From the IMG/VR virus record IMGVR_UViG_3300045988_082633: a DNA stretch of 64,000 nucleotides. One strand, written 5' to 3'. Shown here one piece after another: positions 1 to 64,000 of the stretch. Numbering within the stretch: the stretch's first letter is position 1; every line of letters begins with the position of its first letter. The position numbers were made by a program, and so were the translations under genes. Below the pieces are notes generated by a model. The model saw only the letters and a program-made list of their open reading frames with translations, made no database searches and was not told where the DNA came from. The DNA is from a virus.

Positions 1-3000
1 TATTATAAGAATAACAAATGTCTCTACTATTAAATGCGTTTCTGAGAGTAATATCATGAAGAGAAATAAAATGTTTAGTTTTATAATTAAAACTAATAGT
101 TATTTCTTTTGTGTATTCAATAAAGAAATTTATAAGAATACGAGTATTCTTATCATCATGAATCATTTTGCATCCATAAGGTTTATAATATTTAATAATT
201 TTAAATATATCTTCATCTATTTGTCCAAGTTGAGATTGACCTGAATAACCAAACAAATGATTACTTTGTCTATCATAGAATATATAAGTATCAAATGTAA
301 CACAACCAGAATATTTATTATCAATACCTGCATATCCATATTGTGAATCACATATTTGTGTAATACCATTAGTAAATGGGTCAGATTCTTTTAATTCAAT
401 ATCTGAATTATTTGAAACAAGCATTTGACTAGCATCAAATTTATAAAGAGAACCTTTAGTATGAACAAATATATTATTTCCTATAGAAAACAGTTTAACA
501 ATAATTCCTCTATCTGTAGGAATATTATAATAATCAGAAGATATAAATTTAAATACAGAATTATTAAATGTTTCATCAGATAGAACTGTACTTACTCTAA
601 TAGTATTATTAAAATCTACTCGTGTACTGCCATCATATTCTCTAAATAGTTTATTTCTATAATTTTTATACATACTTTTAAGTTCATATATAAAACTTAA
701 AGTAGCAGAATTTATAACTTTAGCAACTTGTTTTAATCCAGAACTAGCATTACCTACACTGAAAATTTGATCATTAACATCTTCTGTAAGACTTAAATAA
801 TTCAAATTAAAATTACTTCTAATAAAATAAGTAATGCTATTTTGAATTGGTATATAACCATTAAACTCACTAAGACTTAAAGTATTAGAACGTTTAGCAC
901 TATATACATCATTTCCTGAAACATAACAGCTAGAAGACAAATCAAAATCTGGTTTTTTAACAAGACAAAAATGAGAACCATAAAATCCTTTATTTACAGT
1001 AGTAACACTTGTTTGTTTAAGTGGATAATATGGACTGCATTTAATAAGATTATAATTCTTTTCTTTACTTATATCTCTATCTATTACAATATAAAGTCTA
1101 TCATCAGAATAATTACCATAGTCATTCCAACTAATATAACCACAATTACCAAAAGCAAGAGTAGGAAATGAAGAACCACTAGAATAATACTTTGCCTGTG
1201 TAGCTACAATAACTTCATTTCCATTACTATTTATTTTTATTATCTTTATATCAGTATTTATATTGTACAATAGACAATCTATTTCAATACAATTTACTAT
1301 ATTTGTATTATTATTTACTTTTCTATAATTAAAACATTCGATTATTTGTCTTCCTGTATTAACTATAGAAAAGAAAAATCCTTTATATTTACTAGCAGGA
1401 GGTTCAGCATTATAAGCAAATGTTAAATTAATAATATCTTTATTACTATTAACATCATCTGTTTTTACCGTAGTTAAAAACTTACCATTTGTGATTATAT
1501 GATTATCATCAACATAATGAACATAAACATTATATTTAGATAATGGCATAAGTGTAGCAGCTTGATTAGTCTTTTCAGTTGTATCATTTGTATCAATATA
1601 AGTATCTTTAACGTTAAAATTACATACAGACTTCCATTCTGTAGTTTTAGCATTTATATAAAACCTTTTATTAAAATGAAGATCATCATTTACAATCTCT
1701 TCTGTATCAAGTGTAAATTGTACAGACTTAAAGACAGCAGTTGCTGTACAAGTTCTTACTATATCTCCACTAAAATTAAATACTAAAGCTCCATTTTCAT
1801 CTATACCAACAACTTTATTTTTTATTGTATTAAAAACTTCATCTGTTATTTTATTTTTTATCGAATAATATATTGATGAATTATTTGCATTTTCATATCC
1901 ATAGTCTTTATCATTTGTACTACCTATATAATTAGATTTATTCATATAGCTATAAAAGCCAATAGGATAAGTTTTAGCACCAGAAGAAAATTCTATATAA
2001 CAATATACTAATCTATTTTTACTTTCTATTTCATCTTTTATATTTTTCTCTATAAAAGCTTTAGCTTCATTAGAAAAACCTTTATTTCTAGTTGGCCAAT
2101 AATCATTAGTAGTTTTATTTGCTACACCATAAATCTTTGTTAACTTATTAAAACGATATGTTCCATTTCTAAGTTGAGTATGTGTATTAAGATCTTTTTC
2201 ATCAGTAGAACCATAAATAAAAGTGAAACCTAAAGCATCCCATTGATGTGGTTTTTCTGTATCTCTATCATATAACCATAAATCACCTTCATGCCAATGT
2301 TCAACTATACCTATCTTACCACCATTATATAATCGTTCTTCTGTATATCCAAATATAGCACTGTCATAAGCATCATTAAAAATATTATAAATTGTACATA
2401 AATCAGGATCATCTTTATAATCCCATTTTATATCAAAACTAGCTATTTTATCTTTTTCTAATGTATTTCCTTTATATAGATTTGACATATCCCAATCAAA
2501 CATATATGATTCTAAAATAGAAGAAATAGCCTTGTCAGCACTTGATTTATCATAATATCCTAAACTATTATTAAATACAAGGGAAGTTTCATTAAGTTTC
2601 ATATTACGATATGAAACATTGTCACTTCCGTTATTATCTGAATGATTATACCCTATAATTATTGGTTTGCTTATTTCATCAACATTTTCATTTATATTAC
2701 TTTCAACATAATTACTAATATATAATTTATTTTTAAAACTAGTTATATTACGAACATTATATATTTCATAAGTAGTAGCAAGCAACTCATCTATATCAAC
2801 ATCTGTAACATGATCATAATCAAAATAAATTTTATTAGTATTAATATCAAATTCTTTCCAAGCACGAGCATTAGTCGAATCATCATGAGAAATAATAAAT
2901 CCTAATTGAAAACTTTTATATAAAGATTTAGCAGAATCATTAACAAATGAAACATCAAATATAAAAGATTTAGCAGAATCAATATGATAGTTTATATAAC

Positions 3001-3628
3001 TAAGGCCTCCTTGAAGTGTATTTATTTTAGTAGAAGTTCCACCAAAAATAGGACAACTACAAAGATACCAATTAGTATAAACATCAGTTCTAATTTTATA
3101 TCTAATAAAAAATACATATGTTCCATTAGGTATAGTTTTCGCATATGTATCATTAAGAGTAAGATTACACATAGGAACTCTAGGAGCTTGTGTATAAATA
3201 CTCTCATCATCTGTGTTTTTGCAAAAAGAAAGATTTATATGTTTTATTGGAATAAGTTTAGTTTTACTGCTTATATATTCAGCAATAGAAAGAATCTTTT
3301 CTCCACTAATATTAGTAGTTACAGTTCCATCTATTTCTCCACCGCTATATTTCCAACCACATTGTATTTTTGTAGCAGTTTCAGTTTTTTCATTATATTC
3401 ATATATTTCACTATTATTATCAGTATGAGTGAAAATATAAATTATACTATCTAAACCAACTATATGCCCAACAATCTGTTTTCCTGAAAAAGCAGATATA
3501 TTATTATAACCAAAATCAGATACAAGAGAACCATCAGAATCAAGTTTCATATTTTTAGCAAACATAAGACTTCCTTCTTCACAATTCTGAGGATTTTGAT
3601 TAAGATTTAATTTAGGTATTACTCTCAT
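1..3628 (-). CDS. large tail-module virion protein, truncated by the window edge (more than 1200 aa present)
   Basis: My own translation of the minus strand from ATG 3628..3626 (MRVIPKLNLNQNPQNCEEGSLMFAKNMKLDSDGS...) stays open down to position 2. It is missing from the ORF track only because its stop lies left of the window. It is co-directional with, and 6 nt downstream of, ORF 3635..4381. Function inferred from size and position only. Confidence 0.65.
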   Translation of the reverse strand, partial: MRVIPKLNLNQNPQNCEEGSLMFAKNMKLDSDGSLVSDFGYNNISAFSGKQIVGHIVGLDSIIYIFTHTDNNSEIYEYNEKTETATKIQCGWKYSGGEIDGTVTTNISGEKILSIAEYISSKTKLIPIKHINLSFCKNTDDESIYTQAPRVPMCNLTLNDTYAKTIPNGTYVFFIRYKIRTDVYTNWYLCSCPIFGGTSTKINTLQGGLSYINYHIDSAKSFIFDVSFVNDSAKSLYKSFQLGFIISHDDSTNARAWKEFDINTNKIYFDYDHVTDVDIDELLATTYEIYNVRNITSFKNKLYISNYVESNINENVDEISKPIIIGYNHSDNNGSDNVSYRNMKLNETSLVFNNSLGYYDKSSADKAISSILESYMFDWDMSNLYKGNTLEKDKIASFDIKWDYKDDPDLCTIYNIFNDAYDSAIFGYTEERLYNGGKIGIVEHWHEGDLWLYDRDTEKPHQWDALGFTFIYGSTDEKDLNTHTQLRNGTYRFNKLTKIYGVANKTTNDYWPTRNKGFSNEAKAFIEKNIKDEIESKNRLVYCYIEFSSGAKTYPIGFYSYMNKSNYIGSTNDKDYGYENANNSSIYYSIKNKITDEVFNTIKNKVVGIDENGALVFNFSGDIVRTCTATAVFKSVQFTLDTEEIVNDDLHFNKRFYINAKTTEWKSVCNFNVKDTYIDTNDTTEKTNQAATLMPLSKYNVYVHYVDDNHIITNGKFLTTVKTDDVNSNKDIINLTFAYNAEPPASKYKGFFFSIVNTGRQIIECFNYRKVNNNTNIVNCIEIDCLLYNINTDIKIIKINSNGNEVIVATQAKYYSSGSSFPTLAFGNCGYISWNDYGNYSDDRLYIVIDRDISKEKNYNLIKCSPYYPLKQTSVTTVNKGFYGSHFCLVKKPDFDLSSSCYVSGNDVYSAKRSNTLSLSEFNGYIPIQNSITYFIRSNFNLNYLSLTEDVNDQIFSVGNASSGLKQVAKVINSATLSFIYELKSMYKNYRNKLFREYDGSTRVDFNNTIRVSTVLSDETFNNSVFKFISSDYYNIPTDRGIIVKLFSIGNNIFVHTKGSLYKFDASQMLVSNNSDIELKESDPFTNGITQICDSQYGYAGIDNKYSGCVTFDTYIFYDRQSNHLFGYSGQSQLGQIDEDIFKIIKYYKPYGCKMIHDDKNTRILINFFIEYTKEITISFNYKTKHFISLHDITLRNAFNSRDICYSYN

Positions 3629-3634
3629 ATTATT

Positions 3635-4381
3635 TTAGTTTCTTGGAAGAAAAGTACTATTATAAAAGAAATTATTCCAACCATCAGAACTATGACTGAT
3701 TGCTATTTTAACAGAAGCCATAGCTTTAGGTCTAAGAGTATTCCATTGTATATATGGATTAAGAACTTGATTAGGACTTGAAAGACTATAAACTTGGTGC
3801 TTACTACCTCTACTAAGATATTTAAATAAACAATACCAAGCAAGTGCTTCAAGAAGAAGACCGTTGTCATATATGTAAGGTACTTGACATTGATAATATT
3901 CATCAAAATAAGTAGCAGTTTCATAACTTTCTACTTCAATTTCATCAGTGTCAAAGTTAAGTTCTATATTGTTTCCATCAAGAATAAAATTATGATTTCT
4001 ATTTGATGTTACAACAGTTCCAACAGTCATAAAGTTAATTCCTGTTTTATTGGCATCGTCAATAACAGCAATTTCTTGTGGTATAGTTTTTGAAGTTTTA
4101 CTACAACCACAAGAATTATCACTATTTAGTTCTGTTATTTCACAACCATGTTTATCATAAACTTTAAGTTCTTTAGCATTGATTATACATGGAAATTGAG
4201 CAACTCTATTACTAACTTCAAGTTTTCTACGTTTTCTTTCCATTGGTAGAACTTGCATTTGTGATAGAGCATCTATAGTCCAAGCTGCAACTCTTGGAAT
4301 CCAATCAGATTCACTGATATTAAAATCATTATCTATTTTACCTATTAGTCTTGACAAAGGTAATTGGTTTTTGAGCTTCAT
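3635..4381 (-). CDS. hypothetical tail-module protein
   Basis: 248-aa ORF tightly packed in the minus-strand structural block (44-nt overlap with the upstream ORF). No motif recognised. Confidence 0.6.
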   Translation of the reverse strand: MKLKNQLPLSRLIGKIDNDFNISESDWIPRVAAWTIDALSQMQVLPMERKRRKLEVSNRVAQFPCIINAKELKVYDKHGCEITELNSDNSCGCSKTSKTIPQEIAVIDDANKTGINFMTVGTVVTSNRNHNFILDGNNIELNFDTDEIEVESYETATYFDEYYQCQVPYIYDNGLLLEALAWYCLFKYLSRGSKHQVYSLSSPNQVLNPYIQWNTLRPKAMASVKIAISHSSDGWNNFFYNSTFLPRN

Positions 4382-5282
4382 TTCTTATAAATTTAGTATA
4401 TAAAATTTTATCAACTTTATCACACAAAGTAACTTTAGTTTTAAGATCAATAGCTAACTCACAAATTTTCCTTGTATTGTTATCACAAAGTTCAATTAGT
4501 TCATCATTAGTTTTTCCTCGTAAAGATCTATGTCGATAATCTCCAATTTCAAGTTTAAAAGTACTACCACCAGAAATCTTACAATCTATAAGAGGAATTT
4601 GATAACAATATTCATTAAAAATAAATACCCTTTTATCTTTAGCTTTATATTCTATTCCATTACGAACACACCAATCAGCTTCTTCTTTATTGTAAATTCT
4701 TTCACCTTTTTCTTTAAGTTCTTTTTCTTTCTTTTTAGTAGCAGCATAATCAAGCATAGGTTGCTTTTTATCAAAGACACAACGATTAACACATATCCAA
4801 CCTATACCATTACTAAAAGAATATCCTTGCCCTTCAAGAATTAATTTTTTATGAACTTCAGTATAATATACTCTAAGATATTCTGTATATTGTTTAAGTG
4901 TAAGTTTTAAACATTTATTATAAAATTCTATATCTTTAATACATTGATATAATTCTTTCTGTTTAGAAGCTAAATCATAAAGATTATATAAATCAGTAAC
5001 AAGTTCATAATTATTTTGTTTATTTATAAATAAACCTTTAGCTACTTTATAAAATGTACCTGTTATATATTCATTATTCTTAAATTCAATATAATCGAAA
5101 AGTTTTATTCCAAACTCTGTTTCATATGTTTTAGCCCAAGAAGAAACATTAGTATGTTTTATATCAACGTCTTCTTTTAATAGTTCTTTTAATTTAAGAG
5201 CATCTTCTAGTTTTTGTTTATTACTTTCCATAAACAATTTATAATATGTTCTGAAATTAACAGGTGTTTCTTTAATTGCCAT
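4338..5282 (-). CDS. hypothetical tail-module protein (K/E-rich)
   Basis: 314-aa ORF. Its start is 2 nt after the stop of 5284..5970, on the same strand as its neighbours. No motif recognised. Confidence 0.6.
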   Translation of the reverse strand: MAIKETPVNFRTYYKLFMESNKQKLEDALKLKELLKEDVDIKHTNVSSWAKTYETEFGIKLFDYIEFKNNEYITGTFYKVAKGLFINKQNNYELVTDLYNLYDLASKQKELYQCIKDIEFYNKCLKLTLKQYTEYLRVYYTEVHKKLILEGQGYSFSNGIGWICVNRCVFDKKQPMLDYAATKKKEKELKEKGERIYNKEEADWCVRNGIEYKAKDKRVFIFNEYCYQIPLIDCKISGGSTFKLEIGDYRHRSLRGKTNDELIELCDNNTRKICELAIDLKTKVTLCDKVDKILYTKFIRNEAQKPITFVKTNR

Positions 5283-5283
5283 A

Positions 5284-5970
5284 TTAGTTAAACTTTATAG
5301 TATCTGGTATTTCATTAGTTTCACGAATAGTACTTAGTAAATCTCGTTTATAAATAATATCTTTAATTTGTCCAATCATATCTTCAGACAAAAGAAATTC
5401 ATTTTCTTCCATGAGAACATCCATACTATCTACTTCTTTATTTGCTATTTGAATTTCAGTAGGATGTTCAAATGCAGATTCTATTATTATTTTTTCAAGT
5501 TCAAAGGCTTTATTATCAGCAGGAAATATATAAATATAACCATTTATATAATCATAACATGGTATACCACATAAACCAGGAACTGAACTTCTAAAACGAG
5601 CAGAAGTTTCTTTAATAAAAGGAAATTCTCTAGAACTTCTATAACCAACAGAACTAACTCTATCAAATGGAAGATTATTAGTAAGTCTTACAGGTGTAGG
5701 AACTTTTTGACAACTACGTTTAATTAAAGTAACATCAATATCTTCCATTCCTTCTGGAAGTTCAATTTCACCATCATAAACATCTGTAAGATTAACTTTA
5801 AATCTTTGAACTAGTCCTTTATCAACATATCCATGATTTTCAAAACTTCTGCGAATAACTTCATTTCTAGTATGAATTATAAGAAGTTTAATGTTTTCTC
5901 TAAGAGATTTATTGTTAGGCTGTTTAAGAGAATGAGCAAACTCAGAAACAAGCATTGCTATACTAGCCAT
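5284..5970 (-). CDS. hypothetical tail-module protein
   Basis: 228-aa ORF, the first gene after the 270-nt non-coding stretch 5971-6241. No motif recognised. Confidence 0.6.
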   Translation of the reverse strand: MASIAMLVSEFAHSLKQPNNKSLRENIKLLIIHTRNEVIRRSFENHGYVDKGLVQRFKVNLTDVYDGEIELPEGMEDIDVTLIKRSCQKVPTPVRLTNNLPFDRVSSVGYRSSREFPFIKETSARFRSSVPGLCGIPCYDYINGYIYIFPADNKAFELEKIIIESAFEHPTEIQIANKEVDSMDVLMEENEFLLSEDMIGQIKDIIYKRDLLSTIRETNEIPDTIKFN

Positions 5971-6080
5971 ATCTTAATCAATTTTATTATTAAAAATACT
6001 CCCTCGCAGATGTTGTGCAGTAGTACACTAACTAATTATTATACTAACACTATTATAATAACAATTAAATTTCACAACTT

Positions 6081-6091
6081 TTCTACGGGGG
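6081..6091 (-). repeat. GC-rich interspersed motif, copy 1 (CCCCCGTAGAA reads on the minus strand)
   Basis: Plus strand reads TTCTACGGGGGAGCGCA. Intergenic, 110 nt upstream of the start of 5284..5970 and on its coding strand. Overlaps an imperfect hairpin (6090-6100 / 6111-6121). Confidence 0.85.
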
Positions 6092-6241
6092 AGCGCATTA
6101 TCTAACTTTGTAATATGCTCCATAAAGCACAGAACCTAAGCTATTTTCGATTTAATATGCTTGACTGATGTCTCCATCATAAATCATATTTGAGTGTCTT
6201 AAATCGCTTGAAAATAATTATAATAATTTATCATTATTATC

Positions 6242-6559
6242 TTATTTAATTTTAGAATAATAACCAATATTAAATTTTTCACATATAGGTTTGAATATCC
6301 AAGACCAAGATACAGGAGCAAGAATAAAACTATTAAAAATTGTTTTACTATCACTTCCTGTAGCATAATAAATAACAGCAGTTATAATACTAATTACAAG
6401 AAATATAAGACGTTTATTACGAGTACTAATTTGACTTTTCTTTTTATAATCTGTATAAAGTTTAATAGCAAGATATGTTGCTATATTAACAATAATACAA
6501 AAAGGAAAATCAAAACTTTCTAATGTTTTGTTTACAACTTCTAAAATTATTGTCTCCAT
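6242..6559 (-). CDS. small membrane protein with holin-like topology
   Basis: 105 aa with three hydrophobic segments (FPFCIIVNIATYLAIKLY, LIFLVISIITAVIYYA, FILAPVSWSWIF) and a basic loop (KKKSQISTRNKR). The function is a guess from topology. Confidence 0.45.
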   Translation of the reverse strand: METIILEVVNKTLESFDFPFCIIVNIATYLAIKLYTDYKKKSQISTRNKRLIFLVISIITAVIYYATGSDSKTIFNSFILAPVSWSWIFKPICEKFNIGYYSKIK

Positions 6560-6691
6560 TATTATCTTTATTATTTGTTATATATGTTTTACTATCATCA
6601 GCAAATATATTAAAAATCCTCGAATTAACCAAATTTTTATGTATTTTTAACTTTTAGATTATATATAGAATCTTCATTATTATATAAAATA

Positions 6692-6725
6692 ATAGTAGTA
6701 GCAATTTCACAATTACTACTACTAT
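6692..6725 (-). terminator. hairpin terminator downstream of 6764..7186
   Basis: ATAGTAGTAGCAATT / AATTACTACTACTAT stem (one mismatch) with loop TCAC. On the minus strand it is followed by TTATTTTATATAAT. Confidence 0.55.
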
Positions 6726-6763
6726 ACTTAAAATTAACATCACAATTATAAACAATTAAACTT

Positions 6764-7186
6764 TTATATCATCATTTCCCAATCTATTACAATACCACTT
6801 CTACACATATCTGCATACCAACGATTAAATACAAGACCGTCATATCCATCTACGTCATCAATGACATCTTTAACATATAAACATAAATGTTGCTCGTCAG
6901 GTACACTACTACCAAGAAAATCAGCTTTACACATATTAGCTACATATACATAATCATAAAGTTGATTATTTTCAATTTCAACACGATATGCTTTAAGTAA
7001 AGAATCTATTTCTTCTTTTTCTAGTTTAACTAGATGAACTACACCCCCCGTAGAAGGGTTGTGAGCTTCCATTTTACTAATAGCAAAATCACATAGTTTT
7101 CTATTAAAATGCCTACCATTATAACGAAGATAATGTTTCATATCTTCAGGCATATCGTCATAAATATCTAAACTATCTCTTTTCAT
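6764..7186 (-). CDS. hypothetical protein (140 aa) in a terminator-bounded unit
   Basis: Intact ORF between hairpin terminators at 7205-7228 and 6692-6725. Contains motif copy 2 (encoding ...NPSTGGVV...). No family recognised. Confidence 0.55.
   Translation of the reverse strand: MKRDSLDIYDDMPEDMKHYLRYNGRHFNRKLCDFAISKMEAHNPSTGGVVHLVKLEKEEIDSLLKAYRVEIENNQLYDYVYVANMCKADFLGSSVPDEQHLCLYVKDVIDDVDGYDGLVFNRWYADMCRSGIVIDWEMMI
7045..7055 (+). repeat. GC-rich interspersed motif, copy 2
   Basis: Plus strand reads ACACCCCCCGTAGAAGGGTT. Lies inside 6764..7186, antisense to the gene, which reads TCT ACG GGG GGT = S-T-G-G. Confidence 0.85.
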
Positions 7187-7204
7187 ATTATTAGAAATTA
7201 AAAA

Positions 7205-7228
7205 GGAGAGAAGAATATTCCTCTCTCC
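7205..7228 (-). terminator. rho-independent-type terminator after 7246..7494
   Basis: GGAGAGAAG / CCTCTCTCC stem with loop AATATT. On the minus strand it is followed by TTTTTAATTTCT. Confidence 0.65.
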
Positions 7229-7245
7229 AATTATACTTAGTTTAA

Positions 7246-7494
7246 TTAGTATCGAGGACGCATACCTCTACGATTGTCTTGATTATAATCATCGTCATCA
7301 TAATTATCATAATCTTCATCGTATCTGCGACCTTCAAGTCTGCCATCTCTACGAGTTCTTGTTCGACTTTCAGATTCATGACTTTCAGAATATGCTTCTT
7401 CAAGACATTCCATTACTTCACAAGCAAGTTCTTTAAGCTTACGAACCTTATGCTTAAGAGCATTAGATTTATCTTTTTCTATTACAATATACAT
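7246..7494 (-). CDS. small highly charged protein (R/D/Y/E-rich C-terminus)
   Basis: 82-aa ORF, start 5 nt after the stop of 7499..7993 and followed by a terminator. C-terminal half reads SESRTRTRRDGRLEGRRYDEDYDNYDDDDYNQDNRRGMRPRY. Confidence 0.5.
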   Translation of the reverse strand: MYIVIEKDKSNALKHKVRKLKELACEVMECLEEAYSESHESESRTRTRRDGRLEGRRYDEDYDNYDDDDYNQDNRRGMRPRY

Positions 7495-7498
7495 AACT

Positions 7499-7993
7499 TT
7501 ACAATTTTAATGTTGGATTACTATTGGATGATAATACATTTAGAATTTTATCAAGTTTTCCTTCCATACTTGAAACTTTTGTATCTAAACTATTAATCCT
7601 ATCATCACGTTCTTTATCTTTAGCAAATTGAGGATTAAGTTCTTTAAGAACCTCTTCACATCGAGCTACTTGATTTTTATAATCTTCAATATGTTCTATA
7701 ACATAGTTAGCATGTTGGAGAGTAGCTTCTATTTCAGATTGAATTGTTTGTTTACTTTCAGCAATAATAAGATTACCGTTATTATAACTAACAGAATTAT
7801 TGTTAGCAGGAATATTGTTATAATCTACATTATTTCCATCTACTTTAACCTTTAGATTTACAACCATTGTATTAATACCGTCAGTTGCAAATACAGGTGT
7901 TGTAGTTCCAACAACTTCTCCAATCTTAAAGTCTATTCCATTAGCTTTGTTTAAAATATAAACTCGGCTACCTTGATTAAGAGCTGAAAACAT
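7499..7993 (-). CDS. hypothetical virion protein with C-terminal coiled coil
   Basis: 164 aa. TAATG stop/start overlap with 7993..8310. The C-terminus shows a heptad-like, E/K/L-rich pattern. Confidence 0.6.
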   Translation of the reverse strand: MFSALNQGSRVYILNKANGIDFKIGEVVGTTTPVFATDGINTMVVNLKVKVDGNNVDYNNIPANNNSVSYNNGNLIIAESKQTIQSEIEATLQHANYVIEHIEDYKNQVARCEEVLKELNPQFAKDKERDDRINSLDTKVSSMEGKLDKILNVLSSNSNPTLKL

Positions 7994-8310
7994 TATACTA
8001 TAAGTTGAAGTTTATTATTTTGTTTATCAAATACTATAATGTGAAGACCTGCTGTAAGAGCAGTAAGAGCTTCTCCATTACTTGCCAAGAGAGGAAGAGT
8101 GCTATTATTAACCATAATTTCAAAACCAGTTGCAGTAGCTGTAGCTGCATTAAAATTAATTACCATGATACCAGCAATTCCCATAGCTCTGAAAGTATGA
8201 TTAGGCATACTAAACACAGCATTAGCAGTAGCACTGCCAGCAGTCGTTTGAGTAGCAGCTACTAAAGGTATACCGCCACGATTACCAATGAACTCATTAT
8301 TTAAAGCCAT
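7993..8310 (-). CDS. small Ala/Thr/Gly-rich virion protein
   Basis: 105 aa, visibly GC-richer codon usage than its surroundings (a pattern seen here in the presumed abundant proteins), translationally coupled to the next ORF. Confidence 0.55.
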   Translation of the reverse strand: MALNNEFIGNRGGIPLVAATQTTAGSATANAVFSMPNHTFRAMGIAGIMVINFNAATATATGFEIMVNNSTLPLLASNGEALTALTAGLHIIVFDKQNNKLQLIV

Positions 8311-8328
8311 AATATTACCTCCTATAAT

Positions 8329-9264
8329 TTAAAACCAAAAACCATTAAGACCGTTACCACCATTATACATACCATATTGATAAGCAACACAATTTGGTAT
8401 TGCCTGGAATGGTTGATAAGGAACTGTTACAGTCTGAGGCTGAGCACACTTAATTTCGTTAACAGCTTGAGCAATAGGATTTACAGCAGCAGCTATTTGC
8501 TGAGCAATTACTCCACTTTGATGTTCAGTAGTCAGCTGAGTTTGCAAAGCATTAATCTTATCTTGCATTGCTGACTTCTCAGAAGCATCAAGTCTAGCAA
8601 TAATTCTATCACCAATACCATCTACAGACTTTTCAAGATTGCAAGTCTGGTCACGAAGAGCATAACCAACATCAGCAAAACCACGAGTTACAGCACTATT
8701 TACACCACTAACTGAGTCTTTAATAGCATTAGTTTGCTGAATAGTAGCAATCTGATTTTGATAATTACCCTCTGTAATAGCACTCTTCAAGTTGCAGCAG
8801 CAAGTAGCCAACTGATTAGCAAGAGTCATAGTATTCTGAGTACCAGCATTAAGCAAAGCACCAGTAGAAGAATCAATCTTACAACCTACTTGTGTAATAC
8901 CGTTGTTTACTTGACAAATAGCTGCTTGAATCATATCAACTTTAGTTCCAAACATACTAGCTAATCTTTGAGTTGCAGCACCGTTACCGTTAATAGCTTG
9001 CATAAGCAAATCACGTCCATCATTATTACTAACCATATTAGCAAGAGGACCAAGACAACCGCCGCCACCATTCTGAGCTGCGTTACCAAATAGTCCACCA
9101 TTACGCATAAGAGGATAAAGGAAGAACAAGAAGATTATCCAAATCCAATTACCGCCACCACCAAAACCTCCATTACACATAAGTAGAGGAAGCAGACTGT
9201 TAACATCACTAGAAGTCTGACGAGTTCCAGCATCAGGGAACATAAAAATTTTAGAATCGTCCAT
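8329..9264 (-). CDS. Gly-rich, Cys-containing protein with one hydrophobic segment (membrane-active virion or ejection protein?)
   Basis: 311 aa. N-terminus has GGFGGGGNWIWIIFLFFLYPLMRNGGLFGNAAQNGGGGC. The middle is a Q/N/A/T-rich repetitive region with a CCC triplet. C-terminus ends NGGNGLNGFWF. GC-richer codon usage. Confidence 0.55.
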   Translation of the reverse strand: MDDSKIFMFPDAGTRQTSSDVNSLLPLLMCNGGFGGGGNWIWIIFLFFLYPLMRNGGLFGNAAQNGGGGCLGPLANMVSNNDGRDLLMQAINGNGAATQRLASMFGTKVDMIQAAICQVNNGITQVGCKIDSSTGALLNAGTQNTMTLANQLATCCCNLKSAITEGNYQNQIATIQQTNAIKDSVSGVNSAVTRGFADVGYALRDQTCNLEKSVDGIGDRIIARLDASEKSAMQDKINALQTQLTTEHQSGVIAQQIAAAVNPIAQAVNEIKCAQPQTVTVPYQPFQAIPNCVAYQYGMYNGGNGLNGFWF

Positions 9265-9327
9265 AACTATTGAATAATTAAATAAATAAAAAGATTAAAT
9301 TTGTACATTACCGGTATTTGTACAATG

Positions 9328-9335
9328 CAAAGTTA
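9328..9335 (-). promoter_or_regulatory. candidate Bacteroides-type -7 promoter box (TAACTTTG on the minus strand)
   Basis: Matches the TAnnTTTG consensus I recall for Bacteroides sigma-A promoters. Sits between terminator 9374-9416 and the start of 8329..9264. Two ATTTGTACA direct repeats lie nearby (9299-9307, 9316-9324). A single short match, so weak. Confidence 0.25.
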
Positions 9336-9373
9336 CAATATTAATGTTCAGTTCACACAATTTTGCTCAAAAT

Positions 9374-9416
9374 AAAGCAGTCTGTCTAATTACCAATGAA
9401 TTAGACAGACTGCTTT
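9374..9416 (-). terminator. strong hairpin terminator after 9448..9747
   Basis: Perfect 18-bp stem AAAGCAGTCTGTCTAATT / AATTAGACAGACTGCTTT with loop ACCAATG. On the minus strand it is followed by ATTTTGAGC. Confidence 0.75.
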
Positions 9417-9447
9417 ATAATCATCCAATACAGGCCATCACAGAGCC

Positions 9448-9747
9448 TTATAAGCCATATTTTTCTTTATATTCAGCTATATGATTTTCTACTTCATCTT
9501 GCCACCAATATTTATTACCACCAAGAGTTTTACGAGGACGTGGTATTCTACCGTCAGTAACCATTCTTGTAAGAGTAGAACGAGAAACATTAAGATACCT
9601 TGCAAGTTGTTCTGCATTTAACTTTCTATGAATAAGCATATTTGCTATTTCAGTCAATTCTCTATCATCAACTTCACAAGTATCATCTTCTATTCTTTGA
9701 GCCATTTGTCTAAAAATAGAGGCAATAACTTTCTTAGTTTTAATCAT
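9448..9747 (-). CDS. helix-turn-helix DNA-binding protein (MerR/excisionase-like, HTH_17 type)
   Basis: 99 aa. LNAEQLARYLNVSRSTLTRMVTDGRIPRPRKTLGGNKYWWQDEV matches the pattern I recall for AlpA/Xis-type HTH domains. No integrase nearby. Confidence 0.6.
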   Translation of the reverse strand: MIKTKKVIASIFRQMAQRIEDDTCEVDDRELTEIANMLIHRKLNAEQLARYLNVSRSTLTRMVTDGRIPRPRKTLGGNKYWWQDEVENHIAEYKEKYGL

Positions 9748-10121
9748 GATTTGAAAAATTTAAGATATATTATTGTTAACATTGTTACTATTGTTATACA
9801 TACAAATAATATAAAGTAGTTTGCATCATTAAGTGGTATTCCAATATAAAAATCATAAATGTTTAAAACATCAATAAGAATACTGTAATGTAGAAACATT
9901 CTGTAATAACTACAAAGTTGAAAAGTATAACTAGCAACATAAAGATATATAATTGGTAGTAATGATATACCACCAATATAATTTAATGGAATATCATTAC
10001 TACCTAAGAAACTTAGAAAAGAATTTATACAATGAACAATAGCTATAAGAATTGGTATGACTTTTGTTATAAGTATAAATTTTCTAACAGTATTTCTATT
10101 CAAACTTTCCGCCATTTTCAA
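9744..10121 (-). CDS. polytopic small membrane protein
   Basis: 125 aa with about 4 hydrophobic segments. 4-nt overlap with the HTH gene. Confidence 0.5.
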   Translation of the reverse strand: MKMAESLNRNTVRKFILITKVIPILIAIVHCINSFLSFLGSNDIPLNYIGGISLLPIIYLYVASYTFQLCSYYRMFLHYSILIDVLNIYDFYIGIPLNDANYFILFVCITIVTMLTIIYLKFFKS

Positions 10122-10251
10122 AACTTCTACGACCAGATTTTGTAAAACCAGCTTTAGGAATCATAGGATTAGCTCTATTAGAAGATCTAGTAGGATTACT
10201 TTTGGAATTTGTTATACGAGGAGTAACAATTCTTTTTCTAGTATGTGCCAT
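10096..10251 (-). CDS. very small basic protein (51 aa), below the ORF-track cutoff
   Basis: My own translation: MAHTRKRIVTPRITNSKSNPTRSSNRANPMIPKAGFTKSGRRSFENGGKFE. It fills the gap between 10255..10800 and 9744..10121. Confidence 0.3.
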   Translation of the reverse strand: MAHTRKRIVTPRITNSKSNPTRSSNRANPMIPKAGFTKSGRRSFENGGKFE

Positions 10252-10254
10252 AAT

Positions 10255-10800
10255 TTATTCTATTTGAATGTTAAGTATATCAGGATATTCTTTTGTTATA
10301 TCATAAGTAAGACAATCTTCTATTGATTCAAGTTGTTTTATTTCTGCATAATGTTTTTGAGTATTGTCATAACACTTTTTAGCATACATTTCTACAGCAG
10401 TAAGAAGAGCAAGTGCTTTATCTATACTAACCTTTATAGACATAGTGTTAAACCAAAGAGTTGTAACATCTATTCCTTTACTTTTTTCAAGGTTAATAGT
10501 GTTAAATAGTACAGCACGAGTTAGTTTATCAAGCCAAACCTTCTTATTATTAAGAATAAAACAATTAACTTCTGCACTACTATCATATTCTTTTTGCAAA
10601 GATAATAAATGATTTTTAATATCAAACAATGTAGGCTTATTCTTAACAATTATTGATACTATTCTTGTATCGCTGTTATCTTGTTCACTTTTTTCTATAT
10701 TTTTTGAATTAGGTGATAACCTAAGAATATGTTTATCATTTGTAGGATTGATACATTCTAATCCTACAAGTTCATTTTTTTTAATATTTATCCAACGCAT
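10255..10800 (-). CDS. hypothetical protein
   Basis: 181-aa ORF co-directional with the tail genes. No motif recognised. Confidence 0.55.
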   Translation of the reverse strand: MRWINIKKNELVGLECINPTNDKHILRLSPNSKNIEKSEQDNSDTRIVSIIVKNKPTLFDIKNHLLSLQKEYDSSAEVNCFILNNKKVWLDKLTRAVLFNTINLEKSKGIDVTTLWFNTMSIKVSIDKALALLTAVEMYAKKCYDNTQKHYAEIKQLESIEDCLTYDITKEYPDILNIQIE

Positions 10801-10839
10801 ATAATTATATAGTTTAATTTTACTTTCATTATTTATATT

Positions 10840-13095
10840 TTATAATTCTTCTGTAGCATCATCTATAATATAAACAGTATATTCAGACCCGTTATACATC
10901 AAACGAACACCTGATACACCACCAGGATACATAGCGTCACGAGAATCAATATGGCTAATTCCATTATTAGAATAATTACAATAACCACCTCTATATATTT
11001 TATGGTTTGCATAATTAAAGAATGCACTATCGGTAAAACCAGTATCAGCATTAACACCATTATCATAAGCTTTAGGTATTATATCTGCATGATCACCAAA
11101 TATCATTTTTTTTATATATCCCATACGAGCATTTGTTATGCTCGTATCTATAATTCTTAAAGCATTTATATCTTTATCTGTATAACATACAAAGGTATTA
11201 TTCCAGATAGGATAATCTTTAACAAATTCATCTTTAGACTTATAAATGACATCTTTTCCTGTAGACTTAGTGATAAGACAACTACCATTACTGTCAATAT
11301 AATCTGCTACAAAGTTATTTGCGCTAGGATTACCACTATTTCTTGAAGCAAACATAATATACACATCAGAAAGAGCTTCATCTATATCATCCCAACAACT
11401 TTCAAGACCCCAAAAATTAACAGTTTTTATATCAGGACCAATACCTGCTTTAATTTGTTCTTCGCTAGGATTTAAAGCTCCAGTTCCATTGCTATTGTCA
11501 GTATCGGTCATATTAAGTTCATCAGTGCTTCCTGTAATTTTTGGATAATATGTGTTGCCAATTTTATTAATTGTACCATAACCACATATTTGTTGACTTC
11601 CTAAAGAGCTATAATAACCATAAAATAAAAAAACAAATAATTTTGCCATAGCATAAGTACAATAATTAAAATTATTACCTCGAGCTTTAACCATAGTAAT
11701 AATATTCTGTAGTTGTATATTAGCTATCGCACGTTTACCTGAAAGACTATAACATTTATTATTTATTTGACAAGCAGGATAAACACCAATAAGGTTATAT
11801 TGGCTCCATTTACACCATTTACTAGAATCTTCATTTGATGGAAGTTCTTTTGCAATAGTTACAGCAACATAATCTGGATCTGGTTCTGTTTGTCCTTTTG
11901 GAATCCAAGCTTCAGTTTTATAATAAATATCACTGCCAAATTTTAAAAATACATCAAATTCTCCATTTTCATTAGAAATATAACTTGCAGCACTAGTTCC
12001 ATCTGCAAAAATTTTACGATTAGTATCAGAAAGTTGTTTAAGTCTAACGCCTTTATTGTTTATATACTTGCTAACATAAGCATGTGTATTTTTACGAAGC
12101 CAAGTTAAAGTATTAATATTAGGATCTCCAGAAAAACCATTATTAGAAATAACAGATAAACTTCCATCTGAATTTAGAATATAGTTTTCAGATACCATAT
12201 CGCTAGGATCGCTAAGACCTAAATTATATCGTTGATCTATAATGAAAACTACAGGACGCAAACCATAAACATTAAATGTAGTACTATTTGATTTAGTTAC
12301 AGTATTATTGCAAGCATGTAATGTAAGTATAAGATTAGCAGTACCTTGTTTTTTAGTAAGAATTGTAGTTCCTTGAGTAGATGTGTTTATATCAAGAATA
12401 TCAGGTGTAGTTGTAGTGTAAGTGTACTTAGCTCCTTTAAGTTTAGTTGAATCCACAGGAATTGGTTTTACAGAAACTTCTACTTGAGAATTAATAGGTA
12501 TATCTGATTTAGTAGATATAGAAATATCTTCTATCTTTTTAGCTATAACAGTTAAAACAACATCTGGTTTACTACTTGTTGGAATATTATTAAATTCTTC
12601 TTCTGAATAATAACTAGGATATGCAGTTAAAGTTAGTTGTACACTCCAAGAAGCATTTTCTTTTGGATCATCAACTACAAGATAACCATTCTTTACTCGT
12701 ATTCTATCTTTAATATTTTGTTCTGAAATATCACCATCTATAACAAAATTAGAAAAATCATATTTCCATTTAAGAAAACTATGATTAATACCAGTATCTG
12801 TATCAATAGAAATAGGTTCATTAGTACCTTCTTTAATTGTGTTTGTAGCAAGAGCGATATTAAAAACATCATCAAGTTCTTTGTCACAAATTATATTTAA
12901 ATCTTTAAATTGGGATTCAAGTGCATATTTAAGAAACTTCTGCATTTTACGACTAGACGTAGTAATATATCCGCTAACTTTACTTTCTATATTTTTATTT
13001 TGCCCAATCGCAATAAGTTTTTTAATTTGGTCGTTTGTAAGAATAATAGGACTACTTTTAGTCCCATTATTCCAAGTATATTTGTTTAGTTTCAT
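10840..13095 (-). CDS. tail fibre / receptor-binding-type protein with an Ig-like (Big_2-like) segment
   Basis: 751 aa. The segment ISISTKSDIPINSQVEVSVKPIPVDSTKLKGAKYTYTTTTPDILDINTSTQGTTILTKKQGTANLILTL resembles bacterial Ig-like group 2 domains (from recall). Directly downstream of the 1515-aa tail protein. Confidence 0.55.
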   Translation of the reverse strand: MKLNKYTWNNGTKSSPIILTNDQIKKLIAIGQNKNIESKVSGYITTSSRKMQKFLKYALESQFKDLNIICDKELDDVFNIALATNTIKEGTNEPISIDTDTGINHSFLKWKYDFSNFVIDGDISEQNIKDRIRVKNGYLVVDDPKENASWSVQLTLTAYPSYYSEEEFNNIPTSSKPDVVLTVIAKKIEDISISTKSDIPINSQVEVSVKPIPVDSTKLKGAKYTYTTTTPDILDINTSTQGTTILTKKQGTANLILTLHACNNTVTKSNSTTFNVYGLRPVVFIIDQRYNLGLSDPSDMVSENYILNSDGSLSVISNNGFSGDPNINTLTWLRKNTHAYVSKYINNKGVRLKQLSDTNRKIFADGTSAASYISNENGEFDVFLKFGSDIYYKTEAWIPKGQTEPDPDYVAVTIAKELPSNEDSSKWCKWSQYNLIGVYPACQINNKCYSLSGKRAIANIQLQNIITMVKARGNNFNYCTYAMAKLFVFLFYGYYSSLGSQQICGYGTINKIGNTYYPKITGSTDELNMTDTDNSNGTGALNPSEEQIKAGIGPDIKTVNFWGLESCWDDIDEALSDVYIMFASRNSGNPSANNFVADYIDSNGSCLITKSTGKDVIYKSKDEFVKDYPIWNNTFVCYTDKDINALRIIDTSITNARMGYIKKMIFGDHADIIPKAYDNGVNADTGFTDSAFFNYANHKIYRGGYCNYSNNGISHIDSRDAMYPGGVSGVRLMYNGSEYTVYIIDDATEEL

Positions 13096-13097
13096 AT

Positions 13098-16000
13098 TTA
13101 TGAATTTATAAGATTATATATTTTATCAATTCCAAAGGTTGCTGCTCCATAATTATTAGAACCAGTTATAGAAATTTCTCTAACTTCATCCATACTTTGA
13201 GCATTTATTTCTTTAATATTTGGTTTATTAGTAAGAGTAATCTTTGTAAGATTTGCAGGAAGATTTACAATTTTAAGATTATCTGTAGATGGTAAAATAA
13301 ACTCTTCAATTTTATTGTCATTACGAGCTTCAAGTACTTCAAGTACAGGAAATACTGTAAGATCAATAGTACCATTAAGATTAGTTAATCCTGCAATGTT
13401 AAGTTTTTTACAACAGCCAAATACAAGTCCTTTAGTATTAAGATCTACAAGATTTGGATTATTATAATCATATTTATTTCCGTTTGCATCTTCTACTTGT
13501 TCATATCTTCCAATATTAATTTCTTCAAGATTTACAAGAGTTCCCCAACCAGTATAAATAGAACTTATATACCAATGTGAAAGGTCATTAATAGTCTTAA
13601 TATTTTTACAGCCTCTAATACCAATACGAAAATCTCCACCACTTTCATTTACAATATTATCAGCATTTGTTTTAAGCGTTACTTTCTGACTAACTCTATT
13701 AACTATAATATTTCCTTCAACTACATCATTTACTTCAATAAAAGCTTTATCATGAAGCGTGTTACCTATAGTAAGATAAGAGTATGTTCTTTCATAAGCA
13801 GTAAGCTCAATAGCCCATCGTTTTGTACCATTAGGACCTGTATGCCAATATTTATTTCCTGCATCAGGTATATTAGCAAAACCACTAACATTAAATTGAA
13901 CATTATCTGTAGTAAAGTCACTAGACGCTCCACCAAATACGTAATTCTCTCCACCTTTAAAATAACAACGATTTTTTACAAACCATTCATTATGTTCTTT
14001 AGCAGAACCATGAGCTTTCTGATAATCTGAACTAATACTTGTATATGAATATTCAGAGTTAGCATTATATATCATTGCATTGTATAAGTCAACTTGATTA
14101 TCGTGCATATATTTTAGCATACCTTCAGAAGTTAAAATACCACCAGCAAATAAATGGTTGTAAATAGTTTTTATTTCTTCTGAAAATACTTCAAATATAA
14201 GTGCCCAAAAATCAGGTCCTCTACCTTCATGTTTACCATCATAAAGTCCATCAGTATAAAGAACATTATAAAGGAATTTAAAGAAGTTATCATTATCACA
14301 ACCAAGACCAGAGTCAAAATCATAACCAAGAAGTCTAAGAAGTTTTTGACGTTTACCATAATAATCAGTTATAATATCTTGCTCCCCCGTAAAGAAGGAG
14401 AAAAATTGATTTTTAGTATCTTGGTCACATAGTAGATGATTATCCATGATAACAGCATTAAATAAAATTTGATTAAGAACAACATAATATTTAAGTTCTT
14501 GATAAAATTTACTTTTTCTATTTGCAAGATTATCAACTACTTCTGCTCCATTGATTGAAAGTTTATTGTTATAATTTGAATCGTGTTGACCATTAAGTGC
14601 TTGATCTCCTATGTTATAAGGAGAACAATTATATGTAAAATCAAACAATCTTTGAATTGGACCAGTAGTTTCAAGTCCTATATTAGAAGCATCTCTATTT
14701 GCAGGAATTATATCACCACATACTGCATCTATATCTGGATATCTATATTCAAGATGTGACAATCCGGCACTACCATCACCTTTCCAAACACCTCCATTAC
14801 TAATATCATAAGTATGAAAATTACAAATAGGAGAAGCATTATCTCGCCATTCAACAGAGAAAGTTTCATCTTTTTCATCATCATGCCATGTTCTAGTACC
14901 ATCAGGATTAACAGTCCAATAACCTCCAAAACCAAATACTTTCATATTAGTTTTATCTGTAATAAGGTCGAATTGTCCAGAAAAAGCAGTAATAGCAGCA
15001 TTAGATGTTGGATCACGAAGAATACTTTGACTATCTGTACGTTTCATTTCAAATGCTATAGATGGAACACCGTCAACACATTGACGAGTTTTAACCATAG
15101 CTATTTGTTCAGTACGAGTTAAATTAGGAAAATTTTCAATAACAGAAGCAAGTTCTTTACGTTGTGGTGGAGTTAAACAATCTTCATAAACATAAACACC
15201 TTGAACTTGAACAGATGCTAAATATCTAGCACCATCTTCATACATTTTAGCTGTAGGTAAATTTCTAGCTTGAGTAGATTCATTAGGATTCTTTTTCATT
15301 GTAAGAAGATAACAAGGTAAAGAATCTTTATCAGGAATAAAAAATACATTAGCATTTTTACCATATTCTGTATATTCAGCTGAAAAGGTTTGAGAAAGAT
15401 CATCAAACCAATGAAGTTTAATAGTTCCTCTAACATCCCAACGAACATTACCTTTAGTAGAGTCTTTAGTAGACGTTCCTTGACGTCTTGCTCTAAGAGA
15501 ACCAGGAGTGGCACCTTCAAGCCAATATGTATTTTTGGAATCTATAATACCTTTACCTTGTTCATTTACAGTAAATGAGAATTTATACCAATCCTGTCTA
15601 TCTGTAGTATTAGTAGCTTTAGTAGAACCTTGATATCCACCTTCAGGAATATTATTTCCAACAAGACTTACATTATTGCAAAAATCTGTTGCAACAACTA
15701 CAGAAAAAGGTACAGGTCCTCTTTTTTGTTCTGCAAGATATTTACCATAAGCAATAGCTTGTTTTAGAGTTATAACAGGTTGACCTGTTCCATCAAGTTC
15801 ATAAAAATTATTCTTGTTATACAAAGCAGACATTTCTCCAGCATCGTCTAAGTCCATTGTACGAGTCTGAAGAATATCAAAAGCATTTGTATAAGAATCA
15901 TAATATCTAAAATCAAACAAGTCAAGTGCAGCTCCATCTCCACCAAATACTATTTCTGTACGATTTGCTAAAAGTTGACTAAGAGTCTGATTAGGAATAA

Positions 16001-17645
16001 TACCAAAACCTGCAATTTCACCATTTATATAATATCTGGCTTCATGTTTTGTTGCAGCACCATCTTGATAATATGGTTGAACTGTAATAGTTAAATCAAT
16101 TCTAGTATTAGCACTAAACCTACGAGAATTATGACTAGTAGCACTTTGTATTTCATCTGGACGACTAAGAAGATTAGCACCTACTCCAATATAAATACTG
16201 TCCCCTGTTACATAAAATCCAACACCATCTGAATCAGAATAGCAGTCTATAATTCTTTTATTAGCATCACTAACACCTGTCACTCTAAATGACATTTTAA
16301 TAGTAAAACCAGTTGAAAGAATACCACCACCTACACTATTTGCGACAAATTGAGTTGCATTATAAAAAGGATAGAAATTTTTAATTCTAGCACGAGCAGT
16401 TCCAACAAGATGAAGATGATTTTCATCTCTCCAACCTGTATTATTATCAAATTGAACATTATTAAATTCTACTTGATAACCATTGTTAGTCCATATATTT
16501 TTATCTGCGTCATTGTTTGTTCTATTTTGTGCTGTAAGATAAATTACAGGATTTTCTTTAGCAACCCATGTAATATTACTAGCAGTTGCTTCAAAAATAA
16601 TATCTACAGAATTTCTAATACGAGGTTCTCCTTGTGGATTTGTAGAAATACTTCCATCTTCATCTAAAAAAGGAACGCCAATTTGAATTTGATTAGAAGT
16701 ACTAGGAACAAGATATTTCCAAGTGTTACGAGAACGATTGGAAATACTACGCTCACCTTTTTTAACATATTTACGAGTAGTAGAATCCCATTCACGAAGA
16801 AGAACAATTAAATTATCTGTATCAGAAAGAGCAGGATCAAATGCAGAAAATACAATATTATAATAATCTTTTTCTACTGCACCTTTAATCTCTTCATAAG
16901 TAATATAGACATCATCTGCTTGTGCTCCAACAGTTGTAAAAATACTAGTTGTCAAAGTTTCTGATTTAGTTTCACCATCTTCAAGAAGCAAATATGCTTT
17001 GACAATATGAGCACCAGCAGTCAAAGCAGGAACTGTTACAGTTGCTGCACCGGCAGTGTTAAGAGTATTAGTTACAGTTTGAGAACTATTTTCATCAACA
17101 CTACCTGTTGCTCCAAAGAATTGAACAATAAGTTGAGCACTAGAACCTGTAAATTGTGCTTGAAATTTAAGAACACGAGGATCTACAGTGTTAATTTGGT
17201 TATCAGTACTAAGTGTTGCAGACTGACGAGTATATTTAATACGTTTAACAGCCGAAGACAAGCCGTCACTTGTATAAGCTCTAATCTTTATAGTAATAAC
17301 ATCATTACCAATTTGAGCTAAATAAGGAGCTAAATTCGGAGTTTCGAGTTCATCATCTGCACTATTTGACTTAACATCTGTTAAAGTAATAACACTATTA
17401 CCGATAGTTATTTCTACAGTAAAATCAGGATTATAAGTTCCATCAACAGTACTATTAACTTTATAAAAGAAAGTAACTTTTTCAGCTGTAGCAACAAAAG
17501 TTCTATTAAGAGAACCTACAATACTAACTGCAATTTGACTATAATTACCTCCTTGTAGCATAGCTATAGTACTCTTTAAAGCACTCTCTACTTCAGCATG
17601 AGAATGACCTTCCCAAGAATCAAAAATATTTTCTATTTCAGCCAT
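13098..17645 (-). CDS. very large tail protein with a LamG/ConA-like segment and C-terminal leucine-rich repeats
   Basis: 1515 aa. FTIKMSFRVTGVSDANKRIIDCYSDSDGVGFYVTGDSIYIGVG...RYYINGEIAGF looks LamG-like. The C-terminus has LxxLxLxxN-type repeats (LNIAGLTNLNGTIDLTVFPVLEVLEARNDNKIEEFILPSTDNLKIVNLPANLTKITLTNKPNIKEI). Confidence 0.6.
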   Translation of the reverse strand: MAEIENIFDSWEGHSHAEVESALKSTIAMLQGGNYSQIAVSIVGSLNRTFVATAEKVTFFYKVNSTVDGTYNPDFTVEITIGNSVITLTDVKSNSADDELETPNLAPYLAQIGNDVITIKIRAYTSDGLSSAVKRIKYTRQSATLSTDNQINTVDPRVLKFQAQFTGSSAQLIVQFFGATGSVDENSSQTVTNTLNTAGAATVTVPALTAGAHIVKAYLLLEDGETKSETLTTSIFTTVGAQADDVYITYEEIKGAVEKDYYNIVFSAFDPALSDTDNLIVLLREWDSTTRKYVKKGERSISNRSRNTWKYLVPSTSNQIQIGVPFLDEDGSISTNPQGEPRIRNSVDIIFEATASNITWVAKENPVIYLTAQNRTNNDADKNIWTNNGYQVEFNNVQFDNNTGWRDENHLHLVGTARARIKNFYPFYNATQFVANSVGGGILSTGFTIKMSFRVTGVSDANKRIIDCYSDSDGVGFYVTGDSIYIGVGANLLSRPDEIQSATSHNSRRFSANTRIDLTITVQPYYQDGAATKHEARYYINGEIAGFGIIPNQTLSQLLANRTEIVFGGDGAALDLFDFRYYDSYTNAFDILQTRTMDLDDAGEMSALYNKNNFYELDGTGQPVITLKQAIAYGKYLAEQKRGPVPFSVVVATDFCNNVSLVGNNIPEGGYQGSTKATNTTDRQDWYKFSFTVNEQGKGIIDSKNTYWLEGATPGSLRARRQGTSTKDSTKGNVRWDVRGTIKLHWFDDLSQTFSAEYTEYGKNANVFFIPDKDSLPCYLLTMKKNPNESTQARNLPTAKMYEDGARYLASVQVQGVYVYEDCLTPPQRKELASVIENFPNLTRTEQIAMVKTRQCVDGVPSIAFEMKRTDSQSILRDPTSNAAITAFSGQFDLITDKTNMKVFGFGGYWTVNPDGTRTWHDDEKDETFSVEWRDNASPICNFHTYDISNGGVWKGDGSAGLSHLEYRYPDIDAVCGDIIPANRDASNIGLETTGPIQRLFDFTYNCSPYNIGDQALNGQHDSNYNNKLSINGAEVVDNLANRKSKFYQELKYYVVLNQILFNAVIMDNHLLCDQDTKNQFFSFFTGEQDIITDYYGKRQKLLRLLGYDFDSGLGCDNDNFFKFLYNVLYTDGLYDGKHEGRGPDFWALIFEVFSEEIKTIYNHLFAGGILTSEGMLKYMHDNQVDLYNAMIYNANSEYSYTSISSDYQKAHGSAKEHNEWFVKNRCYFKGGENYVFGGASSDFTTDNVQFNVSGFANIPDAGNKYWHTGPNGTKRWAIELTAYERTYSYLTIGNTLHDKAFIEVNDVVEGNIIVNRVSQKVTLKTNADNIVNESGGDFRIGIRGCKNIKTINDLSHWYISSIYTGWGTLVNLEEINIGRYEQVEDANGNKYDYNNPNLVDLNTKGLVFGCCKKLNIAGLTNLNGTIDLTVFPVLEVLEARNDNKIEEFILPSTDNLKIVNLPANLTKITLTNKPNIKEINAQSMDEVREISITGSNNYGAATFGIDKIYNLINS
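14384..14398 (+). repeat. GC-rich interspersed motif, variant copy 3 (CCCCCGTAAAGAAGG)
   Basis: Plus strand reads GCTCCCCCGTAAAGAAGGAG, with one extra A relative to the core. Inside the 1515-aa gene, antisense; the gene reads TTT ACG GGG GAG = F-T-G-E. Confidence 0.6.
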
Positions 17646-17656
17646 AACTTAAATAT

Positions 17657-17815
17657 TTAGTATTTCCATTTTTCTTTACTTTTCCAAACTTGTTTTCCTT
17701 TCCATATACGAAGAGCAGCTTCCCATACAAGAACACTACCTTTATATATAGCAGTTACTACTTTTTTACCAATGTAAACAGCAGTAATTTCTTTATCTTT
17801 TATGTATATAGCCAT
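17657..17815 (-). CDS. small protein (52 aa), below the ORF-track cutoff
   Basis: My own translation: MAIYIKDKEITAVYIGKKVVTAIYKGSVLVWEAALRIWKGKQVWKSKEKWKY. It fills the gap between 17819..18391 and 13098..17645. Confidence 0.35.
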   Translation of the reverse strand: MAIYIKDKEITAVYIGKKVVTAIYKGSVLVWEAALRIWKGKQVWKSKEKWKY

Positions 17816-17818
17816 ACG

Positions 17819-18391
17819 TTATTCAAAATCATCATCTGGTTCTGTATCAGTTTGTTTTTCGAAAACAAAATAAATTTTATTATCTTCTAACGCACTATTG
17901 TCTTTAGCTACTTCATAATCATCTTCTGTCATTTCTGCAAAAGCATATCCATTAAGATTTGTTTCAAGTATAGTAAGACGTTTTGTACAATCTACAATAG
18001 CACCAGCAAGTTTTAAAGCTTCTTGTTGATCTTTAGAAAGAAGTTCAATAGCATCAAGAGCTTGTTTAGAAAGAACTACTGCATCTTTTACAGTATCATT
18101 AAATTCATATTGTTTATTCCAAAGTTCTGTAAGAAATTTTTGGGTCATTGACCTAAAACTATCTGTACCAAAATTTTCAGTAAGTGGTATTCTATTTGTA
18201 CCAATACTTAATGGTTGCCAATATTTATCATTAAAAATATCTATACCTACAGGAACAGGACGTCTTGATATATAACTATTACCTGTTTTACTATCAAAGA
18301 CACATGATAATCTATCATAGGCTTTAGTATTATCAAATGCTCCTTCAAATGTAGGTGCAACTTTACCTAAATTTTCAATCACTGATTTCAT
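17819..18391 (-). CDS. hypothetical virion protein
   Basis: 190-aa ORF in the head/neck-to-tail part of the block, with a 17-nt overlap with the upstream ORF. Confidence 0.6.
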   Translation of the reverse strand: MKSVIENLGKVAPTFEGAFDNTKAYDRLSCVFDSKTGNSYISRRPVPVGIDIFNDKYWQPLSIGTNRIPLTENFGTDSFRSMTQKFLTELWNKQYEFNDTVKDAVVLSKQALDAIELLSKDQQEALKLAGAIVDCTKRLTILETNLNGYAFAEMTEDDYEVAKDNSALEDNKIYFVFEKQTDTEPDDDFE

Positions 18392-19139
18392 AATGTAAAT
18401 CTTTAGTTACAACATCAACTTCTCCTTTATAATGTACTACTACCATAAAGTTATGAGTAGTATTTATTTCTATATTAGTACAAGTTAGAAATGATGTTAC
18501 TTGTTCACCGTCAAAATAATAATCAATAGTTACAGCTGTAGGTTTTAAAACACGTCCATCATAATAAAATTTAATATCTGCACATGCGGTTGCAATACCA
18601 TCAACAATATCATAACGAGGTTCCATTTCTACATAAAGTCCTTTATCTTTAACTTCTTCTGTATCTATAGGAGTGTTATGTGTAGGATCTGTGTCTTCAG
18701 AACCAAGATGAAAATGTTCATCAAATCCATTGTTAAACTTATGTTCAAGAAGTTCACCATCTTCTGGATTTATTTCAAATTTAGGTCTTTCTCCACAACT
18801 AACAATAGCTTTTAAATGACCAGTTTCATCTACAGGGAAGACAAAACTAGTAGAATTATCTTTATTCTTATAAAGTTGATTTAATTTAGCCTTAATATAT
18901 TTAATAAGTAAAGCTGCAAGTTTGTCATTTCCAAGTTTTCTTGCTGCTACTGCACTATTAAACATATTAAAACATTCAATAACTCCACTATTTTTATCAC
19001 TACAACTAGCTTTACAATCTTGTAACATTTCCATACCATAGTCAGCTAGTAAACTAAGTATTCTATGATAAACACAAATATAATCAGCAGGAACTGTTAC
19101 ATAAACATATTCAAGATCTATTTGTTTAAAATTACTCAT
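18375..19139 (-). CDS. hypothetical virion protein
   Basis: 254-aa ORF with a 4-nt overlap with 19136..19369. Confidence 0.6.
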   Translation of the reverse strand: MSNFKQIDLEYVYVTVPADYICVYHRILSLLADYGMEMLQDCKASCSDKNSGVIECFNMFNSAVAARKLGNDKLAALLIKYIKAKLNQLYKNKDNSTSFVFPVDETGHLKAIVSCGERPKFEINPEDGELLEHKFNNGFDEHFHLGSEDTDPTHNTPIDTEEVKDKGLYVEMEPRYDIVDGIATACADIKFYYDGRVLKPTAVTIDYYFDGEQVTSFLTCTNIEINTTHNFMVVVHYKGEVDVVTKDLHYEISD

Positions 19140-19369
19140 GATGTATAAATTTTATTATAAAGAACTTCAATAGCCTTTTGTTGTTCACTACTAAAAACAT
19201 CTATGTTTTCAAAAGCATGAAGCAGTATGCTACTCCATTCTTGCTTAATTCTTTTATTTTTATTAACAATATAACCTTGAGCAGACAAGGCTACAGTAGT
19301 ATGAGAAATACTTATAGCTTTCTGCTCAAGGTTACTTATTGCAATAGTTTTTATAGCTTCATCATACAT
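19136..19369 (-). CDS. hypothetical small protein
   Basis: 77-aa ORF tightly packed between neighbours. Confidence 0.5.
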   Translation of the reverse strand: MYDEAIKTIAISNLEQKAISISHTTVALSAQGYIVNKNKRIKQEWSSILLHAFENIDVFSSEQQKAIEVLYNKIYTS

Positions 19370-19381
19370 AAGAACGTCTTA

Positions 19382-20005
19382 TTAATGATTAAGAATTTTA
19401 TTTTTAATATAAATTGAATACTCTTCAGAAATAAGATTAAGTTTGAGATTTAACTGTCTTATTCTATCAAGAGCTGTACCGCCATTATATATAATAGCAA
19501 TACATTCATCAGTTATGTCGTCTATCCATTGTTCTTTTATTTTTGTAGCAACATTAACAGAATCATGTTCGTATGCTGAAAATGTAGAATAAATAGTATA
19601 ATAACCGGTACTAACAGTTTTATAAATATTTTGTGTTACATTATCTCTATTAGTTTCAATATTGTTATGTATAATTGTATCAATACATTGGTCTAATATA
19701 ACAGATTTAAAACTTAGAAAAGAAGTTGTAACAACATTGCTTATTCTATCACATTCTTTTTGTTCAGTATCTTGAATAGTTTTATCTAAAACTTGATTAA
19801 GTTTAACTACATTTTCACTAATTTCTTTTATTGCAGACGCCATTTGAAGCAATGGCTTATTTTTGTCTTTAGACTTATAAAGATCTACAAGTTTGATAAT
19901 TAAAGTGTATAATATAAAAACACTACTTGAAATCAAAATTGTAATATAAGATGAATTTTTAACGGCATCACTAACTATATCATTTACTGTTTGTAATTCA
20001 TCCAC
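19382..20005 (-). CDS. hypothetical protein with an N-terminal transmembrane segment
   Basis: 207 aa. Hydrophobic segment YITILISSSVFILYTLIIKLV near the N-terminus. First gene after hairpin 20021-20057. Confidence 0.55.
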   Translation of the reverse strand: MDELQTVNDIVSDAVKNSSYITILISSSVFILYTLIIKLVDLYKSKDKNKPLLQMASAIKEISENVVKLNQVLDKTIQDTEQKECDRISNVVTTSFLSFKSVILDQCIDTIIHNNIETNRDNVTQNIYKTVSTGYYTIYSTFSAYEHDSVNVATKIKEQWIDDITDECIAIIYNGGTALDRIRQLNLKLNLISEEYSIYIKNKILNH

Positions 20006-20020
20006 AATTTTTAGATGTTT

Positions 20021-20057
20021 AAGTGTACCCTGTCTATTTATAAAACAAGGTACACTT
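20021..20057 (-). terminator. hairpin downstream of 20069..20935 (terminator-like, no clear T-tract)
   Basis: AAGTGTACCCTG / CAAGGTACACTT stem (one mismatch) with a 13-nt loop. On the minus strand it is followed by AAACATCTAAAAATTG. Confidence 0.4.
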
Positions 20058-20068
20058 AATTTAATACT

Positions 20069-20935
20069 TTATCCTTTACCAGTTTCAGCTGCAACAGTTG
20101 AAAGACCAAAAATTGTATCAAGAGTTGTAATCGCAGCAGCTCCAACAGGAACTGCAATATGTACAATTTGATATACAACTTCATCACGCTGCTTTGCTGA
20201 AATACGAGGAACAGCAAAACGAAGAGTGTAAAGAGTATATTGGTCTTCACTTACAACTTCAGGATAACCAGGATAAATCTCTTTACCATCTTCACCAGTA
20301 TAATTAAAGCCTTTACCAGCAGCACAACGAGAAGCCAAATCTTGAATATCAGCTTTATCAAGTTCTGCTTTCTTGCCATGTGTTACCTCAGTAGGAGTAA
20401 CATCTATGAGACCATCAGCACCAAGAACTTCAAAATCTTTTCCAGCTTCAACAGCTGTAATTGTAATAGCACCACCTGTATTTGATGCTTCTACACCAAG
20501 ATTATACTTATTACCATTAATTTGACTAACAATCTGCTTAGCTACATCAGCCGCAGTTGTAGTTGTTGCCATAGTGGTAAATGTCCAATTACTACGTTCA
20601 TTAAATACAGTACCTTTCTTAACTATAACTACAGTATAATGTGTACCTTTTTCTGGAGTAGGAACTGTAATTTTAGCAGTAAATGTTTTAGACGCTTCAT
20701 AAGAAGCCTTAGTAACTTGAAGAGATTTAACATCTACTTCAGGAAACATAAGAGGCATTTTACCTGTAGCACGTCCTACTACAATAGAAAAATTATCAGT
20801 AGGAGCAGCTGTAAGCAATGAACCATCACTCAAAGAAAAGAGAGCAATAGTTCCTTCTGGAACTGTAGTAAGATCAGTAGCTTTAGCAGTAGTTGTAGCA
20901 TAAGCATTTTTCTTACAAATAAATAATTGTTTCAT
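20069..20935 (-). CDS. abundant-looking virion structural protein (capsid-associated or decoration candidate)
   Basis: 288 aa, T/A/V/G-rich, GC-richer codon usage like the capsid gene, in the head module and followed by a hairpin. The specific role is not established. Confidence 0.55.
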   Translation of the reverse strand: MKQLFICKKNAYATTTAKATDLTTVPEGTIALFSLSDGSLLTAAPTDNFSIVVGRATGKMPLMFPEVDVKSLQVTKASYEASKTFTAKITVPTPEKGTHYTVVIVKKGTVFNERSNWTFTTMATTTTAADVAKQIVSQINGNKYNLGVEASNTGGAITITAVEAGKDFEVLGADGLIDVTPTEVTHGKKAELDKADIQDLASRCAAGKGFNYTGEDGKEIYPGYPEVVSEDQYTLYTLRFAVPRISAKQRDEVVYQIVHIAVPVGAAAITTLDTIFGLSTVAAETGKG

Positions 20936-20958
20936 TACTTTCTATATTTATTGGTTAA

Positions 20959-21888
20959 TTATTGTTGTTGTTGAGCATTACCTTCATTACGATAATTATT
21001 TCTCATATTCTCTTGACGAGCATTTTGTTCTTGAGCTTGTGCCGCCATCATAGAACCACTAATAGCAGTACGATACAAATCAACAGCATGTTTAACTATA
21101 TCAATGTGCATATATTCAGGCAAGTCACAATTTACATTTTTTCCACCAACATCTTCTTTATACATAACAGTAGCAGGTTTTGCTATGTAAGACATACGAA
21201 GTTGATAAGGAAGAAGCTTATTTGAAAGAAAATATCCATTACCATCTATGTCTTCTGTAAATTTATCAATGTAAAGGTCAAATATGTTCTTTCTTTTTGT
21301 CTCCTCTAAAGAACTAATGTCAGTACTATATGAGACAATAATAGGACTTCTTAATCTTGGTTTAAGAACAAAATCGTTAAGAGTATCAGCTAGAAAACTA
21401 TCATCTATAATACGAACAGGAAAGAAATTTGTAACAAGATCATCATTATCATATGTAACAGATGTAAAGTCATTAGAATTACCACTATATCCTGTAATAC
21501 ATACCTTGTAATTTAATGAAAAATCTACAAGAAACATATATTCCGGAATAGGTTTCTTAACTACTTCAAAATTAGTACTCATACGACCAGTTTGTACATC
21601 AGAAGCAGAAAAAGCAAAACTTACAAACTGCTGTTGTCTTGGAAGCATATCTATAATAGCAACATGATACAATGAACGAAGTGCATTTATCTGTCCTATT
21701 TTAGAATTATCTGTAATTACTCTATCGTTAGTAATACCAATATTCTGTTTTATGACCTCGTTAACAGCATCCATAATAGAAGTGTTAATGAGCAAATCAA
21801 TCTGTTCAGGAAGAATAGCTCGATGATTTTGCATACCCATTTGTTGAGCATACTGTCTAAACATGATGTGCATCTCGGGTATTTCCAT
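20959..21888 (-). CDS. hypothetical head-module protein
   Basis: 309-aa ORF two genes downstream of the capsid gene. No motif recognised. Confidence 0.6.
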   Translation of the reverse strand: MEIPEMHIMFRQYAQQMGMQNHRAILPEQIDLLINTSIMDAVNEVIKQNIGITNDRVITDNSKIGQINALRSLYHVAIIDMLPRQQQFVSFAFSASDVQTGRMSTNFEVVKKPIPEYMFLVDFSLNYKVCITGYSGNSNDFTSVTYDNDDLVTNFFPVRIIDDSFLADTLNDFVLKPRLRSPIIVSYSTDISSLEETKRKNIFDLYIDKFTEDIDGNGYFLSNKLLPYQLRMSYIAKPATVMYKEDVGGKNVNCDLPEYMHIDIVKHAVDLYRTAISGSMMAAQAQEQNARQENMRNNYRNEGNAQQQQ

Positions 21889-21903
21889 ATCTCTTACTTT
21901 TAA

Positions 21904-22992
21904 TTAGAACATTTTAAGTTTATTTTCGTAAAGTTCTTTCATATCCTTATTGTCAGGATTATTAAAGAAAGCTACAGCTCCATTCATATTAGAACCAATT
22001 AGAGTACCATCTGCTGTAGAAATCTGCTGATTAAATTCAGAACGAATAAGTTCTCCACGAACAATCAAAGTTTCAATGAAAGCACGAGTAACAATATTTT
22101 TATCAGCAAACAACTTGTTAAACTTATCAGGATGTGTATTTACATAATCCATAAGATAAGAAGTCTTTTCACTATCAGTTTTGATAAGAGCTTCTGATAC
22201 ATTCTCGTTTCTAGATGCAACAATAGCAACATATACAGCATTACGTTTTGTAGGAGATGCGTTAAGTTCAATAAAGTTACGCATAGCTTGCATACGATAT
22301 TCTGTAAGTTTCTTTTGCTTTTCAGCTTCTTTAGCTTCGTCCTTAATATAAAAACGAATAGAAGGATCTGAATTAACAACAGCTGTATCTTTTGCTACAT
22401 CTTTATAAAGAAGACAATGACGATAAATAATATATTGTTCAAGATTTACTGGATGGCCAATCTTATATTTTTCGCTTTCAAGAGTATTAAGAGCATCTAC
22501 ACGCCTTTTAATAGCCTCTTTAATTGCAGAAAGATTAGTCCTATCTACTTTTGCATAATTTTCATCAATAGCATCTTCTTTCTTTTTGAAATCAAGATAA
22601 TCTTTCTTTGTATTGTAAACAAAAGAAATGTCCAAAGGAACATCATTTTCATTTACAACAAATTGAATGTTACTAAGCCAAGCTTTAACTCTACTTGTAA
22701 AATCAGCATGGTTAGGTGATAGACCTACAAGTGCAGGAAAATAGGCATTTACTTCTCCAGAATTAGAAGAAAGAACTCGACAAGAAGTAATAGAACTACC
22801 AATAGTTTCTTTACGTTGACCGAGAACTTTCATATTTACTTTACGATAATTTGAATAATTATGAACAAGACTAATAACAATAGTTCTCTTATCCACATAT
22901 TCTTTAGTTAAATCTTCGTTATTTGCGTCACTACCACCTAACTGTTCTTGAACTTTAGTAGGACTACTTTGTATATTTGTTTTAATATCCAT
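21904..22992 (-). CDS. hypothetical head-module protein
   Basis: 362-aa ORF immediately downstream of the capsid gene. No motif recognised. Confidence 0.6.
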   Translation of the reverse strand: MDIKTNIQSSPTKVQEQLGGSDANNEDLTKEYVDKRTIVISLVHNYSNYRKVNMKVLGQRKETIGSSITSCRVLSSNSGEVNAYFPALVGLSPNHADFTSRVKAWLSNIQFVVNENDVPLDISFVYNTKKDYLDFKKKEDAIDENYAKVDRTNLSAIKEAIKRRVDALNTLESEKYKIGHPVNLEQYIIYRHCLLYKDVAKDTAVVNSDPSIRFYIKDEAKEAEKQKKLTEYRMQAMRNFIELNASPTKRNAVYVAIVASRNENVSEALIKTDSEKTSYLMDYVNTHPDKFNKLFADKNIVTRAFIETLIVRGELIRSEFNQQISTADGTLIGSNMNGAVAFFNNPDNKDMKELYENKLKMF

Positions 22993-23021
22993 TGTTCTAT
23001 AATATTACTGATTATTACTAA

Positions 23022-24497
23022 TTAGATTACACACTTCAAATGGAACATCTTAGTTGCATTATTCACTTGAAGACCATAACTGTTCTTAATTTCATAACGA
23101 GACATGTCAATTTCTGTAGAAATTGAATTATTAGGAACAGAACCCCAAGAAGCAGGAATATCTGTAAGACCTTTCAAAATACCAATCTTATAAATTTGAC
23201 CTGTTTGACGAATCTTACGAACATTACGAACACCTTGATAAGTAGAAAGGTCAATAAGGAATGCTTGATGTGAAGTAATAGGACGACCTGTACGAGGATG
23301 AACCATACCATTAGCCTTAGCATTCTCTGCAAGAGTACCTGTATCAAGGAAAGGCAAATGTTTAACAGTAATAATATGTCCATCTACAGTTTTATAACGA
23401 CGGAAATACTTACCATAAGAAAGACCACCTTCAAAATCTTCCATCATCTTATCTCCAAGAGGTGTAGCAAATCCTTCAGAACGAGCTTCATTACGGATAG
23501 CCATATCAAAGTCTTCCATAAAACCTTTACCACCCATAAGAACAACCTCCATAGAACCAGTATCAGTGTCCTTGTCAAGAATATCACCTACTGTACGTTC
23601 AATCTTATTCAAAGTAAGAACTTCACCGTAAGTATCGTAATTAGATTCACGACAAATCTGCATCATACCAGCAGTATGAGGAATTGGTTGACCATTATCT
23701 GGATCAATAAGAAGAACTTCACCATTCTCATTACGGTTATATTCTGCAAGCCATAGACGCTCTTCGTCCATAATACGACAAGTAATATCATGTTGACGCA
23801 TTTCTTCATTAATCCAAAGGTTAGTAGTACCACCACCTTTAGTCTTAAACTCATAAGTTACAACAACATTAGAAATATTACCTGCAATTTCCTTAGAATA
23901 ACGATGGAACTCAAGTTGACTAGTCATCTTACCAGGACCCATAACATTGCTTCTATTACCCTTAGAATAAGATTCACTAATAGTAGGAGCAGTCATAGAC
24001 CAATACTTACCAACAGCAAGATTAGCAGGATCTACATACATATTAGGATCAGGAGTAGTAAGTTTAAGACGATAAAGATAACCACCATGAGGACCTTCAC
24101 CAAGATCTTTCATAATACGAACTTGCGTTACGCCATCAGGAGCAATAAGACCATACTGTTCAATAAGCCAATGAGTAGCAAATTCTACCTCAAACATAGC
24201 ACCGCCTTTACCAGGTGTAGTATTAGCAGTGTTAAAATAAATAACATAATCATTGAACTTCATGCGGCCCATAGTCTTCCAAGTCCACTGAACAGTTTTA
24301 ATGTCTTTAACACCAGCACTACCTTGACCTTCAGTAAGGAATGTCAAAGGAAATCTATCATCATCCATACCATAAGTATAGGTGAGAGTATTGTTAATCT
24401 CCTCTGGCTTAGACAACATAAGATGAGCAATAGTCTCTTCATTAGAATAACCACGGTCATCATAATTACCACGAGATACTTCTCTAAGTTTATACAT
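23022..24497 (-). CDS. major capsid protein (crAss-like, HK97-fold type expected)
   Basis: 491 aa with the strongest GC-rich codon bias in the block (it even opens a 238-aa antisense ORF). Its position (TerL, small gene, portal, scaffold-like gene, this gene) matches the crAss-like head-module order as I recall it. No search was possible. Confidence 0.7.
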   Translation of the reverse strand: MYKLREVSRGNYDDRGYSNEETIAHLMLSKPEEINNTLTYTYGMDDDRFPLTFLTEGQGSAGVKDIKTVQWTWKTMGRMKFNDYVIYFNTANTTPGKGGAMFEVEFATHWLIEQYGLIAPDGVTQVRIMKDLGEGPHGGYLYRLKLTTPDPNMYVDPANLAVGKYWSMTAPTISESYSKGNRSNVMGPGKMTSQLEFHRYSKEIAGNISNVVVTYEFKTKGGGTTNLWINEEMRQHDITCRIMDEERLWLAEYNRNENGEVLLIDPDNGQPIPHTAGMMQICRESNYDTYGEVLTLNKIERTVGDILDKDTDTGSMEVVLMGGKGFMEDFDMAIRNEARSEGFATPLGDKMMEDFEGGLSYGKYFRRYKTVDGHIITVKHLPFLDTGTLAENAKANGMVHPRTGRPITSHQAFLIDLSTYQGVRNVRKIRQTGQIYKIGILKGLTDIPASWGSVPNNSISTEIDMSRYEIKNSYGLQVNNATKMFHLKCVI

Positions 24498-24534
24498 ACT
24501 TATTAAAGTTAAAAATTAAACATTAAAAAATTTA

Positions 24535-25866
24535 TTAAAGAATTATATCATCCATGTTTGTCTTACCATCTTGTTTTTTAACAAGTTTAACAGTTTTAGT
24601 AGAACGATTTTGTTTAGATTTGACAATAAGTTTACGAACTTCGTTTTCCTTAACTGCCATATCAATCAAATCTTTATAAGTTCCTCCTGTAAACATAAGC
24701 CAAGCATCGAGCATTTCACGAGCCATATATTCATCATCAGTAAGTTCAGCTAAATCTCTCTGATACCCTGTAATCTTACTACCATCTTCTTTTTCTACTG
24801 AAGCATTAGAAATATAATTAAAGAAATCATTAGGAGTAATAACTACTTTTTTACCATTAATTTCTTTTGTAAAACTATCAGGAATTTTATAACCGTTAAT
24901 AACACGTCCATTAATCATATTATTAACTTTTTCCCAATATGCTTTAAGATCTTCTGCTTCTTGTTGACGTTGAGCAGCAGCTTGTGTTTCAATATCTTTA
25001 CGATATGCTTTATCTTTATCAACAAGAGCTGCAAGTTGAGTTTTAGCCTCATCATAAAGACTTCCGCTATCTCGAAGATATTTAATATAGTTATCATTAA
25101 GACTCTTATTACCGAACTCAGCAGCAGCCATCTTAATTACAGCAACAAGTTGACTTTCATTATCTTTATCTAATGTAATTCCACTACGATCTGGAATATC
25201 ACCAAAACCTTTAGGAGTACCTTTAAGCTGTACATAGTCTTGGAATTGTTTAAGAAGAGGATTATCTTGATAAAGACGATTGATTGCTGCTTGTTGAAGT
25301 TCATTAGAACGAAGATTTATAACAGAATCAATATAAGATTTAACTCCATTTGCATCTTCTGTAAACTCAATAGGAGTTCCATTTTCATCGTTTATCGTAA
25401 TACCTACTGCTTCTTGAATAGAAGAAAGACTGAGTGGTTCGTTATCACTACTATCGTTAATATCAACTGTTTTAAGCCACTCAGCTACATCTGCTGCTGC
25501 TTTAAAAACATTTCCTTCAGCATCAACAACGTCTCCATTTTCAGAAACAGTATAAGTAACACCATCAACCTCAATTTGATCTCCAACATTTAGCTCCCCC
25601 GTAGAAGCGTCGCCATTACCATTGTTGTTGTCATTGCCATTGTTGTTACCATCTTTATTGTTATTACTATCTGTAGTAGGATCATTAATATCTACTGTAT
25701 CATTACCATTAAGATGAGTAACATCATCTTGATTATTTTGAGCACCACCATTATTGTTGTTATCGGTGTTAGTATTTTGACTACCTGCTCCTTCAAAATC
25801 AATGTCTGTAACTGCCATAATTTTATTACTATTTTTAGGATTATTATTAGAATATCTAATCATCAC
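24535..25866 (-). CDS. head-module protein with an N/D/G-rich disordered N-terminus and coiled-coil regions (scaffold-like)
   Basis: 443 aa between portal and capsid genes, with a long low-complexity N-terminus (NNNNGGAQNNQDD..., NNNKDGNNNGNDNNNGNGD). The true start may be the internal MAVTDIDF at about 25818. Contains motif copy 4. Confidence 0.5.
   Translation of the reverse strand: MMIRYSNNNPKNSNKIMAVTDIDFEGAGSQNTNTDNNNNGGAQNNQDDVTHLNGNDTVDINDPTTDSNNNKDGNNNGNDNNNGNGDASTGELNVGDQIEVDGVTYTVSENGDVVDAEGNVFKAAADVAEWLKTVDINDSSDNEPLSLSSIQEAVGITINDENGTPIEFTEDANGVKSYIDSVINLRSNELQQAAINRLYQDNPLLKQFQDYVQLKGTPKGFGDIPDRSGITLDKDNESQLVAVIKMAAAEFGNKSLNDNYIKYLRDSGSLYDEAKTQLAALVDKDKAYRKDIETQAAAQRQQEAEDLKAYWEKVNNMINGRVINGYKIPDSFTKEINGKKVVITPNDFFNYISNASVEKEDGSKITGYQRDLAELTDDEYMAREMLDAWLMFTGGTYKDLIDMAVKENEVRKLIVKSKQNRSTKTVKLVKKQDGKTNMDDIIL
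25596..25606 (+). repeat. GC-rich interspersed motif, copy 4
   Basis: Plus strand reads AGCTCCCCCGTAGAAGCGTC. Inside 24535..25866, antisense; the gene reads TCT ACG GGG GAG = S-T-G-E. Confidence 0.85.
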
Positions 25867-26007
25867 AAAGATAATACTTTTTGTTTTAGCTACAAAATAA
25901 ATTTGAAGATTTTTAGCAATAATATCACTAAAAATAATATGTTTTGTATTATTACTGCCAACATTAGATACAATAAAGGTTAGTGAAATGCCGATATTTA
26001 ATAGAGT

Positions 26008-26135
26008 GCTGCCAATGAAAAATATGTCTCAGATAGTGTCAAATTTGGCCTGTGTTGCTTTAAAATTAGATAAGTGAACAACTATATTAGTCAGTAAATA
26101 GAATGGCTTAAACAGCTTAAAAATATATGGAATAA
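26008..26135 (+). repeat. diverged third copy (C) of the repeated intergenic element
   Basis: GAAAAATATGT...GTGTCAAATTTGGCCTGTGTTGCTTTAAAATTAGATAAGTGAA...TAAATAG...CTTAAAAATATAT is collinear with copies A (41381-41525) and B (57088-57190). Plus orientation, although it lies in the minus-strand block between the portal and scaffold-like genes. Confidence 0.35.
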
Positions 26136-26144
26136 AATAAAATA

Positions 26145-26179
26145 GTCTTCTTAATAATCATAAAGACTATTAAGAAGAC
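26145..26179 (-). terminator. hairpin terminator after the portal gene
   Basis: Perfect 12-bp stem GTCTTCTTAATA / TATTAAGAAGAC with an 11-nt loop. On the minus strand it is followed by TATTTTATTTTATTCC. Confidence 0.65.
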
Positions 26180-26226
26180 ACAGAGTAGTTTGAAAATGCA
26201 CTATACTACTAAGTAATTAGAAATAT

Positions 26227-28641
26227 TTACTTATCATATTTATTTTTATTAGTTTTAGCAATTTTTAATTGAGTATCTATTTGATGTCGTTTAACTTCTC
26301 TATCTGCGGCTTTACTATAACTATCTGCTACAAGTTTTTCTCGTTCAAGTTGGATACGTTGTTGTTCAAGATTACGTTTATTTTCTTCTGCTAATCCAGC
26401 AAGACGAGCTTTAACTTCTGAATCATTGCTATCAGCAGCAAGCATAGACATATCAACATCAATATATTTAAGCTGCATTTCATAAGCATATTGTAGTTCT
26501 TTAGTTAATCTATCTTGCTCACCTTTAGCTTGAATCTCTCGAAGTTTAGCTTGAATTTCTTCTTGTTTTAACATCTGTTCCATTTGTTGCATCTGTTCTT
26601 CGTGTTGTCTTTTAATTTCCATAAATTTTTGAACAGTTGCTTTAATTTGACTAACATTATCTCCAGATATTGCAGCAAGAGCCATATCTAAATCTCCATT
26701 TTGTGCAGCACTAAATGCCCATTGACGAAGCTGTTGAATTTTATCAAGTTCTTTAGAATCATTACGAACTGTAGTAGAATAGTCAGAATTTATAAAACTA
26801 TCAACATCAAGACTTATATATCTACGTTTACCAAGTTCATCCCAATAAGAAGTATCAAGTCCTTCAACAAAAGCAAGTTTACAATAATCTAAATCTCTAT
26901 TATAATCTGCTTTTCTAAATTCATCAAACATTTGAACAAGAATAACCATACCCATTGATGAACGAGTAATAGCTTCTTGTGTTGTTGCTGCTCCAGCAGA
27001 TTGAGCAATATCTCCATATCGTTGCATATTCATATCTACCATTTCACGAGCTTCAAGTTTGGTAGACTCCATAAGATTAGTAAGTTGAGTAATATAGTCA
27101 CCCATATTAGCATTAAGTAATCTTATTTGCTGCATTTTTAGAGAATTAGTATCTTCACTATCATCTATAAGAAGAACTCCATCTGCTTGAAGTTTATATA
27201 ATTTATCTTCTGTATCAGAAGCAATAAGAGATTCAGGAAGAAGAAGAATTAACATTTTATTCTTAGCAATAACCATTTCTCTATGATAAGCAAATATATT
27301 ACGCATAACTTGATAAGGAGTTACAAGTTTAATTATACTAAATTTACCCATCATAGGAAGAACTTCCATAATACCATTATAAGGTAATTTACCTTCACGA
27401 TTAAAAGCTATAGGACGAGCTTTAATAGGATATATAGAGTTATATCTTCCGCCTATTCGATAACCTTCATAAACTTGTGGTTTATAAAGCCATTCTATAC
27501 TTATATCTCCTGCTTGTTTATTAAGAGTATAATCTTCTTCAACAATACGCGTAGTTTCTAAACCAAACTCATTTATATAAGTAAGAACACCTTGTTTTGC
27601 TTCGCCTCTCCAAACAACATGCCATACTTCAAATAAATTATTATTTTCAGCAGTAAGAGTTATAGGCTCTTTTTTAAACAATTCTCTTTCAGTTTTTGAA
27701 AACTTTTCACAAACATCAGAATAAGATTCAAACATTTGATTATAACTAAGTCTAGTTATGCCATTATTAGATGAAGCTCTTCCATAATATAATTCAAGAA
27801 ACGCTTTATCTTTTTTATCAAGAAAATCATCAAACATATCTATAATTTGTTGATAAGACATAAGCATACGTCTTGCAAACATATCATGGTCTTGAACAAA
27901 AAACTTATCATTAGGAATAGGATAAGCTTCAAGAACAGGAACATTTTCTTTAAATAATTTATCTCCTCTTACATCTGAATAAGAATAACATTCTCCAAGA
28001 GAAACAAAATTAAAGAAAGCAGAAAGATAAATAATATTATCTTGTGTCATTGAACGAATATAATCAAGAATATCTTGTCCTTGTTTGCTTTCATTATCAA
28101 TATATTTCTCATTAAAATCTTTAATAAATGCTTCTATATCAGGCATAGCTTGTTGTGGATCAACAGTATTAGGATCTTGTCCTTGTTGTTGCGCTTGTTG
28201 AACCATAGCTTGATATTGACGTTCAAATTCTTGTTGGAATGCTTGTTGAGCAAGTTCACCAATCTTTTCTTTTAATTTTGCATTTTTATTAATAATTATA
28301 TCAGGATTGTTAGCTCCTACAACAAATTCATGAACACCTTTAAAATATTCAGATACATATCTACGAATAATATCTGACATAATATCAAGATTACGCATAG
28401 TAGCAGGAAATCTAGTATATTTCTCATTATTACTATTATACGGATTAAGAGTCTTTTTATAAAACTCATTTGGCATATCACCTCGAAGAATACCAAGTTT
28501 TAACTCAGTATCTGTTCTATCGTTAAAACTCAAACCTGCATCAATAACATAATCTATGCAATTAGCATACCAATAAGGTTTTCTTTTTTCTGTGCCACTA
28601 ACTCTTTGTTGAGGAAAAGTAGCATTATACTTTGGCATCAT
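26227..28641 (-). CDS. portal protein
   Basis: 804 aa, two genes downstream of the large terminase. Size and the E/Q/K-rich coiled-coil C-terminus agree with crAss-like portals as I recall them. Position-based call. Confidence 0.75.
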   Translation of the reverse strand: MMPKYNATFPQQRVSGTEKRKPYWYANCIDYVIDAGLSFNDRTDTELKLGILRGDMPNEFYKKTLNPYNSNNEKYTRFPATMRNLDIMSDIIRRYVSEYFKGVHEFVVGANNPDIIINKNAKLKEKIGELAQQAFQQEFERQYQAMVQQAQQQGQDPNTVDPQQAMPDIEAFIKDFNEKYIDNESKQGQDILDYIRSMTQDNIIYLSAFFNFVSLGECYSYSDVRGDKLFKENVPVLEAYPIPNDKFFVQDHDMFARRMLMSYQQIIDMFDDFLDKKDKAFLELYYGRASSNNGITRLSYNQMFESYSDVCEKFSKTERELFKKEPITLTAENNNLFEVWHVVWRGEAKQGVLTYINEFGLETTRIVEEDYTLNKQAGDISIEWLYKPQVYEGYRIGGRYNSIYPIKARPIAFNREGKLPYNGIMEVLPMMGKFSIIKLVTPYQVMRNIFAYHREMVIAKNKMLILLLPESLIASDTEDKLYKLQADGVLLIDDSEDTNSLKMQQIRLLNANMGDYITQLTNLMESTKLEAREMVDMNMQRYGDIAQSAGAATTQEAITRSSMGMVILVQMFDEFRKADYNRDLDYCKLAFVEGLDTSYWDELGKRRYISLDVDSFINSDYSTTVRNDSKELDKIQQLRQWAFSAAQNGDLDMALAAISGDNVSQIKATVQKFMEIKRQHEEQMQQMEQMLKQEEIQAKLREIQAKGEQDRLTKELQYAYEMQLKYIDVDMSMLAADSNDSEVKARLAGLAEENKRNLEQQRIQLEREKLVADSYSKAADREVKRHQIDTQLKIAKTNKNKYDK

Positions 28642-28646
28642 AATAC

Positions 28647-29048
28647 TTAAATGTTTATAAGTTTATAATTATTAAAATCTAACACTTGTTCTAAAATATA
28701 TTCAAGAAGATAAGTATATGGTTCATTTGCTTCATTCTTAAAACAAGGAATATCAATAAATGACAAAGTTCTCATAGTAGCATGTAGACATTCATGAGCT
28801 GCTATAGCTATTTCTTTAGGAGATTTAGGATGATAATGTAGTTCTATAATTCCATTACCATCAATATCGTTATACCAATATGATGCTTCTGCATTATCGT
28901 CACTTTCTAAAATTTGAGTTATAATACTATTCCAAGTTTTAGGACAATCATAAGTTTCAATCCATTCCTTAAACTCTTTGTGAGAACCTATAAAAACAGT
29001 AATATCTCTTTTATAAAGTTCTATTCTTATATTTTTATATTTAGCCAT
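28647..29048 (-). CDS. small HExxH-motif protein (putative minimal Zn-metallopeptidase)
   Basis: 133 aa containing AAHECLHATM (an HExxH motif), wedged between the TerL and portal genes. Confidence 0.45.
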   Translation of the reverse strand: MAKYKNIRIELYKRDITVFIGSHKEFKEWIETYDCPKTWNSIITQILESDDNAEASYWYNDIDGNGIIELHYHPKSPKEIAIAAHECLHATMRTLSFIDIPCFKNEANEPYTYLLEYILEQVLDFNNYKLINI

Positions 29049-29049
29049 A

Positions 29050-31338
29050 TTAAAACCATGCTCTTTTTAATATATTTTTATTATTACTATTATCATCTTC
29101 AGTTATTTTTTTACGATGTGCTAAAAGTTTAGCAGCTTCTATATCACAAAGACGCCATTGAAGTGCTCGTATAATCATTTCAGAAACTCTATCAAAGTTA
29201 CCAAGACTATTCCATTTTTTAAGTTCAAGAATAGATTGATAATCATATATTGTTTGAAATAAATAAATGTCGTTTCCTAAATCATCTTGCCCTACAACAG
29301 TATAAAGCATTTCTTTAAGTAAACGAAGACCTTCAAGTTTCTTTGTACCATCTCCCATGTTAACACCATAAGTAGACACAACATTACCTTTAATAGAAGT
29401 ATCCCATATTTGTACTGGGTCTTTCATAAGATATTTAAGTGCTTTCCACTTACTAAAATTACTTACAGTTTCACCACGGTTTATCTCAACTCCTGTTGTT
29501 CCAATACAATTATAATATATTGCAAGAAGCAAACAAACTTTATCAGCTTCTTCAAGTTTTTCAGGACGACCATAATATGCTGCAACAAGAGCTGTTTTAA
29601 ATCCATTATATTGACATGGATTCATCCAAACTTTAATACTATTATGAGAATGCTTATTAGTAATGAGTTTGTTTTCTTTATTAACACCAACAGGGTCATA
29701 ACTAATAGAATATAGTCCAGGAGGTGTTCCTATTATTTGTTTTCCGTTTTTATCTATATGTGGAACTTGCATTGGATTAAACCATTTACGAATACAACCA
29801 TGAGGATGTTCATGTCCTTTACGAGGTACTCCTTCAATCCAATCATAAAAGTCTATATTATGTCTTCCTCCTTCAGCTTCTATACGAGAATTACTTTTAA
29901 ATATAACTTTTCCATTTTCTTCAAACAGCCAACCATCAGAATAAAATTTAAAGCTATTATCAGTTCTAAGACGTTCTTCCCAAGCCATTAGTTCTTCACT
30001 ACTAAAAAGATTTTCTGTAGCAGAACTAAAAGATTCAGCTGGCATAAGAGCATATTGTCCAAGATAATTTATATAATCAGCAAAAGTTTTAGCTGTTTCT
30101 TTTTTAAGCTTTCGTTCATTATATGCAATTCTAAGTCCAAGTTCAATATTTGAATTACCATCTTGGTCCATAGCATATTGATCTCCAATTTGACCTTGAA
30201 GACCCCAAGCATAAGGTTTGAAATATCCACAAATTTCATTTCTACTATCTTTATCCCAAACATTTTCAAAAGGCATAAAATGATAAGATAAAGGAGAATA
30301 AAAATTTTGTTCAAAAGTTTGCATATTTCCAGAAGTTGCAGTACCCCAACAAAAAAGATTTCCAGTAACATAACTACCAGTTCTCATAGCAGGTTCTGTA
30401 ACTCCCATAAAATCATCAAAGTTTTCCATAGTAGAAAGCTCTTCTACTTTAACATTAACTGCATCTTTACCAATAGCACAATCAGGATTATTCATTGCAG
30501 ATACAGTAAAAAGTGCAGAATTCCAACTTTTAGGACTAACTACTCCATTAGGAAGTTTAAAACCAAGACGAAAATTTTCTTTATCTGTAGATAGAATACC
30601 TTTTACAAAAGGTGTTTTAGTTTCAAAGAAACGAAGATTATTAATAGTGAAATCAGTTAAACCTCCTGTAGCTACAAGATATTTCTTATCAGCAGCAACA
30701 TGTATTTGAACTTTACGAGGTTGTAAATTTATAGTATTAGCACTATCGGCAGCCATAATATAAGAAAAACCACCACGACGAGTTTTATCTATTATAAGAT
30801 GAAAACCGTTTCTTATAGCAAATTCCATTACATGAAATGTCCAAAACTGAGCATCTATAAACTTACTAAAATCATAATGTTTCTTACCTACACTAGCTTT
30901 AGAAGTAGACTTAGTTGTATTTTCATCAAGCTGCTCAATCATAGTATAGTTAAGAAAATTATAATGAGAACCAGTAATTCTTATATTTTCAATATTACCA
31001 TTACGTAAAAGACAAGGCATACTAATACCATGTTTTCTACGATATTCTTCTCTTTTTCTAAGTTGACGATGTGGAATAGTATCTTCTTTAAGAAAAGTAT
31101 ATTTTTTATTTTTACGATAAAAATCAGCCATTTCAGTAAATAAATGAGTATTAACAAATTTATCATCAGGCTGTATATTAAGAAGAAAACCACCACTATC
31201 ACCAATGAGAAAAAGATTATCAGGGTCATCATATCCAGCTTCTGTTGCTGTTCTATAATGACTTTTATCCTCAGATAAATATTGTAAAAATGGATAACTT
31301 TTTATTACTTCTTCTACATTCGTTTCAATTTTCATCAT
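29050..31338 (-). CDS. terL: terminase large subunit
   Basis: 762 aa. Has a Walker-A-like IIDKTRRGGFSY and an acidic Walker-B-like VKVEELS. Lies just upstream of the portal gene, separated only by the 133-aa HExxH ORF. Uninterrupted ORF. Confidence 0.8.
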   Translation of the reverse strand: MMKIETNVEEVIKSYPFLQYLSEDKSHYRTATEAGYDDPDNLFLIGDSGGFLLNIQPDDKFVNTHLFTEMADFYRKNKKYTFLKEDTIPHRQLRKREEYRRKHGISMPCLLRNGNIENIRITGSHYNFLNYTMIEQLDENTTKSTSKASVGKKHYDFSKFIDAQFWTFHVMEFAIRNGFHLIIDKTRRGGFSYIMAADSANTINLQPRKVQIHVAADKKYLVATGGLTDFTINNLRFFETKTPFVKGILSTDKENFRLGFKLPNGVVSPKSWNSALFTVSAMNNPDCAIGKDAVNVKVEELSTMENFDDFMGVTEPAMRTGSYVTGNLFCWGTATSGNMQTFEQNFYSPLSYHFMPFENVWDKDSRNEICGYFKPYAWGLQGQIGDQYAMDQDGNSNIELGLRIAYNERKLKKETAKTFADYINYLGQYALMPAESFSSATENLFSSEELMAWEERLRTDNSFKFYSDGWLFEENGKVIFKSNSRIEAEGGRHNIDFYDWIEGVPRKGHEHPHGCIRKWFNPMQVPHIDKNGKQIIGTPPGLYSISYDPVGVNKENKLITNKHSHNSIKVWMNPCQYNGFKTALVAAYYGRPEKLEEADKVCLLLAIYYNCIGTTGVEINRGETVSNFSKWKALKYLMKDPVQIWDTSIKGNVVSTYGVNMGDGTKKLEGLRLLKEMLYTVVGQDDLGNDIYLFQTIYDYQSILELKKWNSLGNFDRVSEMIIRALQWRLCDIEAAKLLAHRKKITEDDNSNNKNILKRAWF

Positions 31339-31339
31339 A

Positions 31340-31729
31340 TTATTTCAGTAATAATAATAAAGTTACAATAGATAATACTATTCCTCCACCAATAGTAATG
31401 TTTCTTTGGTAAACAGCTTTTTTATAAGCTTTATTTAACAAAATATTACTACTTTTATAATGTTGTATAACAATACTATCGTTTACTATAATACTTTTAA
31501 GACTTTTATTAATTTTCTTTTCATAATCAAGTTCTATAAGTTTACTATTTGCTAATCTTAAATCATTATAAGAAATAAGAACTGAATCTTTAACAATAGT
31601 ATCTTTAACAACCACACCCCCCGTAGAAGAGTTTGTACAGGTTAAGTGTGTATTATTTGCCAATAAGGTGATAGAACAATTTAAGAGTACTATCATTGTC
31701 AAGGCTTTTAATTTCAATAGATTTAACAT
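31340..31729 (-). CDS. envelope protein with N-terminal signal/lipobox-like LLNC and a C-terminal TM segment (u-spanin-like topology)
   Basis: 129 aa. N-terminus MLNLLKLKALTMIVLLNCS, C-terminus GGGIVLSIVTLLLLLK. Its start lies 77 nt inside the upstream ORF in another frame. Contains motif copy 5. Confidence 0.4.
   Translation of the reverse strand: MLNLLKLKALTMIVLLNCSITLLANNTHLTCTNSSTGGVVVKDTIVKDSVLISYNDLRLANSKLIELDYEKKINKSLKSIIVNDSIVIQHYKSSNILLNKAYKKAVYQRNITIGGGIVLSIVTLLLLLK
31618..31628 (+). repeat. GC-rich interspersed motif, copy 5
   Basis: Plus strand reads ACACCCCCCGTAGAAGAGTT. Inside 31340..31729, antisense; the gene reads TCT ACG GGG GGT = S-T-G-G. Forms an inverted pair with copy 6. 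Confidence 0.85.
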
Positions 31730-31940
31730 TTTTAATACTATCTAAATGTTTAACTTCTATAATTAGTTTATTGTTATCTTTAGTAATAGAGTCTATTTTG
31801 AGTTCTTCTACGGGGGAGGTAGTTGATGTGCTCTTTAAAGTTAACTGTTTTACTATCGATATTAATACGATAAACAATGGTATAATTACCATTATAATTA
31901 TTTTTATAACAAGTAAGTTATTTATCTTTTTGCATTTCAT
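31653..31940 (-). CDS. small type-II membrane protein (holin or i-spanin-like)
   Basis: 95 aa with the N-terminal hydrophobic segment LLVIKIIIMVIIPLFIVLISIV and then a polar domain. Overlaps both neighbours. Contains motif copy 6. Confidence 0.45.
   Translation of the reverse strand: MKCKKINNLLVIKIIIMVIIPLFIVLISIVKQLTLKSTSTTSPVEELKIDSITKDNNKLIIEVKHLDSIKNVKSIEIKSLDNDSTLKLFYHLIGK
31806..31816 (-). repeat. GC-rich interspersed motif, copy 6 (reads on the minus strand)
   Basis: Plus strand reads CTTCTACGGGGGAGGTAGTTG. Sense orientation within 31653..31940 (TCC CCC GTA GAA GAA = S-P-V-E-E) and 76 nt upstream of the start of 31340..31729. Confidence 0.85.
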
Positions 31941-32553
31941 CTATATCCTCTTCTGTTATAAGTGTATAAGTAAAACAATTACCGTAAATATTAGCAGCTT
32001 TTTTAACAAGATACATAAAAGAATTAAATTCTTTAGGATCATTAAACACTTGACAACCTGCTGAATAATTATCTACTGTAGCACGAGTCCAAAATTCATT
32101 AGAACGATGAATGTTAATACCAAACATTCCTGTTTCTATATTTTTAGGATTATAATCATAAATATCATCCCTATTGTTATCACGATAAACTTTTACTGGC
32201 TTATTTCTTTGACAAAGTGCATCATATTTACCACGATGTTTATCTATTTTATAAGTTCCTCTATACTGTCCAGGAGCAAGGATAGCAGTTCCTTTAGCAT
32301 TAGATGGAGCTTTCATAAGAGAACTTCCTGGCTCTGTAGTAATACTATAAATTTGACGTTTCCAACCTATATTTGTATCATAAATAACTACAAGATAATC
32401 ATCATATTTATTTGTTACTTTATTATTTTGGTTACTACGAACACCAATAATATTTAAATTATAAGTACCTTTAGTAAAAAAAGCATAACCTTTTTTATCA
32501 AATAGTTTCTTAAAATTAAAATTTTTACATTTACTATATAGTTTAGTTTTCAT
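31918..32553 (-). CDS. putative cell-wall hydrolase (YkuD-like His...SxGC catalytic signature); endolysin candidate
   Basis: 211 aa. GINIHRSNEFWTRATVDNYSAGCQVF places a His 18 residues before a Cys in an SxGC context, as in L,D-transpeptidase/YkuD-fold enzymes (from recall). Followed by two overlapping membrane-protein genes. Confidence 0.4.
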   Translation of the reverse strand: MKTKLYSKCKNFNFKKLFDKKGYAFFTKGTYNLNIIGVRSNQNNKVTNKYDDYLVVIYDTNIGWKRQIYSITTEPGSSLMKAPSNAKGTAILAPGQYRGTYKIDKHRGKYDALCQRNKPVKVYRDNNRDDIYDYNPKNIETGMFGINIHRSNEFWTRATVDNYSAGCQVFNDPKEFNSFMYLVKKAANIYGNCFTYTLITEEDIDEMQKDK

Positions 32554-33551
32554 AAATCGAATAATGTTTTTTGTTGTATATTATTATTTTTATTAGCTCT
32601 AACTTTAACCAATCTATCAGCAAGAACTGCATCTGCTTCTTTTCTACGATATCCAATTCTATACCAAGTAGGAACCTCAACTCCATTAGGATCTATTGGA
32701 TATTGATTATGTTCATCTCTATATGGCATTCCATATTGATTTTTAATAAAAGGACTAGCTATATGACAAAGACCAAGTCCTACACAAGGAATGTCAAGAA
32801 TAAGTTCTACCATTCTAGCATACATAGATAATTGCATAGTATAATGATAACCGTTGCAATTAGGAAGATAATTAAGAGGAGGTAACATATATTCTGATTT
32901 TAGAATATATTCATTAGTTCTTTGATGAGGCTTACAAGTTTTATCTTTTTTAAAATAACCAGATTGAAACTGAAGACCATCACGATTAGTTTTCCAATCA
33001 AGAATTACAAAATCTTGATCTCTTATACAAAGAATATCTATAGTACCACTTATAAGATAATCAATAAGAAAAGCTCCAATTTCACTATATATTGTATAAC
33101 CTTTATCTGTGTAAAATTGAAATACACGATAAATTTCTTCATATTTATTATTTGTAGCTTTTTTAAATTCTTCTATATCAAGAGGTTTTACATTTAGATA
33201 AGGAATATCTGCAACTGTTACGACACGTCCATCATCTATTTTAGTTAGATATTGAATTGCTTTTTTAAATATACTAACTTCTTTTATAGCATCTTCAAGT
33301 CCATTATGTGTAATAGTTCCTCTAGCACAAGCTTCATTTGTTATATCTTGCCATTGTTTTTCAAGTTGTTTTTCACTCATTCCAAGCTCTTTAGCTTTTT
33401 TATGAAGCCAATACTTTTTATTAAACTTAGGAACATAGTTGTCATGAATTAAAGTAGTAACAGAAGTATAACTGTTACCATTAGAATCACTATATTTATG
33501 TCCTTCTTCTTTAAAATAAAGAAAAACTTCATCATACCTACTATCTCTCAT
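32550..33551 (-). CDS. PD-(D/E)XK-type nuclease (Cas4/RecB-like exonuclease fold)
   Basis: 333 aa. N-terminal EEGHKY...YTSVTTLI and later GTIDILCIRDQDFVILDWKT (a D...D/E-x-K arrangement) fit PD-(D/E)XK phage exonucleases as I recall them. Confidence 0.55.
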   Translation of the reverse strand: MRDSRYDEVFLYFKEEGHKYSDSNGNSYTSVTTLIHDNYVPKFNKKYWLHKKAKELGMSEKQLEKQWQDITNEACARGTITHNGLEDAIKEVSIFKKAIQYLTKIDDGRVVTVADIPYLNVKPLDIEEFKKATNNKYEEIYRVFQFYTDKGYTIYSEIGAFLIDYLISGTIDILCIRDQDFVILDWKTNRDGLQFQSGYFKKDKTCKPHQRTNEYILKSEYMLPPLNYLPNCNGYHYTMQLSMYARMVELILDIPCVGLGLCHIASPFIKNQYGMPYRDEHNQYPIDPNGVEVPTWYRIGYRRKEADAVLADRLVKVRANKNNNIQQKTLFDL

Positions 33552-33858
33552 ATTTTATGTTGTTAATATGATTTATAATATTGGCACGACATATCATGCC
33601 CCAAACTTTATCTATCCATTCTTGTTTAGATAAACCATATAAAGAAACTACTTTATTATACAAAAGTGTAATAGCTTTACGTTGTCCATCATTAATTCCT
33701 AAATTATACGCATTTTCAATATCTATATTACGATCTTTTTTAATATCTTCATATGTATATCCTCCTAGTTTATGTATAATAGCAGTTTTAATACGCTTCG
33801 GCATCCATTGAACTAAGAACTGTTTGACCACCTCTACCAATTTCAGTTTCTTTTTCAT
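33541..33858 (-). CDS. hypothetical small protein
   Basis: 105-aa ORF. The likelier start is the internal MPKRIK at about 33804, which would reduce the overlap with the upstream ORF. Confidence 0.5.
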   Translation of the reverse strand: MKKKLKLVEVVKQFLVQWMPKRIKTAIIHKLGGYTYEDIKKDRNIDIENAYNLGINDGQRKAITLLYNKVVSLYGLSKQEWIDKVWGMICRANIINHINNIKYER

Positions 33859-34396
33859 ACATTAAATTTTGTTTAGCTTCTTCAAGTTTTTTAAGTATAG
33901 ACGGAATATCTCCAGCTTTTTTACTAACAGCATCAATAAGATTCATAATGTTAGGAATTTCCTCTAATGTAATATTAGTATTAAGCTTTTCATTAAGAAC
34001 ATTGTTTATTACATCTATACTTAAATTTATATTATGAACTGTTTTTAATATATTTTCTACAACTTTACCTGCTTCTGTTATATTTTCATCATAGTATCTA
34101 CTAATAAGACGAATAACAAGTTTATCAGGTATATAATCTTTATCTAATCCTGCTTGCTCTATAGCTAATTTAAGAGCTTCTGGATCACTAAGACCAGATT
34201 GTCTAGCAGGTGATTTAGGATCACCAAGATAATAAATGACAATAGCTTCAGCAATATAATTCTTTTTATCAGGCGTTTTATCTCTAGTATAAAGTTCTCT
34301 AATATCTCTATCTATGAGTTGTCTAACAGTAGGAGGTTTAGGCATACCATTATCATCAATAACGATAAGACTATCTATTAACATTTTATTGTTCAT
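33788..34396 (-). CDS. hypothetical protein
   Basis: 202-aa ORF in the first part of the late operon. No motif recognised. Confidence 0.55.
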   Translation of the reverse strand: MNNKMLIDSLIVIDDNGMPKPPTVRQLIDRDIRELYTRDKTPDKKNYIAEAIVIYYLGDPKSPARQSGLSDPEALKLAIEQAGLDKDYIPDKLVIRLISRYYDENITEAGKVVENILKTVHNINLSIDVINNVLNEKLNTNITLEEIPNIMNLIDAVSKKAGDIPSILKKLEEAKQNLMYEKETEIGRGGQTVLSSMDAEAY

Positions 34397-34937
34397 AATC
34401 TCCTATTTTAATATATTCATTACTAACAGCTACTACTTCATGAGAACAATAAAGAAAAAGTCTTGCATAAACTTCACCTTTAGTATTGCATAATTTTCTA
34501 AATAATTTTTTGTTATTATTTACAGCAATACTTGTTATATATCTATAATATCTTTCTTGTGAAATATGTTTAGCATTTTCTTTATTAAGTGCTTTTTTAA
34601 ATATTATATATTTCTCTTTTCCAAGTTGTTCTTTAGCTTCTTGAATTAGAGCTTGTTGTTCACTTGTTTTAAGCATTTGAATAGTCTTTGGTGTTCTTAT
34701 ATTTCCTATAAAAGGAATACCAGTCCAACGACCTTCTCTAAGAAAATTAGCAGCTTCAAACTCACAATGTTCAATAATAGCAAGTGCAATATCTTTATCA
34801 ATTATATTTTTGTCAATACAATTTAGAATATCTTGTTTTCTACATATTGTAACATCGTATCCTCCATTTGGAAATTTAAAAATATCCTCCATATTTGTAT
34901 TAAATTTAATTATTGAAAAAAGAGAACTAATAAACAT
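34386..34937 (-). CDS. hypothetical protein
   Basis: 183-aa ORF. The likelier start is the internal MEDIFKF at about 34892. Confidence 0.55.
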   Translation of the reverse strand: MFISSLFSIIKFNTNMEDIFKFPNGGYDVTICRKQDILNCIDKNIIDKDIALAIIEHCEFEAANFLREGRWTGIPFIGNIRTPKTIQMLKTSEQQALIQEAKEQLGKEKYIIFKKALNKENAKHISQERYYRYITSIAVNNNKKLFRKLCNTKGEVYARLFLYCSHEVVAVSNEYIKIGDYEQ

Positions 34938-34961
34938 ATTATTAGTTCTCTTACTAATATT

Positions 34962-35537
34962 TTAAACTATAATTTTTGGAGTACCTGGCATAATTATATT
35001 ATTTTTCTTAGCTTCTCCTGTTTTTATAACAAAAGGATTTACATAATCATTACAACACTTTTTATATGCACCATGAATAGCACAATTAGGAACAAGTTTA
35101 AATTCAATAAAATAACATTGTTCTTGCACTCCGAGAACTTTATTATAAACATCCATATCTCCTTCTATTATATTCAAAATATTATTTATAGTAAGAAGAT
35201 TTGTAGGAGCAGAAAGATGATGTCCTAACATAATATCACTTGGTGCAATTATAAGTTTTTCTCCAACATCAAGTTTAGTAATCAATTCACTATTTGTTTT
35301 ACCTGCTTTAACAAAAATAGGAATTGCAGCAATATCAGAATTTTTCTTATTTCTACGATTAGCAAGAATAAGAGTAGAAAGTTTTTCTCTAAATACAACA
35401 CCAACAATAGTATAATTATCATCTACTTCGATATGAGAAGTAACATTAGCGATATACTCTTTTGTAATATCAGAAAGAGTTGTTGGAAGATTAAGAGTAA
35501 AAACTCCTTGTTTACCATTTACATTAAGTGTTAGCAT
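34962..35537 (-). CDS. hypothetical protein, first gene of the minus-strand block
   Basis: 191-aa ORF bordering the divergent control region. Confidence 0.55.
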   Translation of the reverse strand: MLTLNVNGKQGVFTLNLPTTLSDITKEYIANVTSHIEVDDNYTIVGVVFREKLSTLILANRRNKKNSDIAAIPIFVKAGKTNSELITKLDVGEKLIIAPSDIMLGHHLSAPTNLLTINNILNIIEGDMDVYNKVLGVQEQCYFIEFKLVPNCAIHGAYKKCCNDYVNPFVIKTGEAKKNNIIMPGTPKIIV

Positions 35538-35570
35538 AATTTTAATTTATTATTTAATTTAATAATTAGT

Positions 35571-35632
35571 ATAATATATAATATATTATATATTATATAT
35601 TATATTATATTATATATTATATATTATATACT
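35571..35632. repeat. pure A/T microsatellite (TATAT/TATATAT units)
   Basis: ATAATATATAATATATTATATATTATATATTATATTATATTATATATTATATATTATATA, about 60 nt without any G or C, directly upstream of the first minus-strand gene. Confidence 0.9.
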
Positions 35633-35650
35633 TTATATCATTTCTATTGG

Positions 35651-35658
35651 CAAATATA
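35651..35658 (-). promoter_or_regulatory. candidate Bacteroides-type -7 box (TATATTTG on the minus strand) for the late block
   Basis: Matches TAnnTTTG, 114 nt upstream of the start at 35537. Such a short match is expected by chance in AT-rich DNA, so this is weak. Confidence 0.2.
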
Positions 35659-36039
35659 AAGATATTCTTCTAAATATTAGTACTTATAATAGTAAAAATT
35701 CTTAAATTTAATTATATTTAACATATTAGTTAAAAATATATAAAAATTTAGATATTTCAAGAAAATGTAGTACTTTTACTCATACTAAGAAAAACATATA
35801 TTAAGTTAGTAATACTAATAGTAGGCGTGGGTAACTTACTTTTATTATTCTAACAAATATTTTTAATTATCTCATACAATATGTTTTTCTGAATTTTTGA
35901 GGTTAATACATTTGTAATACTCTCCGTAGTGATACGAAGAGTATTATTTTTATTATTACATTATATCATATTTATAATATTTCAAAACATATTCGATATA
36001 CACTTATACAATATCTTTTTAATCATGTTCCATAATATA

Positions 36040-36480
36040 TTCGTTATTCTACTAAATATAATACTACACATATTGATTTTTAATATATTAAACTTGAAAA
36101 TGAACAATCTATAATAATAGATTGTGAATAAATTGATATTTTATATACTAAATATGATACTATATATAATATTACTGAAACTATAAAATATTCTACTAAA
36201 TTTAGTGTTGAGAATATGGAAATTTTATATATTCTAAATGATGTTAATGTTTATATTATGACAAAAGATACAAGTATAAGTCCTCGTAAAGATAAATAAA
36301 GAGTAGATTTAGAAAATAAAATAAGTGTTAGGTATAGTGAATTTGGAAAATATAAAATTTATATTAAATATAATATTATAAAGATTATATATCGTGTTTA
36401 TCTTTATAAAAGTGCAGAATGTGAAAATAGAAAATTGGAATTAAGTATTAAATATAGAGAAGTTGTAAAATATAAAATTT
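36040..36480 (+). repeat. array of degenerate direct repeats (iteron-like) in the divergent intergenic region
   Basis: TATTCTACTAAAT occurs at 36045 and 36189. AAGTGTTAGGTATAGTGAATTTGGAAAATATAAAATTT (36323-36360) and AAGTATTAAATATAGAGAAGTTGTAAAATATAAAATTT (36443-36480) lie exactly 120 nt apart. A weaker copy (TAGTGTTGAGAATATGGAAATTTTATATATTC) lies a further 120 nt upstream at 36203. Confidence 0.7.
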
Positions 36481-36488
36481 TTAAAATT

Positions 36489-36532
36489 GGAGGTGTAGTT
36501 GTGAGAATGTGAGGGTATTCTCAAACACCCCC
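36489..36532 (+). promoter_or_regulatory. compound hairpin upstream of the first early gene
   Basis: Outer arms GGAGGTGT (36489-36496) / ACACCCCC (36525-36532, one mismatch). Inner arms TGAGAAT (36502-36508) / ATTCTCA (36517-36523) with an 8-nt loop. The right arm continues as ACACCCCCGGCTAGTAAAG, a degenerate relative of the GC motif. Confidence 0.5.
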
Positions 36533-36570
36533 GGCTAGTAAAGCTAAATGTCGAACTCCCCCACCTCATC

Positions 36571-36622
36571 CTCAAAAAATCAAGGTTTCACTTCGTTCAA
36601 CTCTCATTCTCAAAAAAGCAAG
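36571..36622 (+). repeat. pair of CTCAAAAAA(T/G)CAAG boxes upstream of gene 36720
   Basis: CTCAAAAAATCAAG at 36571-36584 and CTCAAAAAAGCAAG at 36609-36622, about 100 nt upstream of the ATG at 36720. Confidence 0.8.
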
Positions 36623-36719
36623 TTATGGAAGTAGAAGGACTACAGCCACACACATTGATACACCTATTTGTGTGTTAACTTAATTGCGGCTAAAGGAGCT
36701 GCTCAAGGTGTTAGTTATT

Positions 36720-37136
36720 ATGTCACAAGTTATAACTATCAAAAGCGTTAAAGTATTCGAGAACGAAGAGTTTGCAAACGTATCGCTGACCATGACTCAG
36801 ACTGTCAAAGGTTTTCGTCTTAATCACGATACCAACACTATGGAAGATGCTGATGTCGATACAATCAGCATGTCTCGTAGTGCTCTTACTCGTCAGCTTT
36901 GCGATTGCAACGATGACATTGCTCTGTTCCGTGCTACTCGTGATAGAGCATTTGGTCAACGTGAATTTGGCATTATTCTCTTTGGTGCCAAGCTTACTAT
37001 CAATCGTGAGCTTAAAGCAGCTGGCGAAGAGGTCAACGGCAAGGCTCTTGAACGTGATTGCTACATCACATCTATCGTTGGTGTTACACTCAGTGAACGT
37101 GCAGTTCGTGCTCTCGATGCTGCTTGTCAACTTTAA
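36720..37136 (+). CDS. GC-richer early protein, paralogue 1 (139 aa, unknown function)
   Basis: ATG at 36720 (the track begins at an upstream TTG). Codon usage is so GC-rich that two out-of-frame or antisense ORFs open across it. Clearly homologous to 39923..40414 (for example YITSIVGVTLSERAVRALD vs IITHVTDVTLSDFAIRKLD). Has its own terminator. Confidence 0.75.
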   Translation: MSQVITIKSVKVFENEEFANVSLTMTQTVKGFRLNHDTNTMEDADVDTISMSRSALTRQLCDCNDDIALFRATRDRAFGQREFGIILFGAKLTINRELKAAGEEVNGKALERDCYITSIVGVTLSERAVRALDAACQL

Positions 37137-37144
37137 CGTACTAC

Positions 37145-37176
37145 GGAGAGTGGGCTTCGGTCTACTCTCCATTTTA
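37145..37176 (+). terminator. rho-independent-type terminator with a UUCG tetraloop
   Basis: GGAGAGTGGGC-TTCG-GTCTACTCTCC (two G:U pairs in RNA) followed by ATTTTACTCTT, 9 nt after the stop of 36720..37136. Confidence 0.7.
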
Positions 37177-37266
37177 CTCTTGTGTTCTGCAACTTTGGAA
37201 TTTACCAGAGTTGTTAGAATCACAGGTTTACCATCATTCTCAACACTCAAAACAACAGGCTCAGCA

Positions 37267-37305
37267 CTCAAAAAAGCAAGACCTGCTCAATCTCAAAAAA
37301 GCAAG
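37267..37305 (+). repeat. second pair of CTCAAAAAAGCAAG boxes
   Basis: Exact 14-mers at 37267-37280 and 37292-37305, about 108 nt upstream of the ATG at 37413. The flanks (AGGTTTACCATCATTCTCAA) resemble those of the first pair (AGGTTTCACTTCGTTCAACTCTCATTCTCAA). Confidence 0.8.
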
Positions 37306-37412
37306 AGATGGATGAAAAGCTACAATAAAGAGTCTAATAAGACTTTTAATAAGACTTTTATCTATTTTTATTATAAATTATATTATTAACTTAAAAATTA
37401 GGAGGACTAATT

Positions 37413-37553
37413 ATGGAAAAAGTACTTAAAATAGTATTAAATATAGTTTTATATACGATATTAACTGTATTTGCAGGATTATTTTCTTTAGCTTTTCTAT
37501 TAGGATTAGCAGAAGGAGATTTCTCTCATGGATTACTTTACTATTTGCAATAA
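37413..37553 (+). CDS. small hydrophobic protein (46 aa), below the ORF-track cutoff
   Basis: My own translation: MEKVLKIVLNIVLYTILTVFAGLFSLAFLLGLAEGDFSHGLLYYLQ. Preceded by a strong AGGAGG 7 nt upstream. Confidence 0.45.
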   Translation: MEKVLKIVLNIVLYTILTVFAGLFSLAFLLGLAEGDFSHGLLYYLQ

Positions 37554-37560
37554 TATGACT

Positions 37561-37728
37561 ATGAAAATATTAATTTATTTATTAGTACGTAGTGGCAGAT
37601 TTACTGCATTACCAATAAGAGCATTCAAATCTGCTAAAAAAGCAGAGGAATATTTAAAACAGAAAGAAGTTGAAAACAAAAACTATCATGGGTATATAAT
37701 ACCTATTACTTTAGAAGACGAAGATTAG
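37561..37728 (+). CDS. small early protein, tandem paralogue a
   Basis: The track ORF is 37528..37728. The start at MKILIYLL (37561) is chosen by alignment with the next ORF (RAFKSAKKAEEYLKQKE vs VAFNSAKEAEEYGKQKY; both end LED-E/K-D). Confidence 0.55.
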   Translation: MKILIYLLVRSGRFTALPIRAFKSAKKAEEYLKQKEVENKNYHGYIIPITLEDED

Positions 37729-37751
37729 TGTTAACTTTAAATACATTAGCT

Positions 37752-37919
37752 ATGAGAAAAACAATTTATGTAATAATGATAACAACTGAATTTGGTAATT
37801 TACCAGAAGTAGCATTTAATTCTGCTAAAGAAGCAGAAGAATACGGAAAACAAAAATATGATACCAATAAAGATTATAATTGGTACATTTCAAGTATCTA
37901 TTTAGAAGATAAGGATTAG
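37752..37919 (+). CDS. small early protein, tandem paralogue b
   Basis: The track ORF starts at a GTG at 37728. The ATG at 37752 (MRKTIYVIM) aligns with paralogue a. Confidence 0.55.
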   Translation: MRKTIYVIMITTEFGNLPEVAFNSAKEAEEYGKQKYDTNKDYNWYISSIYLEDKD

Positions 37920-38146
37920 TACTAATATTAAATATGCTAATTTGTTAGGTGTTGTTAATTGTGTTAGAATGTGGAAGAGTATGAGGTGGACTATCCCCTT
38001 TTCACTTTTCTCTTTCTATCACAATTTTCTCTTTTACTACTACAATCAAAATTTTACTGCCTTTTATTCACATCTCTTATATCATTTATTATTTCATAAT
38101 AAATATAACTATCAATTAGAGTTTAACTCCCAATATTACTGCCAAT

Positions 38147-38251
38147 ATGGAAAAATATCAAACATCATCTTTAGAATCATATAACGAAGACTATCTTTAT
38201 GACTATATAGATGCCTTTGTAGAAGCTTTAGCTAAATTAGAAAAACAATAA
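38147..38251 (+). CDS. small acidic protein (34 aa), below the ORF-track cutoff
   Basis: My own translation: MEKYQTSSLESYNEDYLYDYIDAFVEALAKLEKQ. Confidence 0.3.
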   Translation: MEKYQTSSLESYNEDYLYDYIDAFVEALAKLEKQ

Positions 38252-38321
38252 TTTGTTCTTCTTTTAATATATAATTTTTAAGAATAAATTTAATAATAGA
38301 AACATATAAAATATTTATATT

Positions 38322-38588
38322 ATGAAAACCAATAAGCCAATAAGTTTGATAATAATACTTCTTGTAGGTATATGTTTAGGAATTTCTACATGTTCAGCTA
38401 TAAATTATATAGCTAATATTAACAATAAGACATTTGTTGTTAAGAATAATAATACTCGTGATTATAATTACGAACATTATTGTGATTCTATATATGAAGT
38501 AAATCCTGACTATTACTTAGATGTATTAGTTGAGACTGATAAATATCAGTCATATATTGAAGAACATGGAGAATGGTGGACTAATTAA
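38322..38588 (+). CDS. small secreted or lipoprotein-like protein
   Basis: 88 aa. N-terminus MKTNKPISLIIILLVGICLGISTCSAI (signal peptide with a Cys in a lipobox-like position). Confidence 0.5.
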   Translation: MKTNKPISLIIILLVGICLGISTCSAINYIANINNKTFVVKNNNTRDYNYEHYCDSIYEVNPDYYLDVLVETDKYQSYIEEHGEWWTN

Positions 38589-38655
38589 GTCTACCATTCT
38601 TTATAGTATTATCAAAAGTAATAATTATACTATTAAATATTGAAATAAAAGAATT

Positions 38656-38985
38656 ATGGAAAAGATAATACATGGACAACCTATTAAAAAAGGACAAATA
38701 GTAGAAATAACTATTCCTAATATAGAGCGTCCTATAAAAGCTGTAGTACTTGATATAATAGGATATTCTACAGGTGGCAATAGTGCTCATTATGTATGTA
38801 TAATGTATGCACAAAAGAGACTTTTTAAGGCATCTTTTGAGCATAATTGGTCTATAGAAGATAATTATGATGATGACCTTGGTACATCAAAAGGAATAGA
38901 AATTCATTATTATTATTCAGATTTAAAATATGAAGAAATAATAGTAGAATATTGTGAAATACCAGATATTCCATCAGATATTTAA
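38656..38985 (+). CDS. hypothetical early protein
   Basis: 109-aa ORF. No motif recognised. Confidence 0.5.
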   Translation: MEKIIHGQPIKKGQIVEITIPNIERPIKAVVLDIIGYSTGGNSAHYVCIMYAQKRLFKASFEHNWSIEDNYDDDLGTSKGIEIHYYYSDLKYEEIIVEYCEIPDIPSDI

Positions 38986-39018
38986 TCAAGTAATTAACAA
39001 ATTAAAAGAATAAATAAT

Positions 39019-39507
39019 ATGGAAACAAAAGAATTTAAAATTAATATTCCTAAGGGTTATGAAATAGATAAAGATAATTCAACCTTTGAATGTATTAAAT
39101 TTAAACTTATAAAGAAAGATATTACTTATGAAGATGTAGCAGAAGAACTATTCTCTAAAAATATATTTGCAATAGATCTTAATGGTATAATTGTTCATGG
39201 TACATGGGTAGGTAACTCAAAATTTGATATAAATAATGCTGCTAACAGAACGCAGCTTGAAAAACTTTTGGCTTTAAATCAACTTCTAAATATTGCTGAG
39301 TATTACAACAGGAAAAGTTCTAAAGAGGGAGAAGAAATATATTATATAAGATTTAATAAAGCAAAACTTAAATATTGTATTTCATATTGTAATGCAACTT
39401 TAATGGTTGTACATGGTTTACTTCCTATGTTTAACAATATAGATGATGCTCAAGCAGTAATAGATAATCTTAATTTTCGAGAAATTCTTGATACTATTTA
39501 TAAATAA
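39019..39507 (+). CDS. hypothetical early protein
   Basis: 162-aa ORF. No motif recognised. Confidence 0.55.
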   Translation: METKEFKINIPKGYEIDKDNSTFECIKFKLIKKDITYEDVAEELFSKNIFAIDLNGIIVHGTWVGNSKFDINNAANRTQLEKLLALNQLLNIAEYYNRKSSKEGEEIYYIRFNKAKLKYCISYCNATLMVVHGLLPMFNNIDDAQAVIDNLNFREILDTIYK

Positions 39508-39522
39508 ATAAAAATTAAAACA

Positions 39523-39792
39523 ATGAGAAAAATATTTTTAATTATGTTATTGTTAGTAGGACTTTCAATAACAGTATGTGCTAAAGATTATGTTCCTACA
39601 AAACGTCAATCAGTAGTTAATACTGATAGTACTACAAATGACACTTATACTATTAGTAGTGTTAAGTATTCTGTATTTAAGTCTAAACATGGTGCTTTTT
39701 ATATTTGGAAGACATCTAAGAAGACTGGTAAAAAGTATAAATATTATCTTCCTAAAGATATACAAATTCAAATGGGAAGAGTATATAAATAA
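39523..39792 (+). CDS. small secreted or lipoprotein-like basic protein
   Basis: 89 aa. N-terminus MRKIFLIMLLLVGLSITVCAKDY (signal peptide plus Cys). Confidence 0.5.
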   Translation: MRKIFLIMLLLVGLSITVCAKDYVPTKRQSVVNTDSTTNDTYTISSVKYSVFKSKHGAFYIWKTSKKTGKKYKYYLPKDIQIQMGRVYK

Positions 39793-39799
39793 AATAATT

Positions 39800-39852
39800 A
39801 ACATAATGATAACATTTAGTGCTAATATAGTATTAAATATTATCATTATGTT
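39800..39852 (+). terminator. long-loop hairpin after 39523..39792 (terminator-like)
   Basis: Perfect 13-bp arms AACATAATGATAA / TTATCATTATGTT with a 27-nt loop, followed by TCAAATAAAATT. Confidence 0.4.
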
Positions 39853-39922
39853 TCAAATAAAATTAAAATATAATATGGTGCTAAACCATATAGTTTAAAT
39901 AAACAAATAAATAATAATTATT

Positions 39923-40414
39923 ATGGAAAAGAAAGAAATTATCGCCGAATTGCTGAAGAATGGTGGTAAGTCTGTAAAAGACTTGAAGGTTAAAAATGTA
40001 ACAGTTACTCGTTGTGAAAATTATGTTCGTCTTGGTATCACTCTTGATAAACCTGTAGCTGGTATGGTAACAAAAGATAACGGTGTTACTTATGAAAAAG
40101 GAGAAACTAATGTTATATTTGTTTCTTTGTATTCTATTACATCACTTTTGAAAGACGACGATGATGCTGCATTTGCTGCTAATCATCTTGTTGAACATCC
40201 TGATAGTATGAGTATTATACTTTCTCGTGCTACCCTTAATATTATTCAGGAAACTGTAGAAGCAGGTACTGAGTATAAAAATCCTTGGTCTAATAATGCA
40301 GAAGCTACTGTATTTGACCATGAGACTATTATTACTCATGTTACTGATGTAACACTTAGTGATTTTGCTATTCGTAAGCTTGATAAACTTGCAGATAGTC
40401 TACTTGGTATTTAA
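39923..40414 (+). CDS. GC-richer early protein, paralogue 2 (163 aa, unknown function)
   Basis: Homologous to 36720..37136 over most of its length. Elevated GC codon usage and its own terminator. Confidence 0.75.
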   Translation: MEKKEIIAELLKNGGKSVKDLKVKNVTVTRCENYVRLGITLDKPVAGMVTKDNGVTYEKGETNVIFVSLYSITSLLKDDDDAAFAANHLVEHPDSMSIILSRATLNIIQETVEAGTEYKNPWSNNAEATVFDHETIITHVTDVTLSDFAIRKLDKLADSLLGI

Positions 40415-40425
40415 TGTATAACTTT

Positions 40426-40459
40426 GCACTACTATGAGTAGAAATACTTATAGTAGTGC
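40426..40459 (+). terminator. hairpin terminator with a GAAA tetraloop after paralogue 2
   Basis: GCACTACTAT(G)AGTA-GAAA-TACT(T)ATAGTAGTGC followed by TTTAAC. The outer 10 bp are perfect. Confidence 0.6.
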
Positions 40460-40631
40460 TTTAACACCTACAAACATTATGCATTTTTATTTCTTTAAAT
40501 CTACTTGTGATAAAGATTCTGTTAATAACTTAAGTGTATTTACTAGTAATCCTTTTAAAGCTTTTGTTATTGCACGTCGTTATTTTATTAAACATAATTG
40601 TAAGGGAGTACCTGCATTATTAATAATTTAA
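40434..40631 (+). CDS. possible small ORF (65 aa), doubtful
   Basis: The ORF starts inside the terminator hairpin. It is followed by the 13-bp-arm hairpin at 40643-40697. Coding status is uncertain. Confidence 0.25.
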   Translation: MSRNTYSSALTPTNIMHFYFFKSTCDKDSVNNLSVFTSNPFKAFVIARRYFIKHNCKGVPALLII

Positions 40632-40642
40632 ATGATAATCTT

Positions 40643-40697
40643 AATAGTGAAATATATAAGTGTTAAAAAGTATTTAATATGATAATATTTCACTATT
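40643..40697 (+). terminator. 13-bp-arm inverted repeat (terminator or regulatory hairpin)
   Basis: AATAGTGAAATAT (40643-40655) / ATATTTCACTATT (40685-40697), followed by TATTTCTATATTTG. Confidence 0.4.
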
Positions 40698-40732
40698 TAT
40701 TTCTATATTTGTAACAATTAAATAATATAAAT

Positions 40733-40873
40733 ATGGAAGATAATTTTGATGAATTTAGTGTTCTTATTGAATCTGATGTTTTATTTCAAGATTTCGATGA
40801 TGTCGATTTATATGGTGATAAAATAGAAGAAGAGAGCACTGATGGATATGGTGATAATATCCAATTTGAATAA
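40733..40873 (+). CDS. very acidic mini-protein (46 aa), below the ORF-track cutoff
   Basis: My own translation: MEDNFDEFSVLIESDVLFQDFDDVDLYGDKIEEESTDGYGDNIQFE (about 40% D/E by count). Confidence 0.4.
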   Translation: MEDNFDEFSVLIESDVLFQDFDDVDLYGDKIEEESTDGYGDNIQFE

Positions 40874-40892
40874 CTTATTAAATATTTTAATT

Positions 40893-41279
40893 ATGGATAC
40901 AAAAAGTAAAACTGAGAACAAGCCTATGCCTGCTCTTATGCGTAAAACTAAAACGCAACTTATAGATATTATCTTAAGGAAAGATAGTATTGAATGTAAT
41001 CTTCGTAATGATATTAAGACTATGGAAAATAAACTTAATGATTATGAAGAAAAAGTTAATAATTATAAAGAAAAACTTTCTAAATTTAATACTCTTTTAA
41101 TTTCTAAAGATCATGATTATAATGTTCTTAATGATGATTTTAAGAGTAGTTGTGATGAAAATGCTTCTACAATATGTGACTTAAAAGAAACTATAGAGCA
41201 CAATAAGTCTACTATTTTTAAACTTTATATTAGTCTTGTTGTTTCTTTTCTTATCATACTCTGCCTTTGCTGCTTATAA
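40893..41279 (+). CDS. coiled-coil protein with a C-terminal membrane anchor
   Basis: The track ORF starts at 40842. The ATG at 40893 (MDTKSKTENKP) is the likelier start. The central region is heptad-like and the C-terminus is LYISLVVSFLIILCLCCL. Confidence 0.55.
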   Translation: MDTKSKTENKPMPALMRKTKTQLIDIILRKDSIECNLRNDIKTMENKLNDYEEKVNNYKEKLSKFNTLLISKDHDYNVLNDDFKSSCDENASTICDLKETIEHNKSTIFKLYISLVVSFLIILCLCCL

Positions 41280-41310
41280 AGGCTTTGTGGTTTGCCTGTA
41301 TTTAAATCCC

Positions 41311-41349
41311 AGACTGATATTGCTTGTGAAAGTAGTATCAGTCTTTTTG
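41311..41349 (+). terminator. rho-independent-type terminator
   Basis: AGACTGATA / TATCAGTCT stem with a 16-nt loop, followed by TTTTGCT. About 30 nt after the stop of 40893..41279. Confidence 0.65.
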
Positions 41350-41380
41350 CTAATAATATTGTTAATTTAATATTTGAAAA

Positions 41381-41525
41381 TTGAAAAATATGTGGATAAC
41401 AATATATAATAATATGTCATATTTGCCACCAATTTTCGCTTGTGTTGGACTTTATATAAGGCAATGATAGTTTATAAGCACCCCCGTAGAAGCGTGTCTT
41501 AAATAGTTTAAAAATAAATACAATA
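41381..41525 (+). repeat. repeated intergenic element, copy A
   Basis: Core GCCACCAATTTTCGCTTGTGTTGG (41425-41448), then CTTTATAT, AAGGCAA, TCTTAAATAG and AAAAATAAATACAAT, collinear with copy B. Lies between a terminator and gene 41556 and carries GC-motif copy 7. Confidence 0.6.
41481..41491 (+). repeat. GC-rich interspersed motif, copy 7
   Basis: Plus strand reads AGCACCCCCGTAGAAGCGTG. Intergenic, on the coding strand 64 nt upstream of the ATG at 41556. Confidence 0.85.
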
Positions 41526-41555
41526 TTTCGTAGTTATATAAATAATAATACAATT

Positions 41556-41867
41556 ATGAATGCAAAAGAAGAATTATTACATATAATAACTGCTAGAAAT
41601 CTTACTATTCTTAAAATAGATATAGTATATGAACCTATGGATTATGATACCTCTTGTGGTGAATATAAGACATATACTAAAGGTATAACATCTTTTAATG
41701 ATCTTGATTTTTGTTATGATAATGGCTATGGTACTCAAGAATTATTTGGTGTTGTATATTGTAAAGATTCTAACAATAAACCTGTTTGGCTTACAAGAGA
41801 AGAATATGATGGTAGTGAATGGTGGAATATAAATACTATTCCAAAATTTTATGATACTATTAAATAA
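41556..41867 (+). CDS. hypothetical protein
   Basis: 103-aa ORF. No motif recognised. Confidence 0.55.
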   Translation: MNAKEELLHIITARNLTILKIDIVYEPMDYDTSCGEYKTYTKGITSFNDLDFCYDNGYGTQELFGVVYCKDSNNKPVWLTREEYDGSEWWNINTIPKFYDTIK

Positions 41868-42005
41868 AATAATAAAGAAAACTTAAAAATAACTTTCCAA
41901 GTTGTTGAGGACAGCTATGGTTATCCTTGTATTCTTTATAAATATAAGGTTTTAGCTGTAAAACACATAATTTTTAGTGTTTAATTTAATTTTATTATTA
42001 ACTTT

Positions 42006-42013
42006 TAAATTTG
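42006..42013 (+). promoter_or_regulatory. candidate Bacteroides-type -7 box (TAAATTTG)
   Basis: Matches TAnnTTTG 8 nt upstream of the ATG at 42021, which would imply a near-leaderless mRNA. A single short match, so weak. Confidence 0.2.
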
Positions 42014-42020
42014 TTGTAAA

Positions 42021-42308
42021 ATGAGTAAAAATCATGATGAAAGCAAAGACATTCGTCTTATTAGTAGAATTGCTAAAATGGATTATTCTAATAAGACTAT
42101 TCAAGTACCTAAAACTTCTATTATTGGTAATAGAACTTGGGGTCGTATTGATTTTCTTACACATTATCGTGGATGGACCTTTGTTTGGAATAATTCTGTT
42201 CATATAGCTGAAAAACTTTCTACAAGTGACGATATTGTTAAACATAAACGTGATATAAAGAAAGTTGCTAAAGAAAAAACATTAACTGATAAAAGAAAGA
42301 AGAAATAA
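42021..42308 (+). CDS. hypothetical protein with a basic C-terminus
   Basis: 95-aa ORF. TAATG coupling to the next ORF. Confidence 0.55.
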   Translation: MSKNHDESKDIRLISRIAKMDYSNKTIQVPKTSIIGNRTWGRIDFLTHYRGWTFVWNNSVHIAEKLSTSDDIVKHKRDIKKVAKEKTLTDKRKKK

Positions 42309-42817
42309 TGGTAAAGATGTCCACTCCTACATTTACTATTAAACTTGTTTCTAAATCAAAAATTAAGAATAATATTGATAAATCATTTTATAAATGTTCT
42401 CGTAAATGTTATGCAGTTGTTGTTAAAATAAATAACGAATTTAAGGCTGTTGTTAATATAAACGGAAAATATGATTCTGTAATTGAAATAGATCAACTTG
42501 ATGATTCTAGATTGATTTTTCCTTTTACTGAAGCAAGTTTAAATTTAAAAGATAGAACTCATGTTTTTCTTAAAGATGTAGATGAATCAGGAAAACATAC
42601 TATTATTATAAGAACAAAAGAACAATGTCATTGTTATCCTGGATTACCTACTCAATATGATGCAGTTAAAGAAAATCTTTTAATTGCAGGTCATATTATT
42701 AGTAAAAATGGTAAAATGTATTTTGATTATGAAGATTTAGTTAAATATAATTATTTATCTGAATTTAAAATTTGTGATATTAAAATAGATAACAATAAAC
42801 CTCTTTTTAGTAAATGA
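42308..42817 (+). CDS. hypothetical protein
   Basis: 169-aa ORF with a 4-nt overlap with the helicase gene. Confidence 0.55.
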   Translation: MVKMSTPTFTIKLVSKSKIKNNIDKSFYKCSRKCYAVVVKINNEFKAVVNINGKYDSVIEIDQLDDSRLIFPFTEASLNLKDRTHVFLKDVDESGKHTIIIRTKEQCHCYPGLPTQYDAVKENLLIAGHIISKNGKMYFDYEDLVKYNYLSEFKICDIKIDNNKPLFSK

Positions 42818-44283
42818 ATATAATTTCTATAAGTCAAGCAAATGGTAAAGATGCAGTTAATATTGCAGGATTTACAAATGACCAAATGAAAGCATATCAT
42901 GCTCTTATAGAATTTATTAACAATCCTTATAATGTTAATGATTATAAAAGAGCATTAATTGGTGCTGCTGGTACAGGTAAGACTTATTTAGTTAAAGCAC
43001 TTATTAAAAATTGTGGTTTAAGTTATTCTACTATAGGTCTTGCCGCTCCTACACATAAAGCGTGTAGAGTATTAAATGAATCTATTCAAATTCCGAATGT
43101 TAAAGTAAATACTCTTCAATCTGATTTAGGATTAAGACTTAACTTTGATGTTGAAAAATTTGATATAGATAATCCTCCTTTTGATCCTAAAGGTAGAATT
43201 AAAATTGGAAATTATCAACTTTATATAGTTGATGAATCTTCTATGATAAATCGTGGTCTTCTTATGTTTCTTGAAAAAACATGTAAAAGTAACAAATGTA
43301 AGATTATTTATATAGGAGATGCTAGTCAACTTGCTCCTGTTGGTGAAAAATATAGTTCTGCTTTTAAAGGTATTAAAACTAGTAATTTAACTCAAATTGT
43401 AAGACAAGGAGAAGATAATCCTATTAGTTATCTTTTAGATTTACTTCGATATGATGTAGAACATAAAACTTTTACATTTCTTGAATATATAACAAAAAAT
43501 CGTTGTAAATTTAATGATGATAATACTAAAGGTTATCAAGTTTGTAATCCTAAAGAATTTGAATATTTAGTTCGAATTAACTTTAGTGATGAAGAACTTA
43601 CAAGAAATATAGATTATGTAAAAGTAATTGCATATACTAATAATACTGTTTCTGCTTGGAATAAATTTATTAGAAATACTATAATTAGTGATTCTGAAAA
43701 ATCTGTTATTACAAAGAATGATTTAATTATTAGTTATGTAACTTTAGTAAATCAGTTTAATGATTGTATTATTAAAAATTCTGAAGAATATGTATTAAAA
43801 GATGTTGTAAATTATACACATCCTAAATATAATCTTAAAGGATTTATGGTTAGATTTATAGCAATTCATGGTGGTACTGTTACCTCTCCTATATTTGTTA
43901 TTGATCATAAAGATAGTTTTACTATTCAAATGTATGTAAAATTATCTCGTGAATTGATACAAGCTGCTAAAACTGCATCTATTAGAGTTCGTGCTCAACG
44001 GTGGAAAGATTATTTTAGTTTTAAAGAAAGTTGTTTACTTCTTACTAATATAATTAATCCTAATACTAGAAAAATTGAGTTTAGAAGAGATTTAGATTAT
44101 GGATTTAGTCTAACTGCTCATAAATCTCAAGGTTCTACATTTAATACTTCTTTTGTTGATGTAAATGATATTGTGTTTGATAAATATGGTAATCCTTATA
44201 CAGATGCAGAAGAAATAAATAGGCGACTTTATGTTGCCGCATCACGTTGTAAAAATAAATTATATTTAAAATATGGACAATAA
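42814..44283 (+). CDS. SF1 DNA helicase (Dda/RecD-like)
   Basis: Walker A GAAGTGKTY, Walker B LYIVDESSM, IYIGDASQLAPV, TAHKSQGSTF and LYVAASRCK, in the order expected for RecD/Dda-type helicases. Confidence 0.85.
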   Translation: MNIISISQANGKDAVNIAGFTNDQMKAYHALIEFINNPYNVNDYKRALIGAAGTGKTYLVKALIKNCGLSYSTIGLAAPTHKACRVLNESIQIPNVKVNTLQSDLGLRLNFDVEKFDIDNPPFDPKGRIKIGNYQLYIVDESSMINRGLLMFLEKTCKSNKCKIIYIGDASQLAPVGEKYSSAFKGIKTSNLTQIVRQGEDNPISYLLDLLRYDVEHKTFTFLEYITKNRCKFNDDNTKGYQVCNPKEFEYLVRINFSDEELTRNIDYVKVIAYTNNTVSAWNKFIRNTIISDSEKSVITKNDLIISYVTLVNQFNDCIIKNSEEYVLKDVVNYTHPKYNLKGFMVRFIAIHGGTVTSPIFVIDHKDSFTIQMYVKLSRELIQAAKTASIRVRAQRWKDYFSFKESCLLLTNIINPNTRKIEFRRDLDYGFSLTAHKSQGSTFNTSFVDVNDIVFDKYGNPYTDAEEINRRLYVAASRCKNKLYLKYGQ

Positions 44284-44549
44284 TAATATTGGAGATAAAC
44301 CTCTTGCCACAGTAGTTACTACTCCAAATAAAAAAAAAATGTAAATGTTGTGGTAAAGAACTTCCTATAAGTTATTTTAAGAAAAAAGGAACAGGTTATT
44401 GTAATACTTGTATGACTTGTCAACGTAAAGAAAATGGTATTAGTGAAAAATTTAAAAATTTCACTTCTCGTGAACTTATAGAAGAACTTATAAGTAGAGG
44501 TTATAAAGGTGAACTTAAATATGTTAAAGTTGAAACATTTAAATTATAA
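44273..44549 (+). CDS. Cys-rich (zinc-ribbon-like) small protein whose frame is broken at an A10 run
   Basis: ATG 44273 gives [23 protein letters not shown]-stop. The +1 frame continues from the A10 run (44330-44339) as [33 protein letters not shown]... to TAA at 44547-44549 and has no start codon of its own before the Cys cluster. Confidence 0.4.
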
Positions 44550-44554
44550 GAAAT

Positions 44555-44719
44555 ATGAAAGCATCAAGAATTTATCTATATAATAAAACAAAAGGAGAAC
44601 TTCGTCATGAACATGAGGTTGTTAATGCTAAACGATTAGGAAGTAAACATCCTGGTAGTAAAACAGCTAAAACACTTCATATATTGTTTGAAAATAATCC
44701 ATATAAAGACATAAAATAG
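44555..44719 (+). CDS. small basic protein (54 aa), below the ORF-track cutoff
   Basis: My own translation: MKASRIYLYNKTKGELRHEHEVVNAKRLGSKHPGSKTAKTLHILFENNPYKDIK. Confidence 0.35.
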   Translation: MKASRIYLYNKTKGELRHEHEVVNAKRLGSKHPGSKTAKTLHILFENNPYKDIK

Positions 44720-44742
44720 GTTATCAAAAATATATTCAATTT

Positions 44743-45303
44743 ATGAGTATATGTAATGATTGTCCTATACGTCTTTTTAATAATAAGCATTATAATCTAC
44801 AAGGAATTGGCAATCCTTATTTTGGTAATTGTATTGTAGTTCCTAATGTAGATTATAATGCTTATAAAAAAGGTAGTATGGGATTTAGTAATCAAGTAGA
44901 GATAATTAAAGAAACTCTACACCTTTCTACGGGGGGTGTCGATGAACTAGATGGTTTTTATATAGTTCCTCTAATTCGTTGTAATGAAAGTATTTCTTGT
45001 GAATTAGATAATAATTCTTATAATAGATGTTTACAACATTTTGCTAATGATATTTGTAAATATAATTTTAAGAATATTCTACTTCTTGGAGATGCTGGAA
45101 GAAGATTTCTTAATTGTGATATATCTGATAATTTAAATAATCTCATAATATCATCTAATAATAGGTTTTATAATATAAATTATTCTCCTCTTATAAAATA
45201 TGTAAATGAAGAGAAATTTGCTATATTTGAAACTTATTTAAGAAAATGGTATTCTTGTTGTATTGCTCGAAATTTTAATACTTATAATATAATAAAAGTA
45301 TGA
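44743..45303 (+). CDS. uracil-DNA glycosylase-fold protein (family-4-like, divergent motifs)
   Basis: 186 aa. N-terminal CNDCPIRL...GIGNPYFGNCIVVPNV, FYIVPLIRCN and ILLLGDAGRRFL are collinear with family-4 UDGs as I recall them. It lies just upstream of the DNA polymerase (one 76-aa ORF between), as I recall for crAss-like phages. Contains motif copy 8. Confidence 0.5.
   Translation: MSICNDCPIRLFNNKHYNLQGIGNPYFGNCIVVPNVDYNAYKKGSMGFSNQVEIIKETLHLSTGGVDELDGFYIVPLIRCNESISCELDNNSYNRCLQHFANDICKYNFKNILLLGDAGRRFLNCDISDNLNNLIISSNNRFYNINYSPLIKYVNEEKFAIFETYLRKWYSCCIARNFNTYNIIKV
44925..44935 (-). repeat. GC-rich interspersed motif, copy 8 (reads on the minus strand)
   Basis: Plus strand reads CTTTCTACGGGGGGTGTCGATG. 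Inside the UDG-like gene, antisense orientation; the gene reads TCT ACG GGG GGT = S-T-G-G. Confidence 0.85.
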
Positions 45304-45530
45304 ATGTTTATATAAATAGAAGTTTTCAAAATCATAATCTTCTTATTTTAGTTGCTGCTAATTCTAAGGAAGAAGCATGGGAATATATAACACAAAGAGA
45401 AGGAGGAGATTATTATTTTGAATTATATGAATGTAATGATTTTAATCTAATAGAAAATGTTAGTACTAATACTGATGTTCCTAAGATTGTATATGAAATA
45501 ACTTTAACAAATAATAATTTTATTTTTTAA
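45300..45530 (+). CDS. hypothetical small protein
   Basis: 76-aa ORF with a 4-nt overlap with the upstream gene. Confidence 0.5.
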   Translation: MNVYINRSFQNHNLLILVAANSKEEAWEYITQREGGDYYFELYECNDFNLIENVSTNTDVPKIVYEITLTNNNFIF

Positions 45531-45550
45531 AATGAATATATTTTTAAATT

Positions 45551-47023
45551 ATGATTATTTCTAAAGGTGTAGATACAGAAATTTTTCCAAATTTATTTAG
45601 TGTTACTTTTGTAGATTTGAAAGATTATCTTAATACTTTTAGAGATTGTGTTGATGAAAAAGGTAAGCCTAAAGCATTAACTGAATGTTTAAGTGTTGCT
45701 GAAATTAAAACAAGACTTGATAAAGTTAGTTCTGATATATTTTATATTTCAGATACTAATGATAGTCAATTAATTGAACTTGTAGGGTATATAAATGCTA
45801 TGCAATCACATTATGAGACTATAACAACAGCAGATGGAAATGTAACTCAAATTCCTGTAAGAACTGATTTATATGGCTTTAATAATCAAGGATATGATGA
45901 TTTGATGATTAAAGCATTCCTTATGTATTTTAATAGATTTGATAGTACAAAATATCTTATTGATTTTCTTTATAATATAAGTCAAAAGATAATTAAACTT
46001 CAATCTGATAAAGATGCTTTTTGGAATGATAAAGAGTTAGAACTTATTAGAAATTATAGACTTCCTTATGGTACTGTTGATTTACAACAAGTTTACGGTC
46101 TTCATGCAGCAACAGTTATAACAGATAAAGATACTGGAGAAAGAAATAAATTTGGTAAATCTCTTAAACAAACTTCGATAAATCTTAAATGGCATGAACT
46201 TCTTGATTTTACATTACCACCTATAGATGAAGAAGAATATAATTTATATTGGAGTAAACAAGATAATTATAGAGGTTTAACTCTTGATGAACTTAACAAA
46301 CTTATTACAAATGATTTTAATAGATATGTTCTTCCTAAATATGTAGAGCCTATGCTTTATTATAATAAGAATGATGTATTTATTTGTAATGAGATGGTTC
46401 GTCAAAAGCCAGATGAAGTAAAACTCAGATATAGTATTTCTCATGCTTTTGGAGTAAATGTGCTTTGTAGTGCTAGAGCAAATATTGCAGATAAACTTAC
46501 TGTAAAGTTTTATTCTGATATGAGTGGTTTAAGTCCTAAACAGTTTATAAAAGGTAGAACTGAAAGGACTAAACTTAGTTTTAAAAAAATTATATTTCCT
46601 CATATTCAATTTAAGACTCCAGAGTTACAACAAATGCTTGCTGAAATGATGCAAGTTAGTATTACAAGAACTAATAAAGATGCTTTCTCTAAAGAAATAA
46701 CTTTTTATGGTACTACTTATACGTTAGCTACTGGTGGAATACATAGTCAAGATCCACCTCGTATATGTCGTTCTGATGATAAATTTGTTTATCTTCATCA
46801 TGATTATACCAGCTACTATCCTAGTATTATGATTAGTTATAACATTGCACCAAAACATCTTGATAAAACTACTTTTGTTCGTATGGTATCTTATCTAAAA
46901 GAAACGCGAGTAAAATGTAAACATACAAAAGATGAAGATGGTCATGTTATGGAAGGAGTACCTAATAAAATAGGTGCTGAAGCTCTTAAGATTGTAATTA
47001 ACTCTATATATGGTAAACTGGGT
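45551..47023 (+). CDS. family B DNA polymerase, exon 1 (exonuclease domain to motif B)
   Basis: Contains DYTSYYPSIM (motif A type DxxSLYPS) and KIVINSIYGKLG (motif B type KxxxNSxYG). The in-frame stop 8 codons later is intronic. The exon end at GGT 47021-47023 is set by P1 pairing and by spacing relative to T4/RB69 polymerases (from recall). Confidence 0.8.
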
Positions 47024-48021
47024 AAATTAGTTCATTGCTCAGTATAAACGCTTCTAATTGCTGGAAACTCGTGAAGATAATAGTGCTACAACATAAGATG
47101 AAAATCTAAGTGTGAATGCTTGAAAAACTGTTATTATATGACAATCAGCAGCTAAGACTCTAAAATGTTATTTTTAATAGTATTATGAGTAAAGTTCATC
47201 GACTAGTTTTTGACGTACTTTAGCATTAAAAATGTTATGGGAAACGGAGCGGATTGAATTATTTTTAGTAAATTTGTGGTGTTATAACTTTAAATATTAT
47301 GATTATGTTAAACCTTAAAATTGAAAAAGTTTATACTTCTGATAAGTACAAGTGTAAACATAAAGTAAAACGTAATGGTGATAGTCAAAAAAGATTTGGA
47401 CATCGCAAAGTTACCACGTCTTCTAATAAATTTAAAGATACACCTATAAAATACGGGTATCATTTAGAAGATTATAATCGTCATGTTGTTTATGAACATT
47501 ATTATGATGATGAACTTCTTCCATTTTATGTAGGAGAAGGCACTTTACAACGTGCTTTTGTTCTTAAAGGAAATAGGAGAACTAAATATTATAATGGTAA
47601 AGCTAAAGATGTTAATCTTATTCATGTTAAGATTGTTGCTATTGATGTTTCTGTTGAAGAAGCTTTAAAATTAGAAACAAAATTAATAGATAAGTATAAA
47701 AGAATGTCTGATGGTGGTTCTTTAATAAACAAAGATTATAAACGTGGTGGTGGTTTAAGAACTTGTCTTGAAAAACCTGTATATCAATTTACAATATGGG
47801 GAGAATTTATAGCAGAATATTGTTCTGCTGCTGAAGCTTCTCGTGTATTAGGTATTAATATGGCTAATATTTGTAGTTGTTGTAAAGGTACTAAAGGACA
47901 TAATACTTGTGGTGGTTATAAATTTAGATATTGTCGTGAATTTGAATCTATAATCACACCACCTACTCTTAAAATTTAATCAAGATATAGTCAGGCTAAT
48001 ATTGAAAGATATTAGATTAAG
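47024..48021 (+). mobile_element. group I self-splicing intron with an internal homing-endonuclease ORF
   Basis: Has matches to all four conserved core elements: P AATTGCTGGAAA (47056-47067), Q AATCAGCAGC (47143-47152), R GTTCATCGACTAG (47194-47206) and S AAGATATAGTC (47982-47992). P1 pairs exon CUGGGU with intron GCUCAG (47037-47042), giving a U:G pair at the splice site. The intron ends in G (48021). The ORF sits between R and S. Confidence 0.8.
47299..47979 (+). CDS. GIY-YIG-type homing endonuclease with a C-terminal NUMOD/IENR-like DNA-binding module
   Basis: VVYEHYYDDELLPFYVGEG...R...N...EEALKLETKLIDKY fits GIY-(x10)-YIG...R...E. The C-terminus KPVYQFTIWGEFIAEYCSAAEASRVLGINMANICSCCKG...GGYKFRY resembles the HTH modules of phage homing endonucleases (from recall). 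Confidence 0.7.
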   Translation: MIMLNLKIEKVYTSDKYKCKHKVKRNGDSQKRFGHRKVTTSSNKFKDTPIKYGYHLEDYNRHVVYEHYYDDELLPFYVGEGTLQRAFVLKGNRRTKYYNGKAKDVNLIHVKIVAIDVSVEEALKLETKLIDKYKRMSDGGSLINKDYKRGGGLRTCLEKPVYQFTIWGEFIAEYCSAAEASRVLGINMANICSCCKGTKGHNTCGGYKFRYCREFESIITPPTLKI

Positions 48022-48867
48022 AGTGAATTATTTTTTCTTTATGATAGATTTGCTCAAATGCAAGTTACTATAAATGGTCAGTTAATGACAATGACTCTAA
48101 TAGAAGAACTTGAACTTAATGGTATTCATGTTATAAGTGCAAATACTGATGGTATAGTAATAAAACTTCCACGTGATAAATTTAGCGTATATAAAGATAT
48201 TACTGATCGTTGGAATAGTACTAATAGAATGGGTGCTGATTATGAAGAATATAAAATGATTGCTAGTAGAGATATTAATAATTACGTAGATATTCAAGTA
48301 GATGGTAAAGTAGAATATAAAGGAGCTTTAGATCCTAAACAATATCTTAAAGAATTGAAAAAAGGATATGATGCTCCTGTTGTAGCTATTGCTGTTTTTG
48401 AATATCTTGTAAATAATGTTCCTGTAATGACTACTCTTAGAAATCATAAAGACATTCTTGATTTTTGTAAAACACAAAATGTAGGTAGACAATTTGAAGT
48501 TGTATATGATATTTGTGAAAAAGGTAAAATAATTCATATTCATAGTCAACGTCATGTACGATTTTATGTATCTACAAAAGGTGTTATTATACAAAAAGAA
48601 AATAAAGTTAGTGGTGCTAAAAGTAAATTAGCTGGTGGAAATTCAGTTTGTATTCTTAATTCTCTTGATGATTTGCCAATAGAAGAACGTAACATAAATT
48701 ATAGTTATTATTATAATGAATGTTATAAAATTATTGACCCTATTATGTTAGGAATTTCTCCTACACGAAAAGGTGATAGACATAATGGTATTCTAAGTGG
48801 CAAAGCTGCTATTAAAAAATTTACTCATCAATATAATTCTTTATTTGATGATGATAACTTTGAATAA
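48022..48867 (+). CDS. family B DNA polymerase, exon 2 (motif C and thumb)
   Basis: The frame is open from 48016. SELFFLYDRFAQMQVTINGQ continues motif B with the same spacing as GNVWFRYYDLRNATAITTFGQ of RB69 (from recall). ISANTDGIV is the DTD-type motif C. The track shows only the part from Met 48058. Confidence 0.8.
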   Translation, partial: SELFFLYDRFAQMQVTINGQLMTMTLIEELELNGIHVISANTDGIVIKLPRDKFSVYKDITDRWNSTNRMGADYEEYKMIASRDINNYVDIQVDGKVEYKGALDPKQYLKELKKGYDAPVVAIAVFEYLVNNVPVMTTLRNHKDILDFCKTQNVGRQFEVVYDICEKGKIIHIHSQRHVRFYVSTKGVIIQKENKVSGAKSKLAGGNSVCILNSLDDLPIEERNINYSYYYNECYKIIDPIMLGISPTRKGDRHNGILSGKAAIKKFTHQYNSLFDDDNFE

Positions 48868-48885
48868 AATGATAATTAAAAATAA

Positions 48886-50301
48886 ATGACAAATCCTGGT
48901 GAAATATTTGAAAATGCTATCAATCATTGGAGAGATGAAAAAGGTATTGGCACTGCTATTATACCTTCTCCTCTTAATGATAAATTGATGGTACTAGGAG
49001 TTCTTCAGCGTATATATGCTCGTTCTCCTACTGTAAATTCTGTTATAATTACTAATTCTTTTAGTGAAAGACAAAGTATTACAGAGTTTTTAACTCAACA
49101 AGAAGATGTAGAAGAAAATAATGAAGAATTTAAGAATCTTATAACTTCTGGTAAAATTAAAGTTTTTACTGATAAATTTATTAAAAGTTGTAAAGTTCAA
49201 ACTTATCCTTTTTTATGTATTTGGTACAGACCTGATGGTGCTTGTGAAGAAATATTAGATTATGTTAGTAAATGCAAGTTTAAACTTGTTGTTTTAAATA
49301 AGTTTTTATCTAACTATGATGATGTTCTCAAATTATATCAAGTAGCTCCTCTTCTCAAAGATTTCCAACAAGCAGAAATAGAAGCTATTCGATTGAGCAC
49401 CCCCGTAGAAGAAATACAAATAGGTGTAGATATTCCTACTGATAGTAACGTATATGAACTTTTAAAATATTATGATGAGTATATTGCTACAAGTCTAAAT
49501 ATATTTGGAAGTTTTGATATTATGCAACAAGCTAATGTAGGAAATCAACAATTAAATATATCTTCTACTCAAATATGTTATCAAATAGCACAAGAAAATG
49601 GTTGGAACGAACATCTTGATATGAATATTGAGTTTAATCTTGAAATTGATAGACTTTACAATCCTAATAATCTTAAAGAACGAGTATCAAAAACTTATGA
49701 GATAATTAGAGAACGTAGTAAACTTCTATCTGATTTTGAAGGAAAACTTGATATTATTCTCAATATAGTTCGTGAAAACAAAGATAAGAAAATTCTTATT
49801 ATCAATAAACGTGGTGATTTTGCAAGTAAAGTTACAGATTTTCTTAATGATTTATCTGATACTATTATTTGTGGAAATTATCATGATAAAGTTGATAATA
49901 TTCCTGCTGTTACTTTTACAGGACAACCTGTATATTATAAAAGTGGAGCAAGAAAAGGTGAGCGTAAAATGATGGGTGTTAAAGCACAAAAAACACTTAA
50001 TGTAGAAAGATTTAATAATGATTTTATTCATGTTCTTTCTACTAATAACTCACCAGATAAAGATTTGGCTATAGATGTTGATGTTGTGATTATAACGTCT
50101 CCAATGTGTGAAGATATTAAAGCTTATATGTATAGACTATCTAAAATATATTTTAGGTCTAAACTTATAAAATTATACTCTTTATATTGTCTGAATACAA
50201 GCGAACAAAAGATGATAGAGAAAAAAGCACTATCCGATAACCATAATGTTAAAAATTCTATTGCTGATGAAAATTATTCTGCTTTTATTGTTGATGATTA
50301 A
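48886..50301 (+). CDS. SF2-helicase-like protein (C-terminal RecA-like domain recognisable, N-terminal motifs degenerate)
   Basis: 471 aa. KILIINKRGDFASKVTDFLN...HVLSTNNSPDKDLAIDVDVVIITSP resembles the helicase C-terminal domain pattern. No canonical Walker A seen. Contains motif copy 9. Confidence 0.3.
   Translation: MTNPGEIFENAINHWRDEKGIGTAIIPSPLNDKLMVLGVLQRIYARSPTVNSVIITNSFSERQSITEFLTQQEDVEENNEEFKNLITSGKIKVFTDKFIKSCKVQTYPFLCIWYRPDGACEEILDYVSKCKFKLVVLNKFLSNYDDVLKLYQVAPLLKDFQQAEIEAIRLSTPVEEIQIGVDIPTDSNVYELLKYYDEYIATSLNIFGSFDIMQQANVGNQQLNISSTQICYQIAQENGWNEHLDMNIEFNLEIDRLYNPNNLKERVSKTYEIIRERSKLLSDFEGKLDIILNIVRENKDKKILIINKRGDFASKVTDFLNDLSDTIICGNYHDKVDNIPAVTFTGQPVYYKSGARKGERKMMGVKAQKTLNVERFNNDFIHVLSTNNSPDKDLAIDVDVVIITSPMCEDIKAYMYRLSKIYFRSKLIKLYSLYCLNTSEQKMIEKKALSDNHNVKNSIADENYSAFIVDD
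49400..49410 (+). repeat. GC-rich interspersed motif, copy 9
   Basis: Plus strand reads AGCACCCCCGTAGAAGAAAT. Sense orientation in 48886..50301 (ACC CCC GTA GAA GAA = T-P-V-E-E). Confidence 0.85.
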
Positions 50302-50351
50302 AAATAATTTTGTATATTTGTATCGTTAAACAAAAAGAGTCCTTTGACATA

Positions 50352-51260
50352 ATGAATAAGCAAGAAGAACCAAGTAATGGTGTTAGTAGTCGTGCATTGG
50401 CTACAAGACATAATGAACAAGGTACTGGACTTACTGTTATAAATCTTCTTGATGAAAAGCAACTTGCTTCTGCTGAGTTGTTTTTAAAGAAGTTTATGAG
50501 TAGTGAGAAAGGAGGTATTAAGAGTATTGCTGATGGACTTTCTATTCTAGCTCGTGCTCAAGATTTGCAACTTCCTTTTACAACGTGTATTGAACATATT
50601 CACGTTATCAACGGTAAAACAGGTATTGATGTTCATATCATTAAGTCGTTATTATCGAGGGCAGGAATAGTTTGGAAATGCACTAAAGATTATGTTCCTC
50701 AGTATCAATATACTGACGGTAATACGATTTATCTTGAAACACAACTTCCTCAATATTGTGTTAAATGTCGTACACCAAAAGAAGCTATTGAGGTTACAAA
50801 AGATGAAATAGTAGGTGTTTATCCTGTGCATTGGTACGCAGATTTAAAAGGAAATATATACAATGAATTTGAGGTTAGTGACAAATGTGTTAAAGCTGTT
50901 AATAGACAACACGCACTAAAGATTGCAAGTGAAGGTAAGTTTCCTATTCTTCGTATTCCAGCTCAACCTGTAGATTTTGTTACTGAATATGAGTTTACAA
51001 GAAGATATATGATAAATGGTAAAGAAGTTGTTACAACTGCTACTAGTCATTTTTCTTTTAGTGAAGCTCAAACAGCAGACCTATTTAAAAAAGATACTTA
51101 TATTAAATTCGCTCGTATAATGATTGGTCATAGAGCATTTGTTTTTGGTGCTCGTGATATAGCAAATGATATACTTATGGGATGTATGGAAACTACAGAA
51201 CTTAAGCTTATAGCAGATGCTCCAATCGAAGATACTGAATTTATAGAAATATCTGATTAA
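50352..51260 (+). CDS. RecT/Redbeta-superfamily single-strand annealing protein (candidate)
   Basis: The start is taken at MNKQEEP (the track starts at 50310). LPFTTCIEHIHVINGKTGIDVHIIKSLLSRAGI and the C-terminal YIKFARIMIGHRAFVFGARDIANDILMG resemble RecT-like proteins as I recall them. Confidence 0.45.
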   Translation: MNKQEEPSNGVSSRALATRHNEQGTGLTVINLLDEKQLASAELFLKKFMSSEKGGIKSIADGLSILARAQDLQLPFTTCIEHIHVINGKTGIDVHIIKSLLSRAGIVWKCTKDYVPQYQYTDGNTIYLETQLPQYCVKCRTPKEAIEVTKDEIVGVYPVHWYADLKGNIYNEFEVSDKCVKAVNRQHALKIASEGKFPILRIPAQPVDFVTEYEFTRRYMINGKEVVTTATSHFSFSEAQTADLFKKDTYIKFARIMIGHRAFVFGARDIANDILMGCMETTELKLIADAPIEDTEFIEISD

Positions 51261-51392
51261 ACTCTAATTCTTAAAAGAGAAGTAATTCAACTCTTTTATA
51301 GTACTAAATTTAGAATTAAAACAAAGAATAAAAGTAGTTACACTACCTATATTAAATAAACATTTTTATAAACAATTAAAATTAAAAGTAAA

Positions 51393-52187
51393 ATGAAAAC
51401 ATTTGGTAAATTCAATTTTGGTGTTCAAGCAGTTCAGGCAGGTCAGAAGTCTTCAACAGTTAATGCAGAGCCTATTCTTATTGCTAATTCTACTCCTGGT
51501 AAGTTTATTATTACTGCTCCTGTAAGTAAAGCTCTTAATATTGCTGTTGGTGAGAATATAATGTTCCTTAACAATATTGCTGGTGTTGAGGCTGCTGTAC
51601 AATCTCGTAATGAAGATGTTGTAGCATTTGCTGCTGAACAGGGTATTGATATTAACACTCGTGATGGCGAGGATGCTCTTATTGCTGCTCTTACTCAGTG
51701 GTTTATTGCTAAAGGTGTTCTTCAGTATGATAGCAAGGGTAATCCTGTAATGGCTACTGAGCGTTATACTAAGGATGATAAAGCTAAGTATCTTGCTGAA
51801 CATAAGATGGAGCTTGTTGATGCTAATCGTGAAGCTCTTGTTGCTCAGTATGGAGAAATGTCTGATGAGGAACTTGCTGATAAGCTTACTGTTGATATGA
51901 TTGAGTCTCCTAAGTTCCACGCTGCAAGTGGTTCTAAGACTGCTACTACTGCTTCTGCTACAGGTGTAGGATGTCAGCTTATCTTTACTGATAGTTCAAT
52001 TTGGACTACTCTTAAGAGTGATCTTGGAGATGATGCTTCTAAGAAGAATCGTGTTTACAATGTAGTTCTTGATGAAGCTCAGACTACTCAGTTTAACAAT
52101 GGTAAGGAGAATGTTGATATTACTATTCTTCCTATTGTTTTCAAGGAAGATGTTGATCCTATTGTTCGTAACAAGAAGGCAGAGTAA
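51393..52187 (+). CDS. GC-richer, probably abundant protein of unknown function (264 aa)
   Basis: Codon usage is strongly GC-shifted (antisense ORFs open across it), with its own strong terminator. Lies immediately upstream of the SSB-like gene. No motif recognised. Confidence 0.7.
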   Translation: MKTFGKFNFGVQAVQAGQKSSTVNAEPILIANSTPGKFIITAPVSKALNIAVGENIMFLNNIAGVEAAVQSRNEDVVAFAAEQGIDINTRDGEDALIAALTQWFIAKGVLQYDSKGNPVMATERYTKDDKAKYLAEHKMELVDANREALVAQYGEMSDEELADKLTVDMIESPKFHAASGSKTATTASATGVGCQLIFTDSSIWTTLKSDLGDDASKKNRVYNVVLDEAQTTQFNNGKENVDITILPIVFKEDVDPIVRNKKAE

Positions 52188-52226
52188 TCCTTGCTTAGTC
52201 ATCATGTAAAATAAAATGTTAAACAT

Positions 52227-52275
52227 AGTGACGATGAATAATGTTAACTTATTACTCATCGTCACTTTATTTATA
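52227..52275 (+). terminator. strong rho-independent-type terminator
   Basis: 16-bp stem AGTGACGATGAATAAT / ATTACTCATCGTCACT (one mismatch) with loop GTTAACTT, followed by TTATTTATATT. Confidence 0.75.
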
Positions 52276-52304
52276 TTATAAATCTTTTAAAATTTAATTA
52301 AATT

Positions 52305-53240
52305 ATGTCAGCTGATAAAACAAATGTTGCAGCAGGAAGTGCACAGCCTACTGTAAAAAAAGCTCGTCGTGGTGTTAATAACGAAACTAAGGCTGTTGCT
52401 CAACTACGTTTTCATGAGAAAGATGCTTCTACTCAAAACGGTCTATTTATCGGACATCTTGAAAGTTGTTCTGTAGATTGGTCTATTAATGCAGAAGGTA
52501 AACAGTTTACAGGTGAAAAAGTTCCTCGTGTAACTCTTCATTTTGCTAGTAATCATACTAATACTTCTGAACAGCGTCATGTATATTATACTTTGAATTG
52601 CATTGAATCAAATGTTAATACAATTCCTGATGGAAGTGAAGATTGGAAAGTAAATAACATCTTTAATTGGATGAAACACATTCTTGATGTTTATTATCTT
52701 AAAGGTCGCGAAATGACTGCTGAAGAAGAAGATGCACTGTCTCTTCCTTTTGAAGATTATGATGATGAAGGTAATTATGTAGCTGTTGAAACTACTGATG
52801 TTATCAAAGGCTATGCTTTTATCTTTAATAATTTTGTTGCTATGATGAATGGAAGTTTTCGTCTTGCAGATGGAGAAACTCCTAAGCCTTGTTACAAGAC
52901 TGCTGATGGTAAGTTTATTCCTGCTTGGCTTAAACTTCTTCGTCATAAGAAAATAAAGGGAGAATGGAAGAATGTTGCACAAAATGGTGAACTTGGTTTT
53001 GATAGCTTTATTGGTAACGGAGTAGTAGAACTTATTCGTAAAGATATGCCACCTGCTGTTCTTCGTCTTGATTTAGCTAAAGAATCAATTACTCCTAAAG
53101 AAACTAAAAAGACTCCTACTATCGGTGCTCCAAATAATGCTATGACCGGAATAGGAGGTGTAGTTCCTACAGCTCCTATGAATATGGGAAATGCAGATAC
53201 TGGTGCTTACGCTGCTGCTGCTGGAGATATGCCTTTCTAA
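52305..53240 (+). CDS. single-stranded DNA-binding protein candidate (SSB-like C-terminal tip)
   Basis: 311 aa. The G/A/P/M/N-rich disordered tail ends ...GAYAAAAGDMPF, analogous to the bacterial SSB acidic tip ending in (D)-I/L-P-F. GC-rich codon usage, own terminator, replication-module context. An OB fold cannot be verified by eye. Confidence 0.5.
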   Translation: MSADKTNVAAGSAQPTVKKARRGVNNETKAVAQLRFHEKDASTQNGLFIGHLESCSVDWSINAEGKQFTGEKVPRVTLHFASNHTNTSEQRHVYYTLNCIESNVNTIPDGSEDWKVNNIFNWMKHILDVYYLKGREMTAEEEDALSLPFEDYDDEGNYVAVETTDVIKGYAFIFNNFVAMMNGSFRLADGETPKPCYKTADGKFIPAWLKLLRHKKIKGEWKNVAQNGELGFDSFIGNGVVELIRKDMPPAVLRLDLAKESITPKETKKTPTIGAPNNAMTGIGGVVPTAPMNMGNADTGAYAAAAGDMPF

Positions 53241-53281
53241 GTAGTAATTCTTTTGTTAATGGTTGAATAGTTATTAATCGA

Positions 53282-53321
53282 GGGAATAGCGTCAGAAATG
53301 AGGCTGTTCCCTTTTTTTTTT
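53282..53321 (+). terminator. rho-independent terminator with a T10 tract
   Basis: GGGAATAGC / GCTGTTCCC stem (one G:U pair) with a 12-nt loop, followed by TTTTTTTTTT (53312-53321). Confidence 0.8.
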
Positions 53322-53332
53322 AACATAGGAGA

Positions 53333-54547
53333 ATGATTCGTAATATAAATACTGCAAAACTTACTAAAACATATATTGAGGAAAAAATATCTCAAGAACT
53401 TATTGTTAGTAAATATCTTGATATTCCAATAGAAGTCGTTAAACATTGTATTGATAATAATACTTTGATAACTTCTGTGTTTAGAGATGATGATAACAAT
53501 GGTAGTATGGGTATTCAATATAATGCTAAAGGCCGACTTAAAGTACGGGACTTTGGAGGTTTTGGCTTTTTCGGTGATGTTTATGATGTAGTTGGTTATG
53601 TATTATCTCTTATATGTAAAAGAAAAATCGAACCTAATAATAAACAAGATTTTTATTTTATATTGAAACATATAGCTAATACTTTTAGTAATATAATTGA
53701 TGGAAAAGAAGTCGATGAAAATATTACTTATGAAATAAAAGATGCTATATCTGTAGGTAAGCAACGTAGACCTATAATAGAGATTGTTCCTCGTAGTTGG
53801 AATAAATCTGATAAAGACTATTGGGGGAAACTTGGAGTTTCTCTTAGTTATCTTAATACACATTTTGTAATTCCTGTAGATCAATATTATATTGATAGAG
53901 GTGTTAATACAGAACCAAAATATTATTATAAACAAAAAGATCCATGTTATGCTTATATGTTTGGTCAAAATAGACAAGGAATACATTTTATTAAACTGTA
54001 TTTTCCTAATCGTAATAGAGCTACTGAATTAAAATTTATAACTAATTGTAATGTTCTTGAAGGTTTACTTAATCTTGAACTTAATAATTATGATTTTATT
54101 CTTATTACAAAAAGTAGCAAAGACAGACTTAGTATAGGTGGACATTTAGATACGATACCTTTCTACGGGGGAGCTAATGCTAAACTAAATATTGGTATTA
54201 TAAATCTTCCTAGTGAAAATTATCATCTTACTGAAAAAGAATATTCTTGGCTTACAAATAAACTTGCACCAAATGGTAAAATTATAAGTCTATTAGATTT
54301 TGATTATACTGGTAGATGTGGTGCTAATTATTTGTATGAAACTTATAACATACCATATATGTTTATAACTCGTGGTGAATTTGGTCTTCCTAATTATCAT
54401 TGTAAAGATTTTACAGATTTGCATGATATATATACAATTAAAGAAATAAATCAATTTATTAACGAAACTATAAAATATGTCACACTCAGATTTAAATGTG
54501 GTTATGAAACCACTTCCGACTTGTCAGAATTACCGTATTTTATGTAG
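53333..54547 (+). CDS. DNA primase (Toprim-type)
   Basis: 404 aa. FILITKSSKDRLSIGG and LLDFDYTGRCGANYL fit the Toprim pattern (DxD). The N-terminal SVFRDDDNNGSMGI...VRDFGGFGFFGDVYDVV is collinear with the primase zinc-binding/RNA-polymerase N-terminus but lacks the Cys ligands. Contains motif copy 10. Confidence 0.55.
   Translation: MIRNINTAKLTKTYIEEKISQELIVSKYLDIPIEVVKHCIDNNTLITSVFRDDDNNGSMGIQYNAKGRLKVRDFGGFGFFGDVYDVVGYVLSLICKRKIEPNNKQDFYFILKHIANTFSNIIDGKEVDENITYEIKDAISVGKQRRPIIEIVPRSWNKSDKDYWGKLGVSLSYLNTHFVIPVDQYYIDRGVNTEPKYYYKQKDPCYAYMFGQNRQGIHFIKLYFPNRNRATELKFITNCNVLEGLLNLELNNYDFILITKSSKDRLSIGGHLDTIPFYGGANAKLNIGIINLPSENYHLTEKEYSWLTNKLAPNGKIISLLDFDYTGRCGANYLYETYNIPYMFITRGEFGLPNYHCKDFTDLHDIYTIKEINQFINETIKYVTLRFKCGYETTSDLSELPYFM
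54161..54171 (-). repeat. GC-rich interspersed motif, copy 10 (reads on the minus strand)
   Basis: Plus strand reads CCTTTCTACGGGGGAGCTAATG. Inside the primase gene, antisense, in a different frame (TTC TAC GGG GGA = F-Y-G-G). Confidence 0.85.
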
Positions 54548-54947
54548 TAACATAACTTGTGGTATTGTCAGAAGAACAGTTATGATTCCTATTAGTGAAC
54601 AAGAAGAAAAAACTATAGATAATATAGGAGATTCTATTCTTAAATTTCAACGTGGTAATAAATCTTTTTCTATAAAAATGAAAGATATTTATTGTTATGG
54701 AGAAGTTGATTTTACTAATGAAGAAGATCTTGATCAAATTGATTCTTTTAATTTCCTTGATTATCTTGGTGGTATTGGTATTCATATTTGGTCTCATTAT
54801 GATTATAAAACTCATAGTTGTAAAACTTTTAATAAACAAATTTTATGGACTGAAACTTGGAGTCCAGCTATAGTTGCACAAATAGCTCATGGATGCCTTG
54901 GAAAGCCTCAACGTATATTACTTTTTAACGAATATATAAGAAAATGA
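54477..54947 (+). CDS. hypothetical protein
   Basis: 156-aa ORF overlapping the primase 3' end. The true start may be a later Met (54504 or about 54582). 4-nt overlap with the ligase gene. Confidence 0.5.
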   Translation: MSHSDLNVVMKPLPTCQNYRILCSNITCGIVRRTVMIPISEQEEKTIDNIGDSILKFQRGNKSFSIKMKDIYCYGEVDFTNEEDLDQIDSFNFLDYLGGIGIHIWSHYDYKTHSCKTFNKQILWTETWSPAIVAQIAHGCLGKPQRILLFNEYIRK

Positions 54948-56167
54948 AAACATTATATAAAAGAAATGCTCAAGGTAAACCTCTATTTTGGAGTATTTGG
55001 GTTGATGATACTTCTATTAACTCTAAAATTATTAATGTCAAATATGGTCTTGTTGGTAAAGATGGTAGATTTGAACAAATTACAACTACTAGAAAAGTAC
55101 AAGATGAAATTGAATCTTTAATAAAAGCTAAACGTAAAGAAGGATATAAAGAGTTAGTAGATTTATACGATAATGCTCATATAGCAGAACAAGATGTTTC
55201 TAAAATAGATTTAGTTTATTATCTTAATACATATCTTCCTAAGTTTAACACACATGATAATGGTGCTTTTATACCAATGTTATGTAAAACACTCGAAGAT
55301 AATAGACCTTTTGAAAGAGGTAATTATTTTGGACAATGGAAGATTAACGGTGAAAGATGTATTATTACTGCTGGTAAAACTACTGGTTTATTTGAAGAAA
55401 TAAAACTTCATTATCGTAGTAGAGAAGGAATTGATTGGACAAATAAACTTAGTTATTTAGACGATTTTCTTCTTCCTTGTATTCCTGAAGAAATTATAGA
55501 TATGATGCTTGAAGAAGGAGTAGGACTTGATGGAGAATTATATCTTCCAGGTTATGGAATTAATGAAATTAATTCTTTTATTAAAAATACTGAACTTCCT
55601 CAACATTATAAACTACAATTTTGGATGTATGATTTATGTATAGAAAATATGTCTGCTTATAATAGACAAATAATTCTTACTGAAAATTTTAAAAAATATA
55701 TTCCATTAAATCTTAAAACAAAAGAAGATCATTTAAATAATAGAAATAATTTAATTCTTCTCCCAAATGAAGATACAATTGATATTTCTAATGCTATAAA
55801 ACAAAGAGATTATTATATTTCTCTTGGATTTGAAGGTTTAGTTATTCGTGAAAAATCTGCTGAATATCAATTTGGTGGTAGACGTAATAATAGTATGCTT
55901 AAATTTAAAAAGAAAGAAGATGGATTGTTTGAAATTATAGATATTATTCCAGAAGGACATAAACGTACTAATCTTGGAAAATTTGTTCTAAAGAATGATA
56001 TTAACGATGAATTGTTTGAATGTAGTTATAACGCAACTCATGAAAAACAAGAAGAAATTCTTGTTAATAAAAACAATTATATAGGTAAAAATGCGTTAGT
56101 TGAATATCGAGAAAGAAGTGGTATTAAACAATGTCCTTTTCATGCTCGTGTAATTAGTATTAAATAA
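54944..56167 (+). CDS. ATP-dependent DNA ligase
   Basis: Nucleotidyl-transferase motifs appear in order: I WKINGER (KxDGxR type), III LDGELY, IIIa FWMYDL, IV EGLVIRE, V MLKFKKK. Confidence 0.85.
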   Translation: MKTLYKRNAQGKPLFWSIWVDDTSINSKIINVKYGLVGKDGRFEQITTTRKVQDEIESLIKAKRKEGYKELVDLYDNAHIAEQDVSKIDLVYYLNTYLPKFNTHDNGAFIPMLCKTLEDNRPFERGNYFGQWKINGERCIITAGKTTGLFEEIKLHYRSREGIDWTNKLSYLDDFLLPCIPEEIIDMMLEEGVGLDGELYLPGYGINEINSFIKNTELPQHYKLQFWMYDLCIENMSAYNRQIILTENFKKYIPLNLKTKEDHLNNRNNLILLPNEDTIDISNAIKQRDYYISLGFEGLVIREKSAEYQFGGRRNNSMLKFKKKEDGLFEIIDIIPEGHKRTNLGKFVLKNDINDELFECSYNATHEKQEEILVNKNNYIGKNALVEYRERSGIKQCPFHARVISIK

Positions 56168-56214
56168 AATGCTAAACATAAATTTAAATTTTTCTTTAAA
56201 AAATTATAAAACTG

Positions 56215-56571
56215 ATGAATCTTAATGCTTATGATAGTATAATAGAAAAACTTGATAAAAACAAGACTTGGATTGATATTCGTAAAAAAACTATTCTAAG
56301 TAGAGAAATGAAGTATAGAAAATATACTTGTATTCTTAAACGTTATGACTCTAAAACTAATCTTAATTCACATTTTATTGCATTACTTGATAATCCTCCT
56401 GAAAATAGATTATATAAATCTACTGTACAAGATGATTATGGTAGAATTAAAATAAATATTTCTAGTATATGGAATGAAACATATTTGTTTAATCTTAAAA
56501 GTGATTGTAATATTTTGTGTACTTTGATAGAAAGTGGAGATGACGGTGATATTTATTCTATTGATGTTTAA
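56215..56571 (+). CDS. hypothetical protein
   Basis: 118-aa ORF followed by a strong terminator. Confidence 0.55.
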   Translation: MNLNAYDSIIEKLDKNKTWIDIRKKTILSREMKYRKYTCILKRYDSKTNLNSHFIALLDNPPENRLYKSTVQDDYGRIKINISSIWNETYLFNLKSDCNILCTLIESGDDGDIYSIDV

Positions 56572-56577
56572 CATGTG

Positions 56578-56617
56578 ATAGTTCTTAGTAGTCTTATTGA
56601 CTCTAAGAACTATTTTT
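56578..56617 (+). terminator. rho-independent-type terminator
   Basis: Perfect 11-bp stem ATAGTTCTTAG / CTAAGAACTAT with a 14-nt loop. The last stem T begins a T5 run (TTTTTATT). Confidence 0.75.
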
Positions 56618-56624
56618 ATTAGCT

Positions 56625-56635
56625 CCCCCGTAGAA
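56625..56635 (+). repeat. GC-rich interspersed motif, copy 11
   Basis: Plus strand reads AGCTCCCCCGTAGAATGGTA. Lies immediately after terminator 56578-56617, and its last A is the A of the ATG at 56635. Confidence 0.85.
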
Positions 56636-57081
56636 TGGTACGTAAAAGAGAACCTATTAGTGAAGAAAGACAAAAAGAAGTTAGAGAATTAGAAGAACTT
56701 ACTGATGCTTTTCTTTGTATAGCTGTTATTTCTAAAGATTTAGTAGATGAACTACTTGAACGACATAAAGAAAAAGAAGTTCGTATTGAACCTATGGAAA
56801 AATTAGCTTGGAAGAAAATAAGAGATGGTGCTTCTACTCTTAACGTTATCGCTCGTAGTAGTGGAAAAGAAAATTATAGTAAGTTTAGAAATATGGTTAC
56901 TATAGTTAAATTTCTAATGTTAGAACTTATCGCTCATTGTAGTGATGATAATATTAAACTTTGGCAATTTCATAATCTTCTTAAAAGTTATAAAGTTGTT
57001 TATCCATCTCTTGTTCAAACTATTGATAAAGAGATGGAAGCGTTTGCGAGTATTTTCAGACAGACAAACGATGAGCCATAA
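56635..57081 (+). CDS. hypothetical protein
   Basis: 148-aa ORF. No motif recognised. Confidence 0.55.
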   Translation: MVRKREPISEERQKEVRELEELTDAFLCIAVISKDLVDELLERHKEKEVRIEPMEKLAWKKIRDGASTLNVIARSSGKENYSKFRNMVTIVKFLMLELIAHCSDDNIKLWQFHNLLKSYKVVYPSLVQTIDKEMEAFASIFRQTNDEP

Positions 57082-57087
57082 AGCTCA

Positions 57088-57190
57088 GAATGCCGCCAAT
57101 TTTGGCTTCTGTTGGCTTTATATGCCTTAGCTGGTGACTTGATAAGGCAAGAAAATATCCTCTCTTAAATGGCCAAAAAATAAATATAAT
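57088..57190 (+). repeat. repeated intergenic element, copy B
   Basis: Core GCCGCCAATTTTGGCTTCTGTTGG (57092-57115; 21 of 24 identical to copy A), then CTTTATAT, GATAAGGCAAG, TCTTAAATGG and AAAAAATAAATATAAT. Lies upstream of gene 57252. Contains a 7-bp hairpin TGCCTTA/TAAGGCA. Confidence 0.6.
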
Positions 57191-57251
57191 AAAATTTGGT
57201 GTTATTGAAAATAATTAGTAATTTTATAAACAAATTAAACAAAATGTTATT

Positions 57252-58847
57252 ATGGTAGATGCTGAATCTAAAATTAAAACAAATGTTAAATCTAAACGTA
57301 TAAGACACGCTTATCCACGAAGAGAATTATATCATCGTTGGATACATAGTCCAGAATATGTTTATGTTAATAATAGTCGTCAAATATCAGGTAAAGGAAA
57401 TTATCTTCGTATTGGTGATATAGGAAAAGATAAATCTACACTTTGTATAGAAAGAGATGTTGATGTAAATTATAGTACTTTTGCTGTTATTGATAGAACT
57501 ACTAGTCGTATTCTTATATCAGATAAATATCTAATTTTTGCTTTAGAACTGTTACGTGCTCTTCCTAATGAATATGAAGTATTCAGATGTCACGGTGCTA
57601 TTCCTTGTCATGATATTTTATCTGAAAAGCATACTGAACTTCTTTGTAAAATTCATCTTGAATATCTTATAAAAAAGATTTCTGGTTATTTATATCCTTA
57701 TTATGCTGCTCTTAAAGGTAGAAACGTACTTCATTGCGATATAGATACAGAGATGGATAAAAATAAAGAAACTCTAAAATTATGTAATCTTATTTATAGG
57801 ACTGATAATATTCTAGCTTTTGTTAAAAAATATAAAATTAAACAATATGATTGGTATAATAAAACATTAGATCCTAATTATGAACTTAATAGTTATTATT
57901 CAAACCCTCGTTATATTGTTAGAATTAAGCTTCCTACAGTTAAACAAATTGTTACTGGTACTATATTTAATAAAAGTCAAATAGAATTATTTAAGAAAAA
58001 ACGTTTTTATACTAAATACTGTTATGGTAGAGGTATTAGTTTTAAAAATGTTAATAAATATTGGAATAAAACCGTAGCTCCTTTAAATACAAATTCTACA
58101 AATGATAATAGCTCTTATGATTTAACTTATAATCAAGTTAAGCAGTTTTTTCAAGTTAATAAAGTTTATTGGAATGATGATTTCTATAATAATAATTTAA
58201 TTACTTGGAATAATTATATTATTCTTGCTAATCAAAAAGAAAATGAGAAAAATAATGAATATATTAAAGAAAATATAGAAAAGTCTAAACAAAACGAACT
58301 TAAAGCTCGTGAAGAATTAAAGAAATATATAGGTACTGATTATCTTAAACATTGGAGAGATAATAAAGGTCTTAATGTACATAAATATGTTGAATATGAA
58401 AAATTTATAAAATCTAAGTATAAAAGTGGTCGTGGTTCTTGGAATACAGTAAAACTTTATTTAAACTATCGCAATGCGTTTGCTAATATTCAACTTAAAC
58501 TTCATAATGACACTATTATAACATCAAATGATGCTAGTGTTCCTATAAATGAAGCTGTAAGATGTTATAAAATACTTCAAGTTTGTAAAGAAAAATACAA
58601 TAAAGAAGGTAAAAAGACATTTTCATTTGTTGAACAAAATATACATATTGGTATATATAAACTTATAGAAATATCTTATACACGTAAATATGATGATAAC
58701 TGTTGTATTTTACCTATTACAACTTGGCTTATAAGAATAGGTTGTCATAGAATCTGGCTTGATGATTTTGAAAACTTTGTTCATTATTATAATCTTGAAG
58801 ATACATTTGGTATTAAACAAGATATTGAAAATAACCGATTAAATTAA
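57252..58847 (+). CDS. hypothetical large protein (531 aa)
   Basis: Intact ORF. No motif recognised. Confidence 0.6.
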   Translation: MVDAESKIKTNVKSKRIRHAYPRRELYHRWIHSPEYVYVNNSRQISGKGNYLRIGDIGKDKSTLCIERDVDVNYSTFAVIDRTTSRILISDKYLIFALELLRALPNEYEVFRCHGAIPCHDILSEKHTELLCKIHLEYLIKKISGYLYPYYAALKGRNVLHCDIDTEMDKNKETLKLCNLIYRTDNILAFVKKYKIKQYDWYNKTLDPNYELNSYYSNPRYIVRIKLPTVKQIVTGTIFNKSQIELFKKKRFYTKYCYGRGISFKNVNKYWNKTVAPLNTNSTNDNSSYDLTYNQVKQFFQVNKVYWNDDFYNNNLITWNNYIILANQKENEKNNEYIKENIEKSKQNELKAREELKKYIGTDYLKHWRDNKGLNVHKYVEYEKFIKSKYKSGRGSWNTVKLYLNYRNAFANIQLKLHNDTIITSNDASVPINEAVRCYKILQVCKEKYNKEGKKTFSFVEQNIHIGIYKLIEISYTRKYDDNCCILPITTWLIRIGCHRIWLDDFENFVHYYNLEDTFGIKQDIENNRLN

Positions 58848-58854
58848 AAATCAA

Positions 58855-59172
58855 ATGAAAGAAATTAAAGATGAATTGTATGCTGAGTTAAAACAACTTG
58901 GCATTATTAACGAAGGAACTGATGTTCGTAGTTATAATGTAGGAATATCAGATTACAGTAAACATACTATTCAACCTTGGAGTATTTGGATTGATTATAA
59001 TCTTAATCCTTTTGATGCTGATATTGTTAAACGAGTACTCAGAAAAAAAGAAAATACTCCTCGTAAAGAAGATTATGAAAAGATTATTCATATTTGTAGA
59101 GAATGTATTCGTCAAATTGAAAATCGTAATCTTAGTATAACTAATAATATTAATTTTGAAGACGAAAAATAA
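58855..59172 (+). CDS. DUF3310-like small protein
   Basis: YNVGISDYSKHTIQPWSIWIDYNLNPFDADIVKRVLRKKENTPRKEDYEKIIHICRECI resembles the DUF3310 pattern as I recall it (hY...iqp.d.i....l.f..gn.iKy..R.k.K....dl.Ka..y). Confidence 0.45.
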   Translation: MKEIKDELYAELKQLGIINEGTDVRSYNVGISDYSKHTIQPWSIWIDYNLNPFDADIVKRVLRKKENTPRKEDYEKIIHICRECIRQIENRNLSITNNINFEDEK

Positions 59173-59174
59173 TT

Positions 59175-60065
59175 ATGCAAATTGTAGAATCTAAAGTTAC
59201 ACCTTGGTTACAGACTAATTCTGTAAATCATATTGCTCGTTGTGCTAGAGTGTGTTATGCTTCTAATAAAACAACTAACGATCAAGCAATGTGTGATGCT
59301 CTTTGGAAAAATAAACATCGTAGTATGTTTCGTCATGCTGGAGTTTATTATATAATTCCTGAGAAAATACAAATTTCTGAAAAAGCTTATATTGGCACAG
59401 TTGTTCGTCTTGTATTTAGTGATTGTTATGTTTCTACTAATGAACAATGTGCTAAAGAATATTGGGATGAAAGATATAGTAAATATCGTATTAATACATC
59501 TGAAGCTTTTAAAGATCTTGTATTTTTATCTAATGGTATGCTTCGTATTACCTTATGTATAGAAACAGGCATTGATATAACTCGTGAATATAATCGTAAG
59601 TCACCTAATAACATTGCTGAACAAAGTACTCGTTATGTTGATTTCAACAAAAAAGTAGGTATTCGTTTTAAGAAATGTCATTGGATGGAAGGTATTAATC
59701 TTTATAAAAAATGTCTTACTAAAATTATGTGTAAAACTGCGGAATGGTTTTATAAACTTTCTCGTAGTAAATATGGACTTAATCTTCCACCTCAAGATGC
59801 AAGATGGATTCTACCATTAGACACAATGAGTAAAGTTGTATATACTTATACTATTAAAGAATGGGAAGAAATTCTTAATATGCGTGAATTTGATTATACA
59901 GGTAAAGCACATCCTGATGCTAAAGCTGTAGCTTGTCAAATTCATAAACAACTTGATAAACTTGGATATATTATACATAATTATAATTATGTAGTACATA
60001 AAACATGTAGTAAAAATACTATTTATCCAGACGTTAAATGTGAATATAGAAGTAATTTTGTTTAA
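59175..60065 (+). CDS. thyX: ThyX-like protein (flavin-dependent thymidylate synthase family) with a degenerate RHR signature
   Basis: HRSMFRH (H-x-S...H), TREYNRKSPNNIAEQSTRYV aligned to the canonical TRQLVRHRHFSFNQQSQRYV, and ARWILPLDT...EWEEILNMR (ARxxLP...R) are collinear with ThyX. The RHR-xx-S core reads RKS-xx-N here. Confidence 0.6.
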   Translation: MQIVESKVTPWLQTNSVNHIARCARVCYASNKTTNDQAMCDALWKNKHRSMFRHAGVYYIIPEKIQISEKAYIGTVVRLVFSDCYVSTNEQCAKEYWDERYSKYRINTSEAFKDLVFLSNGMLRITLCIETGIDITREYNRKSPNNIAEQSTRYVDFNKKVGIRFKKCHWMEGINLYKKCLTKIMCKTAEWFYKLSRSKYGLNLPPQDARWILPLDTMSKVVYTYTIKEWEEILNMREFDYTGKAHPDAKAVACQIHKQLDKLGYIIHNYNYVVHKTCSKNTIYPDVKCEYRSNFV

Positions 60066-60322
60066 AGATTCTGATTGTGGTAATTGTAAATTAGTACAAG
60101 ATGAATTTTTTTAATAATCCACCTGTGTGTGATATTAAAATTTGTCATGTTAAACATGAAAATAGTGTTAAAATAAGTAAACAGTATAACATAAATAGTT
60201 TTCCTACTGTTATTCTTATAGATTTAGATACTAATAAAGAAGTATGTAGATTTATCGGATTTATAGATAGTAAAACTATTGATAATAAAATTAAAGAATA
60301 TGAAGCAAAATCTTTGGTGTAA
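60040..60322 (+). CDS. thioredoxin/glutaredoxin-fold gene broken by a frame change at a T7 run
   Basis: From GTG 60040 the sequence reads (M)NIEVILFKDSDCGNCKLVQDEFF-stop. The +1 frame continues through T7 (60106-60112) as NNPPVCDIKICHVKHENSVKISKQYNINSFPTVILIDLDTNKEVCRFIGF... A CxxC active site followed by a cis-Pro FPT loop makes a complete Trx fold only if the two frames are joined. Confidence 0.5.
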
Positions 60323-60482
60323 ATTTTTCAAATTACACAAGTATGAAATAATTAAAGAAGAAAATAAACTTGACCCAAAAGGTAATATTATTGGAAAAAT
60401 ATTTATATCTCGTTGTACTAATTGTGGTAAAATAAATCATAAAACAATTTATACAGAACAATTATATGGAAGCTATGAATGA
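60300..60482 (+). CDS. small zinc-ribbon-like protein
   Basis: The start is taken at MKQNLWCKFFKLHKYE (the track starts at 60279). The pattern C...H...CTNCGK suggests Zn binding. Confidence 0.45.
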   Translation: MKQNLWCKFFKLHKYEIIKEENKLDPKGNIIGKIFISRCTNCGKINHKTIYTEQLYGSYE

Positions 60483-60666
60483 ATATTGTTATGTAATGGA
60501 TTATTCTGATGGTACTATTTGTGAAATTAAAATAGTACCTGAAGATAATGATGAGAATGGTGAAATAGATGTAGACAACCTATTTGCAAAATACGGTCTT
60601 AAAACTAGTAATTGTAGTTGGATGCTTACTACATCTAAAATTGAAAATATAATTGAATTAAATTAA
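60466..60666 (+). CDS. hypothetical small acidic protein
   Basis: 66-aa ORF. Confidence 0.45.
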   Translation: MEAMNEYCYVMDYSDGTICEIKIVPEDNDENGEIDVDNLFAKYGLKTSNCSWMLTTSKIENIIELN

Positions 60667-60677
60667 AAAAAAATATT

Positions 60678-60932
60678 ATGATTATAACGCTTATTATTTG
60701 TATTACAATTATTATAATTGTTGCTACATTAGCTGTACTTTATTATCTCAATACTAAAACTACTAAAGAAATTGAGGAATTTAACAATGATATTTTTAAT
60801 GCTTTAAACCATATATCTTTTTATTCTGACAATATTAAATCAGAAGATATATTTGGTGAAAATAAGATATATGTTGATGCTATTAAAGATATATGTAATA
60901 TGTACGTTAATGATGCAGAAGAAGAAGAGTGA
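60678..60932 (+). CDS. small protein with an N-terminal TM segment
   Basis: 84 aa. N-terminus MIITLIICITIIIIVATLAVLYYL. Confidence 0.5.
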   Translation: MIITLIICITIIIIVATLAVLYYLNTKTTKEIEEFNNDIFNALNHISFYSDNIKSEDIFGENKIYVDAIKDICNMYVNDAEEEE

Positions 60933-61278
60933 AGCACAAAAGAAAGCTAATGCTCGTAATCAACTTTTTCGTCAAATTCATGGTTATAGCTTAACTTCTT
61001 TTGTTAATAAGGCTAGAGAAGTTAATGCTATAACTTCTACAGAAGATGCTATTTTAATTGTTATAGAATATAATATCAAATATCTTAAAGAAAGACAATT
61101 TGATAATTCTAAAAAATTAAATATGAATCCTCGTCGTAGATGTTTTTGTAATGGAATTGCTAAATGGGCTTGTGTTGACAAAACAGGGAATAAACGTCTT
61201 CTATGTAATAAACATAAAAAACAATGGGAAGAAGATGAATCTCTTGTTAGTTTTAAACATATAAATCCGTATGTATAA
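60910..61278 (+). CDS. hypothetical basic protein with a C-terminal Cys cluster
   Basis: The start is taken at MMQKKKSEAQKK (the track starts at 60853, deep inside the previous ORF). The C-terminus reads RRRCFCNGIAKWACVDKTGNKRLLCNKH. Confidence 0.5.
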   Translation: MMQKKKSEAQKKANARNQLFRQIHGYSLTSFVNKAREVNAITSTEDAILIVIEYNIKYLKERQFDNSKKLNMNPRRRCFCNGIAKWACVDKTGNKRLLCNKHKKQWEEDESLVSFKHINPYV

Positions 61279-61461
61279 ATGAAACTTAAATTTCATTGTA
61301 TGAATTGGTGGGGTAATGCTATTTATGAAACTAAAAGTGGTACTCCTATTGTTAAATTGGACGATGGTTACTATACTTTATCAGATTCTTCTGATATTGA
61401 TAGTGACCCTTGTTCTAAAATTAAAAGTGATAAAATAATAATTGTAGAAAAATTTAGTTAA
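61279..61461 (+). CDS. hypothetical small protein
   Basis: 60-aa ORF that begins immediately after the previous stop. Confidence 0.45.
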   Translation: MKLKFHCMNWWGNAIYETKSGTPIVKLDDGYYTLSDSSDIDSDPCSKIKSDKIIIVEKFS

Positions 61462-61470
61462 ATAAATATT

Positions 61471-62241
61471 ATGACTAGTATTAGAAATATAAGTAGATAT
61501 AAATATAAAAAACATCTTATAAATAAGAAAGTTCTTAATCAGATAATTAAAAGTAGTTCTTTATGTAAACATGCTATAAAAGAACTAAAACTTGCTGGAT
61601 ATAAAAAGAATGAAAATAATCCTATTGGTTGGATGTATAATCAAGTTCTAGAATCTTTAGCTGTATTTAGTTCTCATGAAAATAGTGGTTCTAGTGTTCC
61701 TTTTGAAATAAATCTTGTTAAGAAACTATCAAGTTTTGATATTATATCTCCACTTAAATTTGATGATAACGAATGGAACTTATGTTATACTAATATTTAT
61801 CAGAATATTCGTAAATCATCTATATTTAAAAAAGATGGCAAAATACATGATATTTATGCTTTTAGTAATAATGTTATAAGACGATATAGTTATAATACCA
61901 AAGAATGGAATGAAGTAAAACCTACAAAATGGAATGGTATTTTATATGAACATAAAAATGGTATTTTTACAGGAAGATGTTTTAGCACTTGTTATATTAA
62001 ATACGATCCTTCTAAAGGATATATTCCTAAAAACACTATCAATATAACTTGTTCAGAAATAGAATTTGCTAAAGATGATTATATTATGGCAGTAGATGCT
62101 AGTAATATATCTTTAAAGATTCTTAATAATAAATATGACATAAAATGGGAAAAGGTACCTGCTATTAAAGGTGTTCGTCTTGAAGATTATACTTCTGATA
62201 TTAACAAACTTGTAATTAAAGATTTAAATAAAAATAAATAA
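61471..62241 (+). CDS. hypothetical protein
   Basis: 256-aa ORF. No motif recognised. Confidence 0.55.
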   Translation: MTSIRNISRYKYKKHLINKKVLNQIIKSSSLCKHAIKELKLAGYKKNENNPIGWMYNQVLESLAVFSSHENSGSSVPFEINLVKKLSSFDIISPLKFDDNEWNLCYTNIYQNIRKSSIFKKDGKIHDIYAFSNNVIRRYSYNTKEWNEVKPTKWNGILYEHKNGIFTGRCFSTCYIKYDPSKGYIPKNTINITCSEIEFAKDDYIMAVDASNISLKILNNKYDIKWEKVPAIKGVRLEDYTSDINKLVIKDLNKNK

Positions 62242-62247
62242 ACTATT

Positions 62248-63012
62248 ATGGCAAATATTTATAATATTCAGCAATATCTATTTTCTATATTTGATGAACT
62301 TGAAGAAAATGGAGGGGAACTTACTCCTGAACTTGAAGAACAACTAAATATTACTCAAGAACAATTTAAGGACAAAATTAAAGATTATTCTAACATTGTT
62401 AAAACATTAGAAAATGATATTACTGCTATAAAAGAAGAAAAAACTCGTCTTAGTGATCTTCAGAAGTCTAAAGAAAAGAACATAGAACGTCTGAAGAAAA
62501 TTATGGTAGAAGCTATTGAAAATTTTGGTGATACTACTAAATCTGGTGGAAAATATGTAGATTATGGTACTGGTAAAGTGTCTGTAAGAAACAGTCAAGC
62601 CATTGAAGTTGAAGAAGATTCTGTTAATAGATTTGTCAATAGACTTATTACAAGTCTTAAATGGTATAATGAAAACAATCAACTTCATAATGGACTTGTA
62701 AATCCAAGTGACCTTATAGCTTTTGCTAATAGTAAAACTCAAGAAGAAGAAAATGACAATGTAGAAGTAGATGCATATGATGCTAAAGATACAGCAAATC
62801 TATCTATATCTGTTGATTTAGATATTAATATACCTACTTTAATAACAACAGAAAAAGGTATAAATCTTGCTAAAGCTCTTCTTGATTATAATGCGTTTAG
62901 CGTTAAAGCTAAAGCTGATAAAAGAGGTATTAAAGATGAAGCTAAATCTGAGCAACATTATATGCCTGTATTTGCTAAACTTGTTACAAATAAATCAATT
63001 TCTATAAAATAA
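62248..63012 (+). CDS. Gp157-like protein (Sipho_Gp157 family candidate)
   Basis: The N-terminal pattern YLFSIFDELEENGGELTPELEEQLNITQEQFKDKIKDYSNIVKTLENDITAIKEEKTRLSDLQKSKEKNIERLKKIM matches my recollection of the Gp157 family (coiled-coil, E-x-K-R-L motif). Confidence 0.45.
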   Translation: MANIYNIQQYLFSIFDELEENGGELTPELEEQLNITQEQFKDKIKDYSNIVKTLENDITAIKEEKTRLSDLQKSKEKNIERLKKIMVEAIENFGDTTKSGGKYVDYGTGKVSVRNSQAIEVEEDSVNRFVNRLITSLKWYNENNQLHNGLVNPSDLIAFANSKTQEEENDNVEVDAYDAKDTANLSISVDLDINIPTLITTEKGINLAKALLDYNAFSVKAKADKRGIKDEAKSEQHYMPVFAKLVTNKSISIK

Positions 63013-63035
63013 TAAACTTTATAATTTTATTTAAT

Positions 63036-64000
63036 ATGAGTAGATATACTGTTAACGGTGCTCCTTGGGCAATAGGAAAAAATGTTTCTGATTGCCATAG
63101 TTCTGCTGAAGTTATGCACAAAGCAGGTCTTGACTTTATTGTAGATAAATGTGAACTTATGGCTCGTATGCCATTTGGTATTAAACATAATAATATTGTA
63201 AATTCTCTTGCTGGAGAATTTGCTAAAGATGGAATGATTTATCGTGAATTATGTGGACATTATGCTACATATAGAGCTGATACTTCAGAACCATTAGGAC
63301 TTGTAAAAGCTAAATATGAAGTTGTTCAAAATATCGATGCTTTTAATTTCTTTGATGATGCTATTGGAGAAGGTATGGCTCGTTGGGATAAAGCTGGTAT
63401 TCTTGATAATGGTCGTAAAATTTATCTTAGTGCTAAACTTCCTGTAGAAACTCGTATTGGTGATGATCTGATTGATAATTATCTTGTATTTAGTAATAGT
63501 CATGACGGAACAAGTAGTGTAAATATAATGTTTACTCCACTTCGTGTAATTTGTACTAATATGCTAAATGCTGGACTTAAATCAGCTGATGCTTATATTC
63601 GTATTCGACATACAGAAGGTGCTAAACAAAAACTTCAACGTGGAGCTGAAATTCTTCGTATTGCTTGTAAACATGCTACAACAGTTCAAGAATATTATAA
63701 TGCTCTTCTTACAGTTAAAATGACAGATAAACAAGTAATGGAATATCTTGCTAATCTTCAACTTACTGAAAAAGAAAGAGAATTGCTTCTTGATTATGAT
63801 AAAGAAAATGGCTATAAAAAGTTACTTCTTAAAGATTATCGTACTATGGAAGTAACAGGAGTTAGTCAGCGTAAAGTAAATCAAATTGCAAGTATGTTTG
63901 AATATTATTGTGATGGAATTGGCCAAAAACATATTGCTGGTACTGCTTGGGGTGCTTATAATGCTGTTACAGGATTTTATTGTAACGTAGCTAACCTTGA
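63036..64000 (+). CDS. DUF932-family protein, truncated by the window edge
   Basis: My own translation from ATG 63036: MSRYTVNGAPWAIGKNV...YEVVQNIDAFNFFDDAIGEG...GRKIYLSAKLP...YLVFSNSHDGTSSVNIMFTPLRVICTNML...IRIRHTEG. The NSHDGS and RvVCxN blocks are characteristic of DUF932 as I recall it. Absent from the track because there is no stop within the window. Confidence 0.7.
   Translation, partial: MSRYTVNGAPWAIGKNVSDCHSSAEVMHKAGLDFIVDKCELMARMPFGIKHNNIVNSLAGEFAKDGMIYRELCGHYATYRADTSEPLGLVKAKYEVVQNIDAFNFFDDAIGEGMARWDKAGILDNGRKIYLSAKLPVETRIGDDLIDNYLVFSNSHDGTSSVNIMFTPLRVICTNMLNAGLKSADAYIRIRHTEGAKQKLQRGAEILRIACKHATTVQEYYNALLTVKMTDKQVMEYLANLQLTEKERELLLDYDKENGYKKLLLKDYRTMEVTGVSQRKVNQIASMFEYYCDGIGQKHIAGTAWGAYNAVTGFYCNVANL

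Follow-up and report, generated by a model that had tools for sequence, protein, structure and literature searches.

A dispersed GC-rich signal in crAss-like phages of the family Intestiviridae, with the DNA machinery of the phage itself as its most likely reader

The single-strand initiation and primosome assembly signals of plasmids and small phages (RSF1010 ssiA and ssiB, the ColE1 pas sites and the G4 origin) act in cis, in an orientation-specific and gene-independent manner, and serve a priming protein specific to the plasmid or phage; they occur on both strands, and in many cases two inverted copies enclose an AT-rich origin. These are structured hairpins of 40-140 nt, present once or twice per replicon, whereas the motif of crAss-like phages described here has no structure, spans ~20 bp and recurs at regular intervals, with 15-30 copies. 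Cluster A mycobacteriophage stoperators (L5 gp71) are asymmetric 13-bp sites with 20-35 genome-wide copies and subcluster-specific dialects that co-evolve with the repressor, but most of them occupy short gaps between genes and point in the direction of transcription, whereas the crAss sites are 67% coding, show an orientation unrelated to transcription and have a core conserved across genera and subfamilies. The C1 operators of phage P1 (an asymmetric consensus of ~17 bp, with more than 12 sites over a genome of ~94 kb) occur as monovalent and bivalent (inverted) sites, one of which controls the repL replicon; they overlap promoters, however, whereas crAss sites are mostly mid-gene, and we know of no description of strand-wise even spacing for P1.

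Promoters of single-subunit RNA polymerases (the T7 group) are likewise asymmetric words with almost no variation, in which dialect and polymerase co-evolve, and the yeast mitochondrial nonanucleotide ATATAAGTA, which occurs in either orientation within an AT-rich genome, additionally primes replication, but these are co-oriented with the genes or origins served, a bias that the crAss motif lacks. Chi and DNA uptake sequences are over-represented orientation-specific words on both strands, tolerated within genes and conserved in position among relatives; they are 5-12 nt long, read by the host and abundant in its chromosome, whereas the crAss signal is specific to a phage lineage, with no host enrichment visible among the matches listed. 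Yeast mitochondrial GC clusters and Rickettsia palindromic elements are GC-rich islands in AT-rich DNA, possibly intragenic, but are mobile, palindromic and indel-polymorphic, none of which applies to the crAss motif. No published description of the genome-wide signal was found.

The window, a stretch of 64,000 nucleotides of viral DNA (28.4% G+C), belongs to a crAss-like phage of the Obtuvirinae, family Intestiviridae. All ten exact copies of the 11-bp word CCCCCGTAGAA reported in the initial annotation were recovered at their positions and on their strands, together with one variant at 14384:

6081..6091, minus strand: exact copy, intergenic, sense, between minus-strand ORFs 5284-5970 and 6242-6559
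7045..7055, plus strand: exact copy, antisense, in ORF 6764-7186 (minus strand; phrog_38431, function unknown)
14384..14394, plus strand: variant CCCCCGTAAAG in the 1515-aa ORF 13098-17645 (minus strand)
25596..25606, plus strand: exact copy in ORF 24535-25866 (minus strand), the gene directly upstream of the major capsid gene
31618..31628, plus strand: exact copy, antisense, in ORF 31340-31729 (minus strand), upstream of the large terminase gene
31806..31816, minus strand: exact copy, sense, in ORF 31653-31940 (minus strand)
41481..41491, plus strand: exact copy, intergenic, sense, 65 nt before the ATG of ORF 41556-41867
44925..44935, minus strand: exact copy, antisense, in ORF 44743-45303 (plus strand)
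49400..49410, plus strand: exact copy, sense, in the SNF2-type ATPase gene 48886-50301 (plus strand)
54161..54171, minus strand: exact copy, antisense, in the DnaG-type primase gene 53333-54547 (plus strand)
56625..56635, plus strand: exact copy, intergenic, sense, with a terminator upstream and ORF 56635-57081 downstream

The excess that had been estimated for the word was confirmed, with 10 exact copies against 0 matches in 100 dinucleotide-preserving shuffles; CCCCCGTAGAA was the most over-represented word in the window and in two related genomes, and a one-mismatch scan of the window yielded no extra copy. Runs of at least 5 C or G were as closely tied to the motif as claimed (11 of 14), the others being the three that had already been named (36528, ~36557-36558 and 53823). 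The first two of these had been taken for degenerate relatives of the motif, a view that found no support, as the extended consensus was unmatched at both; structure and an Rfam match were looked for in their region and neither was found. An asymmetric signal of ~20-24 bp, with at least 16 informative positions, has CCCCCGTAGAA as its invariant core; its consensus in the window phage is A-S-C-H-CCCCCGTAGAA-R-R-G..(W)TGTGA. No intrinsic hairpin or fold of the motif, and no Rfam or tRNA match to it, was found. The flank groups described as subfamilies were present (AGCT three times, ACAC three times and AGCA twice), but they do not represent lines of descent, since the flanks of a site and of its orthologs in relatives differ.

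The motif was shared between the window phage and related Crassvirales, with 12-13 copies of the same 11-mer in relatives from other genera, mostly at orthologous positions; we regard the signal as ancient in the family Intestiviridae. In MH552500, the sites at 6081, 41481 and 56625 have orthologs at 70673, 39280 and 22571 respectively, the last with its ATG 3 nt after the motif. The 7045 site is present in MH552500 (69721) and decayed to ACTCCTGTAGAAGAA in cr271_1; that at 44925, in an ORF orthologous to the annotated uracil-DNA glycosylase of the relatives, is found in both (33880 and 86389, respectively); that at 54161 is a GTAGAG variant in cr271_1 (78005) and decayed (CG to TG) in MH552500; and that at 49400 has orthologs in both, and a dialect form in prototypical crAssphage at 11765. 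The GTAAAG variant of 14384, without which the plus-strand series would have an 18.5-kb gap, also occurs in cr271_1 (31906, 55548) and is the norm in crAss002. In the close relative L122, the sites at 31618 and 31806 are both gone, the former via a single C-to-T change at the CpG and the latter through one CpG transition.

The site at 25596 is placed where a low-complexity linker meets the conserved domain (TCT TCT ACG GGG GAG CTA, encoding S-S-T-G-E-L); of 80 related loci, most have kept it, at capsid identities as low as 75%. At this locus, L192 carries the motif in flipped orientation, ~12 nt off within the same linker, and in L182 the old site has decayed and a new-dialect site is present 600 bp away; the position of a site thus seems to matter more than its orientation. 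The dialects differ between lineages, being AGCT-CCCCCGTAGAA-G in Obtuvirinae, RAGCCGCCCTGTARAAGG in the L182 lineage (with positions unchanged) and, among other Intestiviridae, GAGACCCCCCGTAGAGGA in cr110_1 (26 sites), (C)CCCCGTRGAGGATGGA in prototypical crAssphage (31 sites) and TTCCCCC(G/A)TA(A/G)AGGAG in crAss002 (28 sites). CrAssphage and the window carry SNF2 and primase sites in the same genes, the former on the same invariant P-V-E-E.

The peptides encoded by the motif were as initially read: five antisense copies read xxT ACG GGG (S-T-G; TCT ACG GGG at 7045), one reads TTC TAC GGG GGA (F-Y-G-G, in the primase gene at 54161), and two sense copies read xCC CCC GTA GAA (T/S-P-V-E; ACC CCC GTA GAA in the SNF2 ATPase at 49400). 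That conservation is at the nucleotide and not the protein level was borne out by the use of several frames and both orientations, by the intergenic copies and by recourse to the rarest codons, with CCC making up 0.5% of Pro codons, ACG 2.4% of Thr, GGG 1.8% of Gly and TAC 5% of Tyr. Synonymous positions in the flanks vary and the motif codons are fixed; when nine window site groups were compared with their orthologous counterparts in MH552500 and/or cr271_1, the core was 97% identical, against 54% for ungapped flanks. Purifying selection maintains the signal at its positions and is strong enough to prevail over codon usage; the signal works in cis, at the DNA level and genome-wide.

Coding sequence holds 67% of 103 sites, with 47 copies antisense and 22 sense, and intergenic sites are divided into 19 sense and 15 antisense; the layout is independent of gene boundaries and transcription direction. 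Spacing, by contrast with random expectation, was strongly strand-dependent. Pooled over six Intestiviridae sequences, no same-strand pair lay within 1 kb (16.5 expected; P = 7e-8), the closest same-strand sites being ~1.4 kb apart, whereas opposite-strand pairs within 300 bp occurred at about three times expectation (14 against 5.0; P = 6e-4), and 26/26 adjacent pairs within 1 kb were on opposite strands. As the genomes are related and share many orthologous sites, these statistics are not fully independent. Window examples are the divergent pair 6081 and 7045 (964 bp apart) and the convergent pair 31618 (left) and 31806 (right), 188 bp apart. Each strand carries approximately one site every 5-8 kb in crAss-like phages, prototypical crAssphage included, and same-strand spacing was far more even than random, as expressed by P(CV), the probability of a coefficient of variation of gap lengths no greater than that observed when sites are placed at random. 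The 18 sites on the crAssphage plus strand have gaps of 2.1-8.4 kb (P(CV) < 1e-5), and P(CV) was 1e-4 for the MH552500 minus strand, 9e-5 for the crAss002 minus strand and 0.001-0.003 for the window plus strand (gaps of 6.0-11.2 kb). Same-strand avoidance could partly come from selection against direct-repeat deletions, the phages encoding RecT-type annealing proteins.

We consider the motif to be a selected, orientation-specific cis signal with a co-evolving reader (probability about 0.85); the reader most likely belongs to the DNA machinery of the phage itself. It would be a phage-encoded protein whose specificity drifted along with its sites to give the lineage dialects, and reading would depend on orientation, with opposite-strand sites often side by side. 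The likeliest role of the sites would be to load or start a directional DNA machine that works over a limited range, which we infer to be the phage replication apparatus, through primase-helicase priming or origin-like initiation. The closest analogy would be the ssi/pas signals on both plasmid strands, and inverted pairs would be bidirectional starts if the sites prime replication. We hold this replication-priming reading only tentatively. Known DnaG-type primases recognise trinucleotides and not 20-mers, which counts against it. Known ssi and pas signals fold into hairpins and the motif has no fold of its own, an observation that also speaks against priming. Favouring a link to replication, AT-rich stretches of ~100 bp bracketed by convergent motif pairs lie directly upstream of each of the two RepL genes of crAssphage, and OriFinder placed an origin at one of these stretches (PMC10983915). 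The association with RepL is not general, as no RepL was detectable in Obtuvirinae, and no motif copy falls in the obvious candidate origin of the window, its longest AT-rich non-coding region (35540-36500).

Alternatively, a global DNA-binding protein of the phage, regulatory or architectural, might use the sites as scattered operators, much like mycobacteriophage stoperators or the C1 operators of P1, with ~15-30 bound sites silencing or organising the genome, for instance in a plasmid-like or carrier state, and with inverted pairs as bivalent sites. We regard this as somewhat less likely, although it would account for an asymmetric 17-24-bp site with many genome-wide copies in mono- and bivalent arrangements, for the enrichment of intergenic sites (33%, against an intergenic genome fraction of ~10% or less, a rough estimate from gene maps) and for lineage dialects, which fit repressor-operator co-evolution. 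The crAssphage pairs upstream of both RepL genes also have a parallel in phage P1, where Op53 controls the repL operon. Two thirds of the sites, however, are intragenic, far from promoters and conserved in position across subfamilies, and their orientation is unrelated to transcription, in which stoperators differ. Immunity specificities usually diverge fast and tolerate degeneracy, whereas this core is invariant within a genome (no one-mismatch copies) and conserved across genera; strict same-strand avoidance and even per-strand spacing are also unexpected for a binding protein blind to orientation. A P1-like phage-plasmid lifestyle has been proposed for crAssphage (PMC10983915), which counts in favour of operators.

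Less probable still is that the phage's own giant RNA polymerase uses the motif as a promoter or as a sequence-specific site of termination or pausing; antisense copies would then drive or stop non-coding or primer transcripts. All crAss-like phages encode this polymerase, and a long, asymmetric, near-invariant signal with slowly co-evolving dialects, as in T7-group promoters, with orientation-specific function and a spacing of about operon length, would suit it. The three intergenic copies of the window lie just past intrinsic terminators and before the next gene: a terminator (about 41311-41350) precedes the 41481 copy by 130 nt, and the 56625 copy lies between a terminator (hairpin ~56575-56613 and a T run) and the ATG of ORF 56635-57081, of which its last base is the A, so that the gap leaves no space for another promoter. 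The near-even intergenic division with and against genes and the intragenic position of two thirds of the sites nevertheless weaken the promoter or pause role proposed in the initial annotation, as do the mostly antisense coding copies, some conserved mid-gene in essential genes. Terminators in sense orientation within the SNF2 and RNA polymerase genes would cut the mRNAs of these genes short, and on the window ORF map coding sites showed no clustering immediately ahead of the following gene. For the virion RNA polymerase of phi14:2, a crAss-like phage, no promoter motif is known (bioRxiv 10.1101/2020.03.07.982082), which favours this explanation, but phi14:2 is without a comparable word.

Recognition by a site-specific nickase or DNA base-modifying enzyme, giving localised single-strand interruptions like those of T5 or phiKMV, or methylation of the central CpG, seems improbable. 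The very high specificity and invariant core would fit, and one-strand action would explain orientation-specific spacing. Decay and dialect change are concentrated at the CpG (CG to TG in L122, L145, L182, MH552500 26056 and cr271_1 30759; CG to CA in L130 and crAss002), as would fit a methylated C whose methyl forms part of recognition, but CpG transitions are the commonest mutations anyway. The nicking role is weakened by the enrichment of inverted opposite-strand copies 26-120 bp apart, since cuts at both would give double-strand breaks, and T5 and phiKMV nicks lie on one strand only. The annotations examined in relatives show no methyltransferase or dedicated nickase common to all carriers.

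Finally, a selfish or mobile insertion analogous to GC clusters, a host-read word (Chi or DNA uptake sequence) and an RNA structure are largely refuted and very improbable. The copy-and-diverge origin first suggested conflicts with the orthology of sites across genera and subfamilies; the SNF2 ATPase alignment shows no indel, with the motif on the invariant P-V-E-E, and sites were lost by single substitutions and not by excision, so the motif is not a mobile insertion. Identity breakpoints between close relatives fell elsewhere than the sites. Among the matches listed from 185,579 species genomes, there were scattered single matches and a few phage-like contigs and no multi-copy genome, which argues against a host-read word, and the informative positions far exceed any Chi site; the motif's lack of its own fold and of Rfam or tRNA matches counts against RNA structure. 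In favour of these explanations, the motif is GC-rich in an AT-rich genome and on both strands, a few tight convergent pairs make long palindromes, and in one case the motif supplies the 5' arm of a hairpin that follows the giant polymerase gene and in which MH552500 and cr271_1 differ by compensatory changes.

The GC-rich word CCCCCGTAGAA occurred in 10 copies in the 64-kb window, compared with 0 in 100 dinucleotide-preserving shuffles, ruling out a chance origin, and came first in every k-mer enrichment list, including one with a second-order Markov expectation. All 10 exact copies were found at the positions and on the strands given in the initial annotation, and its observation that runs of C or G mostly belong to the motif held for 11 of the 14 runs of at least 5 in this window of 28.4% G+C. 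Allowing one mismatch gave no additional copy in the window, indicating that the 11-mer is invariant within this genome; the eleventh site is a variant copy:

14384: eleventh site, sequence CCCCCGTAAAG

By aligning all copies, an extended, weaker consensus was seen, with A-S-C-H 5' of the core and, on its 3' side, R-R-G and then a faint (W)TGTGA (+14 to +19). Informative positions ran from -4 to about +19, which implies a footprint of ~20-24 bp that is not palindromic.

Megablast and tblastn placed the window in the Crassvirales, family Intestiviridae, subfamily Obtuvirinae, adjoining MH552500 (Wotdevirus murinus, mouse) and cr271_1 (Hacihdavirus, pig) with ~78-80% nucleotide identity in conserved genes. 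Structural genes take up its first 35.5 kb, on the minus strand, and replication genes the plus strand from 36.7 kb onwards. The exact 11-mer was present 13 times in MH552500 and 12 times in cr271_1, together with a few one-base variants, and most window sites had a positional orthologue in one or both of these genomes. Across nine orthologous groups anchored on the motif, core identity was 97% and flank identity 54%. Within the SNF2 ATPase gene, ACC CCC GTA GAA was unchanged in three genomes while adjacent codons varied at synonymous positions, and the codons that the motif uses are the rarest in the window (CCC 0.5% of Pro, ACG 2.4% of Thr, GGG 1.8% of Gly, TAC 5% of Tyr). Among 80 related loci fetched via the capsid protein, the S-S-T-G-E-L site, which precedes the capsid gene by 1.1 kb, was kept down to 75% capsid identity. 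As judged from these sequence comparisons, the motif is ancient and under selection at the DNA level.

In a five-genome alignment of the SNF2 ATPase protein the motif fell on an invariant P-V-E-E with no gap. In L122, a 91% identical relative, both copies of the convergent pair at 31618 (plus) and 31806 (minus) were gone, each via a single transition at the CpG and without deletion, and further decayed orthologues likewise showed substitutions. Spread by a copy-and-diverge mini-insertion, as initially proposed, does not fit orthologous sites that align without indels and copies that are lost by substitution. A mobile insertion resembling the yeast mitochondrial GC cluster or RPE was ruled out by the orthology and the lack of indels, palindrome or hairpin, those elements being palindromic or hairpin-forming and indel-polymorphic. 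The flank subfamilies described earlier are real in the window; they do not hold as lines of descent, as the orthologues in relatives carry other flanks, and they seem to reflect tolerated degeneracy. Site decay and dialect change clustered at the central CpG (CG to TG or CA) in the related loci L122, L130, L145 and L182, at MH552500 26056 and cr271_1 30759, and in crAss002, changes that would fit the deamination of methylated cytosine or the recognition of a 5-methyl group.

Other phages carried the word in lineage-specific forms.

Dialects of the motif in related phages
cr110_1 (Crudevirinae): GAGACCCCCCGTAGAGGA, 26 sites
Prototypical crAssphage, Carjivirus communis: (C)CCCCGT(A/G)GAGGATGGA, 31 sites
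crAss002 (Churivirinae, cultured): TTCCCCC(G/A)TA(A/G)AGGAG, 28 sites
L182 lineage (within Obtuvirinae relatives): RAGCCGCCCTGTARAAGG, at the usual positions, 4 sites in 21 kb
L145 lineage (related locus): CCCTGTAG, 4 sites in 21 kb

These dialects followed phage lineage, and the SNF2 and primase genes of crAssphage bore a site, as they do in the window. In the related locus L192 the motif was flipped and lay ~12 nt away from its usual place, and in L182 the old site was decaying with a new-dialect site 600 bp off. A site therefore appears to be required near a given position, with its exact place and sense being changeable. Because a shared core is combined with lineage-specific flanks at conserved positions, comparative sequence points to a trans-acting reader that would co-evolve with its sites. 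Universality across the order was rejected, as crAss001 carries a different word and phi14:2 was without a word of comparable strength. The first 100 kb of crAss001 (MH675552) had no CCCCGTR word and a both-strand word of its own, CTCCAGAAG, in 27 copies (about 2 expected), which has CTCC...AGAAG in common with the window motif; CTCCAG is the complement of the BpmI-type site CTGGAG. All 4 of its pairs under 1 kb were on opposite strands and its plus-strand spacing was regular (P = 4e-4), and it appears to fill the same part in crAss001.

With P values that are optimistic because some sites are orthologous between genomes, the sites were spaced more evenly than random points (MH552500 largest gap 8.6 kb, 17 kb expected, P about 3e-4; overall spacing similarly even in cr110_1 and crAssphage), a pattern that nonetheless recurs in three subfamilies. 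Splitting the sites by strand sharpened the evenness: on the crAssphage plus strand, 18 sites were separated by gaps of 2.1-8.4 kb, and 0 of 100,000 simulations were as regular. Random sites would be as evenly spaced with a probability of 1e-4 on the minus strand of MH552500 and of 9e-5 on that of crAss002, and the window's seven plus-strand sites lay 6.0-11.2 kb from one to the next (P = 0.001-0.003). All 26 adjacent pairs separated by less than 1 kb had one site on each strand. When six Intestiviridae sequences were pooled, no same-strand pair under 1 kb was seen against 16.5 expected (P = 7e-8), and opposite-strand pairs under 300 bp numbered 14 against 5.0 expected (P = 6e-4); the nine most closely spaced pairs (under 130 bp) included eight convergent ones. 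The spacing thus indicates orientation-specific reading for which one copy per strand per ~5-8 kb is enough, with the two orientations acting independently or cooperatively.

Relative to genes, 34 of 103 sites in five sequences (33%) were intergenic, a share above that of intergenic DNA in the genome, which we put by estimate from gene maps at ~10% or less, and 69 were in coding sequence. Intergenic sites were sense to genes in 19 cases and antisense in 15; coding sites were sense in 22 and antisense in 47, near the expected 2:3 because the sense word has TAG in one frame, and showed no concentration near gene ends. It is possible that the sites form a dispersed operator system, of the stoperator or P1 C1-like kind, since the word is non-palindromic with 10-31 copies per genome, and stoperators too are asymmetric sites present genome-wide in many copies, and the enrichment of inverted pairs here matches the mono- and bivalent (inverted) arrangements of P1 C1 operators. 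Stoperators are, however, mainly intergenic and oriented with transcription, unlike these mostly coding sites whose orientation is unrelated to it. P1 C1 operators overlap the promoters of regulated operons; of the present copies, some are placed between a terminator and the gene that follows, and most are mid-gene.

A promoter for the giant polymerase is also possible, as the word is long, near-invariant and asymmetric with lineage variants, and as the intergenic copies in the window are placed as follows:

All three intergenic window copies: each 3' of an intrinsic terminator and 5' of the next gene
56625: copy occupying the entire gap between terminator and ATG
41311-41350 and 56575-56613: strong intrinsic-terminator hairpins (about -20 kcal/mol, then a T run), directly upstream of an intergenic motif copy

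Taken alone, these three copies would suggest a promoter, but the family-wide orientation data do not: there is no upstream, co-oriented placement with transcribed genes, and the genes for UDG and primase, as well as the one upstream of the capsid gene, contain conserved antisense copies. A separate 11-bp hairpin directly follows the stop codon of the giant RNA polymerase in MH552500 (fetched locus L001, 12769-12815) and cr271_1 (fetched locus L004, 21209-21260; 66209). Its 5' arm consists of the motif's GTAGAA plus five more bases, with compensatory changes between the two genomes (GTAGAAAGGTT/AACCTTTCTAC in MH552500, GTAGAAGAGAT/ATCTCTTCTAC in cr271_1), and it looks like a terminator built on a motif copy. 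A modification or nick site is a further possibility, although interruptions of the T5 or phiKMV-like kind are confined to one strand and the sites here are on both strands in all genomes, with tight inverted pairs common.

Lying directly upstream of both RepL genes of crAssphage, convergent motif pairs flanked AT-rich segments of ~100 bp:

L318 28040-28220 (fetched crAssphage locus): RepL-upstream pair, bordered by GC-rich GCTACGC/GCGAAGC repeats
L319 45710-45900 (fetched crAssphage locus; crAssphage 95710-95900): RepL-upstream pair, bordered by the same repeats
Subtypes of these pairs: GTAG before gp43, GTGG before gp88

One of these pairs coincides with the origin predicted in crAssphage by Schmidtke et al. 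(PMC10983915). From the layout of the motif we infer that a directional replication machine may use the sites for loading or priming, because they are gene-independent, strand-specific, spaced on both strands and found as inverted pairs at putative origins; such a signal would harm neither sense nor antisense expression. The ssi/pas sites resemble them in being orientation-specific on both strands and gene-independent, with the inverted pairs lying by putative crAssphage origins, and differ in forming a stable single-strand hairpin for primase or PriA, the motif here being unfolded. Caution over replication is warranted, since the word is long and forms no hairpin and since the AT-rich stretch at 35.5-36.5 kb has no motif copy. 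More broadly, we give a probability of about 0.3 to the reading that, across the Intestiviridae including the prototypical crAssphage, the sites make up a co-evolving, orientation-specific 'ruler' of ~1 signal per 5 kb per strand for a process undescribed in any phage. Such a ruler could mark many sites across the genome at which the giant RNAi-type polymerase or a sequence-specific primase starts primers or RNA on both strands, or could serve for the polar loading of a tracking enzyme.

Both strands of five dialects had no intrinsic fold (minimum free energy 0 to -2.9 kcal/mol, z -1.3 to +1.3, none significant); a stem with a UACG-type loop had looked possible on one strand with G-T wobbles, but folding gave nothing beyond shuffles. 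Covariation at -1/+12 was negative by eye, and Rfam (gathering score) and tRNA searches of the whole window gave zero matches. The C/G runs at 36528 and 36557, once taken for degenerate relatives of the motif, were tried as part of a non-coding RNA and gave no structure signal (z = +0.6). Polarity by replichore or module was rejected, both orientations being interleaved throughout. A role as recombination hotspots or module boundaries was rejected too: the identity profiles of two 91% identical relatives were flat, with no breakpoints at sites, where dips in identity only reflect variable linkers. RepL was dismissed as the reader, being present in crAssphage and cr110_1 and undetectable in the window, MH552500 and cr271_1, and the candidate readers among the small early proteins had no informative Pfam or PHROG match.

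A scan of one genome per bacterial or archaeal species gave, among the matches listed, chance-level scattered single hits and no multi-copy host genome, the two-hit stretches being only phage-like contigs binned with Bacilli/Coprovivens MAGs. A short word read by the host, such as Chi or DNA uptake sequences of 5-12 nt, was rejected, as the footprint (-4 to about +19) is longer and the dialects track phage lineage. Four contigs of 19-94 kb in Bacilli / Candidatus Coprovivens MAGs (L198, L208, L216, L272) had two motif copies within 8 kb and are probably Obtuvirinae-like phage contigs; either low-GC DNA was mis-binned or the placement hints at a host outside the Bacteroidales.

The crAss-like phages are the most abundant human gut viruses, and the motif touches on their replication, transcription control and persistence; to our knowledge, their giant polymerase and replisome have no defined cis-acting signal. 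Full-text literature searches, both with motif strings and for reports of promoters or motifs in crAss phages, yielded no relevant match; their coverage was incomplete, making 'undescribed' provisional. A study of phi14:2 transcription is reported to have seen no upstream motif shared by early transcripts (bioRxiv 10.1101/2020.03.07.982082), and the crAssphage lifestyle paper makes no mention of the word (PMC10983915). A genome-wide cis signal is of a known kind in phages; the coding-embedded, position-conserved and strand-wise spaced form is, provisionally, not. This ~20-bp signal under extreme purifying selection, whose positions are conserved between mouse and pig phages and the prototypical human crAssphage, offers a concrete handle: it can serve as bait for the reader protein, be mutated in cultured phages (crAss002, C. 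communis) and be sought in long-read and RNA-end datasets that already exist. Protein-coding sequence can carry a genome-wide DNA code on top, at the cost of the rarest codons, and the strand-wise over-dispersion test could expose similar hidden signals in other phages.

Several other repeats were seen in the window. Where the two gene modules diverge, 35540-36500 is a 1.1-kb non-coding, extremely AT-rich stretch with (TATAT)n-like repeats, nested inverted repeats and no motif copy, likely an origin or early control region. From 36337 to 41876, AT-rich boxes ending in (AC)TATTAAATAT recur upstream of several small early ORFs and are possibly early promoters, distinct from the GC-rich motif:

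36421-36455, 37418-37444, 38614-38649, 39807-39850, 40851-40895 and 41851-41876: examples of AT-rich boxes

The word CCTCGTAAAG had five copies (4516, 29817, 30711, 36282, 59059) against 0.04 expected by base composition, had no link to the motif and, at a guess, reflects P-R-K codons. Four copies of CTCAAAAAAGCAAGA lie at the start of the early region (36571, 36609, 37267, 37292), and a 135-nt direct repeat (37609-37743 and 37800-37934), with 71% identity between its copies, recurs 191 bp apart.
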